Of a stretch of DNA of 64,000 bases, positions 1 through 64,000 are shown in pieces. Every line of letters begins with the position of its first letter. Within the stretch, counting starts at the first letter, position 1. The notes under the pieces are model-generated. The model worked only from the letters and a program-made list of their open reading frames with translations, made no database searches and was not told where the DNA came from. Source of the DNA: an uncultured Spirochaetota bacterium (lineage in GTDB: Bacteria; Spirochaetota; Brevinematia; Brevinematales; JAOACQ01); the NCBI GenBank assembly GCA_963768055.1, contig CAVYGN010000002.1, forward strand, positions 480,001 to 544,000, given 5' to 3'. The position numbers were made by a program, and so were the translations under genes.

Positions 1-708
1 ATTGGCTATTTGAATTGCATAATTACAACTAGCGGCGCCATTCATATTAATAACACTAGTTCCACTAGTGTTCCGGACTTGGAAATTACTATCCCATCCG
101 CCCAGGATATTAATATTTGAATGATCAACATTCAAGTAGAGTCCGGCACTGTCATTAAAAGGGTTGAGTTCACCACCAGCTGTTGTATAAGTCCCCGCCG
201 CTACATAAACATATCCGGGCTGGCCGTTTAATTTAATTATATTGCTTAATGAATTAGCTCCTTGCTGTATAGATTTAAACGGGCTTGCAGGGGTATTTCC
301 TTTATTAGCCGTGTCGCTCCCGCTAGTCGCCACGTACGCCGGCACATTGTAAATAAAATTCTTCGAGTCCTTCACGTTCCCGCTTGAATCTTCGAGCTGG
401 ACTGATACCTTATGAGGTCCGCATGAGAGATTAAGCATGCCGGTCGACCATGCCGGATAGTTCATAGTGGCCAGCATGGAAGTCCCGCCGTCTATCGAAA
501 CATAGACATTGTACCCTTTTACATAAGACGTATAAGTCCCGGTGAAGTTGGTGACGCCCGGGCCGATTATTTCGCTCATCGGCGTGATCCCGTTCGTGGG
601 GCTGCCTCCCACTGCGGCCTTGTTATTGAAGTCGGGGTTGTAGAAGAGCTGGCAGGAAGACATGAGAACTGCTGCTAGAACAGACATTAAAATTTTTAAG
701 TATTTCAT
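1..708 (-). CDS. Lipoprotein, paralogue of 737-2434 (Ig-like N-domain plus start of a beta-helix); 3' end runs off the window
   Basis: Not in the ORF track. Manual translation from ATG 708 (RBS GGAG upstream) gives MKYLKILMSVLAAVLMSS-CQLFYNPDFNNKAAVGGSPTNGITPMSEIIGPGVTNFTGTY..., open to base 1 and near-identical to the N-terminal part of 737-2434. Confidence 0.9.
   Translation of the reverse strand, partial: MKYLKILMSVLAAVLMSSCQLFYNPDFNNKAAVGGSPTNGITPMSEIIGPGVTNFTGTYTSYVKGYNVYVSIDGGTSMLATMNYPAWSTGMLNLSCGPHKVSVQLEDSSGNVKDSKNFIYNVPAYVATSGSDTANKGNTPASPFKSIQQGANSLSNIIKLNGQPGYVYVAAGTYTTAGGELNPFNDSAGLYLNVDHSNINILGGWDSNFQVRNTSGTSVINMNGAASCNYAIQIAN
281..666. repeat. Direct repeat of 2004-2389 (conserved 5' module of the two lipoprotein genes)
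   Basis: Colinear high-identity match at a constant offset of 1723 bp; similarity drops beyond the GNTPASPF codons. Confidence 0.85.
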
Positions 709-736
709 AAATAACTCCAAACTAACCAATTTAATA

Positions 737-2434
737 TTATTGATTAACAATGTTATCCGGCGAGTTTCCGGTGACTATTGCGTTATTAATATAGGCACTT
801 TTATAAGAATAAATACCGCCTCCATTATTGCCGTTTGCCGAATTATTTGTAACAGGGCCGTTAATAACGTCGTTAGTTTCATTATTAAGATAAATCCCGC
901 CACCGCCAATATTTAGGCTGAAATTTTCGGCCACAATAGCGCTAATTATGTTTCCGTAACCAATTGATATAAATAGTCCACCGCCGTTTTGTGCTGAACT
1001 ATTGCTGATTATAGAACCATTTATAGTCACATTTGTTGAACTGAATATACAATAACCTCCCCCTGCCTGCCCCGCCGTCGCATTAGAAATAACGCTTGCA
1101 TTTAAAATATCTTTTAATTCGTCTATAGCATAAATCCCACCGCCATAATTTGCGGAATTGCAGGTTACAAGCGCGTTAATAATGTTGCCGTAGCTGTTCG
1201 TTAAATAAATGCCTCCGCCGTCAACGCTTGAATAATTGTTGCTTATAATTCCGTTAACGGTTATATTAGAGCCGTTTTCTATCGCAATCCCTCCGCCGTT
1301 TACACCGCTCGAACTATTTGAAATTATATTGCCGTTAATGATGTCGTTATATTCATTAGTCAATAAAAGCCCGCCGCCGCCGTCGGCGGTATAAACATAG
1401 TTACAGGTTATCGTTGTATTGATCGTATTATTATAACCTCCGCTTATATATATTCCGCCGCCGCTACAATGTTGTGAATAATTATTACTTATTATTCCGT
1501 TGATTGTATTGTTAAAACTCCCGGTCATATATATTCCGCCGCCGGGATTTTTAGGGGAATTGTTATAAATGCCGGCGGATATGATATTACCGGATGAATT
1601 ATTAATATATATACCACCCAGATTATTCGAAATTATCAGGTTGGTCAATATATTATTGTAAGCATTGTTAATGAACATACCTAAACAATTACCTGCCCTA
1701 CATAAAATAAAACTATCGATTATAACAGCGGTACTTCCTGATATTTGTATAACATTGCGGGAAGCTGATACATTTCCCTCATCAAGAACACATATTCCAC
1801 TCCTGCTTTGATAATTATTGACAAATCCGCCCAGGATGTTAATATACGAATGCGGAGCATTTAAAATAAGTCCATTTAGAGGTGCATTATTAAGACCTGA
1901 TCCCGGTGTATATGTTCCCGCCGCCACGTAAACATAACCCGGGCATGCATTGACCTTCATTAAATTGGTTACAGAATCCGCTCCCGCCTGCAATGAGAGA
2001 AAAGGGCTTGCAGGGGTATTTCCTTTATTAGCAGTATCGCTTCCGCTAGTCGCCACGTACGCCGGCACGTTGTAAATAAAATTCTTCGAATCCTTCACGT
2101 TCCCGCTTGAATCCTCGAGCTGGACGGTGACCTTGTGGGGGCCGCATGACAGATTCAGGCTGCCGGTCGTCCAGGTAGGATAGTTCATAGTTGCCAGCAT
2201 GGAAGTCCCGCCGTCTATAGATACATAGACATTGTATCCTTTTACATAAGACGTGTAGGTCCCGGTGAAGTTGGTGACTCCCGGACCGATTATTTCACTC
2301 ATCGGCGTTATATTGTTCGTGGGGCTGCTACCCGCTAAAGTCTTATTGGTGAAGTCCGGGTTATAGAAGAGCTGGCAGGACGACATGAGCGCCGCAGCGG
2401 CTAAAACCATTATTAAACTATATATTTTTTTCAT
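737..2434 (-). CDS. Lipoprotein with Ig-like domain and right-handed beta-helix (pectin-lyase fold / Pmp-like GGGIY repeats)
   Basis: Lipobox LMSS-C; YVATSGSD..GNTPASPF and YVAAGTY entry motifs; many ~30-aa GGGIY...N.I.G.ISNN repeats. Confidence 0.85.
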   Translation of the reverse strand: MKKIYSLIMVLAAAALMSSCQLFYNPDFTNKTLAGSSPTNNITPMSEIIGPGVTNFTGTYTSYVKGYNVYVSIDGGTSMLATMNYPTWTTGSLNLSCGPHKVTVQLEDSSGNVKDSKNFIYNVPAYVATSGSDTANKGNTPASPFLSLQAGADSVTNLMKVNACPGYVYVAAGTYTPGSGLNNAPLNGLILNAPHSYINILGGFVNNYQSRSGICVLDEGNVSASRNVIQISGSTAVIIDSFILCRAGNCLGMFINNAYNNILTNLIISNNLGGIYINNSSGNIISAGIYNNSPKNPGGGIYMTGSFNNTINGIISNNYSQHCSGGGIYISGGYNNTINTTITCNYVYTADGGGGLLLTNEYNDIINGNIISNSSSGVNGGGIAIENGSNITVNGIISNNYSSVDGGGIYLTNSYGNIINALVTCNSANYGGGIYAIDELKDILNASVISNATAGQAGGGYCIFSSTNVTINGSIISNSSAQNGGGLFISIGYGNIISAIVAENFSLNIGGGGIYLNNETNDVINGPVTNNSANGNNGGGIYSYKSAYINNAIVTGNSPDNIVNQ

Positions 2435-2443
2435 AATTTACTC

Positions 2444-3859
2444 CTAGAACTTGAGGCCTATCGAGGGCGACACGAAGAACTCATTCGCCCCGAAATCGTA
2501 GCTTAAAGCGACCTTTAAATTAAACCATTTCCACTCGCCTACGACAAAAACTCCTGCGGAGTAGCTGTATGTACTGATAGAGGTCATGTTCAGGTAAGCG
2601 GGGTTTATATTGTTAAATGCGTCCGAGGGAAGGTAAATGTAATATGAACCGGTGACGCCCGCCCCGAACCTGAAATCGGTGGACATGTCCCCGTAAAAAT
2701 AATAGCCAATGTCAAGATACGGCGATAATTCGGACAGGGTGGCCGCAAGGGCCTCTGAATAATAAGAGGAATATCCGCTCCCCGCTTCGAGCCATAAATA
2801 CCGCCAGGGGAAATACTCCACGCCGAGGCCGCCGAAGCTGCTTCCCAGGAAGTAGGCCCTCACATGGATAGGCCCTCCCCATTTCTCCGAAGGCGACACA
2901 TGGGTTGTAGCCCCGTCCAGAACATTGAAAGGGGACTTGTAAATAATGTTTGAATTCTGGTCCAGCACGGTCAGGGTATGATTCGAAAGCGCGTTCATAT
3001 TGGTAAATTCCTCATTTTCATATGCGGGGCTGCCGTCGACAAAATAGCTGTATTTCCTGCCCGATATGCCGTAACTCACCGGATCGATTATCACATTGCC
3101 CGTCGCGAAATATGTCACCCCGAAATTCTCCTTCGGGCCGAGGACCCTGGCGGTATTGTAGACGGTCTTTCCATCCTGCGCCCTTATTACGCTTATAGTA
3201 TAGGACTGGCCGCCCAGCACGCTCATGCTCTTTCTATAATCCTGCTTATTGGCGGTATCGATAAATTTATTATTTATATAGATATCGTATTTCCCTGCAC
3301 CGGCCTTGACGTCGAAGTCGATCCTCGCAAGCGAATAATCTATTTTCAGCACGTCTTCTATGACATTTTTAAGGATCATATCGATGCTGTCGAAGATATC
3401 GATATCGGTTGTCGTTACATAGGACCTGGAGAAAATGTTTTTATTTTCAGACTTGGACCACACGCCGATCTTGATCGTCACTTTTTCGGGATTTTTCTGG
3501 ATCAGGTCGTAATCCCCGTAAAGGATATAATCGGCGTCGTACACCACCTTGGGGGCGGTTTCGGCTTTGATCCTCTCCCATTTTGCCAGGACCGGAGAAA
3601 GCCAGAAAAGGTCGTTCATCAGCTTATCGTCGGGGACGTCGAGCGAGGGAATGATCCTCATAAAGTTGTAAATGGACCTGAATACGACAAGCTGGAAAGA
3701 GTTCGATTTCGAGCTCTTGGTGTCCTCGATGGGAAGTATATAGAACTTCGACGCCTGCTTGATGGGAAGCGTCGAATTAGTGAGTGCGTCGCTCCAGGCT
3801 GGGCCTGAAAAGAATATTGATGATGCAAATAATAGGCTATACAAGGCTAAATTTTTCAT
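2444..3859 (-). CDS. Secreted/outer-membrane protein: CsgG/TolB-N-like domain, two PEGA/Ig-like domains, C-terminal beta-barrel
   Basis: Likely start ATG 3859 (GGAGG upstream); signal peptide MKNLALYSLLFASSIFFSGPAWS; about 8 amphipathic C-terminal strands ending ...SIGLKF; homologous to 41876-43231. Confidence 0.7.
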   Translation of the reverse strand: MKNLALYSLLFASSIFFSGPAWSDALTNSTLPIKQASKFYILPIEDTKSSKSNSFQLVVFRSIYNFMRIIPSLDVPDDKLMNDLFWLSPVLAKWERIKAETAPKVVYDADYILYGDYDLIQKNPEKVTIKIGVWSKSENKNIFSRSYVTTTDIDIFDSIDMILKNVIEDVLKIDYSLARIDFDVKAGAGKYDIYINNKFIDTANKQDYRKSMSVLGGQSYTISVIRAQDGKTVYNTARVLGPKENFGVTYFATGNVIIDPVSYGISGRKYSYFVDGSPAYENEEFTNMNALSNHTLTVLDQNSNIIYKSPFNVLDGATTHVSPSEKWGGPIHVRAYFLGSSFGGLGVEYFPWRYLWLEAGSGYSSYYSEALAATLSELSPYLDIGYYFYGDMSTDFRFGAGVTGSYYIYLPSDAFNNINPAYLNMTSISTYSYSAGVFVVGEWKWFNLKVALSYDFGANEFFVSPSIGLKF

Positions 3860-4275
3860 TATGAAAAACCTCCATAAAATTCTTAAGATGCTCATCGCGG
3901 AGACTCCGGCCCCCTGGAATTACCGCGCAATTGCGAATTGAAATAGACACGTTACAAAAGATTTGAGTTTGAAATAATTGTTGATTTTTAATTAGCAGGG
4001 CGAACACCGCTTATGCGAAGCTGCCCCTTAAAAACGGAAGCCCCATCTAATCGCCTGATTATAAATCGGGCGAAAAAAAAGGGCAAATTATTTATTTATA
4101 CGGTAATAATAATGAAATTATTACTATACCTTATATAATACGCGCCGGTTTACAAAAAAATGAAATAATTTGAAAAAATATTCTTCCCCTTACCCGCCTT
4201 CGCGGGCACCCCCAATTGAATTGATAAATATCCCGTCGTTTCTTATAATATCATATTCATTAATCGGGAGTGTTT

Positions 4276-5166
4276 ATGCTGACTTTTCAGGATTTAATAT
4301 TTAAATTAAAAGAATACTGGGGAAAAGAGGGCTGCCTTATCAGGGAACCTTACGACCTTGAAAAGGGAGCCGGGACATTCAATCCCGACACCTTTCTTCG
4401 CTCGCTCGGGCCCGAGCCATGGAAAGTGGCCTATGTAGAACCGTCCCGCCGGCCTGCCGACGGAAGGTACGGAGAAAACCCCAACCGCCTTGGATATTAT
4501 TTCCAGTTCCAGGTAATAATAAAACCGTCTCCCGACAATATCCAGGACCTCTATCTCAAAAGCCTGGAATTCCTGGGGATAGTTTTACAGGAACATGACA
4601 TACGTTTCGTGCATGACGACTGGGAATCCCCCACTCTCGGAGCCTGGGGGCTCGGCTGGGAGGTCTGGCTCGACGGAATGGAGATAACCCAGTTTACATA
4701 TTTTCAGCAGGTGGGGGGGATCGATCTTTCCCCTATCCCCGTGGAGATCACATACGGGACGGAGAGGATCGCAATGTACCTGCAGAACGTCAATCATTAT
4801 AAGAACATCCGGTGGAATTCGGAATTCACCTACGGCGACCTTCATGAGGAACTTGAACAGGAATTTTCAAAGTATAATTTCGAGATAGCCGACATAGATC
4901 TTTACCGGAGACTTTTCGACGATTACGAAGCCGAGTGTTTCAAGACGCTTGGAAAAGACGCCGTCCTCCCGGCTTACGATCTCACGATGAAATGTTCCCA
5001 TGTTTTCAACATTCTTGACGCGAGAGGCGCTATTTCGGTAACCCAGAGAGAGAGCTACATCCTCCGGGTGAGAAAACTAGCTTCGGCATGCGCCGCGGCA
5101 TTTTTAAAGAAAAGGGAGAAGCTCGGCTTTCCTCTATTGAAAAAGAGTTTAGCCCTGACCGCATGA
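4276..5166 (+). CDS. glyQ: Glycine--tRNA ligase alpha subunit
   Basis: [63 protein letters not shown]. Confidence 0.97.
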
Positions 5167-5783
5167 TTAGAAGGAATTTCTCCCTCCCATTCATAAAACC
5201 CGGGATCGGGGACGTCTTCGGCCGTCTTGGATACAACCCGAAGAAATCCAAGCTCGACGACAGGACTCTCAATCTGGTGAAATATGAAATCGATCGCGCA
5301 TTGCGCTTGATGAAACCGGCAGGCATCAGCATCGACTGCGCTGTTTCAGAAAACGTCAATGAAACAGTCATGCTCGACTGCGGGTTAGGTTTTCATTCCA
5401 GGAAACTTTCCCTGATAATGAAAAATTCTTTATCCGCCACGCTGATGGTTTGCACTGTCGGCCCTGAACTGGCGGGCGAGATCGCCGGGTTATCTTCAAA
5501 GGGAGAAATGTCCAGTGCGGTGGTCCTGGATGCGGTTGCCAGCGAATCTGTAGAGGCTTTTGCCGGATATATAACGGATATACTCGCACGGGAAAAGATC
5601 CTGATGAATCTGAAACCGGCAATGAGATTCAGCCCCGGTTACGGAGACCTTAAAACGGATATACAGCCTCTTATCCTCAAGCTTCTCGAAGCCGATAAGA
5701 TCGGGGTTACCTGTCGTCAGGACAGTTTTATCCTGATTCCCGAAAAATCCATAACTGCCATCATAGGATGGGATAAAAAGTAA
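5163..5783 (+). CDS. Stand-alone B12-dependent methionine synthase activation-domain-like protein
   Basis: [37 protein letters not shown] 5163 overlaps the glyQ stop (ATGA). Confidence 0.8.
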
Positions 5784-5903
5784 CCTTATACCGCTTTCAC
5801 ATTTATCAAACACGGTACAATTGATTTATTTCTGAAAATCTGTTAAAATATAATGCTGTTGAATATTTGCCCTATCGGCCCCGGACGGAGGTGATAGGAG
5901 GAC

Positions 5904-6914
5904 ATGGAAAATATCGAATTAAAAAAGGATGTCTATCAAAGCCTCCGGAATGGAGAATTGGGGCCGGCGGAAGAGTTGGTCCTCAAAGGCATGGAAGAGG
6001 ATATTCACAATCCGGACTATGAAAAATTATTAAAAGTTATAAAATTCTGGCAAAACCGCAGGGAACTTTTCAATTTCGAGGGGGGAGGAGGCGAAGTCCT
6101 TATAGGGGAATGGGACAAGTTCCTTGAATTTTGCAAAGACCAGAGTATTGATAATAAAAAAGCCGTTTTATCGATAAAGAATTATGTTTACAGCAGAGCC
6201 GTGGAATTCCTTGTCGAGAGTTACAGGCTCTCCCCGGTCCCGGAAAGGGACACCCTTATCCTTCTGGGCCAGACTTTTTACGAGATTGGTATTCTCGACA
6301 GGGCTGTTGAAACTCTTGAGTATGCCCTGTCGTTGGCGCGAGGGGATGACGATATAAGGATTTACATGCTCCTCGGCGATATCTATTTCGAAATCGGTGA
6401 AAACGATTCGGCTATGGTCATGTTCAATGAGGCTTTTTTGAGGTTCCCCCAGCTTGTGAATATTGAGACAATAGAATATCCCGCCATTAAAAAGCTTCAT
6501 GCCTCGGTTTCCGAAGACGGCTTTTCGGATAATGAGGTCCTCGAGTGGATCTCCGTTTACGGATACCTTTACGAGGGTTTGACGGCCAGAAAAAAGATGG
6601 AATACAACGACTACATGGAAATGAAAGAAAAAATACTGGATTATGAAAAGTCGTTGAAAATCGATAAAAAGGTCAGGAATATTATAGTTCCCAGGCTGAT
6701 TAATTTTTACCTGTGGATCCTTGATTATTATATTTACCAGCTTGGGGCATACCAGACGGCTGAAAATGTCTTAAAGAGAATACAGGACTTGATAAGTATC
6801 GCTAATTGCCGCCCGGAAACGAAAAACAAACTTTCCGGACGGGTGTCGGTTTTATTTAAAAGCCTCCTGGCCAGACAGGATGTAAAAAAAAGCGCCGAAA
6901 AGGCAAACCCCTAA
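5904..6914 (+). CDS. Tetratricopeptide-repeat protein
   Basis: TPR-like LGQTFYEIG..AVETLEYAL and LLGDIYFEIG..AMVMFNEAF; RBS GGAGG. Confidence 0.75.
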   Translation: MENIELKKDVYQSLRNGELGPAEELVLKGMEEDIHNPDYEKLLKVIKFWQNRRELFNFEGGGGEVLIGEWDKFLEFCKDQSIDNKKAVLSIKNYVYSRAVEFLVESYRLSPVPERDTLILLGQTFYEIGILDRAVETLEYALSLARGDDDIRIYMLLGDIYFEIGENDSAMVMFNEAFLRFPQLVNIETIEYPAIKKLHASVSEDGFSDNEVLEWISVYGYLYEGLTARKKMEYNDYMEMKEKILDYEKSLKIDKKVRNIIVPRLINFYLWILDYYIYQLGAYQTAENVLKRIQDLISIANCRPETKNKLSGRVSVLFKSLLARQDVKKSAEKANP

Positions 6915-6926
6915 TAAGGACGGTTT

Positions 6927-7841
6927 ATGTCAATCGTGGCTGTAGGAAGTCTAGCATTCGACAGTATTAATACGGCAAAGGGAAAGAGGGATAGAATTCT
7001 CGGCGGTTCCCTGACCCATTTCGCAAACGCCGCCAGTTTTTTATCAAAACCGGACCTGGTAGGCGTTGTCGGCGGAGATTTCAACGAAGATCACTGGAAT
7101 TTTTTAAAATCAAAAGCAAACAGTACCGAAGGGATAAGCCTGTTAAAAGATGAAAAGTGTTTCTTCTGGGAGGGCGTATACTCTGAGGATTACGAAAAAC
7201 GGGAAACAATTACAACAGAACTTAACGCCTTCGCCAAATTCGACCCGATCGTTCCGGATTCCTATACAAACAGGCCTTTCATCCTTTTTTTAGCCAATAT
7301 AGACCCGTTAATACAGAAAAAGGTCGTTCTGCAAAGTAAGAAAAGCACTTTAAAGATCCTCGACACAATGAATTTCTGGATACTCAATAACTATGACAAC
7401 CTCTCCCTTGTTCTCGGCCTGGTTGACGGTATCATAGTTAATGAAGAGGAAGCGTTCCTCCTGACAGGCCAGAAGAACATTGTAAGGGCTGCTGAAAAAT
7501 TGTTCAGGCCTAATTTCAAAATGATCATTGTAAAAAAAGGCTCCAACGGGGTCATGGTTTTCGGTAAGGATTTTATTATATCGCTCCCTTCATATCCCCT
7601 GCGGGATATCACCGATCCTACCGGCGCCGGAGACAGTTTCGCAGGAGCTTTTATAAGCTACCTTGACCGCCTTGGGACGAGGTTTTATGACCGTCGAAGT
7701 CTTAAAAATGCGGCCGCTTATGCGACTGTAGTTGCATCATTCACTGTAGAGGATTTCGGGGTCGACGGGCTTAAAGGGATTTCAAAAAATGATATAAATA
7801 AGCGCCTGCGCGAATTCCGTAACATAACGTCTTTCAAATAA
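6927..7841 (+). CDS. PfkB-family carbohydrate/nucleoside kinase
   Basis: VGSLAFD, LGGS, NEEEA, KKGSNG, DPTGAGDSFAG. Confidence 0.9.
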   Translation: MSIVAVGSLAFDSINTAKGKRDRILGGSLTHFANAASFLSKPDLVGVVGGDFNEDHWNFLKSKANSTEGISLLKDEKCFFWEGVYSEDYEKRETITTELNAFAKFDPIVPDSYTNRPFILFLANIDPLIQKKVVLQSKKSTLKILDTMNFWILNNYDNLSLVLGLVDGIIVNEEEAFLLTGQKNIVRAAEKLFRPNFKMIIVKKGSNGVMVFGKDFIISLPSYPLRDITDPTGAGDSFAGAFISYLDRLGTRFYDRRSLKNAAAYATVVASFTVEDFGVDGLKGISKNDINKRLREFRNITSFK

Positions 7842-7862
7842 ATAACAGGGAGTGAAACAGAA

Positions 7863-10574
7863 ATGACAGAAACAATTATTAAAAAGAAAGAAGATATATT
7901 GCTCGATATAGAAGAAAAGCTTAAAGAAGAAAAATGGACCAGGGCGGCTATCGAGAGCTACAGCGTAAGGAACTTTATCGAACTCGACAGCATAATCCGC
8001 ATGTCCATCGACGACAACTTTAAGGACGATCTTAAAAACCTTTGCAGGGAGAACCTCAAGCACTACCAGAACAGCGTTGTCGGTTTATATATAATCGGGG
8101 TACTTTCCCTGGAGGAATCCTCGGTTGACGACACCCATATTCCTCAGATCATAAAACTTTTCATGGACAATAAAAAGCTTAAAATAGCCGAATTCCTGGC
8201 TGAAAAGATACTTTCATACCGCGAGAATAAATTTGCGCTTAAAACCCTTGAAACCGTTTACGAGGATTACGGGAACCAGGACGAATTATTCAATATCAAA
8301 AAAAGGCTTGTACTTATAGACAGTAAGGATGCCGCCAACGCCAAGTATCTCGGCGAATACTACGAGAAAGAGGGCGATAAGGACCAGGCGATGTTTTATT
8401 ACCGCCTGGCTATGGAACGCTATATAAAAGCAAGAAGCGTCAAGATGGTTGAAGATTTATGGAACAAAGTCATAAAACTCTACCCTGAAGACGCCGGCCT
8501 TGTCATCAGCATGTCAAAAAAAATTACCGAAGTTCTGGGCGAAGAGAGAACGGCAGATATGGTTTTCAATGATTTTATAAGACAGGCCATTAAAAATGAA
8601 AAGTTCAGGGAAGCCCTGAAAGTGCTTAAAGTAATTATCGATTTCAAACAGTCTGAAAAACAGTTTCGTAAGGCGATTGAGGATTGCTACAGGAATATTT
8701 ACAAAGACCACAGCCAATTGGAAAAATATCTGAAGCTTTCGGCAATCGGTCAGAGCTGGAAACCGCATAAAGAGGCAATAAGGATCTTCGAGACTCATAT
8801 CGCTTTCGATCAGGGAATCTATGTTTCTCATAAAAGCTGGGGGATCGGCCTGGTTAAGGAAATTCAGAACGATAAGGTAATTATTGATTTTGAAGAGAAG
8901 AAAAACCACGAAATGTCGCTCGAAATCGCGCTCAGGGCCCTCGATATCCTTGACCCCGACAACATCATCATCTGGAAAAAACATAAAACGGAGGAACTTC
9001 GCGGCCTTATCAAGAGCGATCCCCTTAAGGTCATAGAGATAGTGCTTCGAAGCAACAGGGGAGAGATTTCATCCTCCGAAATCAAAAGTTATTTCGTTCC
9101 CGATATAATGAAAGAGAGCGAATGGAACAAGTGGTGGCTCAGTTCTAAGAAACTTCTCGAAACGAGCGAAACCGTCATTCAGAACCCGACAAAAAGGAAT
9201 ATGATCGAACTCCGTGACAACGAACAGAGTATTGTCGATGAAATAATCAGCAAATTTAAGAAAACAACAACCTTCGAAAACAAGGTCAAACTATTCATAG
9301 ATTTCGTCCTGAGGGGGGGGAGTGTGAATTCCGCTCCTGCAGCAGCCCTTGTAGATTACTTTACTGAAATTATCAAAGCTTCGAGCGAATCCAACGAAAA
9401 ACAGCTTGTATCCCTTGTGGCGCTGAAATACTCGAACTATGAAAAATACAGCGACAGCGATGTAGATAGTTCTAACTTTTTCGAAATAAAGAATTTATAC
9501 GATCTGTACGACAAGCTTGACCCGGAACTCAAGAAGACTTTTCTCATGCTTTTAATGAAAAAACTAAAAGACTGGGACCTGAAGTTCGCGGATATAATCG
9601 CTCATTCGGCTGTTGTCAAGCTGAACCGGTTTATGCTGAATGAGCTTGAAATGTTTGAAAAATTTGACGTTATTAACAGTATCTTCGTAGCCTCCATGAA
9701 CGCTTTTCATGAAAACCCGGAATTGTTCCTCTGGATATCCAAGGTCCTGTTCGAAGAAAGCACTACTAACCTTAAGGGCAAAATCGGCGTCAAGGAAAGC
9801 GAAGTCATGTTCAGACTGCTTTCTCTTATCGATATCCTTAACGACGAGATCGAATCTAAAACCAACATAGCCAGGAATAAAAAGATCATCCAGGGAATAT
9901 ACGATATCCTGTTTAAAAAGAATATGTTAAAAGAATTGATCACGAAATCCGATGAGGCAACGGCGAAATCTATCCTTTCCCTTCTATACTCTACTCTTAC
10001 GCTTGAAGCTGATCTCAGGGAGGAATACGTAAATCAGATAATTGCTCTTTATCCGTCTTTGAAAAAGATAAGCAAGCAGGAAAAGATCTTTATCAGGCAT
10101 CCCTTCCTGGTTACCGCTATATCGCTTGAAACTAAGAAGCGGGAGCTTGCCCGGATAATGTCGGCCGATATTCCCGAAAACAGCCGTGCGATCGGCGAAG
10201 CTATGGAAAAGGGAGATCTACGGGAGAACGCGGAATATAAAGCGGCTCTGGAAAAACAGGACCAGCTCAAAGCCTCCGCTTCCAAACTTGAAACGGAAAT
10301 CAACCAGGCTAAGGTCCTTGATAAAAATAAGGTCAATACGTCAATTGTTGACGTCGGCGTAAAAGTTACTGTCAAAGCGGATGACGGCACTATGGAGGAA
10401 TACCGGATACTTGGCCAATGGGACGTGGATTTTAACACGAAAACTATTTCTTATCATTCCCCTTTGGGCAAGGCCCTGCTTGATAGGAAAATAGGCGACA
10501 ATATTGATTTTGAATACAACGGTGAATTGAAAAAATACGAAATTGTTAAGATTACTCTTGCGGATTTTAAATAA
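7863..10574 (+). CDS. greA: Transcription elongation factor GreA, long form with N-terminal extension
   Basis: C-terminal GDLRENAEYKAA and ISYHSPLGKALL; ~750-aa N-terminal extension containing HKSWGIG. Confidence 0.93.
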   Translation: MTETIIKKKEDILLDIEEKLKEEKWTRAAIESYSVRNFIELDSIIRMSIDDNFKDDLKNLCRENLKHYQNSVVGLYIIGVLSLEESSVDDTHIPQIIKLFMDNKKLKIAEFLAEKILSYRENKFALKTLETVYEDYGNQDELFNIKKRLVLIDSKDAANAKYLGEYYEKEGDKDQAMFYYRLAMERYIKARSVKMVEDLWNKVIKLYPEDAGLVISMSKKITEVLGEERTADMVFNDFIRQAIKNEKFREALKVLKVIIDFKQSEKQFRKAIEDCYRNIYKDHSQLEKYLKLSAIGQSWKPHKEAIRIFETHIAFDQGIYVSHKSWGIGLVKEIQNDKVIIDFEEKKNHEMSLEIALRALDILDPDNIIIWKKHKTEELRGLIKSDPLKVIEIVLRSNRGEISSSEIKSYFVPDIMKESEWNKWWLSSKKLLETSETVIQNPTKRNMIELRDNEQSIVDEIISKFKKTTTFENKVKLFIDFVLRGGSVNSAPAAALVDYFTEIIKASSESNEKQLVSLVALKYSNYEKYSDSDVDSSNFFEIKNLYDLYDKLDPELKKTFLMLLMKKLKDWDLKFADIIAHSAVVKLNRFMLNELEMFEKFDVINSIFVASMNAFHENPELFLWISKVLFEESTTNLKGKIGVKESEVMFRLLSLIDILNDEIESKTNIARNKKIIQGIYDILFKKNMLKELITKSDEATAKSILSLLYSTLTLEADLREEYVNQIIALYPSLKKISKQEKIFIRHPFLVTAISLETKKRELARIMSADIPENSRAIGEAMEKGDLRENAEYKAALEKQDQLKASASKLETEINQAKVLDKNKVNTSIVDVGVKVTVKADDGTMEEYRILGQWDVDFNTKTISYHSPLGKALLDRKIGDNIDFEYNGELKKYEIVKITLADFK

Positions 10575-10721
10575 TTAATGGGCCCTTCTAAAAACTGCCC
10601 CTTTGGGGCAGCAAGGTAGGGCCCATAGGGCGGAATTATTAGCTTCAATTTTTTTAAATTTTTGAAGAGGTGAGTTTTTGGAACCACCCTAATGAAATAA
10701 AATTAAAAATAGGAGGGAAGA

Positions 10722-10991
10722 ATGCCTCTTTGGGTTACATTGCCGATTCAAATGGTAGTAGGGGCTCTCGCCGGCCTTTATTACATAAGAATTATGAAGA
10801 AGCCCATGTTCGGACAGCTCTGGGGAGCGGTAGTTTTCGGGGTTGTCGGCGGTATTCTGGGCGGGTTTTTCCTGGGCAGCCTTACTGAAATCACCCAATT
10901 TCTTGTAAAGAACTTTTTATCCGTCGATTTCGTGGCAACCCTGTTCGGAGCGTTCTCGCTTCTCTGGCTGTTTTCAAAGATCGCACATTGA
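10722..10991 (+). CDS. Small membrane protein (GlsB/YeaQ/YmgE-like)
   Basis: Three Gly-rich hydrophobic segments (GVVGGILGG); RBS AGGAGG. Confidence 0.65.
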   Translation: MPLWVTLPIQMVVGALAGLYYIRIMKKPMFGQLWGAVVFGVVGGILGGFFLGSLTEITQFLVKNFLSVDFVATLFGAFSLLWLFSKIAH

Positions 10992-11017
10992 TAAAAATAA
11001 TTCTGGAGGTTTAAACT

Positions 11018-11422
11018 ATGGCAAACGAATTAGATGAAGTTAAGGTAGGTAAAATCGGCATTCAAAAACCTCTTACCGTCACCCTCGATATGCCGGTTTC
11101 TAAGGCCGCTGAAAAGATGCTTCGTGAAAAGGAGCATAGCGTAATTGTAGTCGATAAGACAGCCAAGCCTGTCGGAATAGTATCCTCATGGGATATATTG
11201 AAGATCACCTTTTTAGCCGACAGCGCGAGAGAAATGCAGGTATCCAAGCTTATTGAAGGGCAGAAGCTTTTGTTCGTCTATACCGAGGTCAGCGTCAGGG
11301 ACGCGCTTAATCTGATGATTGAAAAATCGGTCAGCGCCCTGCCTATCCTTGACGAAGGCGATAATCTTATCGGTAAAGTCAGCCTTTCGGATGTAGCCAA
11401 GTTCGTTAAAGAAAAATTATAG
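11018..11422 (+). CDS. CBS-domain pair protein
   Basis: Two CBS repeats (VIVVD..PVGIVSSWD; LPILDE..LIGKVSLSD). Confidence 0.88.
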   Translation: MANELDEVKVGKIGIQKPLTVTLDMPVSKAAEKMLREKEHSVIVVDKTAKPVGIVSSWDILKITFLADSAREMQVSKLIEGQKLLFVYTEVSVRDALNLMIEKSVSALPILDEGDNLIGKVSLSDVAKFVKEKL

Positions 11423-11441
11423 CTTTTCTTCGGGAGATTCT

Positions 11442-13475
11442 ATGCGTAAATATCTTGTCACATCAGCCCTGCCGTATGCCAATGGTCCCCTGCACCTCGG
11501 CCACCTGGCCGGCGCTTACCTGCCTGCGGATATATTTGTCCGTTTTAAAAGGCTATGCGGAGAAGATGTCGTTTATATATGCGGCAGCGACGAGCATGGC
11601 GTACCGATTACGATACGGGCAGAAAAGGAAGGAGTGAGCCCAAGGGCCGTAGTGGATAAATATCATGCCGAAATGGTCGAAAGCTTTAAAAAAATGCGGA
11701 TAGATTTCGATAATTTTTCAGGAACTGCAAGGCCCAGGCATTACGAGATTTCACAGCGATTTTTTTTGGACCTCTATGAAAACAATCACCTTGTTACCAA
11801 AACAGAGGAGCAGTTTTTCGACGGCAGAAAAAAAAGATTTCTCCCGGACCGTTATATAGAAGGGAAATGCCCCCATTGCGGTTATGAAAAGGCAAGGGGC
11901 GATCAATGCGACAATTGCGGCCGCCTTCTTAACTCTATGGACCTTATAAATCCATTGAGCATATTATCCGGAGAAAAACCGGTTATTAAAAAGACAATGC
12001 ATTGGTATCTAAAGCTCCAGGATTTCGAAGAAAGGCTGATTGACTGGATTAAATCGAAAGAGAACTGGAAAGACAATGTGCGAAATTTCGTCCTGGGCTG
12101 GATAGACAAGGAAGGCTTAAGGGAAAGGTCGATAACGCGGGATATAGATTGGGGGATCCCTGTCCCGATTAAGAGCGTCGAAGCGGAGGGGAAGGTCCTT
12201 TATGTCTGGTTCGATGCTCCTATAGGATATATTTCTTCAACAGTGGAATGGGCGGAAAAGATAGGCCAGCCCGAAAAATGGAAGGAGTACTGGCTTTCGC
12301 CGGATTCAAAGATCATCCATTTTATCGGAAAAGATAATATACCGTTTCATGCAATTATATGGCCTGCCATACTGATGGGTCAGAAAACCGAATATCAGCT
12401 CCCCTATGAAATACCGGCCAATGAATACCTGACCCTCGAGGGTGAAAAACTTTCAACATCGCAGAATTGGGCTGTTTGGGTCGACGAATATCTGGAGGTT
12501 TTTCCTCCCGATCCTCTCCGTTACTTCCTTGCAGCAAACGCCCCTGAAACCAAGGACTCGGATTTTTCCTGGAAAGGCTTCCAGACGAGGAATAACGAGG
12601 AGCTTTCCAATATCCTGGGGAATTTTGCGAACAGGACCCTTTCATTCCTTAAAAATAACTGCAGAGGCCTTATCCCGGCCGGAGATTATAAAAAAGAAGA
12701 CCTTGCTGTTTTCAAATCTCTTGAAAGGCTTATAGGCGAAATCGTAAGTAATTTTGAAAAGTTCCATGTAAGGGAAGCCGTGAAGACAATAATGGATATA
12801 GCCCGCCTGGGCAACAAATATTTTGACGACTCCAAGCCATGGGTGCAGAAAAAAGAAAACCCGGAAAGAATGGACACCTCTATAAACGTCTGTATGAATA
12901 TTTTAAGAGTCCTTGCGGTCTCTATGTATCCGGTTATCCCCGACTCGGCGGCCAGACTCTGGAAAATGATCGGCGAAGAGAGCGATATTGTCAACCAGAG
13001 ATGGGATAATCTTAAGCTGACACGTATAAAAACCGGCCTGAAAATAAACGAACCTGAAATTCTTTTTGTAAAATACGACGATAAAATCATCCAGGCTCAG
13101 ATTGACCGCCTTATGAAAAAGTCGAACAGGGAAGAGGGCCGGGACAGGTCCGTCTCCATAGATGAATTCAAAAAATTCGACCTGAGAGTCGCCGAAATAT
13201 TAGAGGCCGTCCCATTGGAGAAATCTAAAAAACTTTTGAAACTGAAAGTCCGTGTCGGCCGGAATGAAAAGCAGATCCTGGCAGGCATAAAACCCTATTA
13301 TGAAGCCGAAAAACTTGTGGGAAGAAAAATAGTTATTATAAATAACCTTGAACCTGCAACACTGATGGGGGAAAAATCGGAGGGAATGCTTCTCGCAGCC
13401 TCGGACGAGGGGCATACGAAGGTGATTTTCCTCACGCCCGAATCCGATATCGAGAGCGGGTCTAAGGTAAGCTAG
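11442..13475 (+). CDS. metG: Methionine--tRNA ligase with C-terminal tRNA-binding domain
   Basis: ALPYANGPLHLGH, GSDEHG, Zn knuckle CPHC/CDNC, YVWFDA, GKDN, KLSTS. Confidence 0.97.
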   Translation: MRKYLVTSALPYANGPLHLGHLAGAYLPADIFVRFKRLCGEDVVYICGSDEHGVPITIRAEKEGVSPRAVVDKYHAEMVESFKKMRIDFDNFSGTARPRHYEISQRFFLDLYENNHLVTKTEEQFFDGRKKRFLPDRYIEGKCPHCGYEKARGDQCDNCGRLLNSMDLINPLSILSGEKPVIKKTMHWYLKLQDFEERLIDWIKSKENWKDNVRNFVLGWIDKEGLRERSITRDIDWGIPVPIKSVEAEGKVLYVWFDAPIGYISSTVEWAEKIGQPEKWKEYWLSPDSKIIHFIGKDNIPFHAIIWPAILMGQKTEYQLPYEIPANEYLTLEGEKLSTSQNWAVWVDEYLEVFPPDPLRYFLAANAPETKDSDFSWKGFQTRNNEELSNILGNFANRTLSFLKNNCRGLIPAGDYKKEDLAVFKSLERLIGEIVSNFEKFHVREAVKTIMDIARLGNKYFDDSKPWVQKKENPERMDTSINVCMNILRVLAVSMYPVIPDSAARLWKMIGEESDIVNQRWDNLKLTRIKTGLKINEPEILFVKYDDKIIQAQIDRLMKKSNREEGRDRSVSIDEFKKFDLRVAEILEAVPLEKSKKLLKLKVRVGRNEKQILAGIKPYYEAEKLVGRKIVIINNLEPATLMGEKSEGMLLAASDEGHTKVIFLTPESDIESGSKVS

Positions 13476-14482
13476 GTACATCGGGGATCACCGTAAAGCC
13501 GCGTCTCTGCGGCGAAGTCCTTCCCTTCCAGCGCCCTTTCAAGACGCTTAATATCGTTCTCCGTATGCATCATGCACAAAAACCCCGTGCCGCTCTCCAT
13601 CATTACGCCGTATTTAAGCAGGCCTGCCGGTTCAATCGAGTTTTTTATCTTGAAAATGCTTCCTTTTTGACAGGATACGGCGGCGGAACCGATTGAAATC
13701 TTTTTTTTATATAGATCGTTATTTCTTAAATACACCTTCATTGTTTCAAGGACGGCGACCGATTTAAAAGCGGGAATATTCTCGCCCTCTATCCCCCTTT
13801 TTGAAAAGATAACCGCGCAGTCCAGGCCGTTTGCGATCGAAGGGCCGCAGAGTATAAAAGGAACTTTATCGAGGTTATTTGAAAAACACCTTTGCAGGCG
13901 AAAGGCCGTCCTGGTTTCTACGGAGCATTTCCACACGGCTTTAAAATTCTCATGGCCGTATTCCTTTAAATCAAGATCAAAGTCAAGAGGTTCGAAAAGA
14001 AACAGGTCGTAATGCTTTCCGGCAGCAGCCATTTCCACGGATATGCCCGGCAGAGCATTAAATGCCAGGTCCAGAAGATATGAGGAACTGACGCCTATGC
14101 TGCCGGCCCCAAGGGATTTTACAAGTGAAACGATTGCAGAAACGGTGCTTCCGTAAAAGGAAATATAACCGAAATCGATAACGGACTTAAAGAGTCTGAC
14201 CAGAGGATAGCGGAACTTATCGATCAGGCCTGATGAAGTGCCTGTGGAAATGCCGTTTTTTATATAGCGGGTTAAAGTTTTAAAATTATGTCCATAAATT
14301 ACAGCCCCGTTGTAAAGTGAAAAATCGGCATACTTATTTCCATCGATATCATAGATATACTGGTCTTTCTCCCTTTTCACCACAACCGGTATGCCTGCAA
14401 CGGGCAGGCAATTCTTTAATGAACGGATCCGGGCTTCTGAAATACTTGTCGAGAAGCTTAGAGCGTTGGGAAAGTCGGACAT
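13472..14482 (-). CDS. Degenerate class-III aminotransferase (HemL-like), probably catalytically inactive
   Basis: IYDIDGNKYADF..GAVIYGH N-terminus and FLCMMHTENDI C-terminus match HemL; PLP-binding residues appear substituted. Confidence 0.65.
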   Translation of the reverse strand: MSDFPNALSFSTSISEARIRSLKNCLPVAGIPVVVKREKDQYIYDIDGNKYADFSLYNGAVIYGHNFKTLTRYIKNGISTGTSSGLIDKFRYPLVRLFKSVIDFGYISFYGSTVSAIVSLVKSLGAGSIGVSSSYLLDLAFNALPGISVEMAAAGKHYDLFLFEPLDFDLDLKEYGHENFKAVWKCSVETRTAFRLQRCFSNNLDKVPFILCGPSIANGLDCAVIFSKRGIEGENIPAFKSVAVLETMKVYLRNNDLYKKKISIGSAAVSCQKGSIFKIKNSIEPAGLLKYGVMMESGTGFLCMMHTENDIKRLERALEGKDFAAETRLYGDPRCT

Positions 14483-14490
14483 CCTATCAC

Positions 14491-16023
14491 CTACTTGGCA
14501 TACTCGACTACCCTTGTTTCCCTGATCAGGGTAATTTTAATCTGTCCGGGGTACTTCATTTCATTTTCAATCTTTTTAGCTATATCCTTCGCAAGAAGGT
14601 AGGCGTTCTCATCGGTGACGGCTTCGCTGGAAACAAATACCCTTACTTCACGTCCGGCCTGTATGGCGTACGCTTTTTCAATTCCCTGGAAGGAAGTAGC
14701 AATGTTCTCGAGGTTCTGCAATCTTTTCAGATACTCTTCGAACGACTCGCGCCGGGCGCCGGGCCTTGACGCTGAAATGGCATCGGCCGCCATAACGATA
14801 GAGGCTTCGACATACTTTAACTCCGCTTCGCCATGATGAGCCGCAATAGCGTTCACTATGTTGTCAGGCATACCGTATTTATGAGCGACCTCAGCCCCGA
14901 CAAGCGAATGGACACCTTCGCCCGTAGTTCTTATCCCTTTCCCTATGTCATGGAGAAGCCCCGCAATTTTGGCCTGATCGACATTAGTCCGGAGCTCTCC
15001 GGCAATCATGCCGGCTATATTAGCAACCTCGATCGAATGGAAATAAACGCTCTGACCGTAACTCGTCCTGTATTTTAGCCTTCCGATATAAGGATAAAGC
15101 TCCCTGGGAAGGCTTACTTTGAGATCGAGGCAGGCCTGTTTTCCAACTTCTATTATCTCGAGGTTCATATCCTTTTCTACTTTAGCGGCGATCTCTTCAA
15201 TCCTCGCAGGATGTATCCTTCCGTCTATTATCAATTTTTCAAGAGATTGCTTGGCAACCTCTCTGCGATAGGGATCGAATGAGGATATGATAACCACTTC
15301 CGGCGTGTCGTCGATGATAAGGTCGACGCCGGCGATAGATTCGAAGGCCCTGATATTCCTGCCTTCCCTGCCGATTATCCTGCCCTTCATTTCGTCGTTT
15401 GGAAGAGTAACAGTTGAGATTGTTCTCTCAGCGGTGACTTCCGCTGCGTTCCTCTGGATTGCGGAGACGATAATCTCCCGGGCCTTGACCTCACCCTGGT
15501 CCCGGGCCTCGTCCTCGATTTTCTTGATGATATTGATGGAATCCCTTTTAGCCTCTTCGGTCATTTCGATTATAAGCTGCTGCTTCGCTTCAGCGGCTGT
15601 CATTTGGGCTACTCTTTCCAGTTCGCGGAGATGCCGTTCATAGGCTTTTTTTAACTCTTCAGCGGTTTTTTTAAACTCTTTTTCTTCGTTCTCCAGCTCT
15701 CTTTCTTTTTTTTCCAGAGATTCGAATCTTTTATCAAGCGCGTCCTCTTTCTGCACCAGTCGTCTCTGTGCTTGCTGAAGTTCAAAATTCCTTTCTTTAA
15801 ATTCTCTGTCTAACTGCTTTCTTTCCTCAATTAATTTGTCTTTAGCTTCAAGAATAATTTCCCTTTTCTTTGCATCAGCTTCTTTATCAGCAGCGGCCAG
15901 AATTTCTTTAACTTTTTCTTCAGCAGATTCCAATCGAAACTTCGCGATCAGCTTTCTCACGAAGTAGCCGGCAATGCCTCCGGCCAAAAGAGAGGGGAGA
16001 GCCGACAATAAAATGATCAACAT
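14491..16023 (-). CDS. rny: Ribonuclease Y
   Basis: N-terminal TM, coiled coil, KH domain (MKGRIIGREGRNIR), HD domain (LLHDIGK); likely start ATG 16023. Confidence 0.97.
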   Translation of the reverse strand: MLIILLSALPSLLAGGIAGYFVRKLIAKFRLESAEEKVKEILAAADKEADAKKREIILEAKDKLIEERKQLDREFKERNFELQQAQRRLVQKEDALDKRFESLEKKERELENEEKEFKKTAEELKKAYERHLRELERVAQMTAAEAKQQLIIEMTEEAKRDSINIIKKIEDEARDQGEVKAREIIVSAIQRNAAEVTAERTISTVTLPNDEMKGRIIGREGRNIRAFESIAGVDLIIDDTPEVVIISSFDPYRREVAKQSLEKLIIDGRIHPARIEEIAAKVEKDMNLEIIEVGKQACLDLKVSLPRELYPYIGRLKYRTSYGQSVYFHSIEVANIAGMIAGELRTNVDQAKIAGLLHDIGKGIRTTGEGVHSLVGAEVAHKYGMPDNIVNAIAAHHGEAELKYVEASIVMAADAISASRPGARRESFEEYLKRLQNLENIATSFQGIEKAYAIQAGREVRVFVSSEAVTDENAYLLAKDIAKKIENEMKYPGQIKITLIRETRVVEYAK

Positions 16024-16062
16024 ACATTTCCCCTGCAAAATATTCAAAAAAATTAACACTAT

Positions 16063-16091
16063 AATTTAAAATCAATTTTAATTACTGTCAA
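16063..16091 (-). promoter_or_regulatory. Putative sigma70 promoter of rny
   Basis: TTGACA-N17-TAAATT on the minus strand. Confidence 0.5.
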
Positions 16092-16129
16092 GGTATTGCA
16101 GGCTTATTTTGTTAGAATATCCTGATATC

Positions 16130-17005
16130 TCAATCCCTGCTCTTAAAAAATACGTTTATAAATTTCTGCCATCCGGAATGTTCTTCTGAAAATTCCATGT
16201 TCAACACCCTCCGTGCTATATGGTTTATACAAACTGAAACATTAGAATGAGGGCTGTATATGATAAACGGCGTCTGTTTTCTTACCGCTTCCCCGATCAG
16301 CGGGTCTTCAAAAATAAAGCCGAAATTATCGATTTTAATGTTAAGAAACTGGGCGCAGATGTCAATGATCTTTCTGGAGACCTTGTTTGCCTCGACTGTG
16401 GTCCTCACCCTGTTGAGGATTAGTTTTATATTCGGGTTTTCAGATTCAGTTACTATTGCTTTTATAATGCCGTACGCGTCGGTCATCGATGTCGGTTCGG
16501 GTGTCGTTATTACAATAGTTTCATGCGCAGCGATCACAAAACTAAGTACATTTTTCGATATGCCCGCCGAAGTATCGATTATTATGTAATCGGCGTAGCT
16601 TATCTCTTTCATGGCGTCGATCAAATTCTGTTTTTCTTCATCGCTTAAGTTGGCAAGCTGAGTAAAACCTGAAGCTCCTCCGATAATATCCACCCCCAGT
16701 TCCGTTTTATAAATTATTTCGATCATCTTTTTCTGGCCCTTGATTACATGATAAAGATTATACTTCGGGATCAGCCCCATGAGCACATGAATATTTGCCA
16801 GGCCCAGATCAGCGTCAAAGACTATGACCTTTTTCGGATTGTCTTTCATGTTGGCAAGGCTGATCCCCAGGTTTAGCGCAAAGCTGGTCTTTCCTACACC
16901 TCCCTTGCCGGAAGTGATAGCAATGATCTGAGTATTAGTCCTGGGAAAATCGCCCATCATCCTGCGAAGGCCCTCTGCCTGGTCGGGTCCAAGAAGAGTA
17001 GACAT
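16130..17005 (-). CDS. flhG: Flagellar number regulator FlhG/FleN (MinD-like ATPase)
   Basis: DQAEGLR, SGKGGVGKT, DADLGLAN, TPEPTSMTDAY; directly downstream of flhF. Confidence 0.93.
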   Translation of the reverse strand: MSTLLGPDQAEGLRRMMGDFPRTNTQIIAITSGKGGVGKTSFALNLGISLANMKDNPKKVIVFDADLGLANIHVLMGLIPKYNLYHVIKGQKKMIEIIYKTELGVDIIGGASGFTQLANLSDEEKQNLIDAMKEISYADYIIIDTSAGISKNVLSFVIAAHETIVITTPEPTSMTDAYGIIKAIVTESENPNIKLILNRVRTTVEANKVSRKIIDICAQFLNIKIDNFGFIFEDPLIGEAVRKQTPFIIYSPHSNVSVCINHIARRVLNMEFSEEHSGWQKFINVFFKSRD

Positions 17006-17027
17006 AAAGATACCTCTAACTCGGCGT

Positions 17028-18323
17028 TTATTTTAAAGAATCGGCAATTAATCGATCGACATTAGCTATTTCAAAATCTTCAGGCACTCCCTGCCCGTTT
17101 GTAATAAATGAAAGCGGTTTTTTTGTCTGGTACAGGGATGAAACTACCGACCCCAGATACATTGTTTCATCCAGTTTAGTGGCGATTATATGTGAAAAAT
17201 CAAGGCATGAATAACTTTCGACCACGAGGTCTAGGTCTCTTGGTTTAGTTGTAGCGCTGACGACCAGGTGTATATCGAATTTTAATTTTGTTTTTTTCAG
17301 CCAATCTGAAAGTTCCCTGATAACAATCGTGTCTTTCGGACTTTTCCCGGCCGTATCTATAAAGGTGTAATGGGTTTCGTCATTTTCAAGTATATTATAA
17401 AACTGGTCTTCCTTGTTGATCGGGTAAAATGGGGCTTTCATCAGGTCGGAATAGGTTTTCAATTGTGAATCGGCTCCAACCTTATATCTGTCAATCGATA
17501 TGAAACGCAGGGATTTCTGGCGGATTACCGCGATATGGGCGGCCATTTTTATAATACTCACAGTTTTACCGACCCCTGTAGGCCCGACAAATAATATATT
17601 CTTGCCGTTGGAGTAATTTTCCATCAGAATGTCTTCCCTGTTTATGTTAGTCCTTAAATAATCCCGGATTGTAGTAACTATCTGGGCTTTATCGATCAGG
17701 ATGTCATTTTTCTGGGTCTTAAGATACTCAAGAATTTCATGAATAACACCGGGATGGAATTCTCTTTCCCTAAGAAATTCCTCAGCCCATTGTATGTTCT
17801 TCTGGGAAATTTCAAGATCCTGCATGATCTTTTTTTTATTTTCAAGAGAAGCATTCCGGCTGGTTTTCATCAACCCCTCTTTGATCTCATCGAACTCGCT
17901 TTTAATATAATTCTGGATATCCTCGAGCGAACTTTTGAGATTTTTGACCTCTTCCTCCAGTTTTTTATTCCTTTCGGCTCCCGGCGCTATTGGAGGCTTT
18001 ACTCCGTAAAGTGCAGATGAATTTACCGTCCTTTGATATGTTCCGTCCCGGCTTAAAGGTTCAGGCGTATCGTCTTTGAAAAGATTCGGCTGGCTGTCGC
18101 CCTTCCTCATGTTCTTCTTTTCTTTTTCAAGTATCCTGGCTTCATCTATGCAGGCCGTCGCTATCCAGACAGTTTCTTTTCGCAGGCCCAGAAATTTTTT
18201 TCTTTCCTCGGGGTATGTCCTGATCAGCATCGTCTCTTTTATACGGTTTTCCATTCTTGCCGCCATAAACATTTTATCGACGGCTTCCTGCTTCGATTTC
18301 CCCTCATAAATAGCATATCTCAT
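17028..18323 (-). CDS. flhF: Flagellar SRP-type GTPase FlhF
   Basis: GPTGVGKT, DTAG, TKLDET, GQGVPED. Confidence 0.92.
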   Translation of the reverse strand: MRYAIYEGKSKQEAVDKMFMAARMENRIKETMLIRTYPEERKKFLGLRKETVWIATACIDEARILEKEKKNMRKGDSQPNLFKDDTPEPLSRDGTYQRTVNSSALYGVKPPIAPGAERNKKLEEEVKNLKSSLEDIQNYIKSEFDEIKEGLMKTSRNASLENKKKIMQDLEISQKNIQWAEEFLREREFHPGVIHEILEYLKTQKNDILIDKAQIVTTIRDYLRTNINREDILMENYSNGKNILFVGPTGVGKTVSIIKMAAHIAVIRQKSLRFISIDRYKVGADSQLKTYSDLMKAPFYPINKEDQFYNILENDETHYTFIDTAGKSPKDTIVIRELSDWLKKTKLKFDIHLVVSATTKPRDLDLVVESYSCLDFSHIIATKLDETMYLGSVVSSLYQTKKPLSFITNGQGVPEDFEIANVDRLIADSLK

Positions 18324-18345
18324 AACTCGATCTCCTTTTTAATTT

Positions 18346-20415
18346 TTAAGGATTAATACTTATTATCCCAATCTGGTCCAGGGAATAATTTGCAGGAATC
18401 TCCGAATAGGAAAGCACTCCGATCCCGGGAAAATGCCTTTCGATCAGTTCCCTTACAAGCCTTCGTATTTTCTGGCTCGACAGTATTACAGGCTGGCGGC
18501 CGGTTTTTACAACACCCTCGATAACCTGGCTCGCTCCTGTAATGAATTTGTTTACCAGATCCGGTTCAAGCGTGGATACAAGGCCCTGCTGGGTCTCATG
18601 GATAGAATCTGTAAAAATCTGCTCGACTTCAGGATCTATAACTATCGCTTTAAGGGTGTTCGCCTCGTCGGCATAACTTGAAGCAATCTGTTTGCCCAGT
18701 GATTGCCTGACATATTCGGTGATCAGGTCAATATTTTTCGATCCATAATCAGAAATAGTTTCAAGGATTGAAAGCATATTTCTTATCTTTACCCCTTCCT
18801 TGAGAAGGTTCTGGAGCACTTTCTGGATATCTCCCACGCTCGAGTTTTTCAGAGCCTCCTCGGTGACAACCGGATACTCTTTTTGCAGTGCGTCGATCAT
18901 TGCTTTGACGTCCTGCCTTGTCAGAAGTTCTCCTGCGTTCTTCTTGATAACTTCAGTTATATGCGTCGCAATTACCGACGGAGGATCGAATATATCGAAC
19001 CCCAGGCTTTCCGCCTTCGCCCTTTCCTCATTTGAAATCCATTTCGCGTCAAGCCCGAAAGCCGGTTCCTTGACTTCTATCCCTTCGATAGATTTAAGCT
19101 CAAGTTTAGGGTTCATGGCAAGGAACCTGTTCACGTAGATTTTGCCCCTGCTGGCCTCCGAACCCCTGATTTTCAAAATATATTCCGAAGCGTCAATGCC
19201 TACATTGTCAATTATCCTTATCGGAGGCACCAGGATTCCCATATCCAGCCCTATACGCCTCCGGATCAGCTTGATCCTGTCCAGCAGATCACCCCCCTGC
19301 TCTTTATCCACAAGAGGTATCAGGTTATATCCTATTTCGAGGTTCATAGGATCTATCCTGATAATATCCTCGACAGTGGTAACCTGATCGGTAGCCTGTT
19401 TCGATTTCGAACTTTCTTCTTCCTTTTTCTTCATACTCAATTCAATCGAACGGGTCATTGAATACCCGATCGCTACAATCGCTGCCCCGATGACCAGGTT
19501 GAAAATCGTCGGGAAACCAGGTACGAATCCCATCAGGAAGATAGCCGCTCCGGCTATGTATAAGACTTTCGGAGTAGCTCCGATCTGGGTAACGACATCC
19601 TTTCCGAATTTTTCGCGGGACGCTGTCCTCGTCACGATCAGGCCCGTCGCGGTAGAGATCATAAGAGCGGGTATCTGCGATACGAGGCCTTCCCCGATCG
19701 TAAGAAGCGTATATGTCTGGGCGGCCTCCCCGACTGGAAGGTTATGGACAAGCACTCCGGTGATGAGGCCTACGACAATATTTACAAGCGTAATAACGAA
19801 AGCAACCTTCACATTGCCCGACACGAATTTTGAAGAACCGTCCATGGCCCCGTAAAAATCAGCTTCCAGCCTGAGTTCATCCCTTCTTCTCCTGGCCTCA
19901 TCCTCAGATATCAGGCCCGCATTGAGGTCTTCGTTTATTGAAAGCTGTTTACCGGGAAGGGCGTCCAGGGTGAAACGGGCTGCTACCTCGGAAACCCTTG
20001 AGGCCCCTTTTGTAATTACGAGGAATTGTATGGCCAGGATAACTATGAATATCGTTATCCCTACTATATAATTGCCCGTTACTACAAAATCGCCGAATGC
20101 CTTGATAACCTTTCCGTCGAATGCAGGCCCAAGGGTCAGGATGAGCCTTGTTGCAGAGACATTCAGGCCCAGTCCGAAAACAGTGGTAAGAAGAATGAGC
20201 GAGGGAAACGCAGAAAAATCCGAAGGTTTCTTTACATACAGTGTGCTTAAAATGATCATTATTGAAAGTGCGAGATTGATTATAATAAGAATGTCGAGAA
20301 GGAACGTGGGAATAGGTATGATCAGCATGAGGACAACGACTATAAGAGAAACGGCAACTAAAATATCGATATTATCCGTAAGCCCTAATAAACCCTTTTT
20401 TGGTGAAGCCGCCAT
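18346..20415 (-). CDS. flhA: Flagellar export protein FlhA
   Basis: RVSEVAARFTLDALPGKQ, FYGAMDGSSKFV, GLVSQIPAL. Confidence 0.97.
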   Translation of the reverse strand: MAASPKKGLLGLTDNIDILVAVSLIVVVLMLIIPIPTFLLDILIIINLALSIMIILSTLYVKKPSDFSAFPSLILLTTVFGLGLNVSATRLILTLGPAFDGKVIKAFGDFVVTGNYIVGITIFIVILAIQFLVITKGASRVSEVAARFTLDALPGKQLSINEDLNAGLISEDEARRRRDELRLEADFYGAMDGSSKFVSGNVKVAFVITLVNIVVGLITGVLVHNLPVGEAAQTYTLLTIGEGLVSQIPALMISTATGLIVTRTASREKFGKDVVTQIGATPKVLYIAGAAIFLMGFVPGFPTIFNLVIGAAIVAIGYSMTRSIELSMKKKEEESSKSKQATDQVTTVEDIIRIDPMNLEIGYNLIPLVDKEQGGDLLDRIKLIRRRIGLDMGILVPPIRIIDNVGIDASEYILKIRGSEASRGKIYVNRFLAMNPKLELKSIEGIEVKEPAFGLDAKWISNEERAKAESLGFDIFDPPSVIATHITEVIKKNAGELLTRQDVKAMIDALQKEYPVVTEEALKNSSVGDIQKVLQNLLKEGVKIRNMLSILETISDYGSKNIDLITEYVRQSLGKQIASSYADEANTLKAIVIDPEVEQIFTDSIHETQQGLVSTLEPDLVNKFITGASQVIEGVVKTGRQPVILSSQKIRRLVRELIERHFPGIGVLSYSEIPANYSLDQIGIISINP

Positions 20416-20429
20416 AAATTTCTCCTCCG

Positions 20430-21587
20430 TCAGGCCACGACGCTCTCTTTCATATTATAAATAAGTTTAAAGATATTCGCCACCGCTATGAAAAGCTCCT
20501 GCGGTATCTCCTGTCCCACTTCGACTTTCCTGTACAGTTCGCGCGCCAGCGGTTTATTTTCCAGAATAAATACTTTATACTCCCTTGCTATGCTTTTGAT
20601 CCTTTCAGCGAAAGGCCCTTCGCCTTTAGCTACCACTTTCGGCGCTAACATAAAGACAGGATCGTATTTAAGAGCGACGGCAATGTGTGTCGGGTTCGTA
20701 ATAACGACGTCGGCTTTTGGTATCTCCTGGATCATTCTCCTGGAAAGGAGCCTTCTTTCCATTTCCCTGATCTTTGCCTTTATCTCGGGGTTGCCTTCAT
20801 TTTCTTTAAATTCCTCTTTGATCTCCTGCTTTGTCATTTTCAGGGATTCTGTATAGACCCAGCGCTGAAAAGCATAATCCCCTATAGCGAATATCATCAG
20901 AAGCACACCGGAAATGCTCACAAACTGAAAAAGTATAGACCAGATAAGACTGAAAGCATCTACCAGATCCATCCTGGAAATAGCGATCATTTCAGCCAGC
21001 CTTTGATTAATAATTATAAAAGCCACGGCGAAAACACCGACAACCTTCGCTAATGACTTAACGAGGTTGAACATCGCTTCCCTGGACCAGAACATCTTCA
21101 TGAAATTCTGTCCCATATTGGATATAATCTTCCCAAAATTTAATGATATCTTTTTCGTGGAAAATACTATGCCCCCCTGGATAAAGCTCGCCGCGACCGC
21201 GGCAATGATCCCCACTATCATAAGCGGGAGCACGCTGGACGATGAAAGCCAGAGCATATCCAGGAAAAACGGGACTATACTGTTCTTGCTGAGGTGTATT
21301 GTGAGAAGGTTCTCCACATAATATCTCATAATCCTTACTAACGAATTATATATGAAGCCCCCGATAAGCGCTATAGTCCAGAAACCCATCAGAAATACTA
21401 TAATCGCCGTCAGTTCCTGCGATCTCGGAATGTTGCCTTCTTCGCGGGCCTTCCTCCGTTTATACTCTGTCGGCTCTTCAGTCCTTCCCTCGTCTTCCGC
21501 TGCGAAAAACTGCAGGTCGAATCTGAACAAAGGAAATTCGCCACTGAGAAGCAAATCCGATAAATCGATGAATTCGTAATTTTCCAT
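20430..21587 (-). CDS. flhB: Flagellar export protein FlhB
   Basis: RTEEPT..KRRKAREEG, KMTKQEIKEE, NPTH autocleavage motif. Confidence 0.96.
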   Translation of the reverse strand: MENYEFIDLSDLLLSGEFPLFRFDLQFFAAEDEGRTEEPTEYKRRKAREEGNIPRSQELTAIIVFLMGFWTIALIGGFIYNSLVRIMRYYVENLLTIHLSKNSIVPFFLDMLWLSSSSVLPLMIVGIIAAVAASFIQGGIVFSTKKISLNFGKIISNMGQNFMKMFWSREAMFNLVKSLAKVVGVFAVAFIIINQRLAEMIAISRMDLVDAFSLIWSILFQFVSISGVLLMIFAIGDYAFQRWVYTESLKMTKQEIKEEFKENEGNPEIKAKIREMERRLLSRRMIQEIPKADVVITNPTHIAVALKYDPVFMLAPKVVAKGEGPFAERIKSIAREYKVFILENKPLARELYRKVEVGQEIPQELFIAVANIFKLIYNMKESVVA

Positions 21588-21594
21588 ATATTAC

Positions 21595-22383
21595 CTAAGC
21601 CGGCTTAAAAAACCGGATCAATTCGCCGGTATCCCTGAGCATGCCGTTTATTACATTCCCTCCCAGGTCTACGATCGACGGCAGTATCAGCCAGATCACA
21701 AAAAACCCTACGAGAAGCTTGATATTAAAGCCCATTATCATCACGTTAAACTGCGGAGCAACCCTTGCGATGATAGCCATTGCCATATCGAGAAGGATTG
21801 AAACCCCTATTATCGGCAAGGATATTTTAAGGCCGATGTCGAACATCGTCATAACAGCCGAAATAAAACCCTTGATCATCGCGCCGATGGAAGTCGCCCC
21901 CAAAGCCTGTACGTTTCTAAAACTATCGATAATAAGCTGCATCATAAAAAAATGCGCGTCAGCCCGAAGCAGGAGGAGAAGTATAAGGACGCCGAAAAGA
22001 TTTCCAATAGCCGGAACCTGGGTCTCCGATACCGGATCGAATACCTCGTTCATTCCAAGCCCCATCTGGATGCTGAAGATCTGCGCTGAAACCTGGAAAG
22101 CCGAGACTATGATATAAATGAACATCCCCACCCCTGTGCCGAAAACGAAACTGGTGAGGCAATTTAATCCGAATGCAAGCAGGTCTGACCCTTCTTTAAA
22201 ACCCATCTGCACTACGAGAGGGACGGCAATAAGGCTCATAAAAAAACCGAGGGCAAGTTTAAACCGCATCGGCAAGGCCTGGCCTGAAAAAAACGGAGCC
22301 GTAATAAAAAGGCCGATAAGCCTGAGCAGGATTAATAAAAATACCTGGAAATATCTTACAAATCCATCGTAAAGAGTCTCCAT
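21595..22383 (-). CDS. fliR: Flagellar export protein FliR
   Basis: LRLIGLFITAPFF, QMGL, RVAPQFNV; position in the operon. Confidence 0.93.
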   Translation of the reverse strand: METLYDGFVRYFQVFLLILLRLIGLFITAPFFSGQALPMRFKLALGFFMSLIAVPLVVQMGFKEGSDLLAFGLNCLTSFVFGTGVGMFIYIIVSAFQVSAQIFSIQMGLGMNEVFDPVSETQVPAIGNLFGVLILLLLLRADAHFFMMQLIIDSFRNVQALGATSIGAMIKGFISAVMTMFDIGLKISLPIIGVSILLDMAMAIIARVAPQFNVMIMGFNIKLLVGFFVIWLILPSIVDLGGNVINGMLRDTGELIRFFKPA

Positions 22384-22394
22384 TGCATGTCCTT

Positions 22395-22664
22395 CTATAT
22401 TTTCGCCGTTCCTATCAGGCTGAACAGATTTTTAGTGAAATCAATAAGATTATTTCCAAAAAAAGATCCGGCGATCATTAACATAATTATAATAACAACA
22501 ACTTTCGGGACAAAGGTAAGGGTCTGCTCCTGGATCGAGGTCGTCGCCTGGAAAATACTGATAATAAGCCCCACAACCATGGCCGCCCCGAGCAGGGGAA
22601 CCGACAGAACGAGCATCTCGTACATTGACTGGTTCATAATCGATAAAATTAATCCCTGACTCAT
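22395..22664 (-). CDS. fliQ: Flagellar export protein FliQ
   Basis: GLIISIFQATTSIQEQTLTFVPK. Confidence 0.95.
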   Translation of the reverse strand: MSQGLILSIMNQSMYEMLVLSVPLLGAAMVVGLIISIFQATTSIQEQTLTFVPKVVVIIIMLMIAGSFFGNNLIDFTKNLFSLIGTAKI

Positions 22665-22673
22665 AATTTAACC

Positions 22674-23438
22674 CTACATCCTGAAACTTAAGATCAATTT
22701 TTCGACAAGCAGGTCCCACCCGTCGACAACATAAAACAAAAGTATCTTCAGGGGGAAGGATATCATAATAGGCGGAAGCATCATCATGCCCATTGACATG
22801 AGGACGCTGGCGACTACAACGTCTATGATTACGAAAGGGATCAAAATAAGCATACCCATATAAAAAGAGAGGGTAAGTTCATTAAGAATAAAAGCGGGGA
22901 TCAGGACATAAGTCGGAACATCCTCCGGGCTTTTCGGCCTTTCCACCTTTGATATCTGTATAAACCTGTAAATATATCTCTCGGCGGTCTGCCTGAACAT
23001 GAATTCCCTGACCGGCTGGATGGCCTTTGTATAACCGGCCTCAAGCGTTATCTTACCGTCAAGATAAGGCCTTACCCCATCGTTGTAAGACTTGCTGAAT
23101 ACAGGGAACATAACGAAAAGGCTTATGAAAAGCGACAGGCTGATTATGATCTGGTTTGGGGGTATATTCTGAGTAGCGAGACCCCTGCTGACAAAGGAAA
23201 GAACTATGAATATTCTCACAAAACTTGTAAGTACGATGAGAAGGGTCGGGGCGAGGCTTATTATAGTTACAAGAAAAAGTATCTGGAGAGATAAAGCAAC
23301 CTGCCTGGGCGTCCTGGCTTCCTGAACATTAAAATTGAGGGTCGGTATAGGAACATTTTGACCCCCGGTCTGCTGAGCGTTTACAGGTGATGTGAATAAA
23401 AAAAAGGAGAATAGCAATAATATCCCGTATTTATTCAC
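22674..23438 (-). CDS. fliP: Flagellar export protein FliP
   Basis: TSFVRIFIVLS, PPNQI, LIPAF, MGMMMLPP, DGWDL. Confidence 0.95.
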   Translation of the reverse strand: MNKYGILLLFSFFLFTSPVNAQQTGGQNVPIPTLNFNVQEARTPRQVALSLQILFLVTIISLAPTLLIVLTSFVRIFIVLSFVSRGLATQNIPPNQIIISLSLFISLFVMFPVFSKSYNDGVRPYLDGKITLEAGYTKAIQPVREFMFRQTAERYIYRFIQISKVERPKSPEDVPTYVLIPAFILNELTLSFYMGMLILIPFVIIDVVVASVLMSMGMMMLPPIMISFPLKILLFYVVDGWDLLVEKLILSFRM

Positions 23439-23661
23439 GGAACCCCTCCCAATCCTGCAAACCCAAAATGCACAGGCAGTGCTTAAATGTGCGCTATGCG
23501 AAGAACATTAGTATTTTTTTTACTACTAAATTATATTATTACATACGTAAATAAAAATTGCAATACTTTTTATGAAAATATTTCTATCTGATTGATCGAT
23601 ATCTATTTGACGTAAATTGAAAATCAAGTTATAAATAATCGGGAATTTTAGATACTTAGTA

Positions 23662-23690
23662 TGTCATTTCTCGCTCCGCTCGAAATGACA
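23662..23690. repeat. REP-like inverted repeat TGTCATTTC-N11-GAAATGACA
   Basis: Perfect 9-bp arms; a related element lies at 53265-53307. Confidence 0.6.
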
Positions 23691-23727
23691 AGGGGATGAC
23701 TGAGAATAATAGTTAAGAGGCTGCTTA

Positions 23728-23961
23728 ATGAAATTATCTGAAATATTAGTTGTAATCCTGGTCATAGTTCTTGTTTTCGGCGCATCCAGGCTTCCGCAGC
23801 TAGGCAAGGCCATCGGCGAAGGCTTTAAAGAATTAAAGAGGGGATTGCGTGAAGCCGAGGAAGAGGAAAAAACCGCCCGCGATGAAGAACCGGTTAAACC
23901 AAAGGCCGTGAGTTCCGCTAAAAGAAGCGCCAAAAAAACTTCATCCAAGAAAAGGGTATGA
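23728..23961 (+). CDS. tatA: Twin-arginine translocase TatA/E
   Basis: TM followed by FGASRLPQLGKAIGEG amphipathic helix. Confidence 0.9.
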   Translation: MKLSEILVVILVIVLVFGASRLPQLGKAIGEGFKELKRGLREAEEEEKTARDEEPVKPKAVSSAKRSAKKTSSKKRV

Positions 23962-24671
23962 AGAAAACAAAAACCGAGGCGCCTTTCTGGGACCATGTGG
24001 TGGAATTACGAAATCGAATGCTCTGGGTTGTCGCGGCTGTTGTAGTATTTTCTATAGCAGGTTATATTATTTTTCCTTATTTTGTTCAGTTTATATCGGG
24101 GATCCTGGGTGAAAAGCTTTATATCAATACCATAGCCGAGGGGTTTTTCACAAGGATGGATGTTTCTTTAATATTCGGCTGCATCTGCGCGCTTCCATTA
24201 TTTATTATCCAGGTTTGTCTTTTCACTTTTCCAGGACTTACGGGGCATGAAAAAAAAATCGTGCTATGGTCGATTATCGCCGCATTCGCTCTTTTCTCGA
24301 CAGGCATATTTTTTACCTTTCAATCCGTACTTCCGGCCTCGCTGAGATTTTTTAAAGCGGAGGGAATTTTCCCGGGTAATGTAGGGATGATGATTAATTA
24401 TTCAAAGTTCATCGAGTTTATTTTTAAGTTCATGCTGGCCTGCGGGCTCTGTTTTGAATTTCCTGTAGTCCTTATAGTGCTTCTCCAGTTCAATATACTC
24501 ACTACAGCGATCCTTGTAAAAAATTTAAAATATGTGATTGTAGTCATTTTCATTCTTGCGGCCGTTCTGGCCCCTGACGTGATCTCCCAGATAACCCTTG
24601 CCTTGCCTATGGTTATCCTTTATCTTTTGACATTAATGGCCGCTTCATTTTTCAGAATAGGGGCCCGGTGA
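23958..24671 (+). CDS. tatC: Twin-arginine translocase TatC
   Basis: HVVELRNR, FPGL..EKK, GLCFEFP, PDVISQ. Confidence 0.9.
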   Translation: MKKTKTEAPFWDHVVELRNRMLWVVAAVVVFSIAGYIIFPYFVQFISGILGEKLYINTIAEGFFTRMDVSLIFGCICALPLFIIQVCLFTFPGLTGHEKKIVLWSIIAAFALFSTGIFFTFQSVLPASLRFFKAEGIFPGNVGMMINYSKFIEFIFKFMLACGLCFEFPVVLIVLLQFNILTTAILVKNLKYVIVVIFILAAVLAPDVISQITLALPMVILYLLTLMAASFFRIGAR

Positions 24672-24961
24672 TGCTCGATAACTGGATTGGCGAGATCCTC
24701 CTTATAATGCTTCTGATATTCTTTATCTGCCCGCGGGATATTCCAAAAATATTGCGGGCAATAGGAAAATTCTTAGGGTCTTTGAGCAAATACCGGGAAC
24801 AGGCGGAAGCCTTTCAAAAAGAATTGATCGCCGGGCTTAATGCAGATGACCTGAAAGACGGTATCGACGAACTCCGGCAGGGGGTTGCAGATTTAAAATA
24901 TGGCATAAAAAAACCCGTGATTAAAACCTCGTCGAAAAGAAACTCTCGACCTCGCGGATGA
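24671..24961 (+). CDS. tatB: TatB-like protein
   Basis: EILLI..ICPRDIPKILRAIGK; start overlaps the tatC stop. Confidence 0.65.
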   Translation: MLDNWIGEILLIMLLIFFICPRDIPKILRAIGKFLGSLSKYREQAEAFQKELIAGLNADDLKDGIDELRQGVADLKYGIKKPVIKTSSKRNSRPRG

Positions 24962-27407
24962 TTGAATTCAAACTACCGCTGATGATCCTTGCCGGAGGGA
25001 GCGACGATAAAAAAACCTGGCCGTATTTTTTTGTTTTTATCCTGTTATCGAGGATTGCTATCACGCCTTTATCGCTTTTGCTGCGGATCAGCCTTCCCAT
25101 CCCCTGCTTGAGCCTGAGGACAGCCCGCGGCAGGCTGTAGCTCATAAACGGATTGATATCTTTATATTCCATCAATTTAACCTTGGCTTTATAGATAGGA
25201 TCGGCCGGGGAATCGAAGGGCAGTTTTTCGATTATCACGCACCTGAGATTATCGCCCTGTATATCGATACCTTCCCAAAAACTTGAGGTTGCGAATAGCA
25301 CAACATTAGGATGTTCGGACATCCTGGCCAGGAGTTCTCCCCTCGGAGCTTCTCCCTGTTTTAAAGGGTACAAACCCTCTTTCGACAATTCATCCTTCAA
25401 AATTTCATGCATCTGGTTAAGCCTGACATAAGATGTAAAAAGGGCAAGGACCCCGCCCTCGCTCATCAGTGACAGTTCTTTTACAAGCATGGTCTTTTCT
25501 TTCGTCACGTTGCCATGATCCAGATCGTCTTCCAGGATATATATCTCGGCCTGCCTGCTGTAATCGAAGGGGGATGAGAGGCTGACCTCGTCCTTTTCCT
25601 TGTTTTTAGCGATTTGAAGGCCCACGCCGAGAGTAAAATAATCGAACCTGTTATTTATCATGAGGGTGGCAGATGTAAAGATCGTGAAATCCTTTTTTGA
25701 AAAAATAGAATTTGCAAGGAAGTCGCCGACTTCAAGAGGGCTGTAATAAAAGCGGATATTTTTCTTAGTGATCTCGATCCATTTAACAAAGTTTATCTCA
25801 TTTTCAGTGTTGAAAATAAGGTTGTAAATAATATTCGATTCGGACAAACTCGACATCCTGTACCCTATCGTTTGAATAATATCCAGGGCCTCCCTTCTAA
25901 CAGCCATATCCTTAAGCCTCTCCGAAAGCCTTTCAAAATGTACCGTAAACTGGTTTAACCTTTTAAATATCCCGCCAAGCGCACCGGAAAGTTCGGAAAA
26001 ATCGGGACTTTTGATAAAGTCTTCGTCAATTCCTATTGAATTCGTCTCCCTTGTCCATTTACTCAAAACGTCCTGCATGTCTAATAAAAATTCCGAGAGT
26101 ACCCGGGTAAGCTCCCGCTGCATTTTCATCATTTCTTCAAAGGCAAGCGCCGTTTCAGGATGGGAATCGATATCACTCCTTTTTTTAAGCAGGGTGAACA
26201 GTCCCAGTCCCTTTCCCTTCTTCTCGCTGTAAAGTTTCCGTAGCTGGTATAGAAGGGACTGGACTGAGAAGTCCTTTGAAAGGGTCTTGAGTGAAACATC
26301 CTCGAGATGATGCGCTTCATCAAAAACTATACCCGAAAAGAACGGCAGCATGATCCTCCGGCTTTCTTCATCGATCGCGCTGAAGACAAGCGAATGGTTG
26401 GCTATTATTATATTGGATTTTTCAGCCTGGAGCCTTGCCCTGTAATAAAAACAATCCCTGTAATATTCACATTTTCTCCGCGGACACCCGGCTGAGTCGC
26501 AAGCCACCTCTTCCCAGATCTCTTCACTGACATAATCGCCGAATTCGCCGATCGTTCCCTCCTCGCACCTTCTGCACCATTCCTCAATATCAAAGATCAC
26601 GCTCGTCCGCCCTTCATCTCCGAAAAGCGAGTCCTGCTTTTCCTTATCTTTTATCAGGTCATATAACTTCTTTTTACAGAGATAATTGCCTTTGCCGATA
26701 AGCACCGCATAATTTATTTTTTTCTTTAGGTAGGCTTTAATGACTTTCTCCACTATAAGCATGTCTTTACCGGCTATCTGCTGCTGGAGATTGATAGTAT
26801 GGGTGGAAACTATCACCCTTTTCTTGTTCTCCAGGGCCCAGACAGCGGCGGGGATCAGATACGACAATGATTTCCCGGTCCCTGTTCCTGCCTCGGATAT
26901 CAGTATCCTGGATTCGTTAACAGCTTCTATTACCGATTTGACGAGCCTGATCTGCTCCTCCCTTGGTTCAAAATTCCCGATGTTCTCCGAAAGTATGCCC
27001 CCATCCTCGAAAATGTCGGCGACTTCTCCCGCCTTCAGGTAAACCCTGCCCTCCGGTTTAAAAACAACATTTACAAAGGTAAGGGTATTATCGACAATAT
27101 AAAAACCTATTTTTTTATTGGCTAATTCTGCGGCGAGCTGTATATCATTTTCGGAAGCCCTTAGAAGGTTTCCACCCGGGTCTTCTCCCGGGTGGTTATG
27201 AATAAGGACATCGCCCTGTAGTGTATCCATGAGTACCACCGGGGCAGAAACCTCGTTTCCATAGGCCATTGCCTGCGCCTCATTTACAATTCCGTTCCGG
27301 TCTACGCTGCCGACGAAAGAAACCTCCTGGCCTGAATTAGACAGGATTTCGTTCCTGATAAAATCTATCGCTTCGGGTGTAAAACACTCAGATGCAAGTT
27401 TTTTCAA
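24921..27407 (-). CDS. dinG: DinG/YoaA-family Fe-S helicase with N-terminal JAB/MPN-like domain
   Basis: EAGTGTGKS, DEAHH, SATL, FWEGID, QGMGRLIR, four Fe-S Cys; N-terminal HNHP...S..D. Confidence 0.88.
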   Translation of the reverse strand: MKKLASECFTPEAIDFIRNEILSNSGQEVSFVGSVDRNGIVNEAQAMAYGNEVSAPVVLMDTLQGDVLIHNHPGEDPGGNLLRASENDIQLAAELANKKIGFYIVDNTLTFVNVVFKPEGRVYLKAGEVADIFEDGGILSENIGNFEPREEQIRLVKSVIEAVNESRILISEAGTGTGKSLSYLIPAAVWALENKKRVIVSTHTINLQQQIAGKDMLIVEKVIKAYLKKKINYAVLIGKGNYLCKKKLYDLIKDKEKQDSLFGDEGRTSVIFDIEEWCRRCEEGTIGEFGDYVSEEIWEEVACDSAGCPRRKCEYYRDCFYYRARLQAEKSNIIIANHSLVFSAIDEESRRIMLPFFSGIVFDEAHHLEDVSLKTLSKDFSVQSLLYQLRKLYSEKKGKGLGLFTLLKKRSDIDSHPETALAFEEMMKMQRELTRVLSEFLLDMQDVLSKWTRETNSIGIDEDFIKSPDFSELSGALGGIFKRLNQFTVHFERLSERLKDMAVRREALDIIQTIGYRMSSLSESNIIYNLIFNTENEINFVKWIEITKKNIRFYYSPLEVGDFLANSIFSKKDFTIFTSATLMINNRFDYFTLGVGLQIAKNKEKDEVSLSSPFDYSRQAEIYILEDDLDHGNVTKEKTMLVKELSLMSEGGVLALFTSYVRLNQMHEILKDELSKEGLYPLKQGEAPRGELLARMSEHPNVVLFATSSFWEGIDIQGDNLRCVIIEKLPFDSPADPIYKAKVKLMEYKDINPFMSYSLPRAVLRLKQGMGRLIRSKSDKGVIAILDNRIKTKKYGQVFLSSLPPARIISGSLNSIIREVESFFSTRF

Positions 27408-27423
27408 TTAAGGCTCCTTGTTG

Positions 27424-29994
27424 TCACTGCTCCTGCTGCTTTCCGTTCAATAAATTGTTCATTTCATCAGTTCCAATAAGAACTTCCCTTGGTTTGCTGG
27501 AAGTCGTGGAGGGCCCGATTATCCTCATTTTATCCATCGCCTCGATAAGACGGGAAGCCCGGTTATAACCGATCCGAAATCGGCGCTGAAGATATGATGC
27601 AGAAATCTCTCCGTTTTCAACCGCCGCCCTGAGCGAATCCGCGAAGAGAGGGTCGTCGCGGTAATCCACGTTGTACGCAGCTTCAACTTCCTGGACCGGA
27701 ACAGACATCAGATTTTCAACATCGATAATATAATCGGCGTTCCCGTTCCTCTTCAGCTCTTTGACAAGGTTTTCAACATCATTATTCGAAACATTCGGAG
27801 ACTGGATACGCAGCATATCGGTAAAGCTCGGCGTCATAAAAAGCATGTCACCTTTCCCGAGGAGCTTTTCCGCCCCGCTTTTATCGAGGATGGTCCTCGA
27901 ATCTGTCTGGGAACTGACTCGAAAGGCTATCCGGGAAGGAAAATTCGCTTTTATTATTCCTGTGACTACATCGACGCTTGGCCTCTGTGTAGCGACGACA
28001 AGATGGATTCCTACAGCCCTTGCCATAGCCGCGATCCTTGAAATCACTTTTTCGGTTTCCTTGGGAAGCCTGAGCATTAAATTGGCAAATTCGTCGATTA
28101 CTATGACTATATATGGAAAATACTCGAAGGCTATTTCTTTTTTATCTCTTTCCGCCGGATTTAATTTCTTAACCTCCCTGTTATAATCTTCCATATTCCT
28201 GACCCCGAAATCACTTAAGAGTTTGTACCTTTTATCCATTTCAGCGGAGGTCCATTCAAGAACGGCAATCGCCTCTTCCGGTTTAGTTATCACCGGGGCA
28301 AGTAAATGGGGAATGCCGTTATAAAGTTCAAGTTCGACCATTTTCGGGTCTATAAAAATAAATTTCACTTCATCGGCTGTCTTTTTGAAAGTTATCCCTC
28401 CGATCAGGGAATTTATATAAACGCTTTTCCCGCTTCCGGTCGTTCCGGCTATAAGCAAGTGAGGCATTTCAGTCAGATCCTCGATAACTATGTTGCCTGC
28501 GATGTCCTTTCCAAGGATAAGCGGCAGTTTTGCCTTAGTTTTGCCGAACTCTTCACTTTCAATTATCTCCCTTAAAACGACTGTCCTCCTGAACTTGTTT
28601 GGTACCTCGACACCGATAATGCTTTTGTTGCCGATCGGGGCAACGATGCGTATATTGCGCGTCCCAAGATTAAGGGCCAGATCGTCTGTAAGATTGACAA
28701 TATTTTTCAATTTAAGGCCCGAAGGAGGAACTATTTCGTACCGGGTGATCGCGGGACCCCTCGAATGGCCGGAAACCCTGATTTCTATTTTAAAACTGGC
28801 AAAGGTATTTTCTATGATCCTGGAAACCCTGTCAATTTCCTCATTCTCCTCAGCCCGTGAAAAAGTCTCGAGCCCCTTTTCCAGTTTATTTTTATCAGGA
28901 AATATATACGGCCCGTTCAACTCCTCGACCGGAAAGAGCTCCTCAACAGGAGAAATCTCTTCGACCTTCCTCGATTGCGCTACCTCGGCATAATCGGCTT
29001 CTCCGACTATTTCTTCCACTTCCAATCCATCATTATCGATAATTTCATGCACAATTTCCTTTTCAATATTTTCTCCGTCCCGATCCGTCTCTTCCAGAAC
29101 AATGCCGTCACTAAGGATCGGAACAATTTCATCCTGTAAAGCCTTGCCGGGAAGGGGTTCATCCCGCCCCTGCGGGAAGCTGGCTTGTAAAGACGGCTGT
29201 TCATCAAACTCCCCGTCAAAATGCCTGTCTATTTCAGCCAATACCCCTCCGGGCCCTTTTTCGTCCAAAAGCCATGCGGGAGCTGCTGCATTATCCTCAA
29301 TTATATGTGCCTCTTTTGCAGGCTTTTGCTTTAAAAACGCGGGTTCCACACCCTCAGGATGCGATTTCTCTTCACCTTCTCCGTCCCTGCGAATCGACAG
29401 GACGTCCCCCCTTTCGAGGGCAAGCCCCCTTTCGATGATTTCCTCTTTGTTGAACAATAGGCCGAATAGCTGAAAAGGAGCGAGGATGAACAGGCCGACT
29501 ATCCTTGCCAATCCGTAAGTCATACTTCTGAACAGCTTCATTGCAGAGGTCAGGGAAAAAAGGAGAAGGAGTGAGAAAATCCCGATAATGATATAACTAT
29601 TAATCAATTCCGAAAGACTTTTCGATATTGCCAGCCCCAGCAGGCCTGCTTCTATATAAGTCGTTTTAGGATAGACTTCCGCAATTATAACTGAAATGCT
29701 TATCGTCACAAAAATGAACAGGGCTGCCTTGATGAAGATCCTTCCTATCTTTGACCCGACCATTATGTTTATGCCTATAACGAACATACCGAATGCAACA
29801 GCCAGCGAGGCATATTTTCCGTAAAGTAATACCAGGGGCGAAGAAATCCATACGCCGAATGTTCCAGCCATGTTCATAGCCGGCCGATTCACCTTTGACA
29901 CGAGAAATGCAGAGTCCATAGGATTAAAACTGAGGAGAGCCAGGACCAGGACGGCTGACAGGGCAATAAAAGAATATCCGAAAAAAACTCTCAT
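27424..29994 (-). CDS. ftsK: DNA translocase FtsK
   Basis: N-terminal TMs, HLLIAGTTGSGKS, IDPKMVEL, ATQRPSVDV, gamma domain LQRRFRIGYNRA. Confidence 0.96.
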   Translation of the reverse strand: MRVFFGYSFIALSAVLVLALLSFNPMDSAFLVSKVNRPAMNMAGTFGVWISSPLVLLYGKYASLAVAFGMFVIGINIMVGSKIGRIFIKAALFIFVTISISVIIAEVYPKTTYIEAGLLGLAISKSLSELINSYIIIGIFSLLLLFSLTSAMKLFRSMTYGLARIVGLFILAPFQLFGLLFNKEEIIERGLALERGDVLSIRRDGEGEEKSHPEGVEPAFLKQKPAKEAHIIEDNAAAPAWLLDEKGPGGVLAEIDRHFDGEFDEQPSLQASFPQGRDEPLPGKALQDEIVPILSDGIVLEETDRDGENIEKEIVHEIIDNDGLEVEEIVGEADYAEVAQSRKVEEISPVEELFPVEELNGPYIFPDKNKLEKGLETFSRAEENEEIDRVSRIIENTFASFKIEIRVSGHSRGPAITRYEIVPPSGLKLKNIVNLTDDLALNLGTRNIRIVAPIGNKSIIGVEVPNKFRRTVVLREIIESEEFGKTKAKLPLILGKDIAGNIVIEDLTEMPHLLIAGTTGSGKSVYINSLIGGITFKKTADEVKFIFIDPKMVELELYNGIPHLLAPVITKPEEAIAVLEWTSAEMDKRYKLLSDFGVRNMEDYNREVKKLNPAERDKKEIAFEYFPYIVIVIDEFANLMLRLPKETEKVISRIAAMARAVGIHLVVATQRPSVDVVTGIIKANFPSRIAFRVSSQTDSRTILDKSGAEKLLGKGDMLFMTPSFTDMLRIQSPNVSNNDVENLVKELKRNGNADYIIDVENLMSVPVQEVEAAYNVDYRDDPLFADSLRAAVENGEISASYLQRRFRIGYNRASRLIEAMDKMRIIGPSTTSSKPREVLIGTDEMNNLLNGKQQEQ

Positions 29995-30185
29995 CGAATA
30001 AGCCCCTTTCTACCACCTTTTGCCATTACTAATTATAAAGCATTAAGCGGAAAAATAAAATAATCTTTACACAAATGTCAAAAATTGACGGAGGATTTAC
30101 TCAAATCGTTAATCGCTATTCGTAATACTTGACTTTTTCAACCCTTTGTAAAAAAATAAAGCGCCCTAAGCACAGGATATATATT

Positions 30186-32870
30186 ATGGATAAACCCAAA
30201 ATTCTGATAGTAGAAGATGAAATCATTATCGCGAAAGAACTTGAATCCAAACTCAGGAGTACGGGATACGCCATCGCCGGAGTAGTAACGTCCGGCGAAG
30301 AAGCAGTAGAAGAAGCCCTTAAAAAAAAGCCGGATATCATCCTGATGGACATATCCCTGCAGGGGCTTATGACAGGTATAGATGCGGCAGAGGTCATCAG
30401 GAAAACTCAAAACATACCCGTTATTTACCTTACAGCCACTTCCGATGAAGCCACGATTAAAAAAGCCGAAAAAGGAGCCCCCTACGGCTTCATTATTAAA
30501 CCATATACAGACAGAGAACTTCAGACAAATATTGAGATTGCGCTTTTAAGGCACAAGCTTGAGATGCAGTTTATCGATAGGGGAGACTGGCTCACTTCGA
30601 CTTTTGACAGTATGGGCGATGCCGTCATTGCCACGGACAGGAATAGCATCATACTCAAGATGAACCCGCTTTCAGAAAAATTAACCGGATGGGGCAAAGA
30701 CGAGGCGATCGGTAAAAAAATTTCAGAGGTTTTTCAGACAATCGATGAAAAAACAGGTGAAGACCTCACAAACAGCCTTTTAAAAAATATTGAGAGAAAA
30801 TTAAGCGACAGCCTGCTCAATACCCAGATCCTCATTTCCAGGACCGGCGAAAAAATATATATAGATAAAAACGCTGAACCTATCAAAGATGAAAACGGAA
30901 GGATACTGGGAGTCGTCCTGATATTCAGGGATGTAAGCGAAAAAAGGACGCTCCAGCAGAGAATACTGGATTCCGAAAAAAAATTCCGTCATATATTCAA
31001 CCAGGCCAACGACGGTATTTTTCTCTTTGAAAAAGATATATTAAGGGACTGCAACGATAAAGCCAGGAAGCTTTTCGGCTTCAAAAAAGAGGATATAATA
31101 AACTTCCCGGTCGAGAAGCTTTACCCTTATATCCGCATGGAGCCGCCGGAATTGCCCGCCAGAGAAGCATTCGTTAAAATGCTAAGGAATAATATCCACA
31201 AAGGCGAATTCATGATGAGAAAGGCCGACGGATCTCTTATCGAGGCTGAAATCAACCTTTCCAGTGTAGAAATCGACAATAAATCGATGGAACTTGTCTT
31301 CGTACACGATATAACCGAAAGGAACAAACTGGAGGAAGCGCTTCAGAAAAGTGAAAAACAATACAGACAGCTTGTAGAGCTTGCTGAAGAGGGCATCTGG
31401 TCCATCGATAATAAATTCGAGACGACATTCGCAAATCCAAGGATGGCCGCGATGGCAGGTTATACAGTTTCCGAAATGAAGGGAAAATCATTCTATTCCT
31501 TTTTTAGTCCTGATGAGATCAAAAATTTCCCCAAGAACGGCGGAAGAAAAAAACCAAAAAACAGCAATAGTATAGAAGCCCGATTGATAAAAAAAGACAG
31601 ATCGTCTATTTTTGTACGCATGGCAGGTTCCCCCGTAACGAGAGAGGAAAGAATAACTTCAGGTTATATTTTTGTCGTAACCGACATTACCGACATAAAA
31701 AAAGAGCAGGACGAGATAAGGAAACTATCATATGCGGTAGAACAAAGCCCTACCAGTATAGTCATTACCGACGTTGACGGGAATATAGAATATTTCAACC
31801 CCAGGTTTATGGAACTTACCGGATATTCGAGAGAGGAGCTCTACGGCAGGAACCCCCGGATTTTGAAATCGGGAGATATGCCCCGTGAGGATTACATTAA
31901 ATTATGGAATACCATCAGGGAGGGAGGAACCTGGCGAGGTTTGTTTCACAATAAGAAAAAAAACGGAGAATTGTACTGGGAATCCGCGTCCATATCGCCG
32001 CTTAAAAACAGCAAGGGGGTGATAACCCATTATATCGGTTTGAAAGAGGACATCACATATAAAAAGCTGGCCGAAGAAACACTGCAGAAAACGCTGACCG
32101 AATTCGCAGAACTTAACAAGAATCTTGACAATAAGATAAGAGAAGAGGTGGAAAAAAACAGGGAAATGGATCAAATGCTTATCCAGCAGTCAAGGCTTGC
32201 CGCAATGGGGGAAATGATCGGAAATATAGCCCATCAATGGAGACAGCCTATTAACGCCCTTGGTATAATAATACAAAATATAGAACAAACCTTCGATTAC
32301 AAAAAGCTTACAAAAAAATACCTTGAAGATACCGTTTTCAAGGCTATGTCAATAATTACATACATGTCCAGAACCATTGACGATTTCAGAAATTTCTTTA
32401 GACCCGACAAGGAAATGGAAGATTTCAGCATCAGCAACGCTATAAGAAAAACAATTTCTTTTATTGAATCAAGTTTTAAGGAACATAACATTGTGATAAG
32501 CTTTACACCCGAAAAGGATATCATCAGGAAGGGGTTTCCGAATGAATACTGCCAGGCTGTTATGAATCTGCTCAGTAATGTTAAAGATGCTGTTCTTGAA
32601 AGAAATATCATGCAGTCTTCTGTAGTGATTACACTGCAGGAAAAATACGGCAGGTCAGTCCTTACCATCCAGGATGACGCGGGCGGTATTGCGGACAATA
32701 TCCTTGATAGAATATTCGACCCTTATTTCACCACTAAAGAATTCGGCACCGGCATAGGGCTTTATATGTCGAAGGTGATCATAGAAAAAAATATGGGCGG
32801 AAAACTTACAGCCAGGAATACCGGGAAAGCTCCCGGAAAAATCGGCGCTGTTTTTCAGATAGAGTTATAA
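30186..32870 (+). CDS. Cytoplasmic hybrid histidine kinase (REC, about four PAS, HisKA, HATPase)
   Basis: ILIVEDE..ILMDI..KP receiver; repeated PAS/PAC (DITER, DITD, DITY); H-box AHQWRQP; DDAGGI, FDPYFTTK, GTGIGL. Confidence 0.92.
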   Translation: MDKPKILIVEDEIIIAKELESKLRSTGYAIAGVVTSGEEAVEEALKKKPDIILMDISLQGLMTGIDAAEVIRKTQNIPVIYLTATSDEATIKKAEKGAPYGFIIKPYTDRELQTNIEIALLRHKLEMQFIDRGDWLTSTFDSMGDAVIATDRNSIILKMNPLSEKLTGWGKDEAIGKKISEVFQTIDEKTGEDLTNSLLKNIERKLSDSLLNTQILISRTGEKIYIDKNAEPIKDENGRILGVVLIFRDVSEKRTLQQRILDSEKKFRHIFNQANDGIFLFEKDILRDCNDKARKLFGFKKEDIINFPVEKLYPYIRMEPPELPAREAFVKMLRNNIHKGEFMMRKADGSLIEAEINLSSVEIDNKSMELVFVHDITERNKLEEALQKSEKQYRQLVELAEEGIWSIDNKFETTFANPRMAAMAGYTVSEMKGKSFYSFFSPDEIKNFPKNGGRKKPKNSNSIEARLIKKDRSSIFVRMAGSPVTREERITSGYIFVVTDITDIKKEQDEIRKLSYAVEQSPTSIVITDVDGNIEYFNPRFMELTGYSREELYGRNPRILKSGDMPREDYIKLWNTIREGGTWRGLFHNKKKNGELYWESASISPLKNSKGVITHYIGLKEDITYKKLAEETLQKTLTEFAELNKNLDNKIREEVEKNREMDQMLIQQSRLAAMGEMIGNIAHQWRQPINALGIIIQNIEQTFDYKKLTKKYLEDTVFKAMSIITYMSRTIDDFRNFFRPDKEMEDFSISNAIRKTISFIESSFKEHNIVISFTPEKDIIRKGFPNEYCQAVMNLLSNVKDAVLERNIMQSSVVITLQEKYGRSVLTIQDDAGGIADNILDRIFDPYFTTKEFGTGIGLYMSKVIIEKNMGGKLTARNTGKAPGKIGAVFQIEL

Positions 32871-32949
32871 TTTTACCTTTATTTTTAATGAAAATGAGTG
32901 TAATATATAATAAGTTCATTTATTTAAAATCCATAGAGGAGGATTATCA

Positions 32950-33759
32950 ATGTATAGATTATTATCTCTCTGCCTTATCGGCTTTTTATTTGCAATGCCC
33001 GGGAGTATTTTCCCGGATACCAATAAGACTTATTCCGTAAGCGTGACCGTAGGCATTGTTAAATATTCACAAAACAACGGTTCGAACTGGATGAAAGTAT
33101 TTCCCGAACTGGAACTTATTGAAAAATCCCTGGTTAAGACCGGGATCAATTCATATTGCGATATATTTATGCCGGAACGTGGAGTATTTCGTGTTATGGA
33201 CAATACTACGATCCAGATAAAAGAACTGAAGAAACAGGTCGAGCAGATAAAGATCCGCCAGGGAAAAGCTATCTTTAACATTGCAAAAAAGCTGGGACCT
33301 GACGAAAGTTTTACTGTTGAAACATCTGTGGCCAATGCTGCCGTAAGAGGAACTAAGTTTGAAATCGATTCCGATGATAATAACCTTGCCGTGTCCGTGA
33401 CAACCGGAAATGTCAGAATCAAAAGAAATATCGCCATTCCCAAAGAATACCAGGATGATGAAGAGGTCCAGAATCTTCTTACTGTAGATGCGCAATCAAA
33501 CCAGACCATTACTTTAACCAAGGATGAAAACCTGGAGCTTGAACAGTCGATCGATAGGGTCAAGGGCAACAAGGCAGAGGTTTTGTCGGCGCTGAAAAAT
33601 TCTCACGATGCTACACTGAAAAAGTTAAAGATAATGAAGAAAAATGTCAATCGTGTATTGGATGAGCTTGAAAAATATGGAGATTCTTCTTCCGGCGATC
33701 AAAACCAGAGCGACGATACTGAAAATGCCATAGAAAAAATCAAAAATAAAGATAAATAA
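32950..33759 (+). CDS. Secreted FecR-domain protein (LipL45-like)
   Basis: Signal peptide; VKTG..S, FTVETSVANAAVRGTKF, VSVTTGNV. Confidence 0.75.
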   Translation: MYRLLSLCLIGFLFAMPGSIFPDTNKTYSVSVTVGIVKYSQNNGSNWMKVFPELELIEKSLVKTGINSYCDIFMPERGVFRVMDNTTIQIKELKKQVEQIKIRQGKAIFNIAKKLGPDESFTVETSVANAAVRGTKFEIDSDDNNLAVSVTTGNVRIKRNIAIPKEYQDDEEVQNLLTVDAQSNQTITLTKDENLELEQSIDRVKGNKAEVLSALKNSHDATLKKLKIMKKNVNRVLDELEKYGDSSSGDQNQSDDTENAIEKIKNKDK

Positions 33760-33785
33760 TCGTTAAGGCGCGAATAGCTCGAAAG

Positions 33786-33818
33786 AAACCCCGCCCTTTT
33801 AAAGGAGCGGGGTTTTTT
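33786..33818. terminator. Intrinsic terminator, possibly bidirectional, between convergent genes
   Basis: AAACCCCGC...GCGGGGTTT stem followed by a T-run. Confidence 0.8.
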
Positions 33819-33834
33819 ATTTCTTACGATCAAG

Positions 33835-35151
<1,317 letters not shown>

Positions 35152-35361
35152 TTATTATTTTAATCATATTTGTCACAGTATCGATATGACAATAACTATT
35201 TATGATAGGCCTTAAAAAAATAAAAGTCAAAAAGCAGGAGTAAAGTAAAATTGAAACCGGGGGGACGTGTCTTCGCGGACCGTCCCCCCAAAAATTTGTT
35301 TTTTTATTCCCTTCTGACTATTCTATAAATAATTGAGGTATAAATAATCGAGGTATCACCA

Positions 35362-38300
35362 ATGGACCCGCTATCCCTGTTCCATCCCTCCGTTAAAAAG
35401 TGGTTCGAAGAAAAGATCGGTTCCCCGACCGAGATCCAGCAAAAGGCATGGCCTTTGATAGCCGGAGGCAGCCATGTCCTGATGAGCGCGCCTACAGGCA
35501 CAGGCAAAACCCTTGCTGCTTTTCTCTGGGCGATCAATCAGCTTATTGCCGGAAAATGGGAAAAAGGAAAGACTTCCATCCTCTATATATCGCCCATGAA
35601 GGCGTTAAACAACGATATCAGGAAAAATCTTCTCATACCGGTCGAACAGATCGGGGCCGGGATAAATGTTTTTGTAAGAAGCGGAGACACTCCCTCAGGC
35701 GAAAGGCGCAGAATGCTCATAAGGCCGCCTGAAATTCTCATTACGACCCCTGAAAGCCTCAATATACTTTTAACATCAAAAAACAGTTTTTACCTTTTCG
35801 AGAATTTAAAGACGGTAATTCTCGATGAAATACATGCAATTGCCGGCAGCAAAAGGGGAACCCTATTAATAAGTTCGGTGGAACGCCTTACAAGGATTTC
35901 CGGAGAATTTCAAAGGATCGTGCTCTCGGCTACGATCCGGCCTATAGAAGTTATTGCCGGTTGGGCCGGCGGAAAAAGGGATATGCGGATCGTCGAAGCC
36001 TCAAAGTCAAAAAAATACGAGATAAATATAAAATTCCCGGCGGACGCCGGAAAGAAGATGATTGACAACTCCATATGGCCTCCCCTGATCGAAGAATTCA
36101 GGAAACTTATAAAAAGCCGCAATTCCACGCTCCTTTTCACTAACAGCAGGCGATTGACTGAAAAAACCTCACGGCTTATTAACGAGAATGAACCTGAAAT
36201 CATAGCCTATTCGCACCATGGTTCCATTTCTAAAGAATTAAGGCTCGAAGTGGAGGACAAACTTAAACAGGGGAAATTGAAGGCGATAGTCGCCACAAGC
36301 TCTCTTGAATTGGGGATCGATATCGGCGAACTTGACCAGGTCATACTTATCCAGACCCCCCGCTCCGTCTCTTCCGCCCTTCAAAGGATAGGCAGGGCGG
36401 GGCATAGAGTAGGCCTTGTAAGCAGGGGTTGCCTCTTTCCTACCCATGGCAGGGACTTTATCGATGCGGCGGTGCTCGCAAGGGCGGTGGAGGATTATGA
36501 GATAGAACCGGTAAAACCGGTTGAAAACCCCCTTGACCTTTTATCTCAGATTGTGTTATCGATGAGCGCAGTAGAGGATTGGAAAGTTGACGATTTATTC
36601 GGTTTTATAAAAACTATATATCCTTACAGGAACCTTTCTCATAAGCAGTTTATCCTTGTTTTAAACATGCTCTCGGGAAGGTACTCAGGCAGCCGGATAA
36701 AAGAGCTTAAACCTCGTATATCTATCGATAAATTAAACAATACTATTAAAGCTATGGACGGAGCCGCTTCCCTTGTCTATCTTTCAGGGGGTACGATACC
36801 GGACAGGGGTTATTATGACCTGCGAATGCAGGATACGCATTCGAAAATAGGCGAACTTGACGAGGAATTTGTCTGGGAAAGAAAAATAGGAGATACTTTC
36901 TCTCTGGGCCCTGCCGTCTGGAGGATACGTAATATTACAAATACCGATGTCCTTGTAAACCCTGTAGATAGCGCTCCAAACATTATTCCCTTCTGGAAAG
37001 CTGAAGATTCCGACCGCGGATTCTTTTTCTTTGAAAAAGTCGGCTTGTTCCTTGAAAAAGCCACGGAAATGCTTGGCGAAAATAATTCGTTCAGAAATTT
37101 ATTAATGTCGGAATACTCGATGGATGAAGCATCCTCGGAAGAACTTGCTCTCTTTCTGGAATCTCAGATAAAATTTACAAATTCCCCTCTCCCGGGCCGC
37201 CATCTTGTTCTGGCCGAACATGTTAAGAACCCGGTCCCCGGCGATAACAGCGAGATAGTCCTGCATACTCTCTGGGGAGGGAGGATAAACCGCCCCTTTT
37301 CATTTATTCTTTCCGCCGCCTGGCAGGATAAATTCGGTTATCCGATCGAAGTCATGGCTAACGATGACAGTATCCTTATAATGCTCCCTCATAGTTTTAA
37401 AATTGACGATGTATTGGAGCTTCTTTATTCAGCCGACCTTGAAAGTCTGCTTAAAAAGAGCCTGGAAAATACAGGATATTTCGGGGCCCATTTCCGTGAG
37501 AATGCCGGCAGGGCCTTGCTCCTGCCGAAAAGAGGCTTCAACAGCAGGGTCCCTTTGTGGCTGAACCGCCTGAGATCTAAAAAACTGCTTGAAGCGGTCC
37601 ATTCTTATCAGGACTTCCCTGTAACGATCGAAACCTGGAGGGAATGCCTGCTGGATGAATTCGATCTTGAAAATCTTAAAAAACTCATCGACGAGATCCA
37701 TACCGGCGATATAAAAATCAGCGAAATATACACTCCGTCCCCGTCCCCGTTTTGCGGAAATATCATCTGGCGTCAGAAGAATAAATATGTCTATGAAGAC
37801 GATACGCCATCACCTTCAGGTGTTTCCAGCCTTTCAGACGACCTCTTCCGTGAAATTCTCGGCGAAGCAGGCCTGCGGCCCCTTATACCCCGGGAGACGG
37901 TTTCCCTGATGAATCAAAAATTAAAAAGAACCTATCCCGGATATTCGCCGCAAAATTACGGGGACCTTCTCGAATGGGTTAAAGAAAGGCTGCTGATTAA
38001 TTGTAATGAATGGGATGAATTGGCGAATTCTATCGATCCCGGGATCAGGACTGTATTTCCTGACCGGTATGAAAGCCGGATTTTATCATTAAAGCCTCCG
38101 TTGTCTAAATACCGCCTTGTCTGCGCCGCTGAAAATCTTCCACTTATTTCTTCATTCTACAATCTTCAACCGGACGAACTCGATATATGTTTAATGCCTG
38201 AAGGCAGGCCGGATAGCGCTTTCATAAGAAATATCTTTAAAACGCTATCGGGAGAGGTTCCGGAATCTGTCCTGCAGGACCGGGGCAGGTTTTTCCTTCA

Positions 38301-39717
38301 ATGGATTTCATATTACCCGGCTGTCGATACCGCGCTTATACCCGGTATGTTAGGGCTTTCAAAAACAGATATCGCTGAAATCCTGGGCGATTTATCCGAA
38401 TCGGGAGAAATTATTATCGATGAATTGATCGAAGGGTCGCAAGAGATCTATGCGGCCGAGAGGACTAACCTCGAGACCCTTCTAAGGATCTTGAGAAAAG
38501 AAAGAAGGCCGGCTTTCAAGGCTCTTCCCCTGGAAACGCTGCAGCTTTTTCTTGCAAGCCACCAGGGTCTGACGAACAGGGACCAGTCGATCGAGGGTTT
38601 GAAAAAGGACCTTGAAAGATTGTTTGGTTATCCGCTGGACGCTCAGGCCTGGGAGGAATCGATATTCCCGGCAAGGCTCTCGCCGTATTATCCGGCATGG
38701 CTGGACAGCCTTCTTCAAAACACGGGATTATTATGGTTCGGCTGCGGTAAAAAGAAGCTGTCTTTCGCTTTCCCGGAAGATATCGGGATATTTACCGGCC
38801 CAGGGGAATCCGGCGAAGCGGAAGAGCTGCCTGACAGGGAAAGGCATTACGATTTTTTTGAGCTAACTTCGATCATGAATACGACTACAGCGAAAGCGGC
38901 CGGAAAGATATGGAGCATGGTATGGAAGGGGCTGATCTCCAACGAATCATTCGAGGCGGTCAGAAAGGGGATCCGGAACAAATTCACCGCTGAAGTTGTT
39001 CTGGAGCAGGGCAATAAAGGTCAAAGGTCCCTCCGGAGCAGATGGGAATCCGGCAGGCCTCTGGCCGGCAAGTGGTACGCCCTTCCAAAATCCACCGATG
39101 CCGACGACCTGATCACTGCCGCTGAAAATCAGAAAAACATGGCCAGGGTCCTATTCGACAGGTACGGCATCGTTTTCAGGGAAATATTAATGAATGAAAT
39201 GCCCTTACTCCGATGGGCAAGCCTCTTGAAGACATTCCGCCTTATGGAACTTTCGGGAGAGATCCTGTCGGGTTATTTTTTTAAAGGGATACCGGGAGCC
39301 CAATTCGCCTCGCATGAGGCTTACCGCGAGCTTCTCAGGAAACTTCCTTATGACCATGTTTACTGGCTTTCAGCTATCGATCCGGCATCCCTTTGCGGAA
39401 CCGGGCTTGAAGGGATAAGCGCTTATTATCCCGCCAGGATACATGCAAATTTTATGGTCTTTCACGGAGATAAGCTGGTAATGACAATCGGAAGGTCGGG
39501 AAAATACCTTGAATTCAAAGTCGGGCCCGGTCATCCAAATATAGAAAGATACCTTGAGGTTATTAAAGTGCTGCTGACCAGGGAATTCAAACCCTATTCT
39601 TCCGTAAGAGTGGAAAAAATAAACGGAATTGCTGCGGATGAAAGCCCTTACCGCGACCCACTTATCAAGTTCGGCTTCAAATCAAGCTATAAAGGCATTG
39701 AGATCTGGAGGTATTAG
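35362..39717 (+). CDS. lhr: Lhr-family SF2 helicase, full length
   Basis: APTGTGKT, ITTPESL, DEIH, HHGS, TSSLELGIDIG, QRIGRAGH, GTIPDRG, C-terminal RYGIVFRE and GAQFA. Confidence 0.92.
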   Translation: MDPLSLFHPSVKKWFEEKIGSPTEIQQKAWPLIAGGSHVLMSAPTGTGKTLAAFLWAINQLIAGKWEKGKTSILYISPMKALNNDIRKNLLIPVEQIGAGINVFVRSGDTPSGERRRMLIRPPEILITTPESLNILLTSKNSFYLFENLKTVILDEIHAIAGSKRGTLLISSVERLTRISGEFQRIVLSATIRPIEVIAGWAGGKRDMRIVEASKSKKYEINIKFPADAGKKMIDNSIWPPLIEEFRKLIKSRNSTLLFTNSRRLTEKTSRLINENEPEIIAYSHHGSISKELRLEVEDKLKQGKLKAIVATSSLELGIDIGELDQVILIQTPRSVSSALQRIGRAGHRVGLVSRGCLFPTHGRDFIDAAVLARAVEDYEIEPVKPVENPLDLLSQIVLSMSAVEDWKVDDLFGFIKTIYPYRNLSHKQFILVLNMLSGRYSGSRIKELKPRISIDKLNNTIKAMDGAASLVYLSGGTIPDRGYYDLRMQDTHSKIGELDEEFVWERKIGDTFSLGPAVWRIRNITNTDVLVNPVDSAPNIIPFWKAEDSDRGFFFFEKVGLFLEKATEMLGENNSFRNLLMSEYSMDEASSEELALFLESQIKFTNSPLPGRHLVLAEHVKNPVPGDNSEIVLHTLWGGRINRPFSFILSAAWQDKFGYPIEVMANDDSILIMLPHSFKIDDVLELLYSADLESLLKKSLENTGYFGAHFRENAGRALLLPKRGFNSRVPLWLNRLRSKKLLEAVHSYQDFPVTIETWRECLLDEFDLENLKKLIDEIHTGDIKISEIYTPSPSPFCGNIIWRQKNKYVYEDDTPSPSGVSSLSDDLFREILGEAGLRPLIPRETVSLMNQKLKRTYPGYSPQNYGDLLEWVKERLLINCNEWDELANSIDPGIRTVFPDRYESRILSLKPPLSKYRLVCAAENLPLISSFYNLQPDELDICLMPEGRPDSAFIRNIFKTLSGEVPESVLQDRGRFFLQWISYYPAVDTALIPGMLGLSKTDIAEILGDLSESGEIIIDELIEGSQEIYAAERTNLETLLRILRKERRPAFKALPLETLQLFLASHQGLTNRDQSIEGLKKDLERLFGYPLDAQAWEESIFPARLSPYYPAWLDSLLQNTGLLWFGCGKKKLSFAFPEDIGIFTGPGESGEAEELPDRERHYDFFELTSIMNTTTAKAAGKIWSMVWKGLISNESFEAVRKGIRNKFTAEVVLEQGNKGQRSLRSRWESGRPLAGKWYALPKSTDADDLITAAENQKNMARVLFDRYGIVFREILMNEMPLLRWASLLKTFRLMELSGEILSGYFFKGIPGAQFASHEAYRELLRKLPYDHVYWLSAIDPASLCGTGLEGISAYYPARIHANFMVFHGDKLVMTIGRSGKYLEFKVGPGHPNIERYLEVIKVLLTREFKPYSSVRVEKINGIAADESPYRDPLIKFGFKSSYKGIEIWRY

Positions 39718-40229
39718 CCCCCCATCGGGGCTTTCTTCCTGCTGTCGATATAAACAAGCAGGACTATGATAATAAACCCGGCGGTCACATACATATCGGC
39801 AAAATTCAAAATCCCGGTCCTGAAAACCGGACCGATCCCCATGTTCAGGAAATCGATAACCCGGCGGTTGTTAAAGAATCTGTCGATAACTACATTATTC
39901 ATCCCCCCCGTTAAGATCAGGGAGAACGCGGTTGCCTGGCCGGCGGTAATCTTTTTCGATAAGATTATATAAATAAAAAGTATTATAAGAAAAGCTGCAG
40001 GCAACAATCCCAGGAGGATAAACCCGGCAACCGGAGGGAGGTTCTCTCCCATGGAGAGGAAGGCGCCCGAATTTTCAGAGTACTGTATCCTCAAAGTGTC
40101 GAACAGGTATGAATAAGTTTGTCCTCCCGAAAGCTTTTCTTTTGCGATGGCCTTTGTAACGCGGTCCAGCGCGGTACCAGCCGCGAGAATGCTGAACAGG
40201 ATTATCAGTCTTGGGATTAATTTCATCAC
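39714..40229 (-). CDS. lspA: Lipoprotein signal peptidase II
   Basis: DRVTK, ENSGAFLS, N..IDR, VIDF, NFADM. Confidence 0.9.
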   Translation of the reverse strand: MMKLIPRLIILFSILAAGTALDRVTKAIAKEKLSGGQTYSYLFDTLRIQYSENSGAFLSMGENLPPVAGFILLGLLPAAFLIILFIYIILSKKITAGQATAFSLILTGGMNNVVIDRFFNNRRVIDFLNMGIGPVFRTGILNFADMYVTAGFIIIVLLVYIDSRKKAPMGG

Positions 40230-40258
40230 CCGGCTCCGCTTTATTTATTCAAGGAGTT

Positions 40259-40287
40259 ATTGTATTGTTTTACCCGTAATTTGTCAA
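40259..40287 (-). promoter_or_regulatory. sigma70 promoter of lspA
   Basis: TTGACA-N17-TACAAT on the minus strand. Confidence 0.7.
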
Positions 40288-40325
40288 TGCGGCAGCAGGA
40301 ACATTTGCGGTGATCCCCGTTGTTT

Positions 40326-41723
40326 TTACTTATGGGAAGACTTTGATAGATACTCCGTCGGGGTCATACCCGTGATCTTTTTGAACGCCGTGTAAAAAGT
40401 GGATTTGGAATTGAAACCCGAATCGTATGCGATCTGGAGAATATTGCCGTTATGTGAATTTGAATTCATCAGCCTTTTTGCTTCCTTGATACGGTAGGTG
40501 CTGAGAAAATCATAAAATTTTTGTTTTATATATTCATTCAGGATAATGGAAAGGCGCGTCCGGGGGATAGATAGCATTTCGGAGAGGCCCGGGAGGGTCA
40601 GATCGGGTCTTAAATAGGGCTTCTCGGTTTCCATTATTTTTTCTATCTCAAGGATATCGCTTGCAATTAATTCCGGATCTATCTGATTTTTATCTTTAAC
40701 CTGAAGGTTTGTTATCACTATAGTTTTTCCTGTGACATGATCCTTATAATCGCGTAAATAAAACACCTGGGTTTTGAGTAAATGCGGGCCGTCGGGTGAT
40801 TCGATCCTGATATCCGTTTGAAACCGGTCGGACGACCCGGCTGATTTCAGGATTTCAGGAAAAACAGACGCGATTTGCCCAAATGGTTTCCCGATACTTT
40901 TTTTATTCAATCCCTTTAATATTTTTTGAGTTCCGGGGGTAAAATCGACAATATCGTCATTGTTATCGAGGATTATCATATCGTTGGTAACGGTTTCCAG
41001 AATAGTTTTCCATTTTAACGGTTGACTTTCGAACAATCGGTACCTGACCAGTCCTAAAGCGAAAAGGGGCCCGACTATGGCCAGGACAATCGGATTATAA
41101 TCCAGCCCCTTTAATATAAAGATATAGCTGACTTGAGAAAAAACATACCCAACCCAGGGTATGAGGGAAGCGACCATCATAATACCGGCCTGCTTTCTGA
41201 AAATTTCGGCCGATTGGAAATAAACGGTTATAATAAGGATGTTTCCTGCTAATACACAAAGGCTTAGGTAAATGACAAAAAGCCAGTAAAACATGCCTTT
41301 AGTAAATGTAACTACCGGATAAGGATTGGCGGGATCGATGAAGGTGGTTTTATAGGTAAGGTGAAAATATTCGTCGGTAAGCTTCAGAAATATTCCGATT
41401 AAAGGAATTATTATAAGGGAAATAACAGTCCATTTATTAAGATAGCGGCTTTTACCGCTGTATATTAAAGCAAGGATTATAAAGCAGGGGCCGAAAAACC
41501 ATGCCCCTATACAGTAGAAATCCACCCAGAATATTTTGCCCGCTAAAGAAGGGGTGATCATTTGGAACGCATGACCGGAAGAGTAAACCGCCAGGCTGAA
41601 CATCAGAAATGAAAAAGCCTTCCTGCCTATTAAGAATCCGCTTAAAGCGCCGTATAACCCCAGTGATAATAACATCATAGTGGAAAGAATCAATAATATG
41701 AAAATGTAGATCCAGGGTATCAT
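40326..41723 (-). CDS. Membrane one-component regulator: HisKA_7TM-like sensor, PAS-like domain, AraC HTH
   Basis: Seven hydrophobic segments ending RYRLF; MIILDNNDDIVDF; C-terminal PYLRPDLTL..LS, RIKEAK, IAYDSGFNSKSTFYTAFKKITGMTPTEY. Confidence 0.85.
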   Translation of the reverse strand: MIPWIYIFILLILSTMMLLSLGLYGALSGFLIGRKAFSFLMFSLAVYSSGHAFQMITPSLAGKIFWVDFYCIGAWFFGPCFIILALIYSGKSRYLNKWTVISLIIIPLIGIFLKLTDEYFHLTYKTTFIDPANPYPVVTFTKGMFYWLFVIYLSLCVLAGNILIITVYFQSAEIFRKQAGIMMVASLIPWVGYVFSQVSYIFILKGLDYNPIVLAIVGPLFALGLVRYRLFESQPLKWKTILETVTNDMIILDNNDDIVDFTPGTQKILKGLNKKSIGKPFGQIASVFPEILKSAGSSDRFQTDIRIESPDGPHLLKTQVFYLRDYKDHVTGKTIVITNLQVKDKNQIDPELIASDILEIEKIMETEKPYLRPDLTLPGLSEMLSIPRTRLSIILNEYIKQKFYDFLSTYRIKEAKRLMNSNSHNGNILQIAYDSGFNSKSTFYTAFKKITGMTPTEYLSKSSHK

Positions 41724-41875
41724 CTGACCCTCTGAAAAATAAAATTTCTATGATTTAAAAAATTATAGCGTTAAGAAAAAAATAATACAAGCAATAGTCC
41801 GAATGAATACAGCCGGACGACAAACCCGTATTTATCGCTTAAAATAACATGAAATCATAGAGGATAATAAGATTT

Positions 41876-43231
41876 ATGTTTTTAAAAGCCTTTTTTTATG
41901 CGGCGCTAATTTTTATTTTCACGGCCGCAGTTTATGCCGAAGATAGCGGAAAACGGGAAAAGGTCGTCATACTGCCGTTTCAAAATGATACGGATACTAA
42001 ACAGTTCAAAAACTCCGGTGTTTTCAGGAAAATATTTTCCAGAACTTTTTTTACATTCATAAGCATCCTGCCGGTCATCGACGTTCCCGACATGGGCAGG
42101 ACTAACGACATAGCTGTTTCATTCTCCAATATCCAGGCTTTTTCCGACAGTGAAAAGGCGAGGATCGTCATTTACGGACGCTACCGTTTATCGGGTCCGA
42201 AAGCAAATCCCAAAATCATCGCGGAACTTACGGCTTATGACGGCGCCGGGAGGACCAATATTTTCAGTAAAATTTATGAAACAACGACCGGACCCGATGT
42301 TTTCGAGGATATAGAAAATATGATCTCCGAAGTCATGAAAAGTTCCCTGAATATCGACGTGAAAAACATCGCCGCCATAAACTTCATGAATTTCAGGATC
42401 GCCAACGAAACATACCAGCTTTATGTGAACGGCCGCCTGATTGCATCCCCGTCCAACACCAACTTTTCACTTGTTTTGAGGGTCATGCCTCAAACAAACT
42501 ATTCAATTTTACTAAAACAGCCGGGGGGCAGGACCGTTCTTAAAACCGATGTAAGACTTGCCCTCAACGGCTCGACCAATATAGGCTATTCGGGGTACGG
42601 GTCCGTCAGGATCGGGGGGATCTATTTGAAAGACCGGTTAAAAACCTACGGCCTCTTTTTTGACAGCGGACAAGTTTCCGAGAACAGCTATCTTTCAAAT
42701 GTTCCCACCGCTTATGCACATAATTTAACCCTTGCTGAAAACCTTACAAACACAAACTACACAACTAATATCGACGTGTACGATAATCAGATCACTGCAG
42801 TCACGCCCGCGGCCGGGGCTTACGGGAGCCTCCATGCAGAACTGTTAAGCCTGGATTTCGATATGGCAAGCCTTATATTTGAGTTTTTCCCTTTCGACCG
42901 CTATTTCTTTGTCGGAGCCGGGGGGGGCTTTTATTACGCTGCCGGTTATTACTACGATATATCCCCCCTTTTAGAAATAGGCTATTACTGGATAGGAGAT
43001 ATGGCATATAATTTCCGTATCGGGACGGGGATTATCGGCAGGGCCAATCTTGCCCTGCCCCTGGGTGCAGACCCGGTTCCCGGCAGCGTAACCCCGGCTC
43101 TGTTCAATATCGGGCTTTTTATCAGCATCGATTTCTATTTCCTGACTTTACGCCCCGAGTGTTATGTTTACCGGAACGACAGCGGGCAGTTCACTTTCTC
43201 ATATACAGCCGCGGTCGGCCTGCATTTTTAG
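41876..43231 (+). CDS. Secreted/outer-membrane protein: CsgG/TolB-N-like domain, two PEGA/Ig-like domains, C-terminal beta-barrel (paralogue of 2444-3859)
   Basis: Signal peptide ..AVYA; VVILPFQN; DVPD; ISPLLEIGYYWIGDM..FRIG matches LSPYLDIGYYFYGDM..FRFG; terminal GLHF. Confidence 0.7.
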   Translation: MFLKAFFYAALIFIFTAAVYAEDSGKREKVVILPFQNDTDTKQFKNSGVFRKIFSRTFFTFISILPVIDVPDMGRTNDIAVSFSNIQAFSDSEKARIVIYGRYRLSGPKANPKIIAELTAYDGAGRTNIFSKIYETTTGPDVFEDIENMISEVMKSSLNIDVKNIAAINFMNFRIANETYQLYVNGRLIASPSNTNFSLVLRVMPQTNYSILLKQPGGRTVLKTDVRLALNGSTNIGYSGYGSVRIGGIYLKDRLKTYGLFFDSGQVSENSYLSNVPTAYAHNLTLAENLTNTNYTTNIDVYDNQITAVTPAAGAYGSLHAELLSLDFDMASLIFEFFPFDRYFFVGAGGGFYYAAGYYYDISPLLEIGYYWIGDMAYNFRIGTGIIGRANLALPLGADPVPGSVTPALFNIGLFISIDFYFLTLRPECYVYRNDSGQFTFSYTAAVGLHF

Positions 43232-43247
43232 TAGAATGGAGCGGCAT

Positions 43248-44399
43248 ATGTTTAATAAAATCGCTTTAATAATAGTCCATAATATCCCGGTGCTGTTAAT
43301 ACCCGCTTTATTATCATGCCAGCTCTTCTACGCTCCGGGGGCTTACGACAAGCTGAACACGTCCTCGTCCTCATCCTCATCTTCATCTCCTGTCATAACC
43401 AACTCGGTTACGAACGTGACATTGTATATCGCTGGCCAGGATCCTGCGGGTGGAGCCCTCTGGACGGTAACCATGAATGGAACGGTTACGAATATCGTTA
43501 AAACCGTCATGCCGAATTCGGTTTCGGCAAGCTGGGTGGCTCTTAACGGAGATACTCTCTATATCGCAGGGAGAAGCGGGGTCTCGCCGAACTATTACGG
43601 CTGTTACTGGACGGTTAAGACAAACGGAGGCACTCCGGTTGAAAACGATGTAACTCCGGTAGATATAACCGGCGGTTACGGTTGCGATCTTTTTTGGATC
43701 GGGTTCGACCCTAATGGAAACCTTTGCTGCACCGGCGATGATGAAAACGATTATCAGTGCTATTGGCTGAACGGCATCAAATATACTGAAAATAGTGCAA
43801 TGTGGGGGATGCCGTACAATCTCGTATTTTCAGGCGGCAATTACTATACCGTAGGGTACAACAACGGCAGCACGACTTCGTGGCTATGCATAAATAACCC
43901 TGTTCAAATATCAATACCGGGCGCAGGGTGGTATCTCGGCGGATTGGTCGTAAATAACGGCGTCATATATGTAAGCGGTACAATGAGTTCCGTTGGAAAT
44001 TCATCTGTATGGATATCTTCGAACAGCGGCGCTACATTCAACACCATCCCGTTGAACGGGACAGTTAATAGTTTCTCATATCCATGCTATTCCGGTTCTT
44101 ATCTGTATTCGCCCGGCATTTCGGCTTCCTCTTATCCATGTTACTGGACTTTAGACAGCCATGGAAATACGAGTCAGATAATACTTGATCATGTTTCCAC
44201 CGGAGAGGTCCAGTTTATAATTGTAACAAACAACACCGTCTTTTCCGCCGGATATGACAATAGTCAACCGGTTTACTGGATCGGCACAAGCGAATATATC
44301 CTCGATACCGGTGCCATATATGATATGATAGGCTTAGTCGTAACATATAATATCGTTAATACGTACCTGCCGCAGGGGAAGAACGGAAAAACACGCTGA
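43248..44399 (+). CDS. Lipoprotein with poly-Ser linker and putative beta-propeller (copy 1)
   Basis: Likely start ATG 43248 (GGAG RBS); lipobox LLS-C; repeated blades LYIAG...CYW. Confidence 0.8.
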   Translation: MFNKIALIIVHNIPVLLIPALLSCQLFYAPGAYDKLNTSSSSSSSSSPVITNSVTNVTLYIAGQDPAGGALWTVTMNGTVTNIVKTVMPNSVSASWVALNGDTLYIAGRSGVSPNYYGCYWTVKTNGGTPVENDVTPVDITGGYGCDLFWIGFDPNGNLCCTGDDENDYQCYWLNGIKYTENSAMWGMPYNLVFSGGNYYTVGYNNGSTTSWLCINNPVQISIPGAGWYLGGLVVNNGVIYVSGTMSSVGNSSVWISSNSGATFNTIPLNGTVNSFSYPCYSGSYLYSPGISASSYPCYWTLDSHGNTSQIILDHVSTGEVQFIIVTNNTVFSAGYDNSQPVYWIGTSEYILDTGAIYDMIGLVVTYNIVNTYLPQGKNGKTR

Positions 44400-45744
44400 T
44401 TTACTCCTTTGCGTCGGTCGTCTTTGTCCCATTATAGGACGAATTTGATTAAAATCCATTTGATAATAAAATAATAATGAATTATAATTTTATTAAGAAT
44501 ATTATTCTCGACCGGTTTGCATTACTTAAAGAAAAATGAGGAAATATGTTTAAAAAAATTATTTTATCATACATGAGATTTATCCCGGCGCTGTTAATAC
44601 CCGCTTTATTTTCATGCGAGCTCTTCTACGCCCCGGGGGCTTACGACAAGCTGAACTCGTCCTCATCCTCATCCTCATCTTCATCTCCTGTCATAACCAA
44701 CTCGGTTACGAACGTGACATTGTATATCGCTGGCCAGGATCCTGCGGGTGGAGCCCTCTGGACGGTAACCATGAATGGAACGGTTACGAATATCGTTAAA
44801 ACCGTCATGCCGAATTCGGTTTCGGCAAGCTGGGTGGCTCTTAACGGAGATACTCTCTATATCGCAGGGAGAAGCGGGGTCTCGCCGAACTATTACGGCT
44901 GTTACTGGACGGTTAAGACAAACGGAGGCACTCCGGTTGAAAACGATGTAACTCCGGTAGATATAACCGGCGGTTACGGTTGTTCTCTTTTTTGGATCGG
45001 GTTCGACCCCAATGGAAACCTTTGCTGCACCGGCGATGATGAAAACGATTATCAGTGCTATTGGCTGAACGGCATCAAATATACTGAAAATAGTGCAATG
45101 TGGGGGATGCCGTACAATCTCGTATTTTCAGGCGGCAATTACTATACCGTAGGGTACAACAACGGCAGCACGACTTCGTGGCTATGCATAAATAACCCTG
45201 TTCAAATATCAATACCGGGCGCAGGGTGGTATCTCGGCGGATTGGTCGTAAATAACGGCGTCATATATGTAAGCGGTACAATGAGTTCCGTTGGAAATTC
45301 ATCTGTATGGATATCTTCGAACAGCGGCGCTACATTCAACACCATCCCGTTGAACGGGACAGTTAATGATTGCGCATATCCATGCTATTTCGGTTCTTAC
45401 CTTTATTTGCCCGGCATTTCGGCTTCCTCTTATCCATGTTACTGGACTTTAGACAGCTATGGAAATACGAGCCAGGTAATACTTGATCATGTTTCCACCG
45501 GAGAGGTCAAGTTTATGATTGTAACAAACAATACCGTCTTTTCCGCCGGAATTGACAATAGTCAACCGGTTTACTGGATCGGCACAAGCGAATATATCCT
45601 CGATACCGGTGGTAATGGTATAGGCTTAGTCGTAACATATAACATCGTTAATACGTACCTGCCGCAGGGGAAGAACGGAAAAACACGCTGATTTACACCT
45701 TTGCCTCGGTCGTCTTTGTCCCATTATAGGACGAATTTGATTAA
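43283..45744 (+). repeat. Near-identical direct repeat: 43283-44452 and 44581-45744
   Basis: Offset 1298 bp (1292 after a 6-bp indel). The repeat starts inside the signal-peptide codons and extends ~50 bp past the stop codons. Confidence 0.95.
44546..45691 (+). CDS. Lipoprotein with poly-Ser linker and putative beta-propeller (copy 2)
   Basis: Lipobox LFS-C; near-identical to copy 1. Confidence 0.8.
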   Translation: MFKKIILSYMRFIPALLIPALFSCELFYAPGAYDKLNSSSSSSSSSSPVITNSVTNVTLYIAGQDPAGGALWTVTMNGTVTNIVKTVMPNSVSASWVALNGDTLYIAGRSGVSPNYYGCYWTVKTNGGTPVENDVTPVDITGGYGCSLFWIGFDPNGNLCCTGDDENDYQCYWLNGIKYTENSAMWGMPYNLVFSGGNYYTVGYNNGSTTSWLCINNPVQISIPGAGWYLGGLVVNNGVIYVSGTMSSVGNSSVWISSNSGATFNTIPLNGTVNDCAYPCYFGSYLYLPGISASSYPCYWTLDSYGNTSQVILDHVSTGEVKFMIVTNNTVFSAGIDNSQPVYWIGTSEYILDTGGNGIGLVVTYNIVNTYLPQGKNGKTR

Positions 45745-45806
45745 TCCCCTTTTTCTCAATATAATTAAACAGTTGTTTTTTTTATCGTCAAGGAGACTGT
45801 TGCATA

Positions 45807-47345
45807 ATGAACTATATCAGCACAAGGGGCAATCACACCCCGGTAGGAAGCGCGGAAGCCATCATGACAGGCATGGTCCCGGAGGGCGGGCTTTTCGTGC
45901 CGGATGAAATACCCGAAGTAGATATAGGAAGGCTTTCAGGAAAATCCTACCGGGATACTGCTTTCGAAATCCTCAAGCTCTTTCTCTGCTCCGAAGAAAA
46001 TTATTCGGAGGCAGGGCTTGCAGAATACATCGGCAAAGCCTACAACTCAGCCAAGTTCGACTCGGAAAAAATAACTCCGCTCCGTTTCCTCGATGAAAAT
46101 ACCGCGGTTCTGGAATTATGGCATGGCCCTACAGCTGCTTTCAAGGATCTTGCGCTGCAGATCATGCCGTACCTGATAACAGGCGGCCTGCAGATCCTCA
46201 ATATCGACAAAGAAATCGTAATACTTGTCGCGACGTCGGGCGATACCGGAAAAGCCGCTCTTGAAGGATTTAAAAACGTTCCGGGCACGAGAATAATTGT
46301 CTTTTATCCGGAGAACGGCGTCAGCCCGATTCAGGAAGCGCAGATGCTTACGACCGGGGGCGCAAACACTCATGCCATAGGCATTAAAGGAAATTTCGAC
46401 GACTGCCAGAATATCGTAAAGGAGATTTTTGCCGACAGCGATTATAATATGCTCCTAAACAAAAAGGGGGTTAAACTGTCAAGCGCCAACTCTATAAACT
46501 GGGGAAGGCTCGCGCCTCAGATAGTTTATTATTTCAGTGCATATTTCCAGATGGTTGAAAACAAGACTATTCTGATCGGGGACGAGATCGACATCTGTGT
46601 TCCCACAGGTAATTTCGGGAACATTCTCGCGGCATTTTACGCACGGGAAATGGGCCTGCCGGTCTCAAAACTCATCTGCGCCTCAAACAAAAACAACGTT
46701 CTCACTGAATTCATCAGGACGGGAGTTTACAATAAAAACAGGGACTTTTTTAAAACGAGCAGCCCCTCGATGGACATCCTTATTTCTTCCAATCTCGAGC
46801 GATTTTTATTCGCCGTATCAGGCGGCAACCCCATAAAAATCGTCAGGTGGTACAATGAACTAAACCAGACCGGCGAGTTCAAAGTCGATGACACGACCCG
46901 GCAGAGGATAGGCAATATTCTTTTCGGCGATTTCGCTACGGAAGAAGAGACATACTCTTTCATAAAAAAGATTTTCAATAAAAAGGGCTATCTGATCGAT
47001 ACCCACACCTCTGTGGGAATAAAAGCGCTCGATACCTACAGGAATTCCCGGAAGAACGTCAAGCCCGCTATTATATGCGGGACGGCTTCGCCCTATAAAT
47101 TCAATTCCTCGGTTTATTCCGCTATTACGGGGGATTCATCGCTAACCGACGAATTCATCATATTAAAGAAATTAATGGGAAAGACAGGCACTCCCCTCCC
47201 CAAATCGATTGAAGAACTTGAGAATCTGGAAATCCGGCCCCGGAGAGTGATAGAAATTGCAAAAGCCCGTGAAACGATCGCCGGCATCCTCAGCCCGGAA
47301 AGGAAAATCCGATTAAGCCTTAAAAAGGAGAGACCTGCTCTTTAA
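45807..47345 (+). CDS. thrC: Threonine synthase
   Basis: YISTRG, GGLFVP, ELWHGPTAAFKD, ATSGDTG, NSINWGR, PTGNFGN. Confidence 0.95.
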   Translation: MNYISTRGNHTPVGSAEAIMTGMVPEGGLFVPDEIPEVDIGRLSGKSYRDTAFEILKLFLCSEENYSEAGLAEYIGKAYNSAKFDSEKITPLRFLDENTAVLELWHGPTAAFKDLALQIMPYLITGGLQILNIDKEIVILVATSGDTGKAALEGFKNVPGTRIIVFYPENGVSPIQEAQMLTTGGANTHAIGIKGNFDDCQNIVKEIFADSDYNMLLNKKGVKLSSANSINWGRLAPQIVYYFSAYFQMVENKTILIGDEIDICVPTGNFGNILAAFYAREMGLPVSKLICASNKNNVLTEFIRTGVYNKNRDFFKTSSPSMDILISSNLERFLFAVSGGNPIKIVRWYNELNQTGEFKVDDTTRQRIGNILFGDFATEEETYSFIKKIFNKKGYLIDTHTSVGIKALDTYRNSRKNVKPAIICGTASPYKFNSSVYSAITGDSSLTDEFIILKKLMGKTGTPLPKSIEELENLEIRPRRVIEIAKARETIAGILSPERKIRLSLKKERPAL

Positions 47346-48550
47346 TCGCCGAAAAAACGCTTGTGAAGAAGACGTACGGTATCATCGGCCCTGTCTTTCA
47401 TGATCACGACCGATATTTTAATTTCAGACGTAGATATCATCTGTATATTGATCCCGGCCTTCGCAAGCTCGTCAAAAACGGACGCGGCGACCCCGGAATG
47501 GCTTTTCATACCTATTCCTACAACCGACACTATTGCAATATTTTTATTATAGCTTACATCCTCCGCATTCAGGTCTTTTTTAAGCCTGTCCATTATTTTT
47601 TCCGTTTCATCGATATCTGTCGATAGGACAGTAAAGGAAATCTGGCTTTTTGAATCCCTTCCGACGCTTTGTACGATCATATTTACGTTGATATTGGATT
47701 CTCCCAGTTTTTTGAAAATTACCGAAGCAACCCCCGGCATATCCTGAATTCCCGAAATATTGACCTGCGTCTCATCGTCCTTTTTTGCGATGCCCGTTAT
47801 TACCATATCTTCCATATAATACTCCTTAACTACCAGGGTACCCTCGTTTTCAATAAAGGTGGATACAACTCTGAGGGGAACTCCGTATTTCATGGCAAAT
47901 ATAACCGAGCGGTCATGGAGGACTTTCGCCCCCATCGATGCCAGTTCGAGCATCTCGTCATGAGTGATGAATGAAAGCTTTTTTGCGTTTTTCACAATCC
48001 TCGGATCCGCAGTATAAATCCCGTCAACGTCGGTATATATATCGCACCTGTCCGCTTTTAAAGCCGCAGCGATTGCGACGGCGGTAGTATCTGAACCGCC
48101 CCGGCCGAGAGTGGTGATGTTCCCGTCTTCATCTATTCCCTGGAAACCGGCAACTACTACAATTTTCCCCTCTTTTAGAGATTTAAGCAATTTTTCCGTG
48201 TTTATGTCGAGTATCCTCGCTTTTGTGAAATCAGCGGTCGTTTTGATCCCGATCTGAGCCGCATTATATGAAATCGCGTCAATACCCAGGTTATGTATAG
48301 CCATCGACAGCAGGGCTATCGAAACCTGTTCGCCTGTCGATATAAGCATATCCATTTCCCTTTTCGAAGGATTTTTTGTCACCTGCTTTCCAAGGCTGAT
48401 CAGGTAATCCGTTGTTCCGCTCATAGCGGAAACTACAACAACGACCTCGTTGCCTTTATTTTTTGTACCTATAACTTTTTCAGCCACATTCCTGATCCTG
48501 TCAACATCGCCGACTGAGGTGCCCCCGAATTTTTGTACGATCAGCGCCAC
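47342..48550 (-). CDS. lysC: Aspartate kinase
   Basis: QKFGGTSV, TTLGRGGSDTTA, TDVDG, two ACT domains. Confidence 0.95.
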   Translation of the reverse strand: MALIVQKFGGTSVGDVDRIRNVAEKVIGTKNKGNEVVVVVSAMSGTTDYLISLGKQVTKNPSKREMDMLISTGEQVSIALLSMAIHNLGIDAISYNAAQIGIKTTADFTKARILDINTEKLLKSLKEGKIVVVAGFQGIDEDGNITTLGRGGSDTTAVAIAAALKADRCDIYTDVDGIYTADPRIVKNAKKLSFITHDEMLELASMGAKVLHDRSVIFAMKYGVPLRVVSTFIENEGTLVVKEYYMEDMVITGIAKKDDETQVNISGIQDMPGVASVIFKKLGESNINVNMIVQSVGRDSKSQISFTVLSTDIDETEKIMDRLKKDLNAEDVSYNKNIAIVSVVGIGMKSHSGVAASVFDELAKAGINIQMISTSEIKISVVIMKDRADDTVRLLHKRFFGD

Positions 48551-48662
48551 AATAATCCTCCACCTGCGAAAATACTGCCGTTATTATACAATAAAATCTA
48601 TATTTTTAAAAGAAACGTAAATTACGAATATCGAATTACGAATTATTGTGATTGAATCGCCC

Positions 48663-48691
48663 TTGACATACCTATCGACCTGTTATAAACT
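48663..48691 (+). promoter_or_regulatory. sigma70 promoter of tmk-dxr
   Basis: TTGACA-N17-TAAACT. Confidence 0.6.
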
Positions 48692-48737
48692 AAACTACTT
48701 TCAATTGACCCGACAAATGGATAGGATGGAAAGTCTA

Positions 48738-49364
48738 ATGGCCGGAGGATTCTTTATTACAATGGAAGGCATCGAGGGCAGCGGAAAATCGACGCAGGCG
48801 CGTTGCCTTTACAATTATCTCATCAGTATGGGATTCGACGCTATTCTGACACATGAACCCGGGGGCACCGACACTGGTGCTATGATTCGCGATATCCTGC
48901 TGAATTCAAAGTCCCTGACGCCTTATTGTGAACTTTTTCTATTTATGGCGGACAGGAGCCAGCATGTCGAGGAACTGATCAAGCCGGCTCTCGCCAGAGG
49001 AGCCATAGTCGTTTCCGATAGATTCTATCACTCCACCTTCGCATACCAGGCGGGGGGAAGGGGCATTGATGGAGAATTAATTAACAATCTTAATGATCTG
49101 GCGGTAAATACCGTCAGGCCCGATCTCACATTTTATATCGATATTCCGCCTGAAACCGGTCTTTCCAGGAAGCGGGCCGCCAGCCATTCCCTCGATAGGA
49201 TAGAAAAAGAGGATCTGGAGTTCCATCGCTCTATACGGGAAGCTTATATTAGGATGTCCCATACCGACAGTACAATAGCCGTAATAAACGGCGATCGGGA
49301 AAAAGAAGAGATATGCAATGAAATCGCCGGGCTGTTCTTTAACAAATTCAATGGAACGGTTTAG
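48738..49364 (+). CDS. tmk: Thymidylate kinase
   Basis: EGIEGSGKSTQ, HEPGGT, DRFYHSTFAYQ; likely start ATG 48738. Confidence 0.95.
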   Translation: MAGGFFITMEGIEGSGKSTQARCLYNYLISMGFDAILTHEPGGTDTGAMIRDILLNSKSLTPYCELFLFMADRSQHVEELIKPALARGAIVVSDRFYHSTFAYQAGGRGIDGELINNLNDLAVNTVRPDLTFYIDIPPETGLSRKRAASHSLDRIEKEDLEFHRSIREAYIRMSHTDSTIAVINGDREKEEICNEIAGLFFNKFNGTV

Positions 49365-49366
49365 AA

Positions 49367-50512
49367 ATGGAAAATGTTGTTCTTCTGGGTGCAACCGGTT
49401 CTATTGGATCTTCAGTTCTTGAGGTGCTTAGAAGTTATCCGTCGGAATTTAAACTTGTCGGAGTAAGCGGCCATAAAAATCTCGCCAGGCTCGGAAAAAT
49501 CGTCAGGGAATTTTCCCCTGAATTTATCTGCCTGACGGAAGAAAACAAGGATTTTATAAAGCAGTTTCCACACCTTTCTTTCGGTTTCGGTAAAAAAGGG
49601 CTTATTGAGTCGGCGAAACTGCCTTCCGCAGGAACCGTGATTATAGGAATCGCAGGTATAGCCGGCCTTTCCCCCTCTCTCGCTGCCGCAGAAGAAAGGA
49701 AAAGGATACTCTCTGCAAACAAGGAATCAATTGTCGCGGCAGGGGATATCCTGAACAGGGTCCTTGCCGGCGCCGGGGTTGGTATTATTCCCTTAGACAG
49801 CGAACATAACGCAATATTCAATATTTTTTCAAGGATCCAAAAAAAATTTATTAAAACCATCTGCCTCACTGCTTCAGGCGGGCCGTTCCTTCGTAAAACG
49901 ATAACTCCTGATGTAACACCTGAGGATGTTCTTAATCACCCTGTCTGGGATATGGGCAAGACTATCACTGTCAACAGCGCCACTTTGATCAATAAGGGCT
50001 TTGAAGTCATTGAAGCTCATCACCTTTTCAACATGGAATATGAGAGGATAAAAGTTCTTATTCATCCCCAATCCCTTGTGCATGGAATCGTCGAAACTAT
50101 TGACGGATCGCAATTTATGGCCTGTTCTCCGAGTGATATGCGTTACCCCATAGCCTTATCGCTTTTTTATCCTGAAATACCGGAACAAAAGTTTCCATCC
50201 CTCGATCTTGCCGGAAGAAAGCTTGAATTTTCAAATCCGGACTATGAAAAATTCCCCCTTCTTAAATTAGCATACGATGCCGGTATTGAAGGCGGCATCA
50301 TACCGGCTGTTCTGAACGCAGCCAATGAAACAGCGGTCGAGTTTTTCCTGAAAGGGGCTATAGGTTTTCCTGAAATTCCTGTAATAGTAAAGCGTACTAT
50401 CGATGCCTTTTCAGCTGAAAATACAAATAAAAAGGAACTTACCCTTGAAGTTATCCTTGAAAAAGATATGGAAGCCAGGCTCTTCGCGAGAAAAATAATC
50501 GAAAGCCGCTAA
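49367..50512 (+). CDS. dxr: 1-deoxy-D-xylulose-5-phosphate reductoisomerase
   Basis: LGATGSIG, ANKES, PLDSEH, TASGGPF, NKGFEVIEA, NAANE. Confidence 0.95.
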   Translation: MENVVLLGATGSIGSSVLEVLRSYPSEFKLVGVSGHKNLARLGKIVREFSPEFICLTEENKDFIKQFPHLSFGFGKKGLIESAKLPSAGTVIIGIAGIAGLSPSLAAAEERKRILSANKESIVAAGDILNRVLAGAGVGIIPLDSEHNAIFNIFSRIQKKFIKTICLTASGGPFLRKTITPDVTPEDVLNHPVWDMGKTITVNSATLINKGFEVIEAHHLFNMEYERIKVLIHPQSLVHGIVETIDGSQFMACSPSDMRYPIALSLFYPEIPEQKFPSLDLAGRKLEFSNPDYEKFPLLKLAYDAGIEGGIIPAVLNAANETAVEFFLKGAIGFPEIPVIVKRTIDAFSAENTNKKELTLEVILEKDMEARLFARKIIESR

Positions 50513-50557
50513 ATCATTGTTCCCTGATTAAAAAATTTAACCTTGATGACTATCTGG

Positions 50558-50878
50558 TTATCTGTTCGATAAGAGGAATTTATATACCATATCGCCAAGG
50601 CCTATGCCGCCCGATTTCGATATTAACTTCGAGTATTCACTATAAAGCATGTCTTCAAAAATATCCTGTTTGAGCCCGCCGTTAAGCCATTCGTCTTTGG
50701 GGACTGTATTCCTCATAGATTTGAAAAGCTGTTCAATAAAAAGCGATTCAAATTGACTGGAAGTTTCTCTGATTTTTTTCTCATCCATACCCTTATAATT
50801 TCTTTTTCCAAGGGTATCAATCCTTCCGTTTTCCATGCTTTCCCTGGCGGAAAACAGGCTCTCGCTCCCGATCTGCAT
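50558..50878 (-). CDS. Stand-alone rod-binding (FlgJ N-terminal-like) protein
   Basis: QFESLFIEQLFKSMRNTVP..DIFEDML..GGIGLGDMVY; no muramidase domain. Confidence 0.85.
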   Translation of the reverse strand: MQIGSESLFSARESMENGRIDTLGKRNYKGMDEKKIRETSSQFESLFIEQLFKSMRNTVPKDEWLNGGLKQDIFEDMLYSEYSKLISKSGGIGLGDMVYKFLLSNR

Positions 50879-50895
50879 ATTAATCTCCAGCTTTA

Positions 50896-50922
50896 TTATC
50901 GGCCGGAGATAAGAACCCTTTA
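50896..50922 (-). promoter_or_regulatory. sigma28 (FliA) promoter
   Basis: Exact consensus TAAA-N15-GCCGATAA immediately upstream of the rod-binding gene. Confidence 0.85.
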
Positions 50923-52938
50923 ATGGACTTCGTTATCTTTTCTGCCCTTTTCATCAACCGGCTGTCCCAAATTTAACGGTTCAAAGAATAAAAATTCGGA
51001 TCTGCCGGAAGATTTTTTGAAATTTTCATCCCAGCTTACCCTGAACCCGAGAAAATTTTTCTTGCGAAGGAATAAGGTGTTATTGGTGTCCATTTGTAAA
51101 GCGACATTCATACTCAAATCCTTTCCAGGCAGTATCTCTTTGATTGTATCATTCCTGGAAATTAACTTCCCGACATCGGTAAGATATTCGATTTTAAAAT
51201 TATCGAGTTTTTCCGATGCCGTATTTTCCAGATTGAAAGTTATTAAAATTTCCTTTTTTTCGGGATTGATGCTTGACGATGTAATTTTTATGACAAGCGG
51301 TTCAGTATTATATGCCTGTTTTAATTGATATATGATCTCTCCCACACCCAGCATCCATTCATTTGGAGTGTAAGGTCCCCTCCTGCCGAACATTATCTTA
51401 TAAAGGTCGTTTATTAAAATTCCATTGGCTATCCGTGTACTCGAAATATTTTTTACTAACTGAAGGTTCGCCCCGACATAATTTTCTATTGCACTGATGT
51501 CGAAACCGTTTACATCCACATTCTGATAATCGAAATAATAAGATATGATCAAATTGTTAATATAACGCGAAATGATTGGATTTTTACTCAGGCCTGCGAG
51601 GTTTTCGGGTATTTTATCATAGCCGATATTAAAATCGATTATAACAAAATCTATGCCGGCCGATATCAGCGCGGATAGTATTGAGGGATTTTCCATCAGT
51701 AATTTGTAATCCATCCGGTAAAATAAGGGTTTCTTATGTCCCGTTTTTTCCACGATTTCTCTTATATAATCAGAAATGAAATAAAGCTTCCACATTGAGA
51801 ATCTGTTCAGATTAGCGCTGTCTTTAAATTTATTTTTGAATAGTGCAAATTTACCATTATAATCCAGGTCGTTCCAATTGGCAGGAACACTGATGCTGCA
51901 ATCCCTGATGTAATTATCGATAAGTTCCGCTCCGTAATTGCTCGACATAAATATATCCGACATCCCGACATATGAAATGTTTTCGTTGTCCATGAAAGAG
52001 GAGAGGAGTTTTATAATGCTCTTTTTCCTGTTATCATCTAAGAGGGATATATATGTCGGATCTTCGCCGTAACCTTCTCCCTTAAAATAAAGGACTGTCT
52101 TATAACCTATTTTTTTTGTATCGACTCCCTCGACATTCAGACACCGGGCATAAACCCCGAAATGCTTGTCCCTTTTACCTATCTTGTCCGCCAGGGCGAT
52201 CGATTCGTTGAGCTTGTCCATGTCCCAGGGTGAATCTAGGGTTACATCCTCCTGGAAGGTTTTCGTTATACCCGAAAGCATAATTATACCGTCGGCCGAT
52301 ATAAAATTGACCCATTCAGGTATATAATTCCAGTCGACTTCCTTTCCCTCGGCGGATAAAATACTTCTCTTGGAGACCCTTTCAAGAGAATCAATCCCCA
52401 TAAAAACCTGCCCCTTATTCAGAACGAACTTCGGGCCGGCTTCTTCGATTACAAAACTGTTTTTAGAAACTACCGGAGCTTCAGGGGTGTCGATAAAACC
52501 CGAAGCCTTGATATCGACTTTGCCTTCGATCCCCGGATTTTCAGGAAAATAATAGCCAATCCAGGCTTTCTGATCACTGAAATAAACAAGAGTTATTTTG
52601 TCATTGCCGTCAATATTCCTGATTTTAATCCCGTCATTATAAAACTCTACCTGTATGACTGCATTCTCAGGAATTTTCTGGTCTTCTTTTGCCTGTATCC
52701 GGGCAAACAATTTTATCTTTTCAAATTTACGATATACTTTTTTATCGGTTTCAATTTTTAATCGATAATCGGTATTGTTCTGCTCATTGAATCCAGCTGA
52801 TTCCTCGCCGTTCAATTCTATGCCGATATAGTTTTCTTCCAGGAAATGACGGATAGGCGTATAAAAAATATTGCCGGCGATTAGTAATAAAGCGATTAAG
52901 CACAAAAAACCTATTGATAAAGTACGTAATATTTTCAT
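50920..52938 (-). CDS. Membrane-anchored hypothetical protein (Ig-like domains, possible alpha/beta catalytic-like core)
   Basis: 672-aa ORF with N-terminal TM; no motif I can assign confidently. Confidence 0.6.
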   Translation of the reverse strand: MKILRTLSIGFLCLIALLLIAGNIFYTPIRHFLEENYIGIELNGEESAGFNEQNNTDYRLKIETDKKVYRKFEKIKLFARIQAKEDQKIPENAVIQVEFYNDGIKIRNIDGNDKITLVYFSDQKAWIGYYFPENPGIEGKVDIKASGFIDTPEAPVVSKNSFVIEEAGPKFVLNKGQVFMGIDSLERVSKRSILSAEGKEVDWNYIPEWVNFISADGIIMLSGITKTFQEDVTLDSPWDMDKLNESIALADKIGKRDKHFGVYARCLNVEGVDTKKIGYKTVLYFKGEGYGEDPTYISLLDDNRKKSIIKLLSSFMDNENISYVGMSDIFMSSNYGAELIDNYIRDCSISVPANWNDLDYNGKFALFKNKFKDSANLNRFSMWKLYFISDYIREIVEKTGHKKPLFYRMDYKLLMENPSILSALISAGIDFVIIDFNIGYDKIPENLAGLSKNPIISRYINNLIISYYFDYQNVDVNGFDISAIENYVGANLQLVKNISSTRIANGILINDLYKIMFGRRGPYTPNEWMLGVGEIIYQLKQAYNTEPLVIKITSSSINPEKKEILITFNLENTASEKLDNFKIEYLTDVGKLISRNDTIKEILPGKDLSMNVALQMDTNNTLFLRKKNFLGFRVSWDENFKKSSGRSEFLFFEPLNLGQPVDEKGRKDNEVH

Positions 52939-52948
52939 AAAGACCGCC

Positions 52949-53143
52949 TTACTTTTTTTCGAGCATCGCCTTTATAGGCAAATACACCAGTATTCCGACT
53001 ATCATTCCCAGCAGGCAGGATAAAGGGAACATGGTAAAAATCCTGTCAGGATAAAGCCTGAAAAAAAATATGACAAATAGAGAGGCTAGCAAAAAAGAAA
53101 GCCCGTTAAGAATCATAAGAATAAAAAATAGGCGCTTGCCCAC
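52949..53143 (-). CDS. Small two-TM membrane protein
   Basis: GTG start with AGGAGG RBS; two hydrophobic segments. Confidence 0.6.
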   Translation of the reverse strand: MGKRLFFILMILNGLSFLLASLFVIFFFRLYPDRIFTMFPLSCLLGMIVGILVYLPIKAMLEKK

Positions 53144-53264
53144 AACGACCTCCTGTTAAAATAATTAAGGGTGGGACTTTTATGCCCGTAGGGCCGTAGG
53201 TAGAAGCACCCTTGAGTAATTATATAATAAAGTCCAAAAATATTAAAGAAAGAAGAGCCTATTA

Positions 53265-53307
53265 TGTCATTTCGAGGAACAGGATGAGTGCTACACTTGA
53301 AATGACA
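53265..53307. repeat. REP-like inverted repeat TGTCATTTCGAG...CTTGAAATGACA
   Basis: 11/12-bp arms with the same termini as 23662-23690. Confidence 0.55.
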
Positions 53308-53381
53308 GTATTAAAGAATGTTTAATTTGAATATTTAATTACATTATTATATACTTTTTCAAGTTTGATAAGGAAAATCCC

Positions 53382-54104
53382 ATGAAACCTCTTATCGCCA
53401 TAGTGGAAGACGAAGAAGACATAGCCGAACTTGAATCACTGTCGCTTACGAGAGAGGGCTATAATACAAGAATATTCAAGACAGGCACCGATTTTCTGGG
53501 CAGCCTCGAGCACGGCGATAATTATATTATGATCATTCTTGACCTTATGCTCCCTGAAATGAGCGGAACTGAAATACTGAAACTCATAAAAAACAATCAC
53601 TCATTCGAGGCTTATAAAAATACGCCGGTAATAATAGTATCTGCCAGGAACACCGAGTTAGACAAAGTTCTGGGGCTTGAATTCGGTGCGGACGACTATA
53701 TCTCCAAACCATTCAGCCCAAGGGAATTGATAGCGAGGACCAGGGCACTTCTCAGGCGTTCCACCGGTGTATTCCAGGAAACACCTTCAGGCCTGACCAT
53801 GAAGAAAATAATACGCATCGGCTGTATTGAAATCAACGAGGATAAATTCCAGGTTTTTATCGAAGGCAGGGAAATTTCTCTGACATCGGTAGAGTTCAAA
53901 ATCCTCGTTATTCTATCGAAAAGAAAAGGCTGGGTATTCGACAGGAACAAACTTATGGACCAGATATGGAGCGGTGAAAAAATAATCACCGGAAGAACGA
54001 TAGATGTCCATATCAAGCATTTGAGAGAAAAACTGGAGCCTTACGGCTCTTATATCAAAACCGTAAGGGGCGTAGGATACAAACTTGACGACAGGGTTGA
54101 ATAA
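53382..54104 (+). CDS. OmpR/PhoB-family response regulator, probably PhoB/PhoP
   Basis: IVEDE, ILDLMLP, GADDYISKPF, RTIDVHI..LREKL, IKTVRGVGY; adjacent to the pst genes. Confidence 0.88.
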   Translation: MKPLIAIVEDEEDIAELESLSLTREGYNTRIFKTGTDFLGSLEHGDNYIMIILDLMLPEMSGTEILKLIKNNHSFEAYKNTPVIIVSARNTELDKVLGLEFGADDYISKPFSPRELIARTRALLRRSTGVFQETPSGLTMKKIIRIGCIEINEDKFQVFIEGREISLTSVEFKILVILSKRKGWVFDRNKLMDQIWSGEKIITGRTIDVHIKHLREKLEPYGSYIKTVRGVGYKLDDRVE

Positions 54105-54149
54105 GCGCTTAAACTTTTATATTAGACATCCGCTTCCTTATCTCCATAA

Positions 54150-54203
54150 TTAACCCAAAATTAACATTTCCTTCACGGGGTATTCATACCCCTGCCCTAA
54201 AAT
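54150..54203 (+). promoter_or_regulatory. Pho box array plus -10 element
   Basis: TTAACC (54150), TTAACA (54161), TTCACG (54172), TTCATA (54183) at exact 11-bp period; TAAAAT at 54198. Confidence 0.8.
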
Positions 54204-54253
54204 AATCGCGGTTTTTTGTTTGGGATTATATTCAATTTTGGAGGTATAGATTT

Positions 54254-55486
54254 ATGAAAAGAATCCTGACCTTATGTCTGGTTCTCGTTTCGATCGCGTC
54301 TTTCGCCGGTGCGACGATCAAGGTTGAAACTGAAACATGGCTCGACGCTAACACAGTTCAGGTGTCTACCAGCTCCTCACCAGAATTAAACCCCGGCGGG
54401 TCATTCTTCCTAGGCAGGGCTTATCTGACTCTGATCGGAGACCTTGGAACAGATTTTTACGGCGACCCGATCAAGGAAAGGGTGACCTTCGATTTCGCCA
54501 ACGCCACGTCTTCAGGAGCAGCAGGAATAATCAAGTACGCTTACTTCGATTATACCCTTCTCAAAAATTTCTGGGATCCGAACGGCGGCCAGAAGTTTCT
54601 TGTTTTTTCAGCAGGTCTTATTCCGGTATATTTCGGCAATATCCAGTTCTGGCAGTATGTCCTTCCTATAAAGGACGCAACCGAACTCTACAAAGGGGTC
54701 AGTTACACCTATGGTTATATTCCTTCCACTTCCAAACCGACCAACTATACCGGTATTGCACCAACAGCTTCGGCGGATTTCGGCCTGATGCTCTCCGGCA
54801 AGTTCCTTCCAATCGAGGGTTTAACCTCATCCCTTATTAGTTATTACCTGCAATTTCTCAACGGCGAAGGCTACAAGACGTTTGTTAATAATAACGGGGC
54901 TCCTTATATTAACGCCTCTACCAACGGCAGCGACTTCGCTTACCAGGCTTCAGCGTTCGTTTCTCCCATCGACGGGACTATGATCGGCGGAACTTACAGG
55001 ATAGATTCCTACGACGATGCCACAATAGGCACCGGAGTGCATAACACCGAAACCTCTTATGCTTTATTGCTATCCGCAAGAAATGTTATGAACATACCTG
55101 TTGACTTCACCGCCCAGTATATCAGCGAGACCAGCACCAACGACTGGCTCCCTTATAGCGTCGCCAAAAATAATACAACCCCTTACGGATATGATTTCAC
55201 AGGCGTCGTCTATTCCATCTCTCTCGGATACGGGTTCTTAGACTGGGCGATCGAACCTATGATCAGGTACGATTATTACAACCCGGACACGACGGTATCC
55301 AACGGCCAGAACGGTACAGACGTATCGGGTTCTATCCTCTACATCGGCGCGTCCTTCAAACCCGACCCCAACCTTACAATAAAACCTATGTACGGGATGT
55401 ATATGACAGAAAACGGAAAGCCCAGCCAGAACTATCTCGTCTGGCTTGAATTCGCGTACAAGCTCAACTTTACGATCTGGCAGTAA
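54254..55486 (+). CDS. Putative outer-membrane beta-barrel porin, probably phosphate-regulated
   Basis: Signal peptide; F.LGRAYLT, IKYAYFDY, ADFG, NGEGY, EPMIRYDYYNPD amphipathic strands; first gene after the Pho boxes. Confidence 0.7.
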   Translation: MKRILTLCLVLVSIASFAGATIKVETETWLDANTVQVSTSSSPELNPGGSFFLGRAYLTLIGDLGTDFYGDPIKERVTFDFANATSSGAAGIIKYAYFDYTLLKNFWDPNGGQKFLVFSAGLIPVYFGNIQFWQYVLPIKDATELYKGVSYTYGYIPSTSKPTNYTGIAPTASADFGLMLSGKFLPIEGLTSSLISYYLQFLNGEGYKTFVNNNGAPYINASTNGSDFAYQASAFVSPIDGTMIGGTYRIDSYDDATIGTGVHNTETSYALLLSARNVMNIPVDFTAQYISETSTNDWLPYSVAKNNTTPYGYDFTGVVYSISLGYGFLDWAIEPMIRYDYYNPDTTVSNGQNGTDVSGSILYIGASFKPDPNLTIKPMYGMYMTENGKPSQNYLVWLEFAYKLNFTIWQ

Positions 55487-55570
55487 GACATTATTATTAA
55501 TTATATGGTATAATAAAGGGCGGACCGGCTTAATCCCGGTCTGCCCTTGCATTAAAACGGAGGAAAATTC

Positions 55571-56608
55571 ATGAAAAAGATTATATTATCGGCTGCGGCT
55601 TTCATCCTTTTCGCTTCTGCGGGCTTTTCACAGAAAGTTGAGAGCTTATTGGGAGCGGGGGCTACATTCCCCTACCCTCTTTATTCCAAGATGTTCGAGG
55701 AATATTTTAATTCGACAAAGATGAAAATAAATTACCAGGCGATCGGTTCAGGCGGCGGAATACAGCAGCTTATCAGCAAAACAGTCGACTTCGGCGCTTC
55801 CGACGCCCCTATGAGCGACAAAGAGAAAAAGGCGGCGAAGGATGAGGTCATCCATATACCCACATGCCTCGGCGCTGTCGTTCTGACCTACAATCTGCCC
55901 GGTAATCCTCAGCTTAAATTTACCCCTGAAATCGTTGCCGACATTTATCTTGGCAAGATCACCAAGTGGAACGATCCAATGATAGTCGCGGTCAATAAGG
56001 AAGCGAACCTTCCCGATACCGCCATAACTGTAGTTCACCGTTCGGACGGCAGCGGAACGACCTATACGTTCAGCGGTTATCTTACCGCCGTCAGCCCCGA
56101 ATGGAAAAGCAAGGTCGGGCAGGGCAAGTCCCTCAACTGGCCGGTAGGTATCGGCGGCAAGGGCAACCCCGGCGTTACAGCTTATATAAAGCAGATCCCC
56201 GGCGGTTTCGGCTATATCGAACAGGCTTACGCCGAACAGAACAAGATGCCCATGGGAGAGCTTCAGAACAAGAGCGGAAATTTTATTACCCCGAGCTTGG
56301 AATCGGTAATGCTGGCAGCCAATGTAGATCTCCCTGCTGACGGCCAGGCTTCAATTCTCGATACAGCATCGGCGCAGGGATATCCCATCTGCACCTTTAC
56401 CTGGATCATCCTTTACAAGGAGCAGTCTTACGGCGGAAGACCGTTGAACAGGGTTCAGGAAACAGTAAAACTTATATGGTGGATGATACACGAAGGACAG
56501 CAGTATAATGAAGCATTATTATATGGAAAGCTTCCCGAAAAAGCAGTCAAACTTGACGAAGATTTATTGAATTCGGTGGTCTATCATGGTAAGCAAGTCC
56601 ACAAGTAA
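55571..56608 (+). CDS. pstS: Phosphate ABC transporter substrate-binding protein
   Basis: GAGATFPYPLY, YQAIGSGGG, DFGASD, HRSDGSGTT. Confidence 0.96.
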   Translation: MKKIILSAAAFILFASAGFSQKVESLLGAGATFPYPLYSKMFEEYFNSTKMKINYQAIGSGGGIQQLISKTVDFGASDAPMSDKEKKAAKDEVIHIPTCLGAVVLTYNLPGNPQLKFTPEIVADIYLGKITKWNDPMIVAVNKEANLPDTAITVVHRSDGSGTTYTFSGYLTAVSPEWKSKVGQGKSLNWPVGIGGKGNPGVTAYIKQIPGGFGYIEQAYAEQNKMPMGELQNKSGNFITPSLESVMLAANVDLPADGQASILDTASAQGYPICTFTWIILYKEQSYGGRPLNRVQETVKLIWWMIHEGQQYNEALLYGKLPEKAVKLDEDLLNSVVYHGKQVHK

Positions 56609-56648
56609 ACATTTTACAACAAACGGGGTGGGAATTAGTTCCCATCCC

Positions 56649-57524
56649 ATGTTATTTATTTTTAACAGTTCATTTAAAACGACTGTCATGTTTTGCGTCA
56701 TAATTGTCTGCATACTTCTCATGGCAATATTTATAAGCCTTTTTATAGCGGCCCAGCCGTCCCTGCGAAGATTCGGGTTTTTGTTCTTCGGTTCATCGAT
56801 CTGGGACCCGTTGAACGGGCAGTTCGGGGCTCTTCCCTTTGCGCTGGGAACCCTCCTTACATCAATTATAGCTTTGATAGTCTGTATACCATTTTCTATG
56901 TCGGTAGCTTTGATCCTCGGTGAATATTTCTCTTCCGGGGCTGTTGCGGCAGTTCTCAATTCCGCTATGGAACTTCTTGCCGGCATACCCTCGATCATAT
57001 ACGGCATGTGGGGGCTATTCGCTCTCGTCCCGGTTATAAGGGGATTTGAAGCAACAATAGGAGCGATACCTCTTGGCGTGGGTATTTTCGCCGCGGCAAT
57101 CCTTTTATCGATCATGATCATTCCGTTTGCGGCTTCCATTTCAAGAGAGGTAATCGGCATGGTTCCGAACGATCTCAAAGAAGCGGCTTATTCACTAGGT
57201 GCGACCCGGTATGAAGTCATAAAAAAAGTCGTTATTCCATACGCGGGTTCAGGGATAATCGCCGGAATCCTTCTCTCTTTCGGCAGGGCCCTCGGAGAAA
57301 CAATGGCGGTAACCATGGTCATCGGAAATTCATATTTTTTGCCGACCAATATCTTCGGCCCCGGCGATACTATCGCCAGCATAATAGCCAATGAATTTAC
57401 CGAAGCGGCTGATCCCCTTTATGTTTCCGCATTGATAGAAATGGGCCTGGTCCTTTTTATTATAACAATAATTTTCGGTATAGCCGGCAGATATATCATT
57501 ACAAAAGTCAGCATCAAGGATTAA
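56649..57524 (+). CDS. pstC: Phosphate ABC transporter permease; start position uncertain
   Basis: ELLAGIPSIIYGMWG, GRALGETMAV, IANEF. Confidence 0.93.
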   Translation: MLFIFNSSFKTTVMFCVIIVCILLMAIFISLFIAAQPSLRRFGFLFFGSSIWDPLNGQFGALPFALGTLLTSIIALIVCIPFSMSVALILGEYFSSGAVAAVLNSAMELLAGIPSIIYGMWGLFALVPVIRGFEATIGAIPLGVGIFAAAILLSIMIIPFAASISREVIGMVPNDLKEAAYSLGATRYEVIKKVVIPYAGSGIIAGILLSFGRALGETMAVTMVIGNSYFLPTNIFGPGDTIASIIANEFTEAADPLYVSALIEMGLVLFIITIIFGIAGRYIITKVSIKD

Positions 57525-57527
57525 GAA

Positions 57528-58391
57528 ATGGACATTAAAGAAAGAAAAAAAAGAAATGTCTTGTTCAACATTTTTAAAGACAGGGTATTTTTTATAATTA
57601 TCATCGCCCTGTCTGTTATCACATTAATTCCTCTTATTTTAATCCTGTATTACATTACGGTAAACGGGGTATCGTTCCTCAGCATCGACTTATTGACAAA
57701 ACTTCCGAAAGCCACGGGGGAGGCGGGCGGAGGGATTGCCAACGCAATAATAGGTTCGGTTATAATCGTTTTTTTTTCAGCATTGATAGCGATTCCGATC
57801 GGGATACTTTCGGGGATATATCTTTCCGAGCATACTGAAAGCCGGCTGGGGCAATTCGCGCGGGTAGCCGTGGACGTTCTCCAGGGAGTCCCTTCGATCA
57901 TACTCGGCATCATAGCCTATGTATGGTTAGTAATACCGATGGGCGGTTTTTCAGCTATTTCGGGAAGCATAGCCCTGTCAATGATGATGCTTCCCCTGAT
58001 AATAAAAAACACGGAGGAAACATTGAGGCTCATACCCTATTCCGTTAAAGAAGCCGCATATTCTCTAGGGGTCCCATATTATAAAGTCGTCCTGAAGGTT
58101 GTTCTGCCGGCCGGGCTATCGGGAATTCTTACCGGCGTCCTCATTGGAATAGCAAGGATAACCGGGGAGACCGCACCATTGCTATTTACAGCATTCGGAA
58201 ACCCGTTTACCGAGTTAAATCCCTTAAAACCTATGGAAACCATACCCCATATAATTTTCACATACGCTACGAGCCCTTACACGGATTGGCAGAATATAGC
58301 CTGGGGCGCTTCTTTCATACTCGTGTCTTTCGTTTTAATTTTGAATTTAATAGCAAAGGTGGTGGCAAGCAAATGGAAGGTAAAATTCTAA
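57528..58391 (+). CDS. pstA: Phosphate ABC transporter permease
   Basis: GGIANAIIGS, GVPSI, ARITGETAPL. Confidence 0.94.
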   Translation: MDIKERKKRNVLFNIFKDRVFFIIIIALSVITLIPLILILYYITVNGVSFLSIDLLTKLPKATGEAGGGIANAIIGSVIIVFFSALIAIPIGILSGIYLSEHTESRLGQFARVAVDVLQGVPSIILGIIAYVWLVIPMGGFSAISGSIALSMMMLPLIIKNTEETLRLIPYSVKEAAYSLGVPYYKVVLKVVLPAGLSGILTGVLIGIARITGETAPLLFTAFGNPFTELNPLKPMETIPHIIFTYATSPYTDWQNIAWGASFILVSFVLILNLIAKVVASKWKVKF

Positions 58392-59143
58392 AACCGATCC
58401 TTGATGTACAAGACCTCAGCGTTTATTACGGTGATCTGAAGGCATTGAACAATATAGTTATGAATTTTTATGAAAACACCGTCCATGCTATAATGGGTCC
58501 CTCCGGATGCGGAAAATCCACCCTTATAAGGTGTTTTAACAGGCTCCATGAACTTACTCCCGAGGCTAGGGTGGAAGGCAGAATATTATTGAACGGCGAA
58601 GACCTTCTTCAAATCGATCCAATCCTTGTCAGGAGGCGGATAGGGATGGTTTTCCAGCGTCCGAACCCTTTCCCTACAATGACAATTTATGATAATGTCA
58701 TTGCGGGTTATAAACTGAACAGTATTCATTTACATAAATCAGATGCCGATAAAATAGTCGAGGAATCCCTTACCAAGAGTTCACTCTGGATGGAGGTCAA
58801 AGACAAGCTGAATAAAAGGGGAACCTTCCTTTCGGGCGGCCAGCAGCAGAGGCTTTGTATCGCAAGGGCGCTCGCTATGAAACCGGACGTACTTCTACTG
58901 GACGAACCTACTTCCGCCCTTGACCCGAAAGCGACCTCTCATATAGAAGAATTGATTGTAGAATTGAAAAATACCGTCGCTATTATTCTTGTAACTCATA
59001 ATATTGCGCAGGCAGGCCGTGTTTCCGAATATACTGCTTTTATGTATCTCGGAGATTTGATAGAATATGGAACTACGGAAAAATTATTTACAGTCCCCCG
59101 GGACAAAAGAACAGAAGAATACCTGAGTGGAAAATTCGGATAG
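58373..59143 (+). CDS. pstB: Phosphate ABC transporter ATP-binding protein
   Basis: GPSGCGKST, GMVFQRPNPFP, LSGGQQQRLCIAR, DEPTSALDP; likely start ATG 58373. Confidence 0.96.
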   Translation: MEGKILKPILDVQDLSVYYGDLKALNNIVMNFYENTVHAIMGPSGCGKSTLIRCFNRLHELTPEARVEGRILLNGEDLLQIDPILVRRRIGMVFQRPNPFPTMTIYDNVIAGYKLNSIHLHKSDADKIVEESLTKSSLWMEVKDKLNKRGTFLSGGQQQRLCIARALAMKPDVLLLDEPTSALDPKATSHIEELIVELKNTVAIILVTHNIAQAGRVSEYTAFMYLGDLIEYGTTEKLFTVPRDKRTEEYLSGKFG

Positions 59144-59152
59144 GAGACGCTT

Positions 59153-59842
59153 ATGCATGAGCAGCAGATCAATGAATTAAAACAAAAAATCGTTAAAACA
59201 TCATCGATAGTACGGGAAATGATCGAAAATTCAATTCAGGCTTTGTTAAACCGAAACGCCCAGAAGGCAAAGCGGGTCATAAACGAACTCGAACCGCTTG
59301 TCAACCAGGCGGAGATAGATGTGGACGAGGAGTGCATTAATCTTATTGCCCGCTTCCAGCCTGAAGGAAAGCAGCTGAGGATCGTAATGATGATATCGAA
59401 GATGGTTACAGACCTCGAAAGAATGGGAGACCACGCAGTAAATATAGCCGAGAGTTCAATCTTCCTTATAGACCGTCCTCCTATAAAGCCTTTGATCGAT
59501 CTTCCGCATATGCTGTCTGAAACAATTAAAATGCTCGACGACAGTATTATTTCTTTTTTAAACGAGGATTCGAAACTGGCCTACGAGGTCCTGCCCCATG
59601 ACGACGTTGTCGACGATTACAGGGACCAGATCCTGAGAGAGTTAATAACTTACATGCTCTCTAATGCAACCCTGATTGAAGCCTCAATCCAGTTGATAAG
59701 GATCGCAGAAAACCTCGAAAAGATCGCAGATGTTACATCGAATATCTGCGAGGAAGTCATTTATATCAAAGAAGGAAAAATAGTTATGCACTCCAAGCAT
59801 ATCAATGAATGGACAAATAAAGTCGAGGCATGGCACAAGTAA
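59153..59842 (+). CDS. phoU: Phosphate signalling protein PhoU
   Basis: ARFQP, DLERMGDHAVNIA, LEKIAD..NICE. Confidence 0.94.
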   Translation: MHEQQINELKQKIVKTSSIVREMIENSIQALLNRNAQKAKRVINELEPLVNQAEIDVDEECINLIARFQPEGKQLRIVMMISKMVTDLERMGDHAVNIAESSIFLIDRPPIKPLIDLPHMLSETIKMLDDSIISFLNEDSKLAYEVLPHDDVVDDYRDQILRELITYMLSNATLIEASIQLIRIAENLEKIADVTSNICEEVIYIKEGKIVMHSKHINEWTNKVEAWHK

Positions 59843-59885
59843 AATTTTAAATTAATAAAGCAACCAAAGGGCCCGATATTATTGT

Positions 59886-61343
59886 ATGGATGCTTTATTA
59901 TTAATCCTTTCAATCCTGTTGTTTTTAAGCATAGCCGGCAGCCTCGCCTCCGATAAGCTCGGTGTTCCATCCCTAGTTTTATTTTTAATCATCGGGGTCC
60001 TCGCCGGGCCTGAAGGTTTCGGAAGGATCAAAATGGACAGCCCGGAACTGGCCCAAAGGATCGGCGTCATCGCTCTTGCTTTCATTATATTTTCGGGCGG
60101 CTTCAGAACACAATTCAGGGTTATAAAGACTGTAATTTTCGAAGGGGTTCTCCTTTCCTCCCTTGGAGTAATTATTTCCTGTCTGCTGGTAGGGGTTTTT
60201 CTTCATCTGGTGCTGGGCTTTTCACTTGTCAGCGGATTATTGATAGGGGCAATAGTATCGGCAACGGATGCAGCGTCTGTTTTCTCAGTATTAAGCTCTA
60301 AAAACGTACTGCTGAAGGGTAATCTCAGGCCCATGCTCGAATTCGAATCGGCGTCAAACGATCCGATGTCCGTGACCCTGACATTGGCCCTGATTATGTT
60401 CATCAGCAAACCCTCTATGGACTTTACAGGCTTATTGGCGTTCCTTTTCAGGCAATTCCTGGTCGGCGGCGCGGCCGGGTTCGGAGTATCAATTATATCT
60501 GTTTATATTCTTAAGAGATTCATCAAACTTGATTATGAAGGGGTTTATACAGTATTGACTGTCGGCCTTGTTTTGTTTACATACGGATTGGCCGATACGC
60601 TTGGAGGAAACCCTTTTCTCTCGGTATATATTCTCGGCCTGTACCTGGGCAACAGCGACTTATTATATAAAAGAAACCTCCTGAGATACCATGATAACAT
60701 ATCATGGCTCTCTCAAATCGTCATGTTTTTATGCCTCGGCCTGCTCATTTATCCCTCCCGCATACTTCCGGCATCGTTCACAGGGATCTCCGCCACACTC
60801 TTCCTGATTTTTCTAGCGAGGCCGGCAAGCGTTTTTTTAAGCATGGCCTTCACGAAAAATTTTTCCGTCAAAGAAAAACTGCTGATCTCCTGGGTCGGTT
60901 TAAGGGGAGCGGCCCCGATCATTCTTTCGACTTTTCCCCTGCTCGCAGGAGTGCCCGGTTCTTACGATATGTTTTATATCGTCTTTTTCATAGTTATAGC
61001 GTCTGTGCTTATGCAGGGCACCTCCATTCCATTCCTGGCCAGGTTCCTGAATCTTTATGACATTGGAATTTCAAATATCAAATACCCTATCGAATTTGAA
61101 AAAACCGATAATATCGAAGGGGAATTAAATGAGGTCGAAGTTCCGGAAAACTCAGTTATTGTCAATAAAGCTGTTATGGACCTTGCCCTGTCCGAAAAAA
61201 TATTGATAATTCTCATTTACAGGGAGGGCGTCTTTTTCCCTGTGAACGGGAAAACAGTAATAAAACCAAGGGACAGGCTCCTTGTTCTCGCTCCCATCCC
61301 CGATTTCATTACATTCAGCATGAGGGTCCTGGAAGGGGCTTAA
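59886..61343 (+). CDS. K+/H+ antiporter (CvrA/NhaP2 family) with TrkA-C domain
   Basis: GVPSLVLFL, SATDAASVF, EFESASNDP, WVGLRGAAPI. Confidence 0.9.
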   Translation: MDALLLILSILLFLSIAGSLASDKLGVPSLVLFLIIGVLAGPEGFGRIKMDSPELAQRIGVIALAFIIFSGGFRTQFRVIKTVIFEGVLLSSLGVIISCLLVGVFLHLVLGFSLVSGLLIGAIVSATDAASVFSVLSSKNVLLKGNLRPMLEFESASNDPMSVTLTLALIMFISKPSMDFTGLLAFLFRQFLVGGAAGFGVSIISVYILKRFIKLDYEGVYTVLTVGLVLFTYGLADTLGGNPFLSVYILGLYLGNSDLLYKRNLLRYHDNISWLSQIVMFLCLGLLIYPSRILPASFTGISATLFLIFLARPASVFLSMAFTKNFSVKEKLLISWVGLRGAAPIILSTFPLLAGVPGSYDMFYIVFFIVIASVLMQGTSIPFLARFLNLYDIGISNIKYPIEFEKTDNIEGELNEVEVPENSVIVNKAVMDLALSEKILIILIYREGVFFPVNGKTVIKPRDRLLVLAPIPDFITFSMRVLEGA

Positions 61344-61423
61344 CGAGGGGGCCGTTCAAACAACATCCTTCCGGATGAATATTGTTTTGAATCCGGCTGA
61401 AAAGGGTCTGGAAGAGAGAAAAA

Positions 61424-61466
61424 TTTACCCGAAATTAACCGGCTCTTAACAAATTCTGATTATAAT
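61424..61466 (+). promoter_or_regulatory. Second Pho box array plus -10 element
   Basis: TTTACC (61424), TTAACC (61435), TTAACA (61446) at 11-bp period; TATAAT at 61461. Confidence 0.72.
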
Positions 61467-61515
61467 AACTTCTGTGATTTTATGATGTAAAACCTTGAGT
61501 ATAAGGGGGTGATTT

Positions 61516-62052
61516 GTGAAAATTGCTTTAATAAGGCACTCAAAAGCCGTTGAAAAGGAATTTTGGGAAAAAGACAATTCCCTTCGCCCTTTAAGCAAGG
61601 TTGGGAAATTCAGGGCCAATCGTTTCGCAAAACATCTTTTAAAATTATATAAGCACAATATTGATTTTTTAATCACCTCAGACTTCGTTAAAAATGTCGA
61701 AACGGCAGAGTTTATTAAAAAGGAGCTTAAACCCCGAAACTATATTGTTGACAGCGACCTGAATCCCGGATTTGACTTTTGTAAATTACAGAAGCTAATA
61801 AACAAACTTCCGGCCGGTACCGACATGATTTTTCTGGTCGGGCATAATCCTGACCTTTCAAATATAATTTACGAAATGGTCAGGGATAAAAAGAGGGTAC
61901 CCTATCTGAAAAAGCCTTCGCTGTTTGAAATCGATATAGATGAATATCCCTATGGCAAGATAGGCTTGACATATAACCTGGATGACGGGGAAGAATTTCC
62001 GTTTAAAAAACATGAACCCTATTTCGAAGAAGTGGGAGAGATCCCTTTATAG
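61516..62052 (+). CDS. SixA-like histidine phosphatase
   Basis: LIRHSKA, RPLS..G, ETA, LVGHNPDL. Confidence 0.8.
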   Translation: MKIALIRHSKAVEKEFWEKDNSLRPLSKVGKFRANRFAKHLLKLYKHNIDFLITSDFVKNVETAEFIKKELKPRNYIVDSDLNPGFDFCKLQKLINKLPAGTDMIFLVGHNPDLSNIIYEMVRDKKRVPYLKKPSLFEIDIDEYPYGKIGLTYNLDDGEEFPFKKHEPYFEEVGEIPL

Positions 62053-63260
62053 CTTAATATTACAATGGTAATATCGTCGTTTTGAGGCTGTGAAGCCCTG
62101 AATGAAGTAATTTCTTCCAGTATTTTATCCTTGAGCTTGCCGATTTCGGCGGATTTATTATTTTTAATCACCTTGTAAAGGCGTTTTTCTCCAAATTCCT
62201 CTCCTTTCGGATTTATCTGCTCGACTACGCCGTCGGTAATCATAATAAAAAGATCATCCGGAAGAATATTGAAGATGTCGCATTTTGGAAGGATATCTTC
62301 CTGGATCCCGAGCGGCATGTTCCCGCTCGAAGCCCTTAGCCTGTAAAGCCTATCCGATTTGAAAAGGTATATATATGAATGGCCCATGTCGAAAATCCTC
62401 AGGGAACCGTTTGTATCGTTGAAATCGATAAAAGCAGCTGTTACAAATTCAAAGGTATTGCAGATATAATAATTTAATTTGGATATGAAGCCTTCAGGGC
62501 CGTTTTTAAAATCATAAATATTGAGCATACCCGATATACTGGTCGATACAAGCGAAGCCGCCAGCCCTTTTCCGCATACATCGCAGATTGTTATAAACCA
62601 TTTACTTTTTTCAAAGTTTGTTATGCTGTAATAATCCCCGCCGATACCCTTAGCCATATATGAAGCACAGCTCATTTTGAAATGTTCTTTATCAATGGAA
62701 AAATCCCTTTTTACTATCTTGCTCTGGAGATCCCTCGCCAGCTGCATGTCCCGCTGCGTTATCATGGATAAATACATCATCATATCGATCGAAGTGAATA
62801 TTCCCGCGAATTTGTTCCCCTCCCTGCTTACAGCAAAACTTTCCGAAAAAGTACTGCTGAGAGTATCCTGTATCTCCTCAGCCACAGATAGTATATTCCT
62901 GTCAAAACCGAACATTCGCGGTAATGTTTTGAATTTGTCCACTGTTTTATGTTTCAAAATATCCTGCCCGTAAGGTTTGCCGAGGATATTGAACAGTTCT
63001 TTTCTTATTACTATCCCTTTTATATTTTCCTTGCCGTCAACAACCCCTACCGCCTGAATCTCTATATTTTTATCCAGGTCGAAAGCAAGATCTATGACTT
63101 TTTCATCATCATTTACATAATAAAGGCTTGAAATTATTTTTCCAATGTTTTCCCTCTGGGCCTGAGGGTTCCGGATTTTCTTTAAGACCCTGTAGCCGGT
63201 GTTTTCGATGTCTGATGCCTGGTCAGTTCTCTTTTTTTCCAGAAAATTTTCTGTTTCCAC
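62019..63260 (-). CDS. CBS-pair plus SpoIIE/PP2C-family phosphatase
   Basis: N-terminal CBS-like domains; LARDLQ, IGGDYY, DVCGKG, TDGVVE, DDIT. Confidence 0.88.
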   Translation of the reverse strand: METENFLEKKRTDQASDIENTGYRVLKKIRNPQAQRENIGKIISSLYYVNDDEKVIDLAFDLDKNIEIQAVGVVDGKENIKGIVIRKELFNILGKPYGQDILKHKTVDKFKTLPRMFGFDRNILSVAEEIQDTLSSTFSESFAVSREGNKFAGIFTSIDMMMYLSMITQRDMQLARDLQSKIVKRDFSIDKEHFKMSCASYMAKGIGGDYYSITNFEKSKWFITICDVCGKGLAASLVSTSISGMLNIYDFKNGPEGFISKLNYYICNTFEFVTAAFIDFNDTNGSLRIFDMGHSYIYLFKSDRLYRLRASSGNMPLGIQEDILPKCDIFNILPDDLFIMITDGVVEQINPKGEEFGEKRLYKVIKNNKSAEIGKLKDKILEEITSFRASQPQNDDITIVILSYKGISPTSSK

Positions 63261-63271
63261 AAAAGTTCCTT

Positions 63272-64000
63272 TTATAATCCCGTCTGTATGAATACTTCGC
63301 TTGTTTTCCTGCCTTTTCTCACATGCTGAGGCTTATTTTCAGCTTCAGGTTTTACATCGTACATATCACTTATAAGATTGTCCCAGTTATGATTTTCAAG
63401 CATTCTCATCCATGACGCCAGGCACATTTCCCCATAACGCCTAGGTTTGTTTTTCATCAGATCATACATCATTTCTATTTTTTCAACCCAGTCTTTCCTG
63501 TCATTGGAACGGGCGATAAACCCTGTCAGCCCTTCCTGGATTATTTCCTTCGGCCCTCCCTTATCCGAAACAATCGCCGGGAGCCCGCATGCCTGGGCCT
63601 CGAGAACCGCCATTCCGAAGGTGTCGGTCGTGCTGGGAAAAACGAACAGGTCTGCGTCGGAATATATTTCCGGAAGCTCCTCATGGGGGACCTTGCCTGT
63701 AAATAAGACCCTGTCTTCCCCTGAAAGGTTCTTACTCAACTCGTCTAAATAAGGGCCGTCACCTACAAAAATAAGGTTAATATCTTTATTCTTTTTTAAA
63801 ACTTTTTCATATGCCTCAGCAACAATATCAAGATTTTTATCCTTGGATATTCGCCCGGAATAGAGAATGTTGAACCCCTTTTTCAGGGAATGGCGCGTTT
63901 TAAAATAATGGCTTTTCTGAGGCCTGGGCTTAAAGGAGGTGGAATCAAAGCCCCTTCTGAATAAACCGATCTTCTGTTTTAAATAACCCCTTTTTTCAAG
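63272..64000 (-). CDS. GT4-family glycosyltransferase; 5' end lies outside the window
   Basis: Frame open to the window end: YSGRISKDKNL, VGDGPY, FPSTTDTFGMAVLEAQACGLP. Confidence 0.9.
   Translation of the reverse strand, partial: LEKRGYLKQKIGLFRRGFDSTSFKPRPQKSHYFKTRHSLKKGFNILYSGRISKDKNLDIVAEAYEKVLKKNKDINLIFVGDGPYLDELSKNLSGEDRVLFTGKVPHEELPEIYSDADLFVFPSTTDTFGMAVLEAQACGLPAIVSDKGGPKEIIQEGLTGFIARSNDRKDWVEKIEMMYDLMKNKPRRYGEMCLASWMRMLENHNWDNLISDMYDVKPEAENKPQHVRKGRKTSEVFIQTGL

Follow-up and report, generated by a model that had tools for sequence, protein, structure and literature searches.

The question raised by this locus is what connects two pairs of lipoproteins, unrelated in their bodies but alike in the first dozen mature residues, with the secreted protein encoded in front of each pair. 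The window (the whole stretch of DNA analysed, 64,000 nucleotides from an uncultured spirochaete) carries two such loci. On balance, the secreted protein, here called the partner, and the tagged lipoprotein appear to constitute a two-part outer-membrane module found in part of the order Brevinematales.

The two loci of the window and their common tag

The open reading frames were positioned as a sequence-only reading of this DNA had described, with a secreted protein followed by two lipoproteins at both loci. On the minus strand, partner A (2444–3859; 471 aa if translation starts at the ATG at 3859, 483 aa if at the first ATG, 3895) is followed after 9 nt by lipoprotein A1 (737–2434; 565 aa), which carries a lipobox and the tag (2342–2377; 12 codons, the first encoding the lipidated Cys), behind which lie an Ig-like region and a right-handed beta-helix. 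Its tandem paralogue A2, on the same strand, extends from ~710 to past base 1 and is cut by the window start; in the whole genome it is ~500 aa long, the Cys codon of its tag ends at 654, and A1 is 72% identical to the 235 residues of A2 that lie in the window. On the plus strand, partner B (41876–43231; 451 aa, residues 1–21 being the signal peptide) is separated by 16 nt from lipoprotein B1 (43248–44399, with a likely start at 43248 in an ORF spanning 43164–44399), in which the lipobox and the tag (43317–43352, Cys codon at 43317) precede a poly-Ser linker and the body. Lipoprotein B2 (44546–45691, plus strand; tag at 44615–44650) is a tandem duplicate of B1 with 93% identity. Terminator-like and promoter-like elements were found to be duplicated as well in both tandem pairs.

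Partners A and B are homologous end to end, as had been proposed (27% identity, 452 columns, E 8e-38). The alignment of A1 with B2 was limited to the signal peptide and the tag (13/34, E 0.013), and therefore the lipoprotein bodies are unrelated between the loci, again in agreement with the earlier claim. The description of the A1 body as Ig plus beta-helix was upheld for its second half, since Beta_helix scored above the Pfam cut-off (30.9 vs 25.9 bits, 2.5e-7) and the Ig-like Big_13 fell under it (19 vs 27 bits). The B1 and B2 bodies, putative beta-propellers in the sequence-only reading, matched no Pfam family.

The mature N-termini of the four window lipoproteins, CQLFYNPDFTNK, CQLFYNPDFNNK, CQLFYAPGAYDK and CELFYAPGAYDK, all follow the pattern C-[QE]-L-F-Y-x-P-x-x-x-[ND]-K. 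A six-frame regex search of the whole 3.69-Mb genome returned 119 matches to C-x-L-F-[YFW], among which only these four had C-[QE]-L-F-Y within a long ORF and preceded by residues resembling a signal peptide. Chance is excluded as the origin of the shared tag.

Pairing of the tag with the partner gene

The exhaustive profile search yielded 210 partner homologues (a word-based search yielded 6), and the full-length ones occurred only within the order Brevinematales, in four of its families. A tagged lipoprotein lies directly downstream on the same strand in 30 of the 39 full-length partner loci examined (16 genomes, four families), mostly across gaps of ~10 to 30 nt or with overlaps, and the other 9 loci have no tagged neighbour. 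The occurrence of tagged lipoproteins downstream of partner homologues in relatives, a check proposed in the sequence-only reading, was borne out, and the pairing with interchangeable passengers is conserved across the four families. Partner remnants and split partners were also seen, indicating ongoing rearrangement.

Across these loci the tag has the wider consensus C-x-L-F-[YF]-P-P-G-x-Y-[DNE]-K, a stretch of ~12 aromatic and proline-rich residues. In the alignment its information content reaches 3.0 bits for L at +3, 3.2 for F/L at +4 and 3.6 for P at +7, against only 1.2 to 2.2 bits in the less conserved hydrophobic core of the signal peptide, and the tag is retained at the protein level across families whose partners have ~21 to 30% identity. 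A signal-peptide-plus-tag profile gave 28 matches reaching the tag at E ≤ 1e-4 in 5 genomes; 25 of them neighbour a partner gene, whether intact or a remnant, or the first copy of a tandem pair, which leaves 3 orphans. As this profile was built from partner loci, the informative part of the result is the scarcity of matches elsewhere. The motif was also not common genome-wide: the window genome has only 8 tagged lipoproteins against 198 crude lipoprotein predictions, 7 of the 8 adjoin a partner, and lipoproteins there do not generally carry the tag. At least five orphan tagged lipoproteins were found (G000 C2:925238–926212, L057, L058, L059 and L060), which indicates that recognition, if any, also works in trans, or that the tag is read otherwise. 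Unrelated proteins thus share a tag whose presence tracks the neighbourhood of the partner gene, as in sorting tags with a dedicated partner; PEP-CTERM with exosortase and similar pairs are comparable.

The 29 passenger bodies fell into 16 BLAST-unrelated groups, with Pfam matches to Kelch, CBM_4_9, Beta_helix, FGE-sulfatase and RCC1. Many passengers have a poly-Ser/Gly linker immediately behind the tag and several have no flexible linker. One body group was found with two tags, N-P-D-F-x-N-K behind a clade-A partner (L020) and P-G-x-Y-D-K-L behind a clade-B partner (window B1); two more body groups each occur in two clades of the partner tree, and A-type and B-type tags coexist in one genome (G000). 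The tag type therefore follows the partner clade and not the passenger body, which points to docking; co-inheritance of adjacent genes alone can produce the same correspondence.

Short partners of 247–256 aa (profile positions 242–454) consist of the beta-sandwich and barrel only. In all five of the loci fetched for them, a tagged lipoprotein lies immediately upstream, with stop and start overlapping or abutting, so that the gene order of full-length loci is inverted and the tag is retained. These minimal cassettes indicate that the N-terminal domain is dispensable for the pairing and map the cognate of the tag to the beta-sandwich and barrel module. Distant paralogues are themselves lipoproteins in which the N-terminal domain and first beta-sandwich are fused to head domains (CBM_4_9, CBM_11, FGE-sulfatase, solute-binding, ankyrin and PMP-repeat) that resemble the passenger head types.

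Architecture of the partner protein

Neither Pfam nor NCBIfam families matched the partners. The AlphaFold2 model of partner B (pLDDT 87.4) has four parts whose placement relative to each other is uncertain (pTM 0.60), and together with fold searches it delimits an N-terminal domain (residues ~25–160, 41948–42355), two beta-sandwiches (residues ~163–315, 42362–42820) and a C-terminal 8-stranded barrel (residues ~316–451, 42821–43228), all on the plus strand. Partner A matches the family profile over its full length and is assigned the same parts, namely a TolB-N/CsgG-like N-terminal domain, two beta-sandwiches and an 8-stranded barrel.

The N-terminal domain has the TolB-N/PelC/CsgG/LpoB-like fold, with Z scores of 13.8 for TolB, 10.4 for PelC, 9.7 for CsgG and 9.4 for LpoB, and Foldseek gave 3.4e-8 for TolB and 7.5e-5 for PelC. 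CsgG (6lqh_A) superposed on model residues 26–161 with 118 aligned and an rmsd of 3.7; because TolB-N, PelC and LpoB score comparably or higher, this match reflects only the shared fold. By sequence, CsgG (PF03783) matched neither window partner at E ≤ 1 and was not found by NCBIfam, and LpoB and TolB_N had no Pfam match in the window partners. PEGA (PF08308) was likewise not matched in them, and one distant paralogue matched it at 0.073. Atlas neighbours carry PEGA, CsgG, LpoB and OMP_b-brl_2, which is a lead only.

The barrel has eight antiparallel strands in the partner B model (residues 319–450), as in barrels of the OmpA/OprF type, OmpA itself being an 8-stranded barrel. Its match to the N-terminal part of OprF (4rlc_A) had a Z of 15.1 and an rmsd of 3.0 with 123/135 residues aligned, and OmpW, NspA, OmpA and PagL also matched. 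Both window partners terminate in F and the family consensus ends in G-x-x-F; a C-terminal aromatic residue is the BAM signal of outer-membrane barrels. The signal peptides, ending VYA/ED and AWS/D, contain no lipobox Cys. If the barrel is oriented as is usual for such proteins, the domains in front of it would face the periplasm. Of the description barrel/CsgG-like, the N-terminal fold and the C-terminal barrel were thus recovered, and the barrel is of the 8-stranded OmpA/OprF type, not a CsgG- or Slam-like channel. In the model it looks too small for a translocon.

A two-barrel variant was considered as one 16-stranded pore, which was not favoured because its halves resemble 8-stranded barrels (Z 14.9 and 12.2) more than the whole resembles TamA (Z 9.0) or BamA (Z 7.7).

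Proposed docking at the outer membrane and competing readings

The best reading of these results, held with somewhat better than even confidence, is tag-mediated docking of interchangeable lipoproteins at the outer membrane; it is suggested by the tag type tracking the partner clade, by the minimal cassettes and by the fused paralogues. The partner would be exported by Sec and anchored in the outer membrane by its OmpA-like barrel, with the beta-sandwiches and the TolB-N/PelC/CsgG/LpoB-like domain hanging beneath. The membrane-proximal beta-sandwich and barrel module of the cognate partner may then capture the tag, so that a variable head (beta-helix, Kelch or RCC1 propeller, CBM or FGE-sulfatase-like) would be docked to the scaffold via a linker that is often Ser/Gly-rich. 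Both the binding of the tag by the partner and its site are inferences. The complex presumably lies on the periplasmic face, since the usual topology of even-stranded barrels and the solute-binding heads of fused paralogues point there; contrary to this placement, beta-helix and CBM heads are typical of surface proteins as well. A complex prediction for partner B 22–451 and mature residues 1–40 of B1 scored 0.00 and 0.01, the mark being 0.32; made without control runs, it counts neither for nor against binding.

The sequence-only reading had the barrel protein exporting or anchoring its passengers. An 8-stranded OmpA/OprF-like barrel by itself favours the anchoring or docking half of that statement over export, and the earlier interpretation as a whole is partly supported. 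Surface display, in which the partner, alone, oligomeric or during its folding by BAM, delivers either the tagged lipoprotein or just its lipidated N-terminus to the cell surface, is rather unlikely. The pairing, the tag and the interchange of passengers fit it, beta-helix, CBM and propeller heads are common at surfaces, the poly-Ser/Gly linkers stand directly behind the tag in many passengers, and the N-terminal fold is common to PelC and CsgG, ring-forming components of outer-membrane secretion. Against it, the barrel has eight strands in both models and is best matched by OmpA/OprF/OmpW-type anchors, not by 14- to 16-stranded translocons, the halves of the two-barrel variant also resemble such small barrels, several passengers have no flexible linker, and solute-binding proteins, which act in the periplasm, are among the fused paralogues. 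In its favour, PMC11784454 states that BamA puts RcsF at the cell surface via the lumen of an outer-membrane protein and that the spirochaetal surface-lipoprotein flippase is elusive and still debated. One version of surface display, an improbable one, is an interlocked complex of lipoprotein and barrel like that of RcsF with OmpA/OmpC/OmpF. That BamA-assembled complex, discussed in PMC11784454, likewise joins a lipoprotein to a barrel via the segment behind the lipid anchor. RcsF is not known to have a dedicated co-encoded barrel or a conserved tag common to unrelated passengers, and the partner system has both. It is similarly doubtful that the cassette is an unknown self-contained spirochaetal system for surface lipoproteins, in which BAM would fold the beta-sandwich and barrel with the tag and linker of the cognate lipoprotein enclosed or alongside, the resulting interlocked complex would expose the interchangeable heads or the lipidated tag at the surface, and paralogues would read different dialects.

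Less likely again is a general sorting signal, that is, a tag read by Lol-type release or retention or by another translocon, with the partner a co-expressed companion and not a receptor. The residues behind the Cys are classic sorting positions, and they decide lipoprotein fate in the Bacteroidota lipoprotein export signal and in the Borrelia tether and LptD-dependent lipoproteins. Those signals are short, charged or disordered and are read by general machinery; the present tag, in contrast, is rich in proline and aromatic residues, seldom occurs in the genome and goes with one particular neighbour gene. Work on such positions is cited in the reference list of PMC11784454. The orphan tagged lipoproteins also agree with a general signal, as does the result that the Pfam family LolA had no match in the window genome (94.75% complete), by which lipoprotein trafficking there may be unusual; LptD (PF04453) had no match in it either. 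The scarcity of the tag among predicted lipoproteins and its adjacency to partners stand against this reading, as do the A-type and B-type tags of G000, which differ by partner clade as a single receptor would not require, and the tag stays with the barrel module in minimal cassettes.

That the tag is a historical by-product without recognition function, its leader kept by cassette duplication and 5'-end recombination as the bodies were swapped, is very unlikely: analogous leader retention is seen in variable lipoprotein gene families, and the recent tandem duplicates, with terminator-like and promoter-like elements copied along with them, agree with it, as do split partners and remnants of partners, but the tag is retained across divergent families, is more conserved than the neighbouring signal-peptide core and is still present where the minimal cassettes reverse the order of the two genes.

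Docking by way of the tag was also compared with known systems. Slam (type XI; TbpB, fHbp and HpuA) is alike in that a barrel with a periplasmic domain is encoded beside the interchangeable lipoproteins it serves. The DUF560 barrel of Slam has 14 strands and comes with TPR repeats, and the signal that Slam reads lies in the C-terminal barrel domain of its cargo, whereas the partner has eight strands, a TolB-N-like domain with beta-sandwiches as its periplasmic part, and an N-terminal signal. Slam/SlipAM (PF04575) had no match in the window genome, nor did control genomes have one. The N-terminal domain of the partner has the one alpha/beta fold of PelC-PelB, CsgG, LpoB and the TolB N-terminal domain, a group in which several members are located beneath the outer membrane and some assemble into rings. 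Unlike the CsgG/LpoB/TolB group, the partner has no lipobox, has a separate OmpA-like barrel anchor, and lacks the N-terminal domain in minimal cassettes. The CsgG channel is oligomeric, with 36 strands from hairpins of the alpha/beta domain itself; the monomer model of the partner has a separate 8-stranded barrel at the C-terminus. PEGA-domain barrels such as Treponema pallidum TP0923, a predicted outer-membrane protein listed in PMC13749626 as a PEGA-domain beta-barrel, also combine beta-sandwich and barrel in a spirochaete, a likeness of architecture, and the listing names no tagged lipoprotein that goes with it.

The pairing appears to be a new mode of outer-membrane docking for interchangeable lipoproteins, and no account of it was found within the limited collection of literature searched. 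How lipoproteins reach their destination in diderms, and in spirochaetes especially, is still only partly understood, and the cassette, with a 12-residue tag, a ~200-residue module, natural tag dialects and natural passenger swaps, offers a clean system for probing tag-directed docking or display. If docking is true, the tag could also be transferred to other proteins as a means of fixing them to an anchor in the outer membrane. For the scaffold of CsgG/LpoB-like domain and beta-sandwiches, which is otherwise unannotated and has more than 15 paralogues in the window genome, the pairing provides a first clue to its functional setting.

Two window loci and the modelled partner

Both loci of the window, taken from a two-contig genome of 3.69 Mb and 41% G+C (G000), encode a secreted protein (the partner) followed by two tandem lipoproteins, and the ORFs agree with the layout described in the sequence-only reading. 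On the minus strand, lipoprotein A1 (737-2434) begins 9 nt behind partner A (2444-3859), and its paralogue A2, cut by the window start, comes next. The plus-strand locus has a 16-nt gap between partner B (41876-43231) and B1 (likely start 43248, end 44399), with B2 (44546-45691) behind B1. End-to-end homology of the partners was found as claimed (27% identity, E 8e-38); B1 and B2 are 93% identical, and A1 and A2 are 72% identical across the portion of A2 inside the window. The suggestion that bodies are unrelated between the loci and N-termini common was also confirmed, nothing aligning beyond the signal peptide and about 12 residues of the mature chain. This N-terminal stretch of about 12 residues from the lipidated Cys, referred to as the tag, reads C-[QE]-L-F-Y-x-P-x-x-x-[ND]-K in all four lipoproteins, and a six-frame regex search of the whole genome found only these four sites where a long ORF has C-[QE]-L-F-Y following a signal peptide. 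An identical terminator-like hairpin lies behind B1 (44423-44443) and B2 (45715-45735), and a promoter-like site (11/12; 44460-44488) lies upstream of B2, suggesting that the tandem duplication copied its own punctuation; these sites come from consensus scans whose counts were not clearly above shuffled controls. Divergent from partner B is a 465-aa multi-pass membrane protein (40326-41723, minus strand), the C-terminus of which resembles by eye an AraC-type helix-turn-helix.

Pfam and NCBIfam searches with the partner gave no family match. Partner B was modelled with AlphaFold2 from an alignment of 33 rows (mean pLDDT 87.4, pTM 0.60); the model, with confident domains and a less confident mutual arrangement, contains a signal helix, an alpha/beta domain (~25-160), two beta-sandwiches (~163-315) and eight long strands (319-450). 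Exhaustive structural search matched the C-terminal part with 8-stranded outer-membrane barrels such as OprF-N (4rlc_A; Z 15.1, rmsd 3.0, 123 aligned), OmpW, NspA, OmpA and PagL, and assigned the first domain to the TolB N-terminal/PelC/CsgG/LpoB/FlgT/HpaA fold (Z of 13.8 for TolB, 11.7 for CT253, 10.4 for PelC, 9.7 for CsgG and 9.4 for LpoB). Foldseek agreed (TolB 3.4e-8, PelC 7.5e-5), and neighbours in a protein-language-model atlas, taken as a lead only, were Spirochaetota clusters with PEGA, CsgG and LpoB and proteins with PEGA and OMP_b-brl_2. Barrel proteins usually end in an aromatic residue, as both window partners do. Thus, the earlier description of the partner as barrel/CsgG-like holds at the level of fold, but the modelled barrel is of the small anchor type and not the channel type. 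The usual topology of even-stranded barrels leaves the N-terminal part in the periplasm, where the first 300 residues of the partner would then lie. Two partner variants of 633-650 aa (L041, G017:C1; L051, G013:C17) carry a second tandem barrel copy, and their lipoproteins are RCC1 propellers with the deviant tag C-A-[IL]-[FV]-P-G-[YW]-F.

The tag and its association with the partner

The alignment of 21 mature N-termini gave the consensus C-x-L-F-x-P-P-G-x-Y-x-K with a nearly invariant Pro at +7, counted from the Cys. Across 25 aligned signal peptides and tags, the information content was 3.0 bits at L+3, 3.2 at F/L+4, 3.6 at P+7 and ~2.2 at the aromatic +10, as against 1.2 to 2.2 bits per column in the hydrophobic signal-peptide core, and so the tag is more tightly constrained than the leader preceding it. 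A relaxed tag pattern was found in 9 of 198 G000 lipoproteins predicted by a crude method that overlooks some, including B1 and B2; four are members of cassettes (partner plus tagged lipoproteins), and the other five are unlike the full tag, except a partly tag-like one at C1:346812. When a profile of signal peptide and tag was run on five genomes, 28 matches at E <= 1e-4 extended into the tag: three orphans, and 25 adjoining either a partner (or what remains of one) or a first tandem copy. Two weaker matches (L059, L060) likewise have a clear tag and are orphans, and another (L061) lies behind a distant partner-like paralogue. The tag is thus rare in G000 and mostly found beside partners, contrary to the genome-wide, partner-independent motif that the sequence-only reading named as its counter-case, although orphans exist. 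The single G000 orphan, outside the window (C2:925238-926212), has a B1-like body, a poly-Ser linker and no adjoining partner gene; similar ones occur in G001 (L057, L058, L060) and G003 (L059).

The expectation that tagged lipoproteins sit downstream of partner homologues in relatives was borne out among the matches listed, with one directly downstream on the same strand at 30 of the 39 partner loci having usable context. These 39 comprise five G000 loci, the locus of a short variant of 324 aa in that genome and near-full-length profile matches (span from ~1-30 to at least 420, one split gene included, shorter spans left out); one additional locus was set aside because its contig was too short to judge. 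The paired loci include L038, where a small ORF intervenes, and L047, where the lipoprotein has a non-standard start and was read by translation. No tagged downstream neighbour was found at L006, L018, L021, L022, L024, L036, L040, L043 and L044, and L018 has a weakly tag-like lipoprotein on the upstream side. Window-like tandem second copies are also present in other genomes (L023, L025, L026, L031). Decayed partners with an intact tagged lipoprotein downstream were seen at L049 and L062 (G003) and L004 (G000:C1:1116131-1117471): in one case two ORFs share the partner sequence, in another an N-terminal and a C-terminal piece are joined into a remnant of 149 aa, and the third has an ATG/GTG/TTG-started ORF from profile position 83 only, in a frame open for 454 aa.

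The partner family is narrow, as a profile from seven sequences, run against 1.84 billion proteins, retrieved only 210 representatives (E <= 0.001). It matched 19 of 41 related genomes, by family 10/11 in f1, 1/1 in f2, 2/2 in f3, 4/4 in f5, none in f4 (0/4) or f6 (0/12), and weakly one of six in f7. In a phylum-wide sample, 28 of 251 Spirochaetota genomes matched at E <= 1e-8; whole-profile matches were confined to f1, f2, f3 and f5, and outside their order, Brevinematales (Spirochaetota), matches stayed within the N-terminal positions 1-240, absence here meaning not found in the genomes searched.

The passengers, i.e. the bodies behind the tag, are diverse. With the first 25 mature residues removed, 29 passengers fell into 16 groups having no between-group BLASTP match at 1e-5. 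Their Pfam domains include right-handed beta-helix, Kelch and RCC1 propellers, CBM_4_9, an FGE-sulfatase-like domain and Golvesin_C, and 6 of 15 passengers in one scanned set matched no Pfam family. Tag types follow well-supported clades of a maximum-likelihood tree built from 37 partners: C-[QGS]-L-[FL]-x-[ND]-[PQ]-[DGN]-[FY]-x-[ND]-[KR] in one (support 100/100), ...P-P-G-x-Y-D-[KN]-L in that of partner B and C-[SQ]-[LI]-[FL]-H-F-... in that of f5. A body group found behind partners of different clades carries the tag of the local clade: a B1-like body in L020 has an A-type tag, the A1 beta-helix body recurs far away in the tree (L027, L028) and bears the tag typical there, and a third group is likewise split between clades. 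Because adjacent genes are co-inherited, this pattern alone is no proof of recognition; it does show that passengers are exchanged at a junction directly behind the tag and that the tag stays when the body changes.

Minimal cassettes and fused paralogues

Short partner relatives of 247-267 aa in six genomes of f2, f3 and f5 match the profile at ~242-454 only, which covers the last beta-sandwich and the barrel. At all five loci examined, with short partners of 247-256 aa (L063-L067 in G017:C30, G013:C25, G012:C14, G019:C60 and G015:C29, respectively), a tagged, propeller-like lipoprotein is encoded immediately upstream, with stop and start abutting or overlapping. Thus, the tag travels with the beta-sandwich and barrel module, and the N-domain is not needed. 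An OEP (TolC-like) gene directly precedes all five, and an AcrB-family match was found near L063-L065, the three loci whose examined stretch extended that far; the cassette may be linked to RND efflux systems.

Many paralogues have the N-domain and first beta-sandwich without the barrel and are themselves lipoproteins with a fused C-terminal head, namely CBM_4_9 (four in G000), CBM_11, FGE-sulfatase, the solute-binding SBP_bac_1 and SBP_bac_8, ankyrin repeats or PMP repeats; no tagged neighbour was found at the loci examined. The same scaffold thus occurs with the same kinds of head whether the two are fused or split, which supports scaffold and passenger being one working unit. Two near-identical distant paralogues in G000 (C1:1466118-1466684 and C1:666250-666816) have the N-domain only, one in-frame TGA each and then a similar 215-230-aa ORF, and could represent pseudogenes, or else two-gene arrangements, within a repeated region.

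Proposed docking and its alternatives

The earlier proposal that the partner exports or anchors its passengers survives in its anchoring half, the best-supported reading, to which we lean by a modest degree. The barrel would hold the partner in the outer membrane, and the partner module nearest the membrane would capture the lipidated, aromatic and proline-rich tag, thereby positioning the head beside the scaffold. As to the side of docking, two indirect indications, barrel topology and the solute-binding heads of fused paralogues, favour the periplasmic face.

Export or surface display of the tagged lipoproteins by the partner appears unlikely. Ser/Gly-rich linkers behind many tags, the N-domain fold common to ring-forming PelC and CsgG, and the lipoprotein/barrel complex that BamA builds with RcsF (PMC11784454, in the part available) speak for it, but an 8-stranded barrel is implausible as a channel, and the two-barrel variant (L041, L051) was modelled as two OmpA-like 8-stranded halves rather than one large pore. 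The tag serving as a general sorting signal is more doubtful still, and a purely historical leader is highly improbable; against both stand the facts that the tag is rare, has dialects inside one genome, is more constrained than the signal peptide and is kept in the minimal cassette, where the gene order is inverted. Pfam LolA (PF03548) and LptD (PF04453) had no match at E <= 0.001 in the 94.75%-complete G000, which may reflect divergent envelope trafficking or merely divergent sequences.

No defining sequence feature of CsgG or Slam was found in the partner, the likeness being one of fold only. By logic, the closest analogues of the docking arrangement are Slam with neighbouring surface lipoproteins, RcsF with barrel partners and PelC with PelB. 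Systems in which co-encoded lipoproteins have their own outer-membrane partner are a known kind; the tag and the partner architecture are new here, and the mechanism is probably different. No description of the pairing was found in the literature searched, where PMC13078400, in the part available, concerns a different Borrelia system. T. pallidum TP0923, a predicted PEGA-domain barrel protein according to the available part of PMC13749626, may be a distant architectural relative of the partner.
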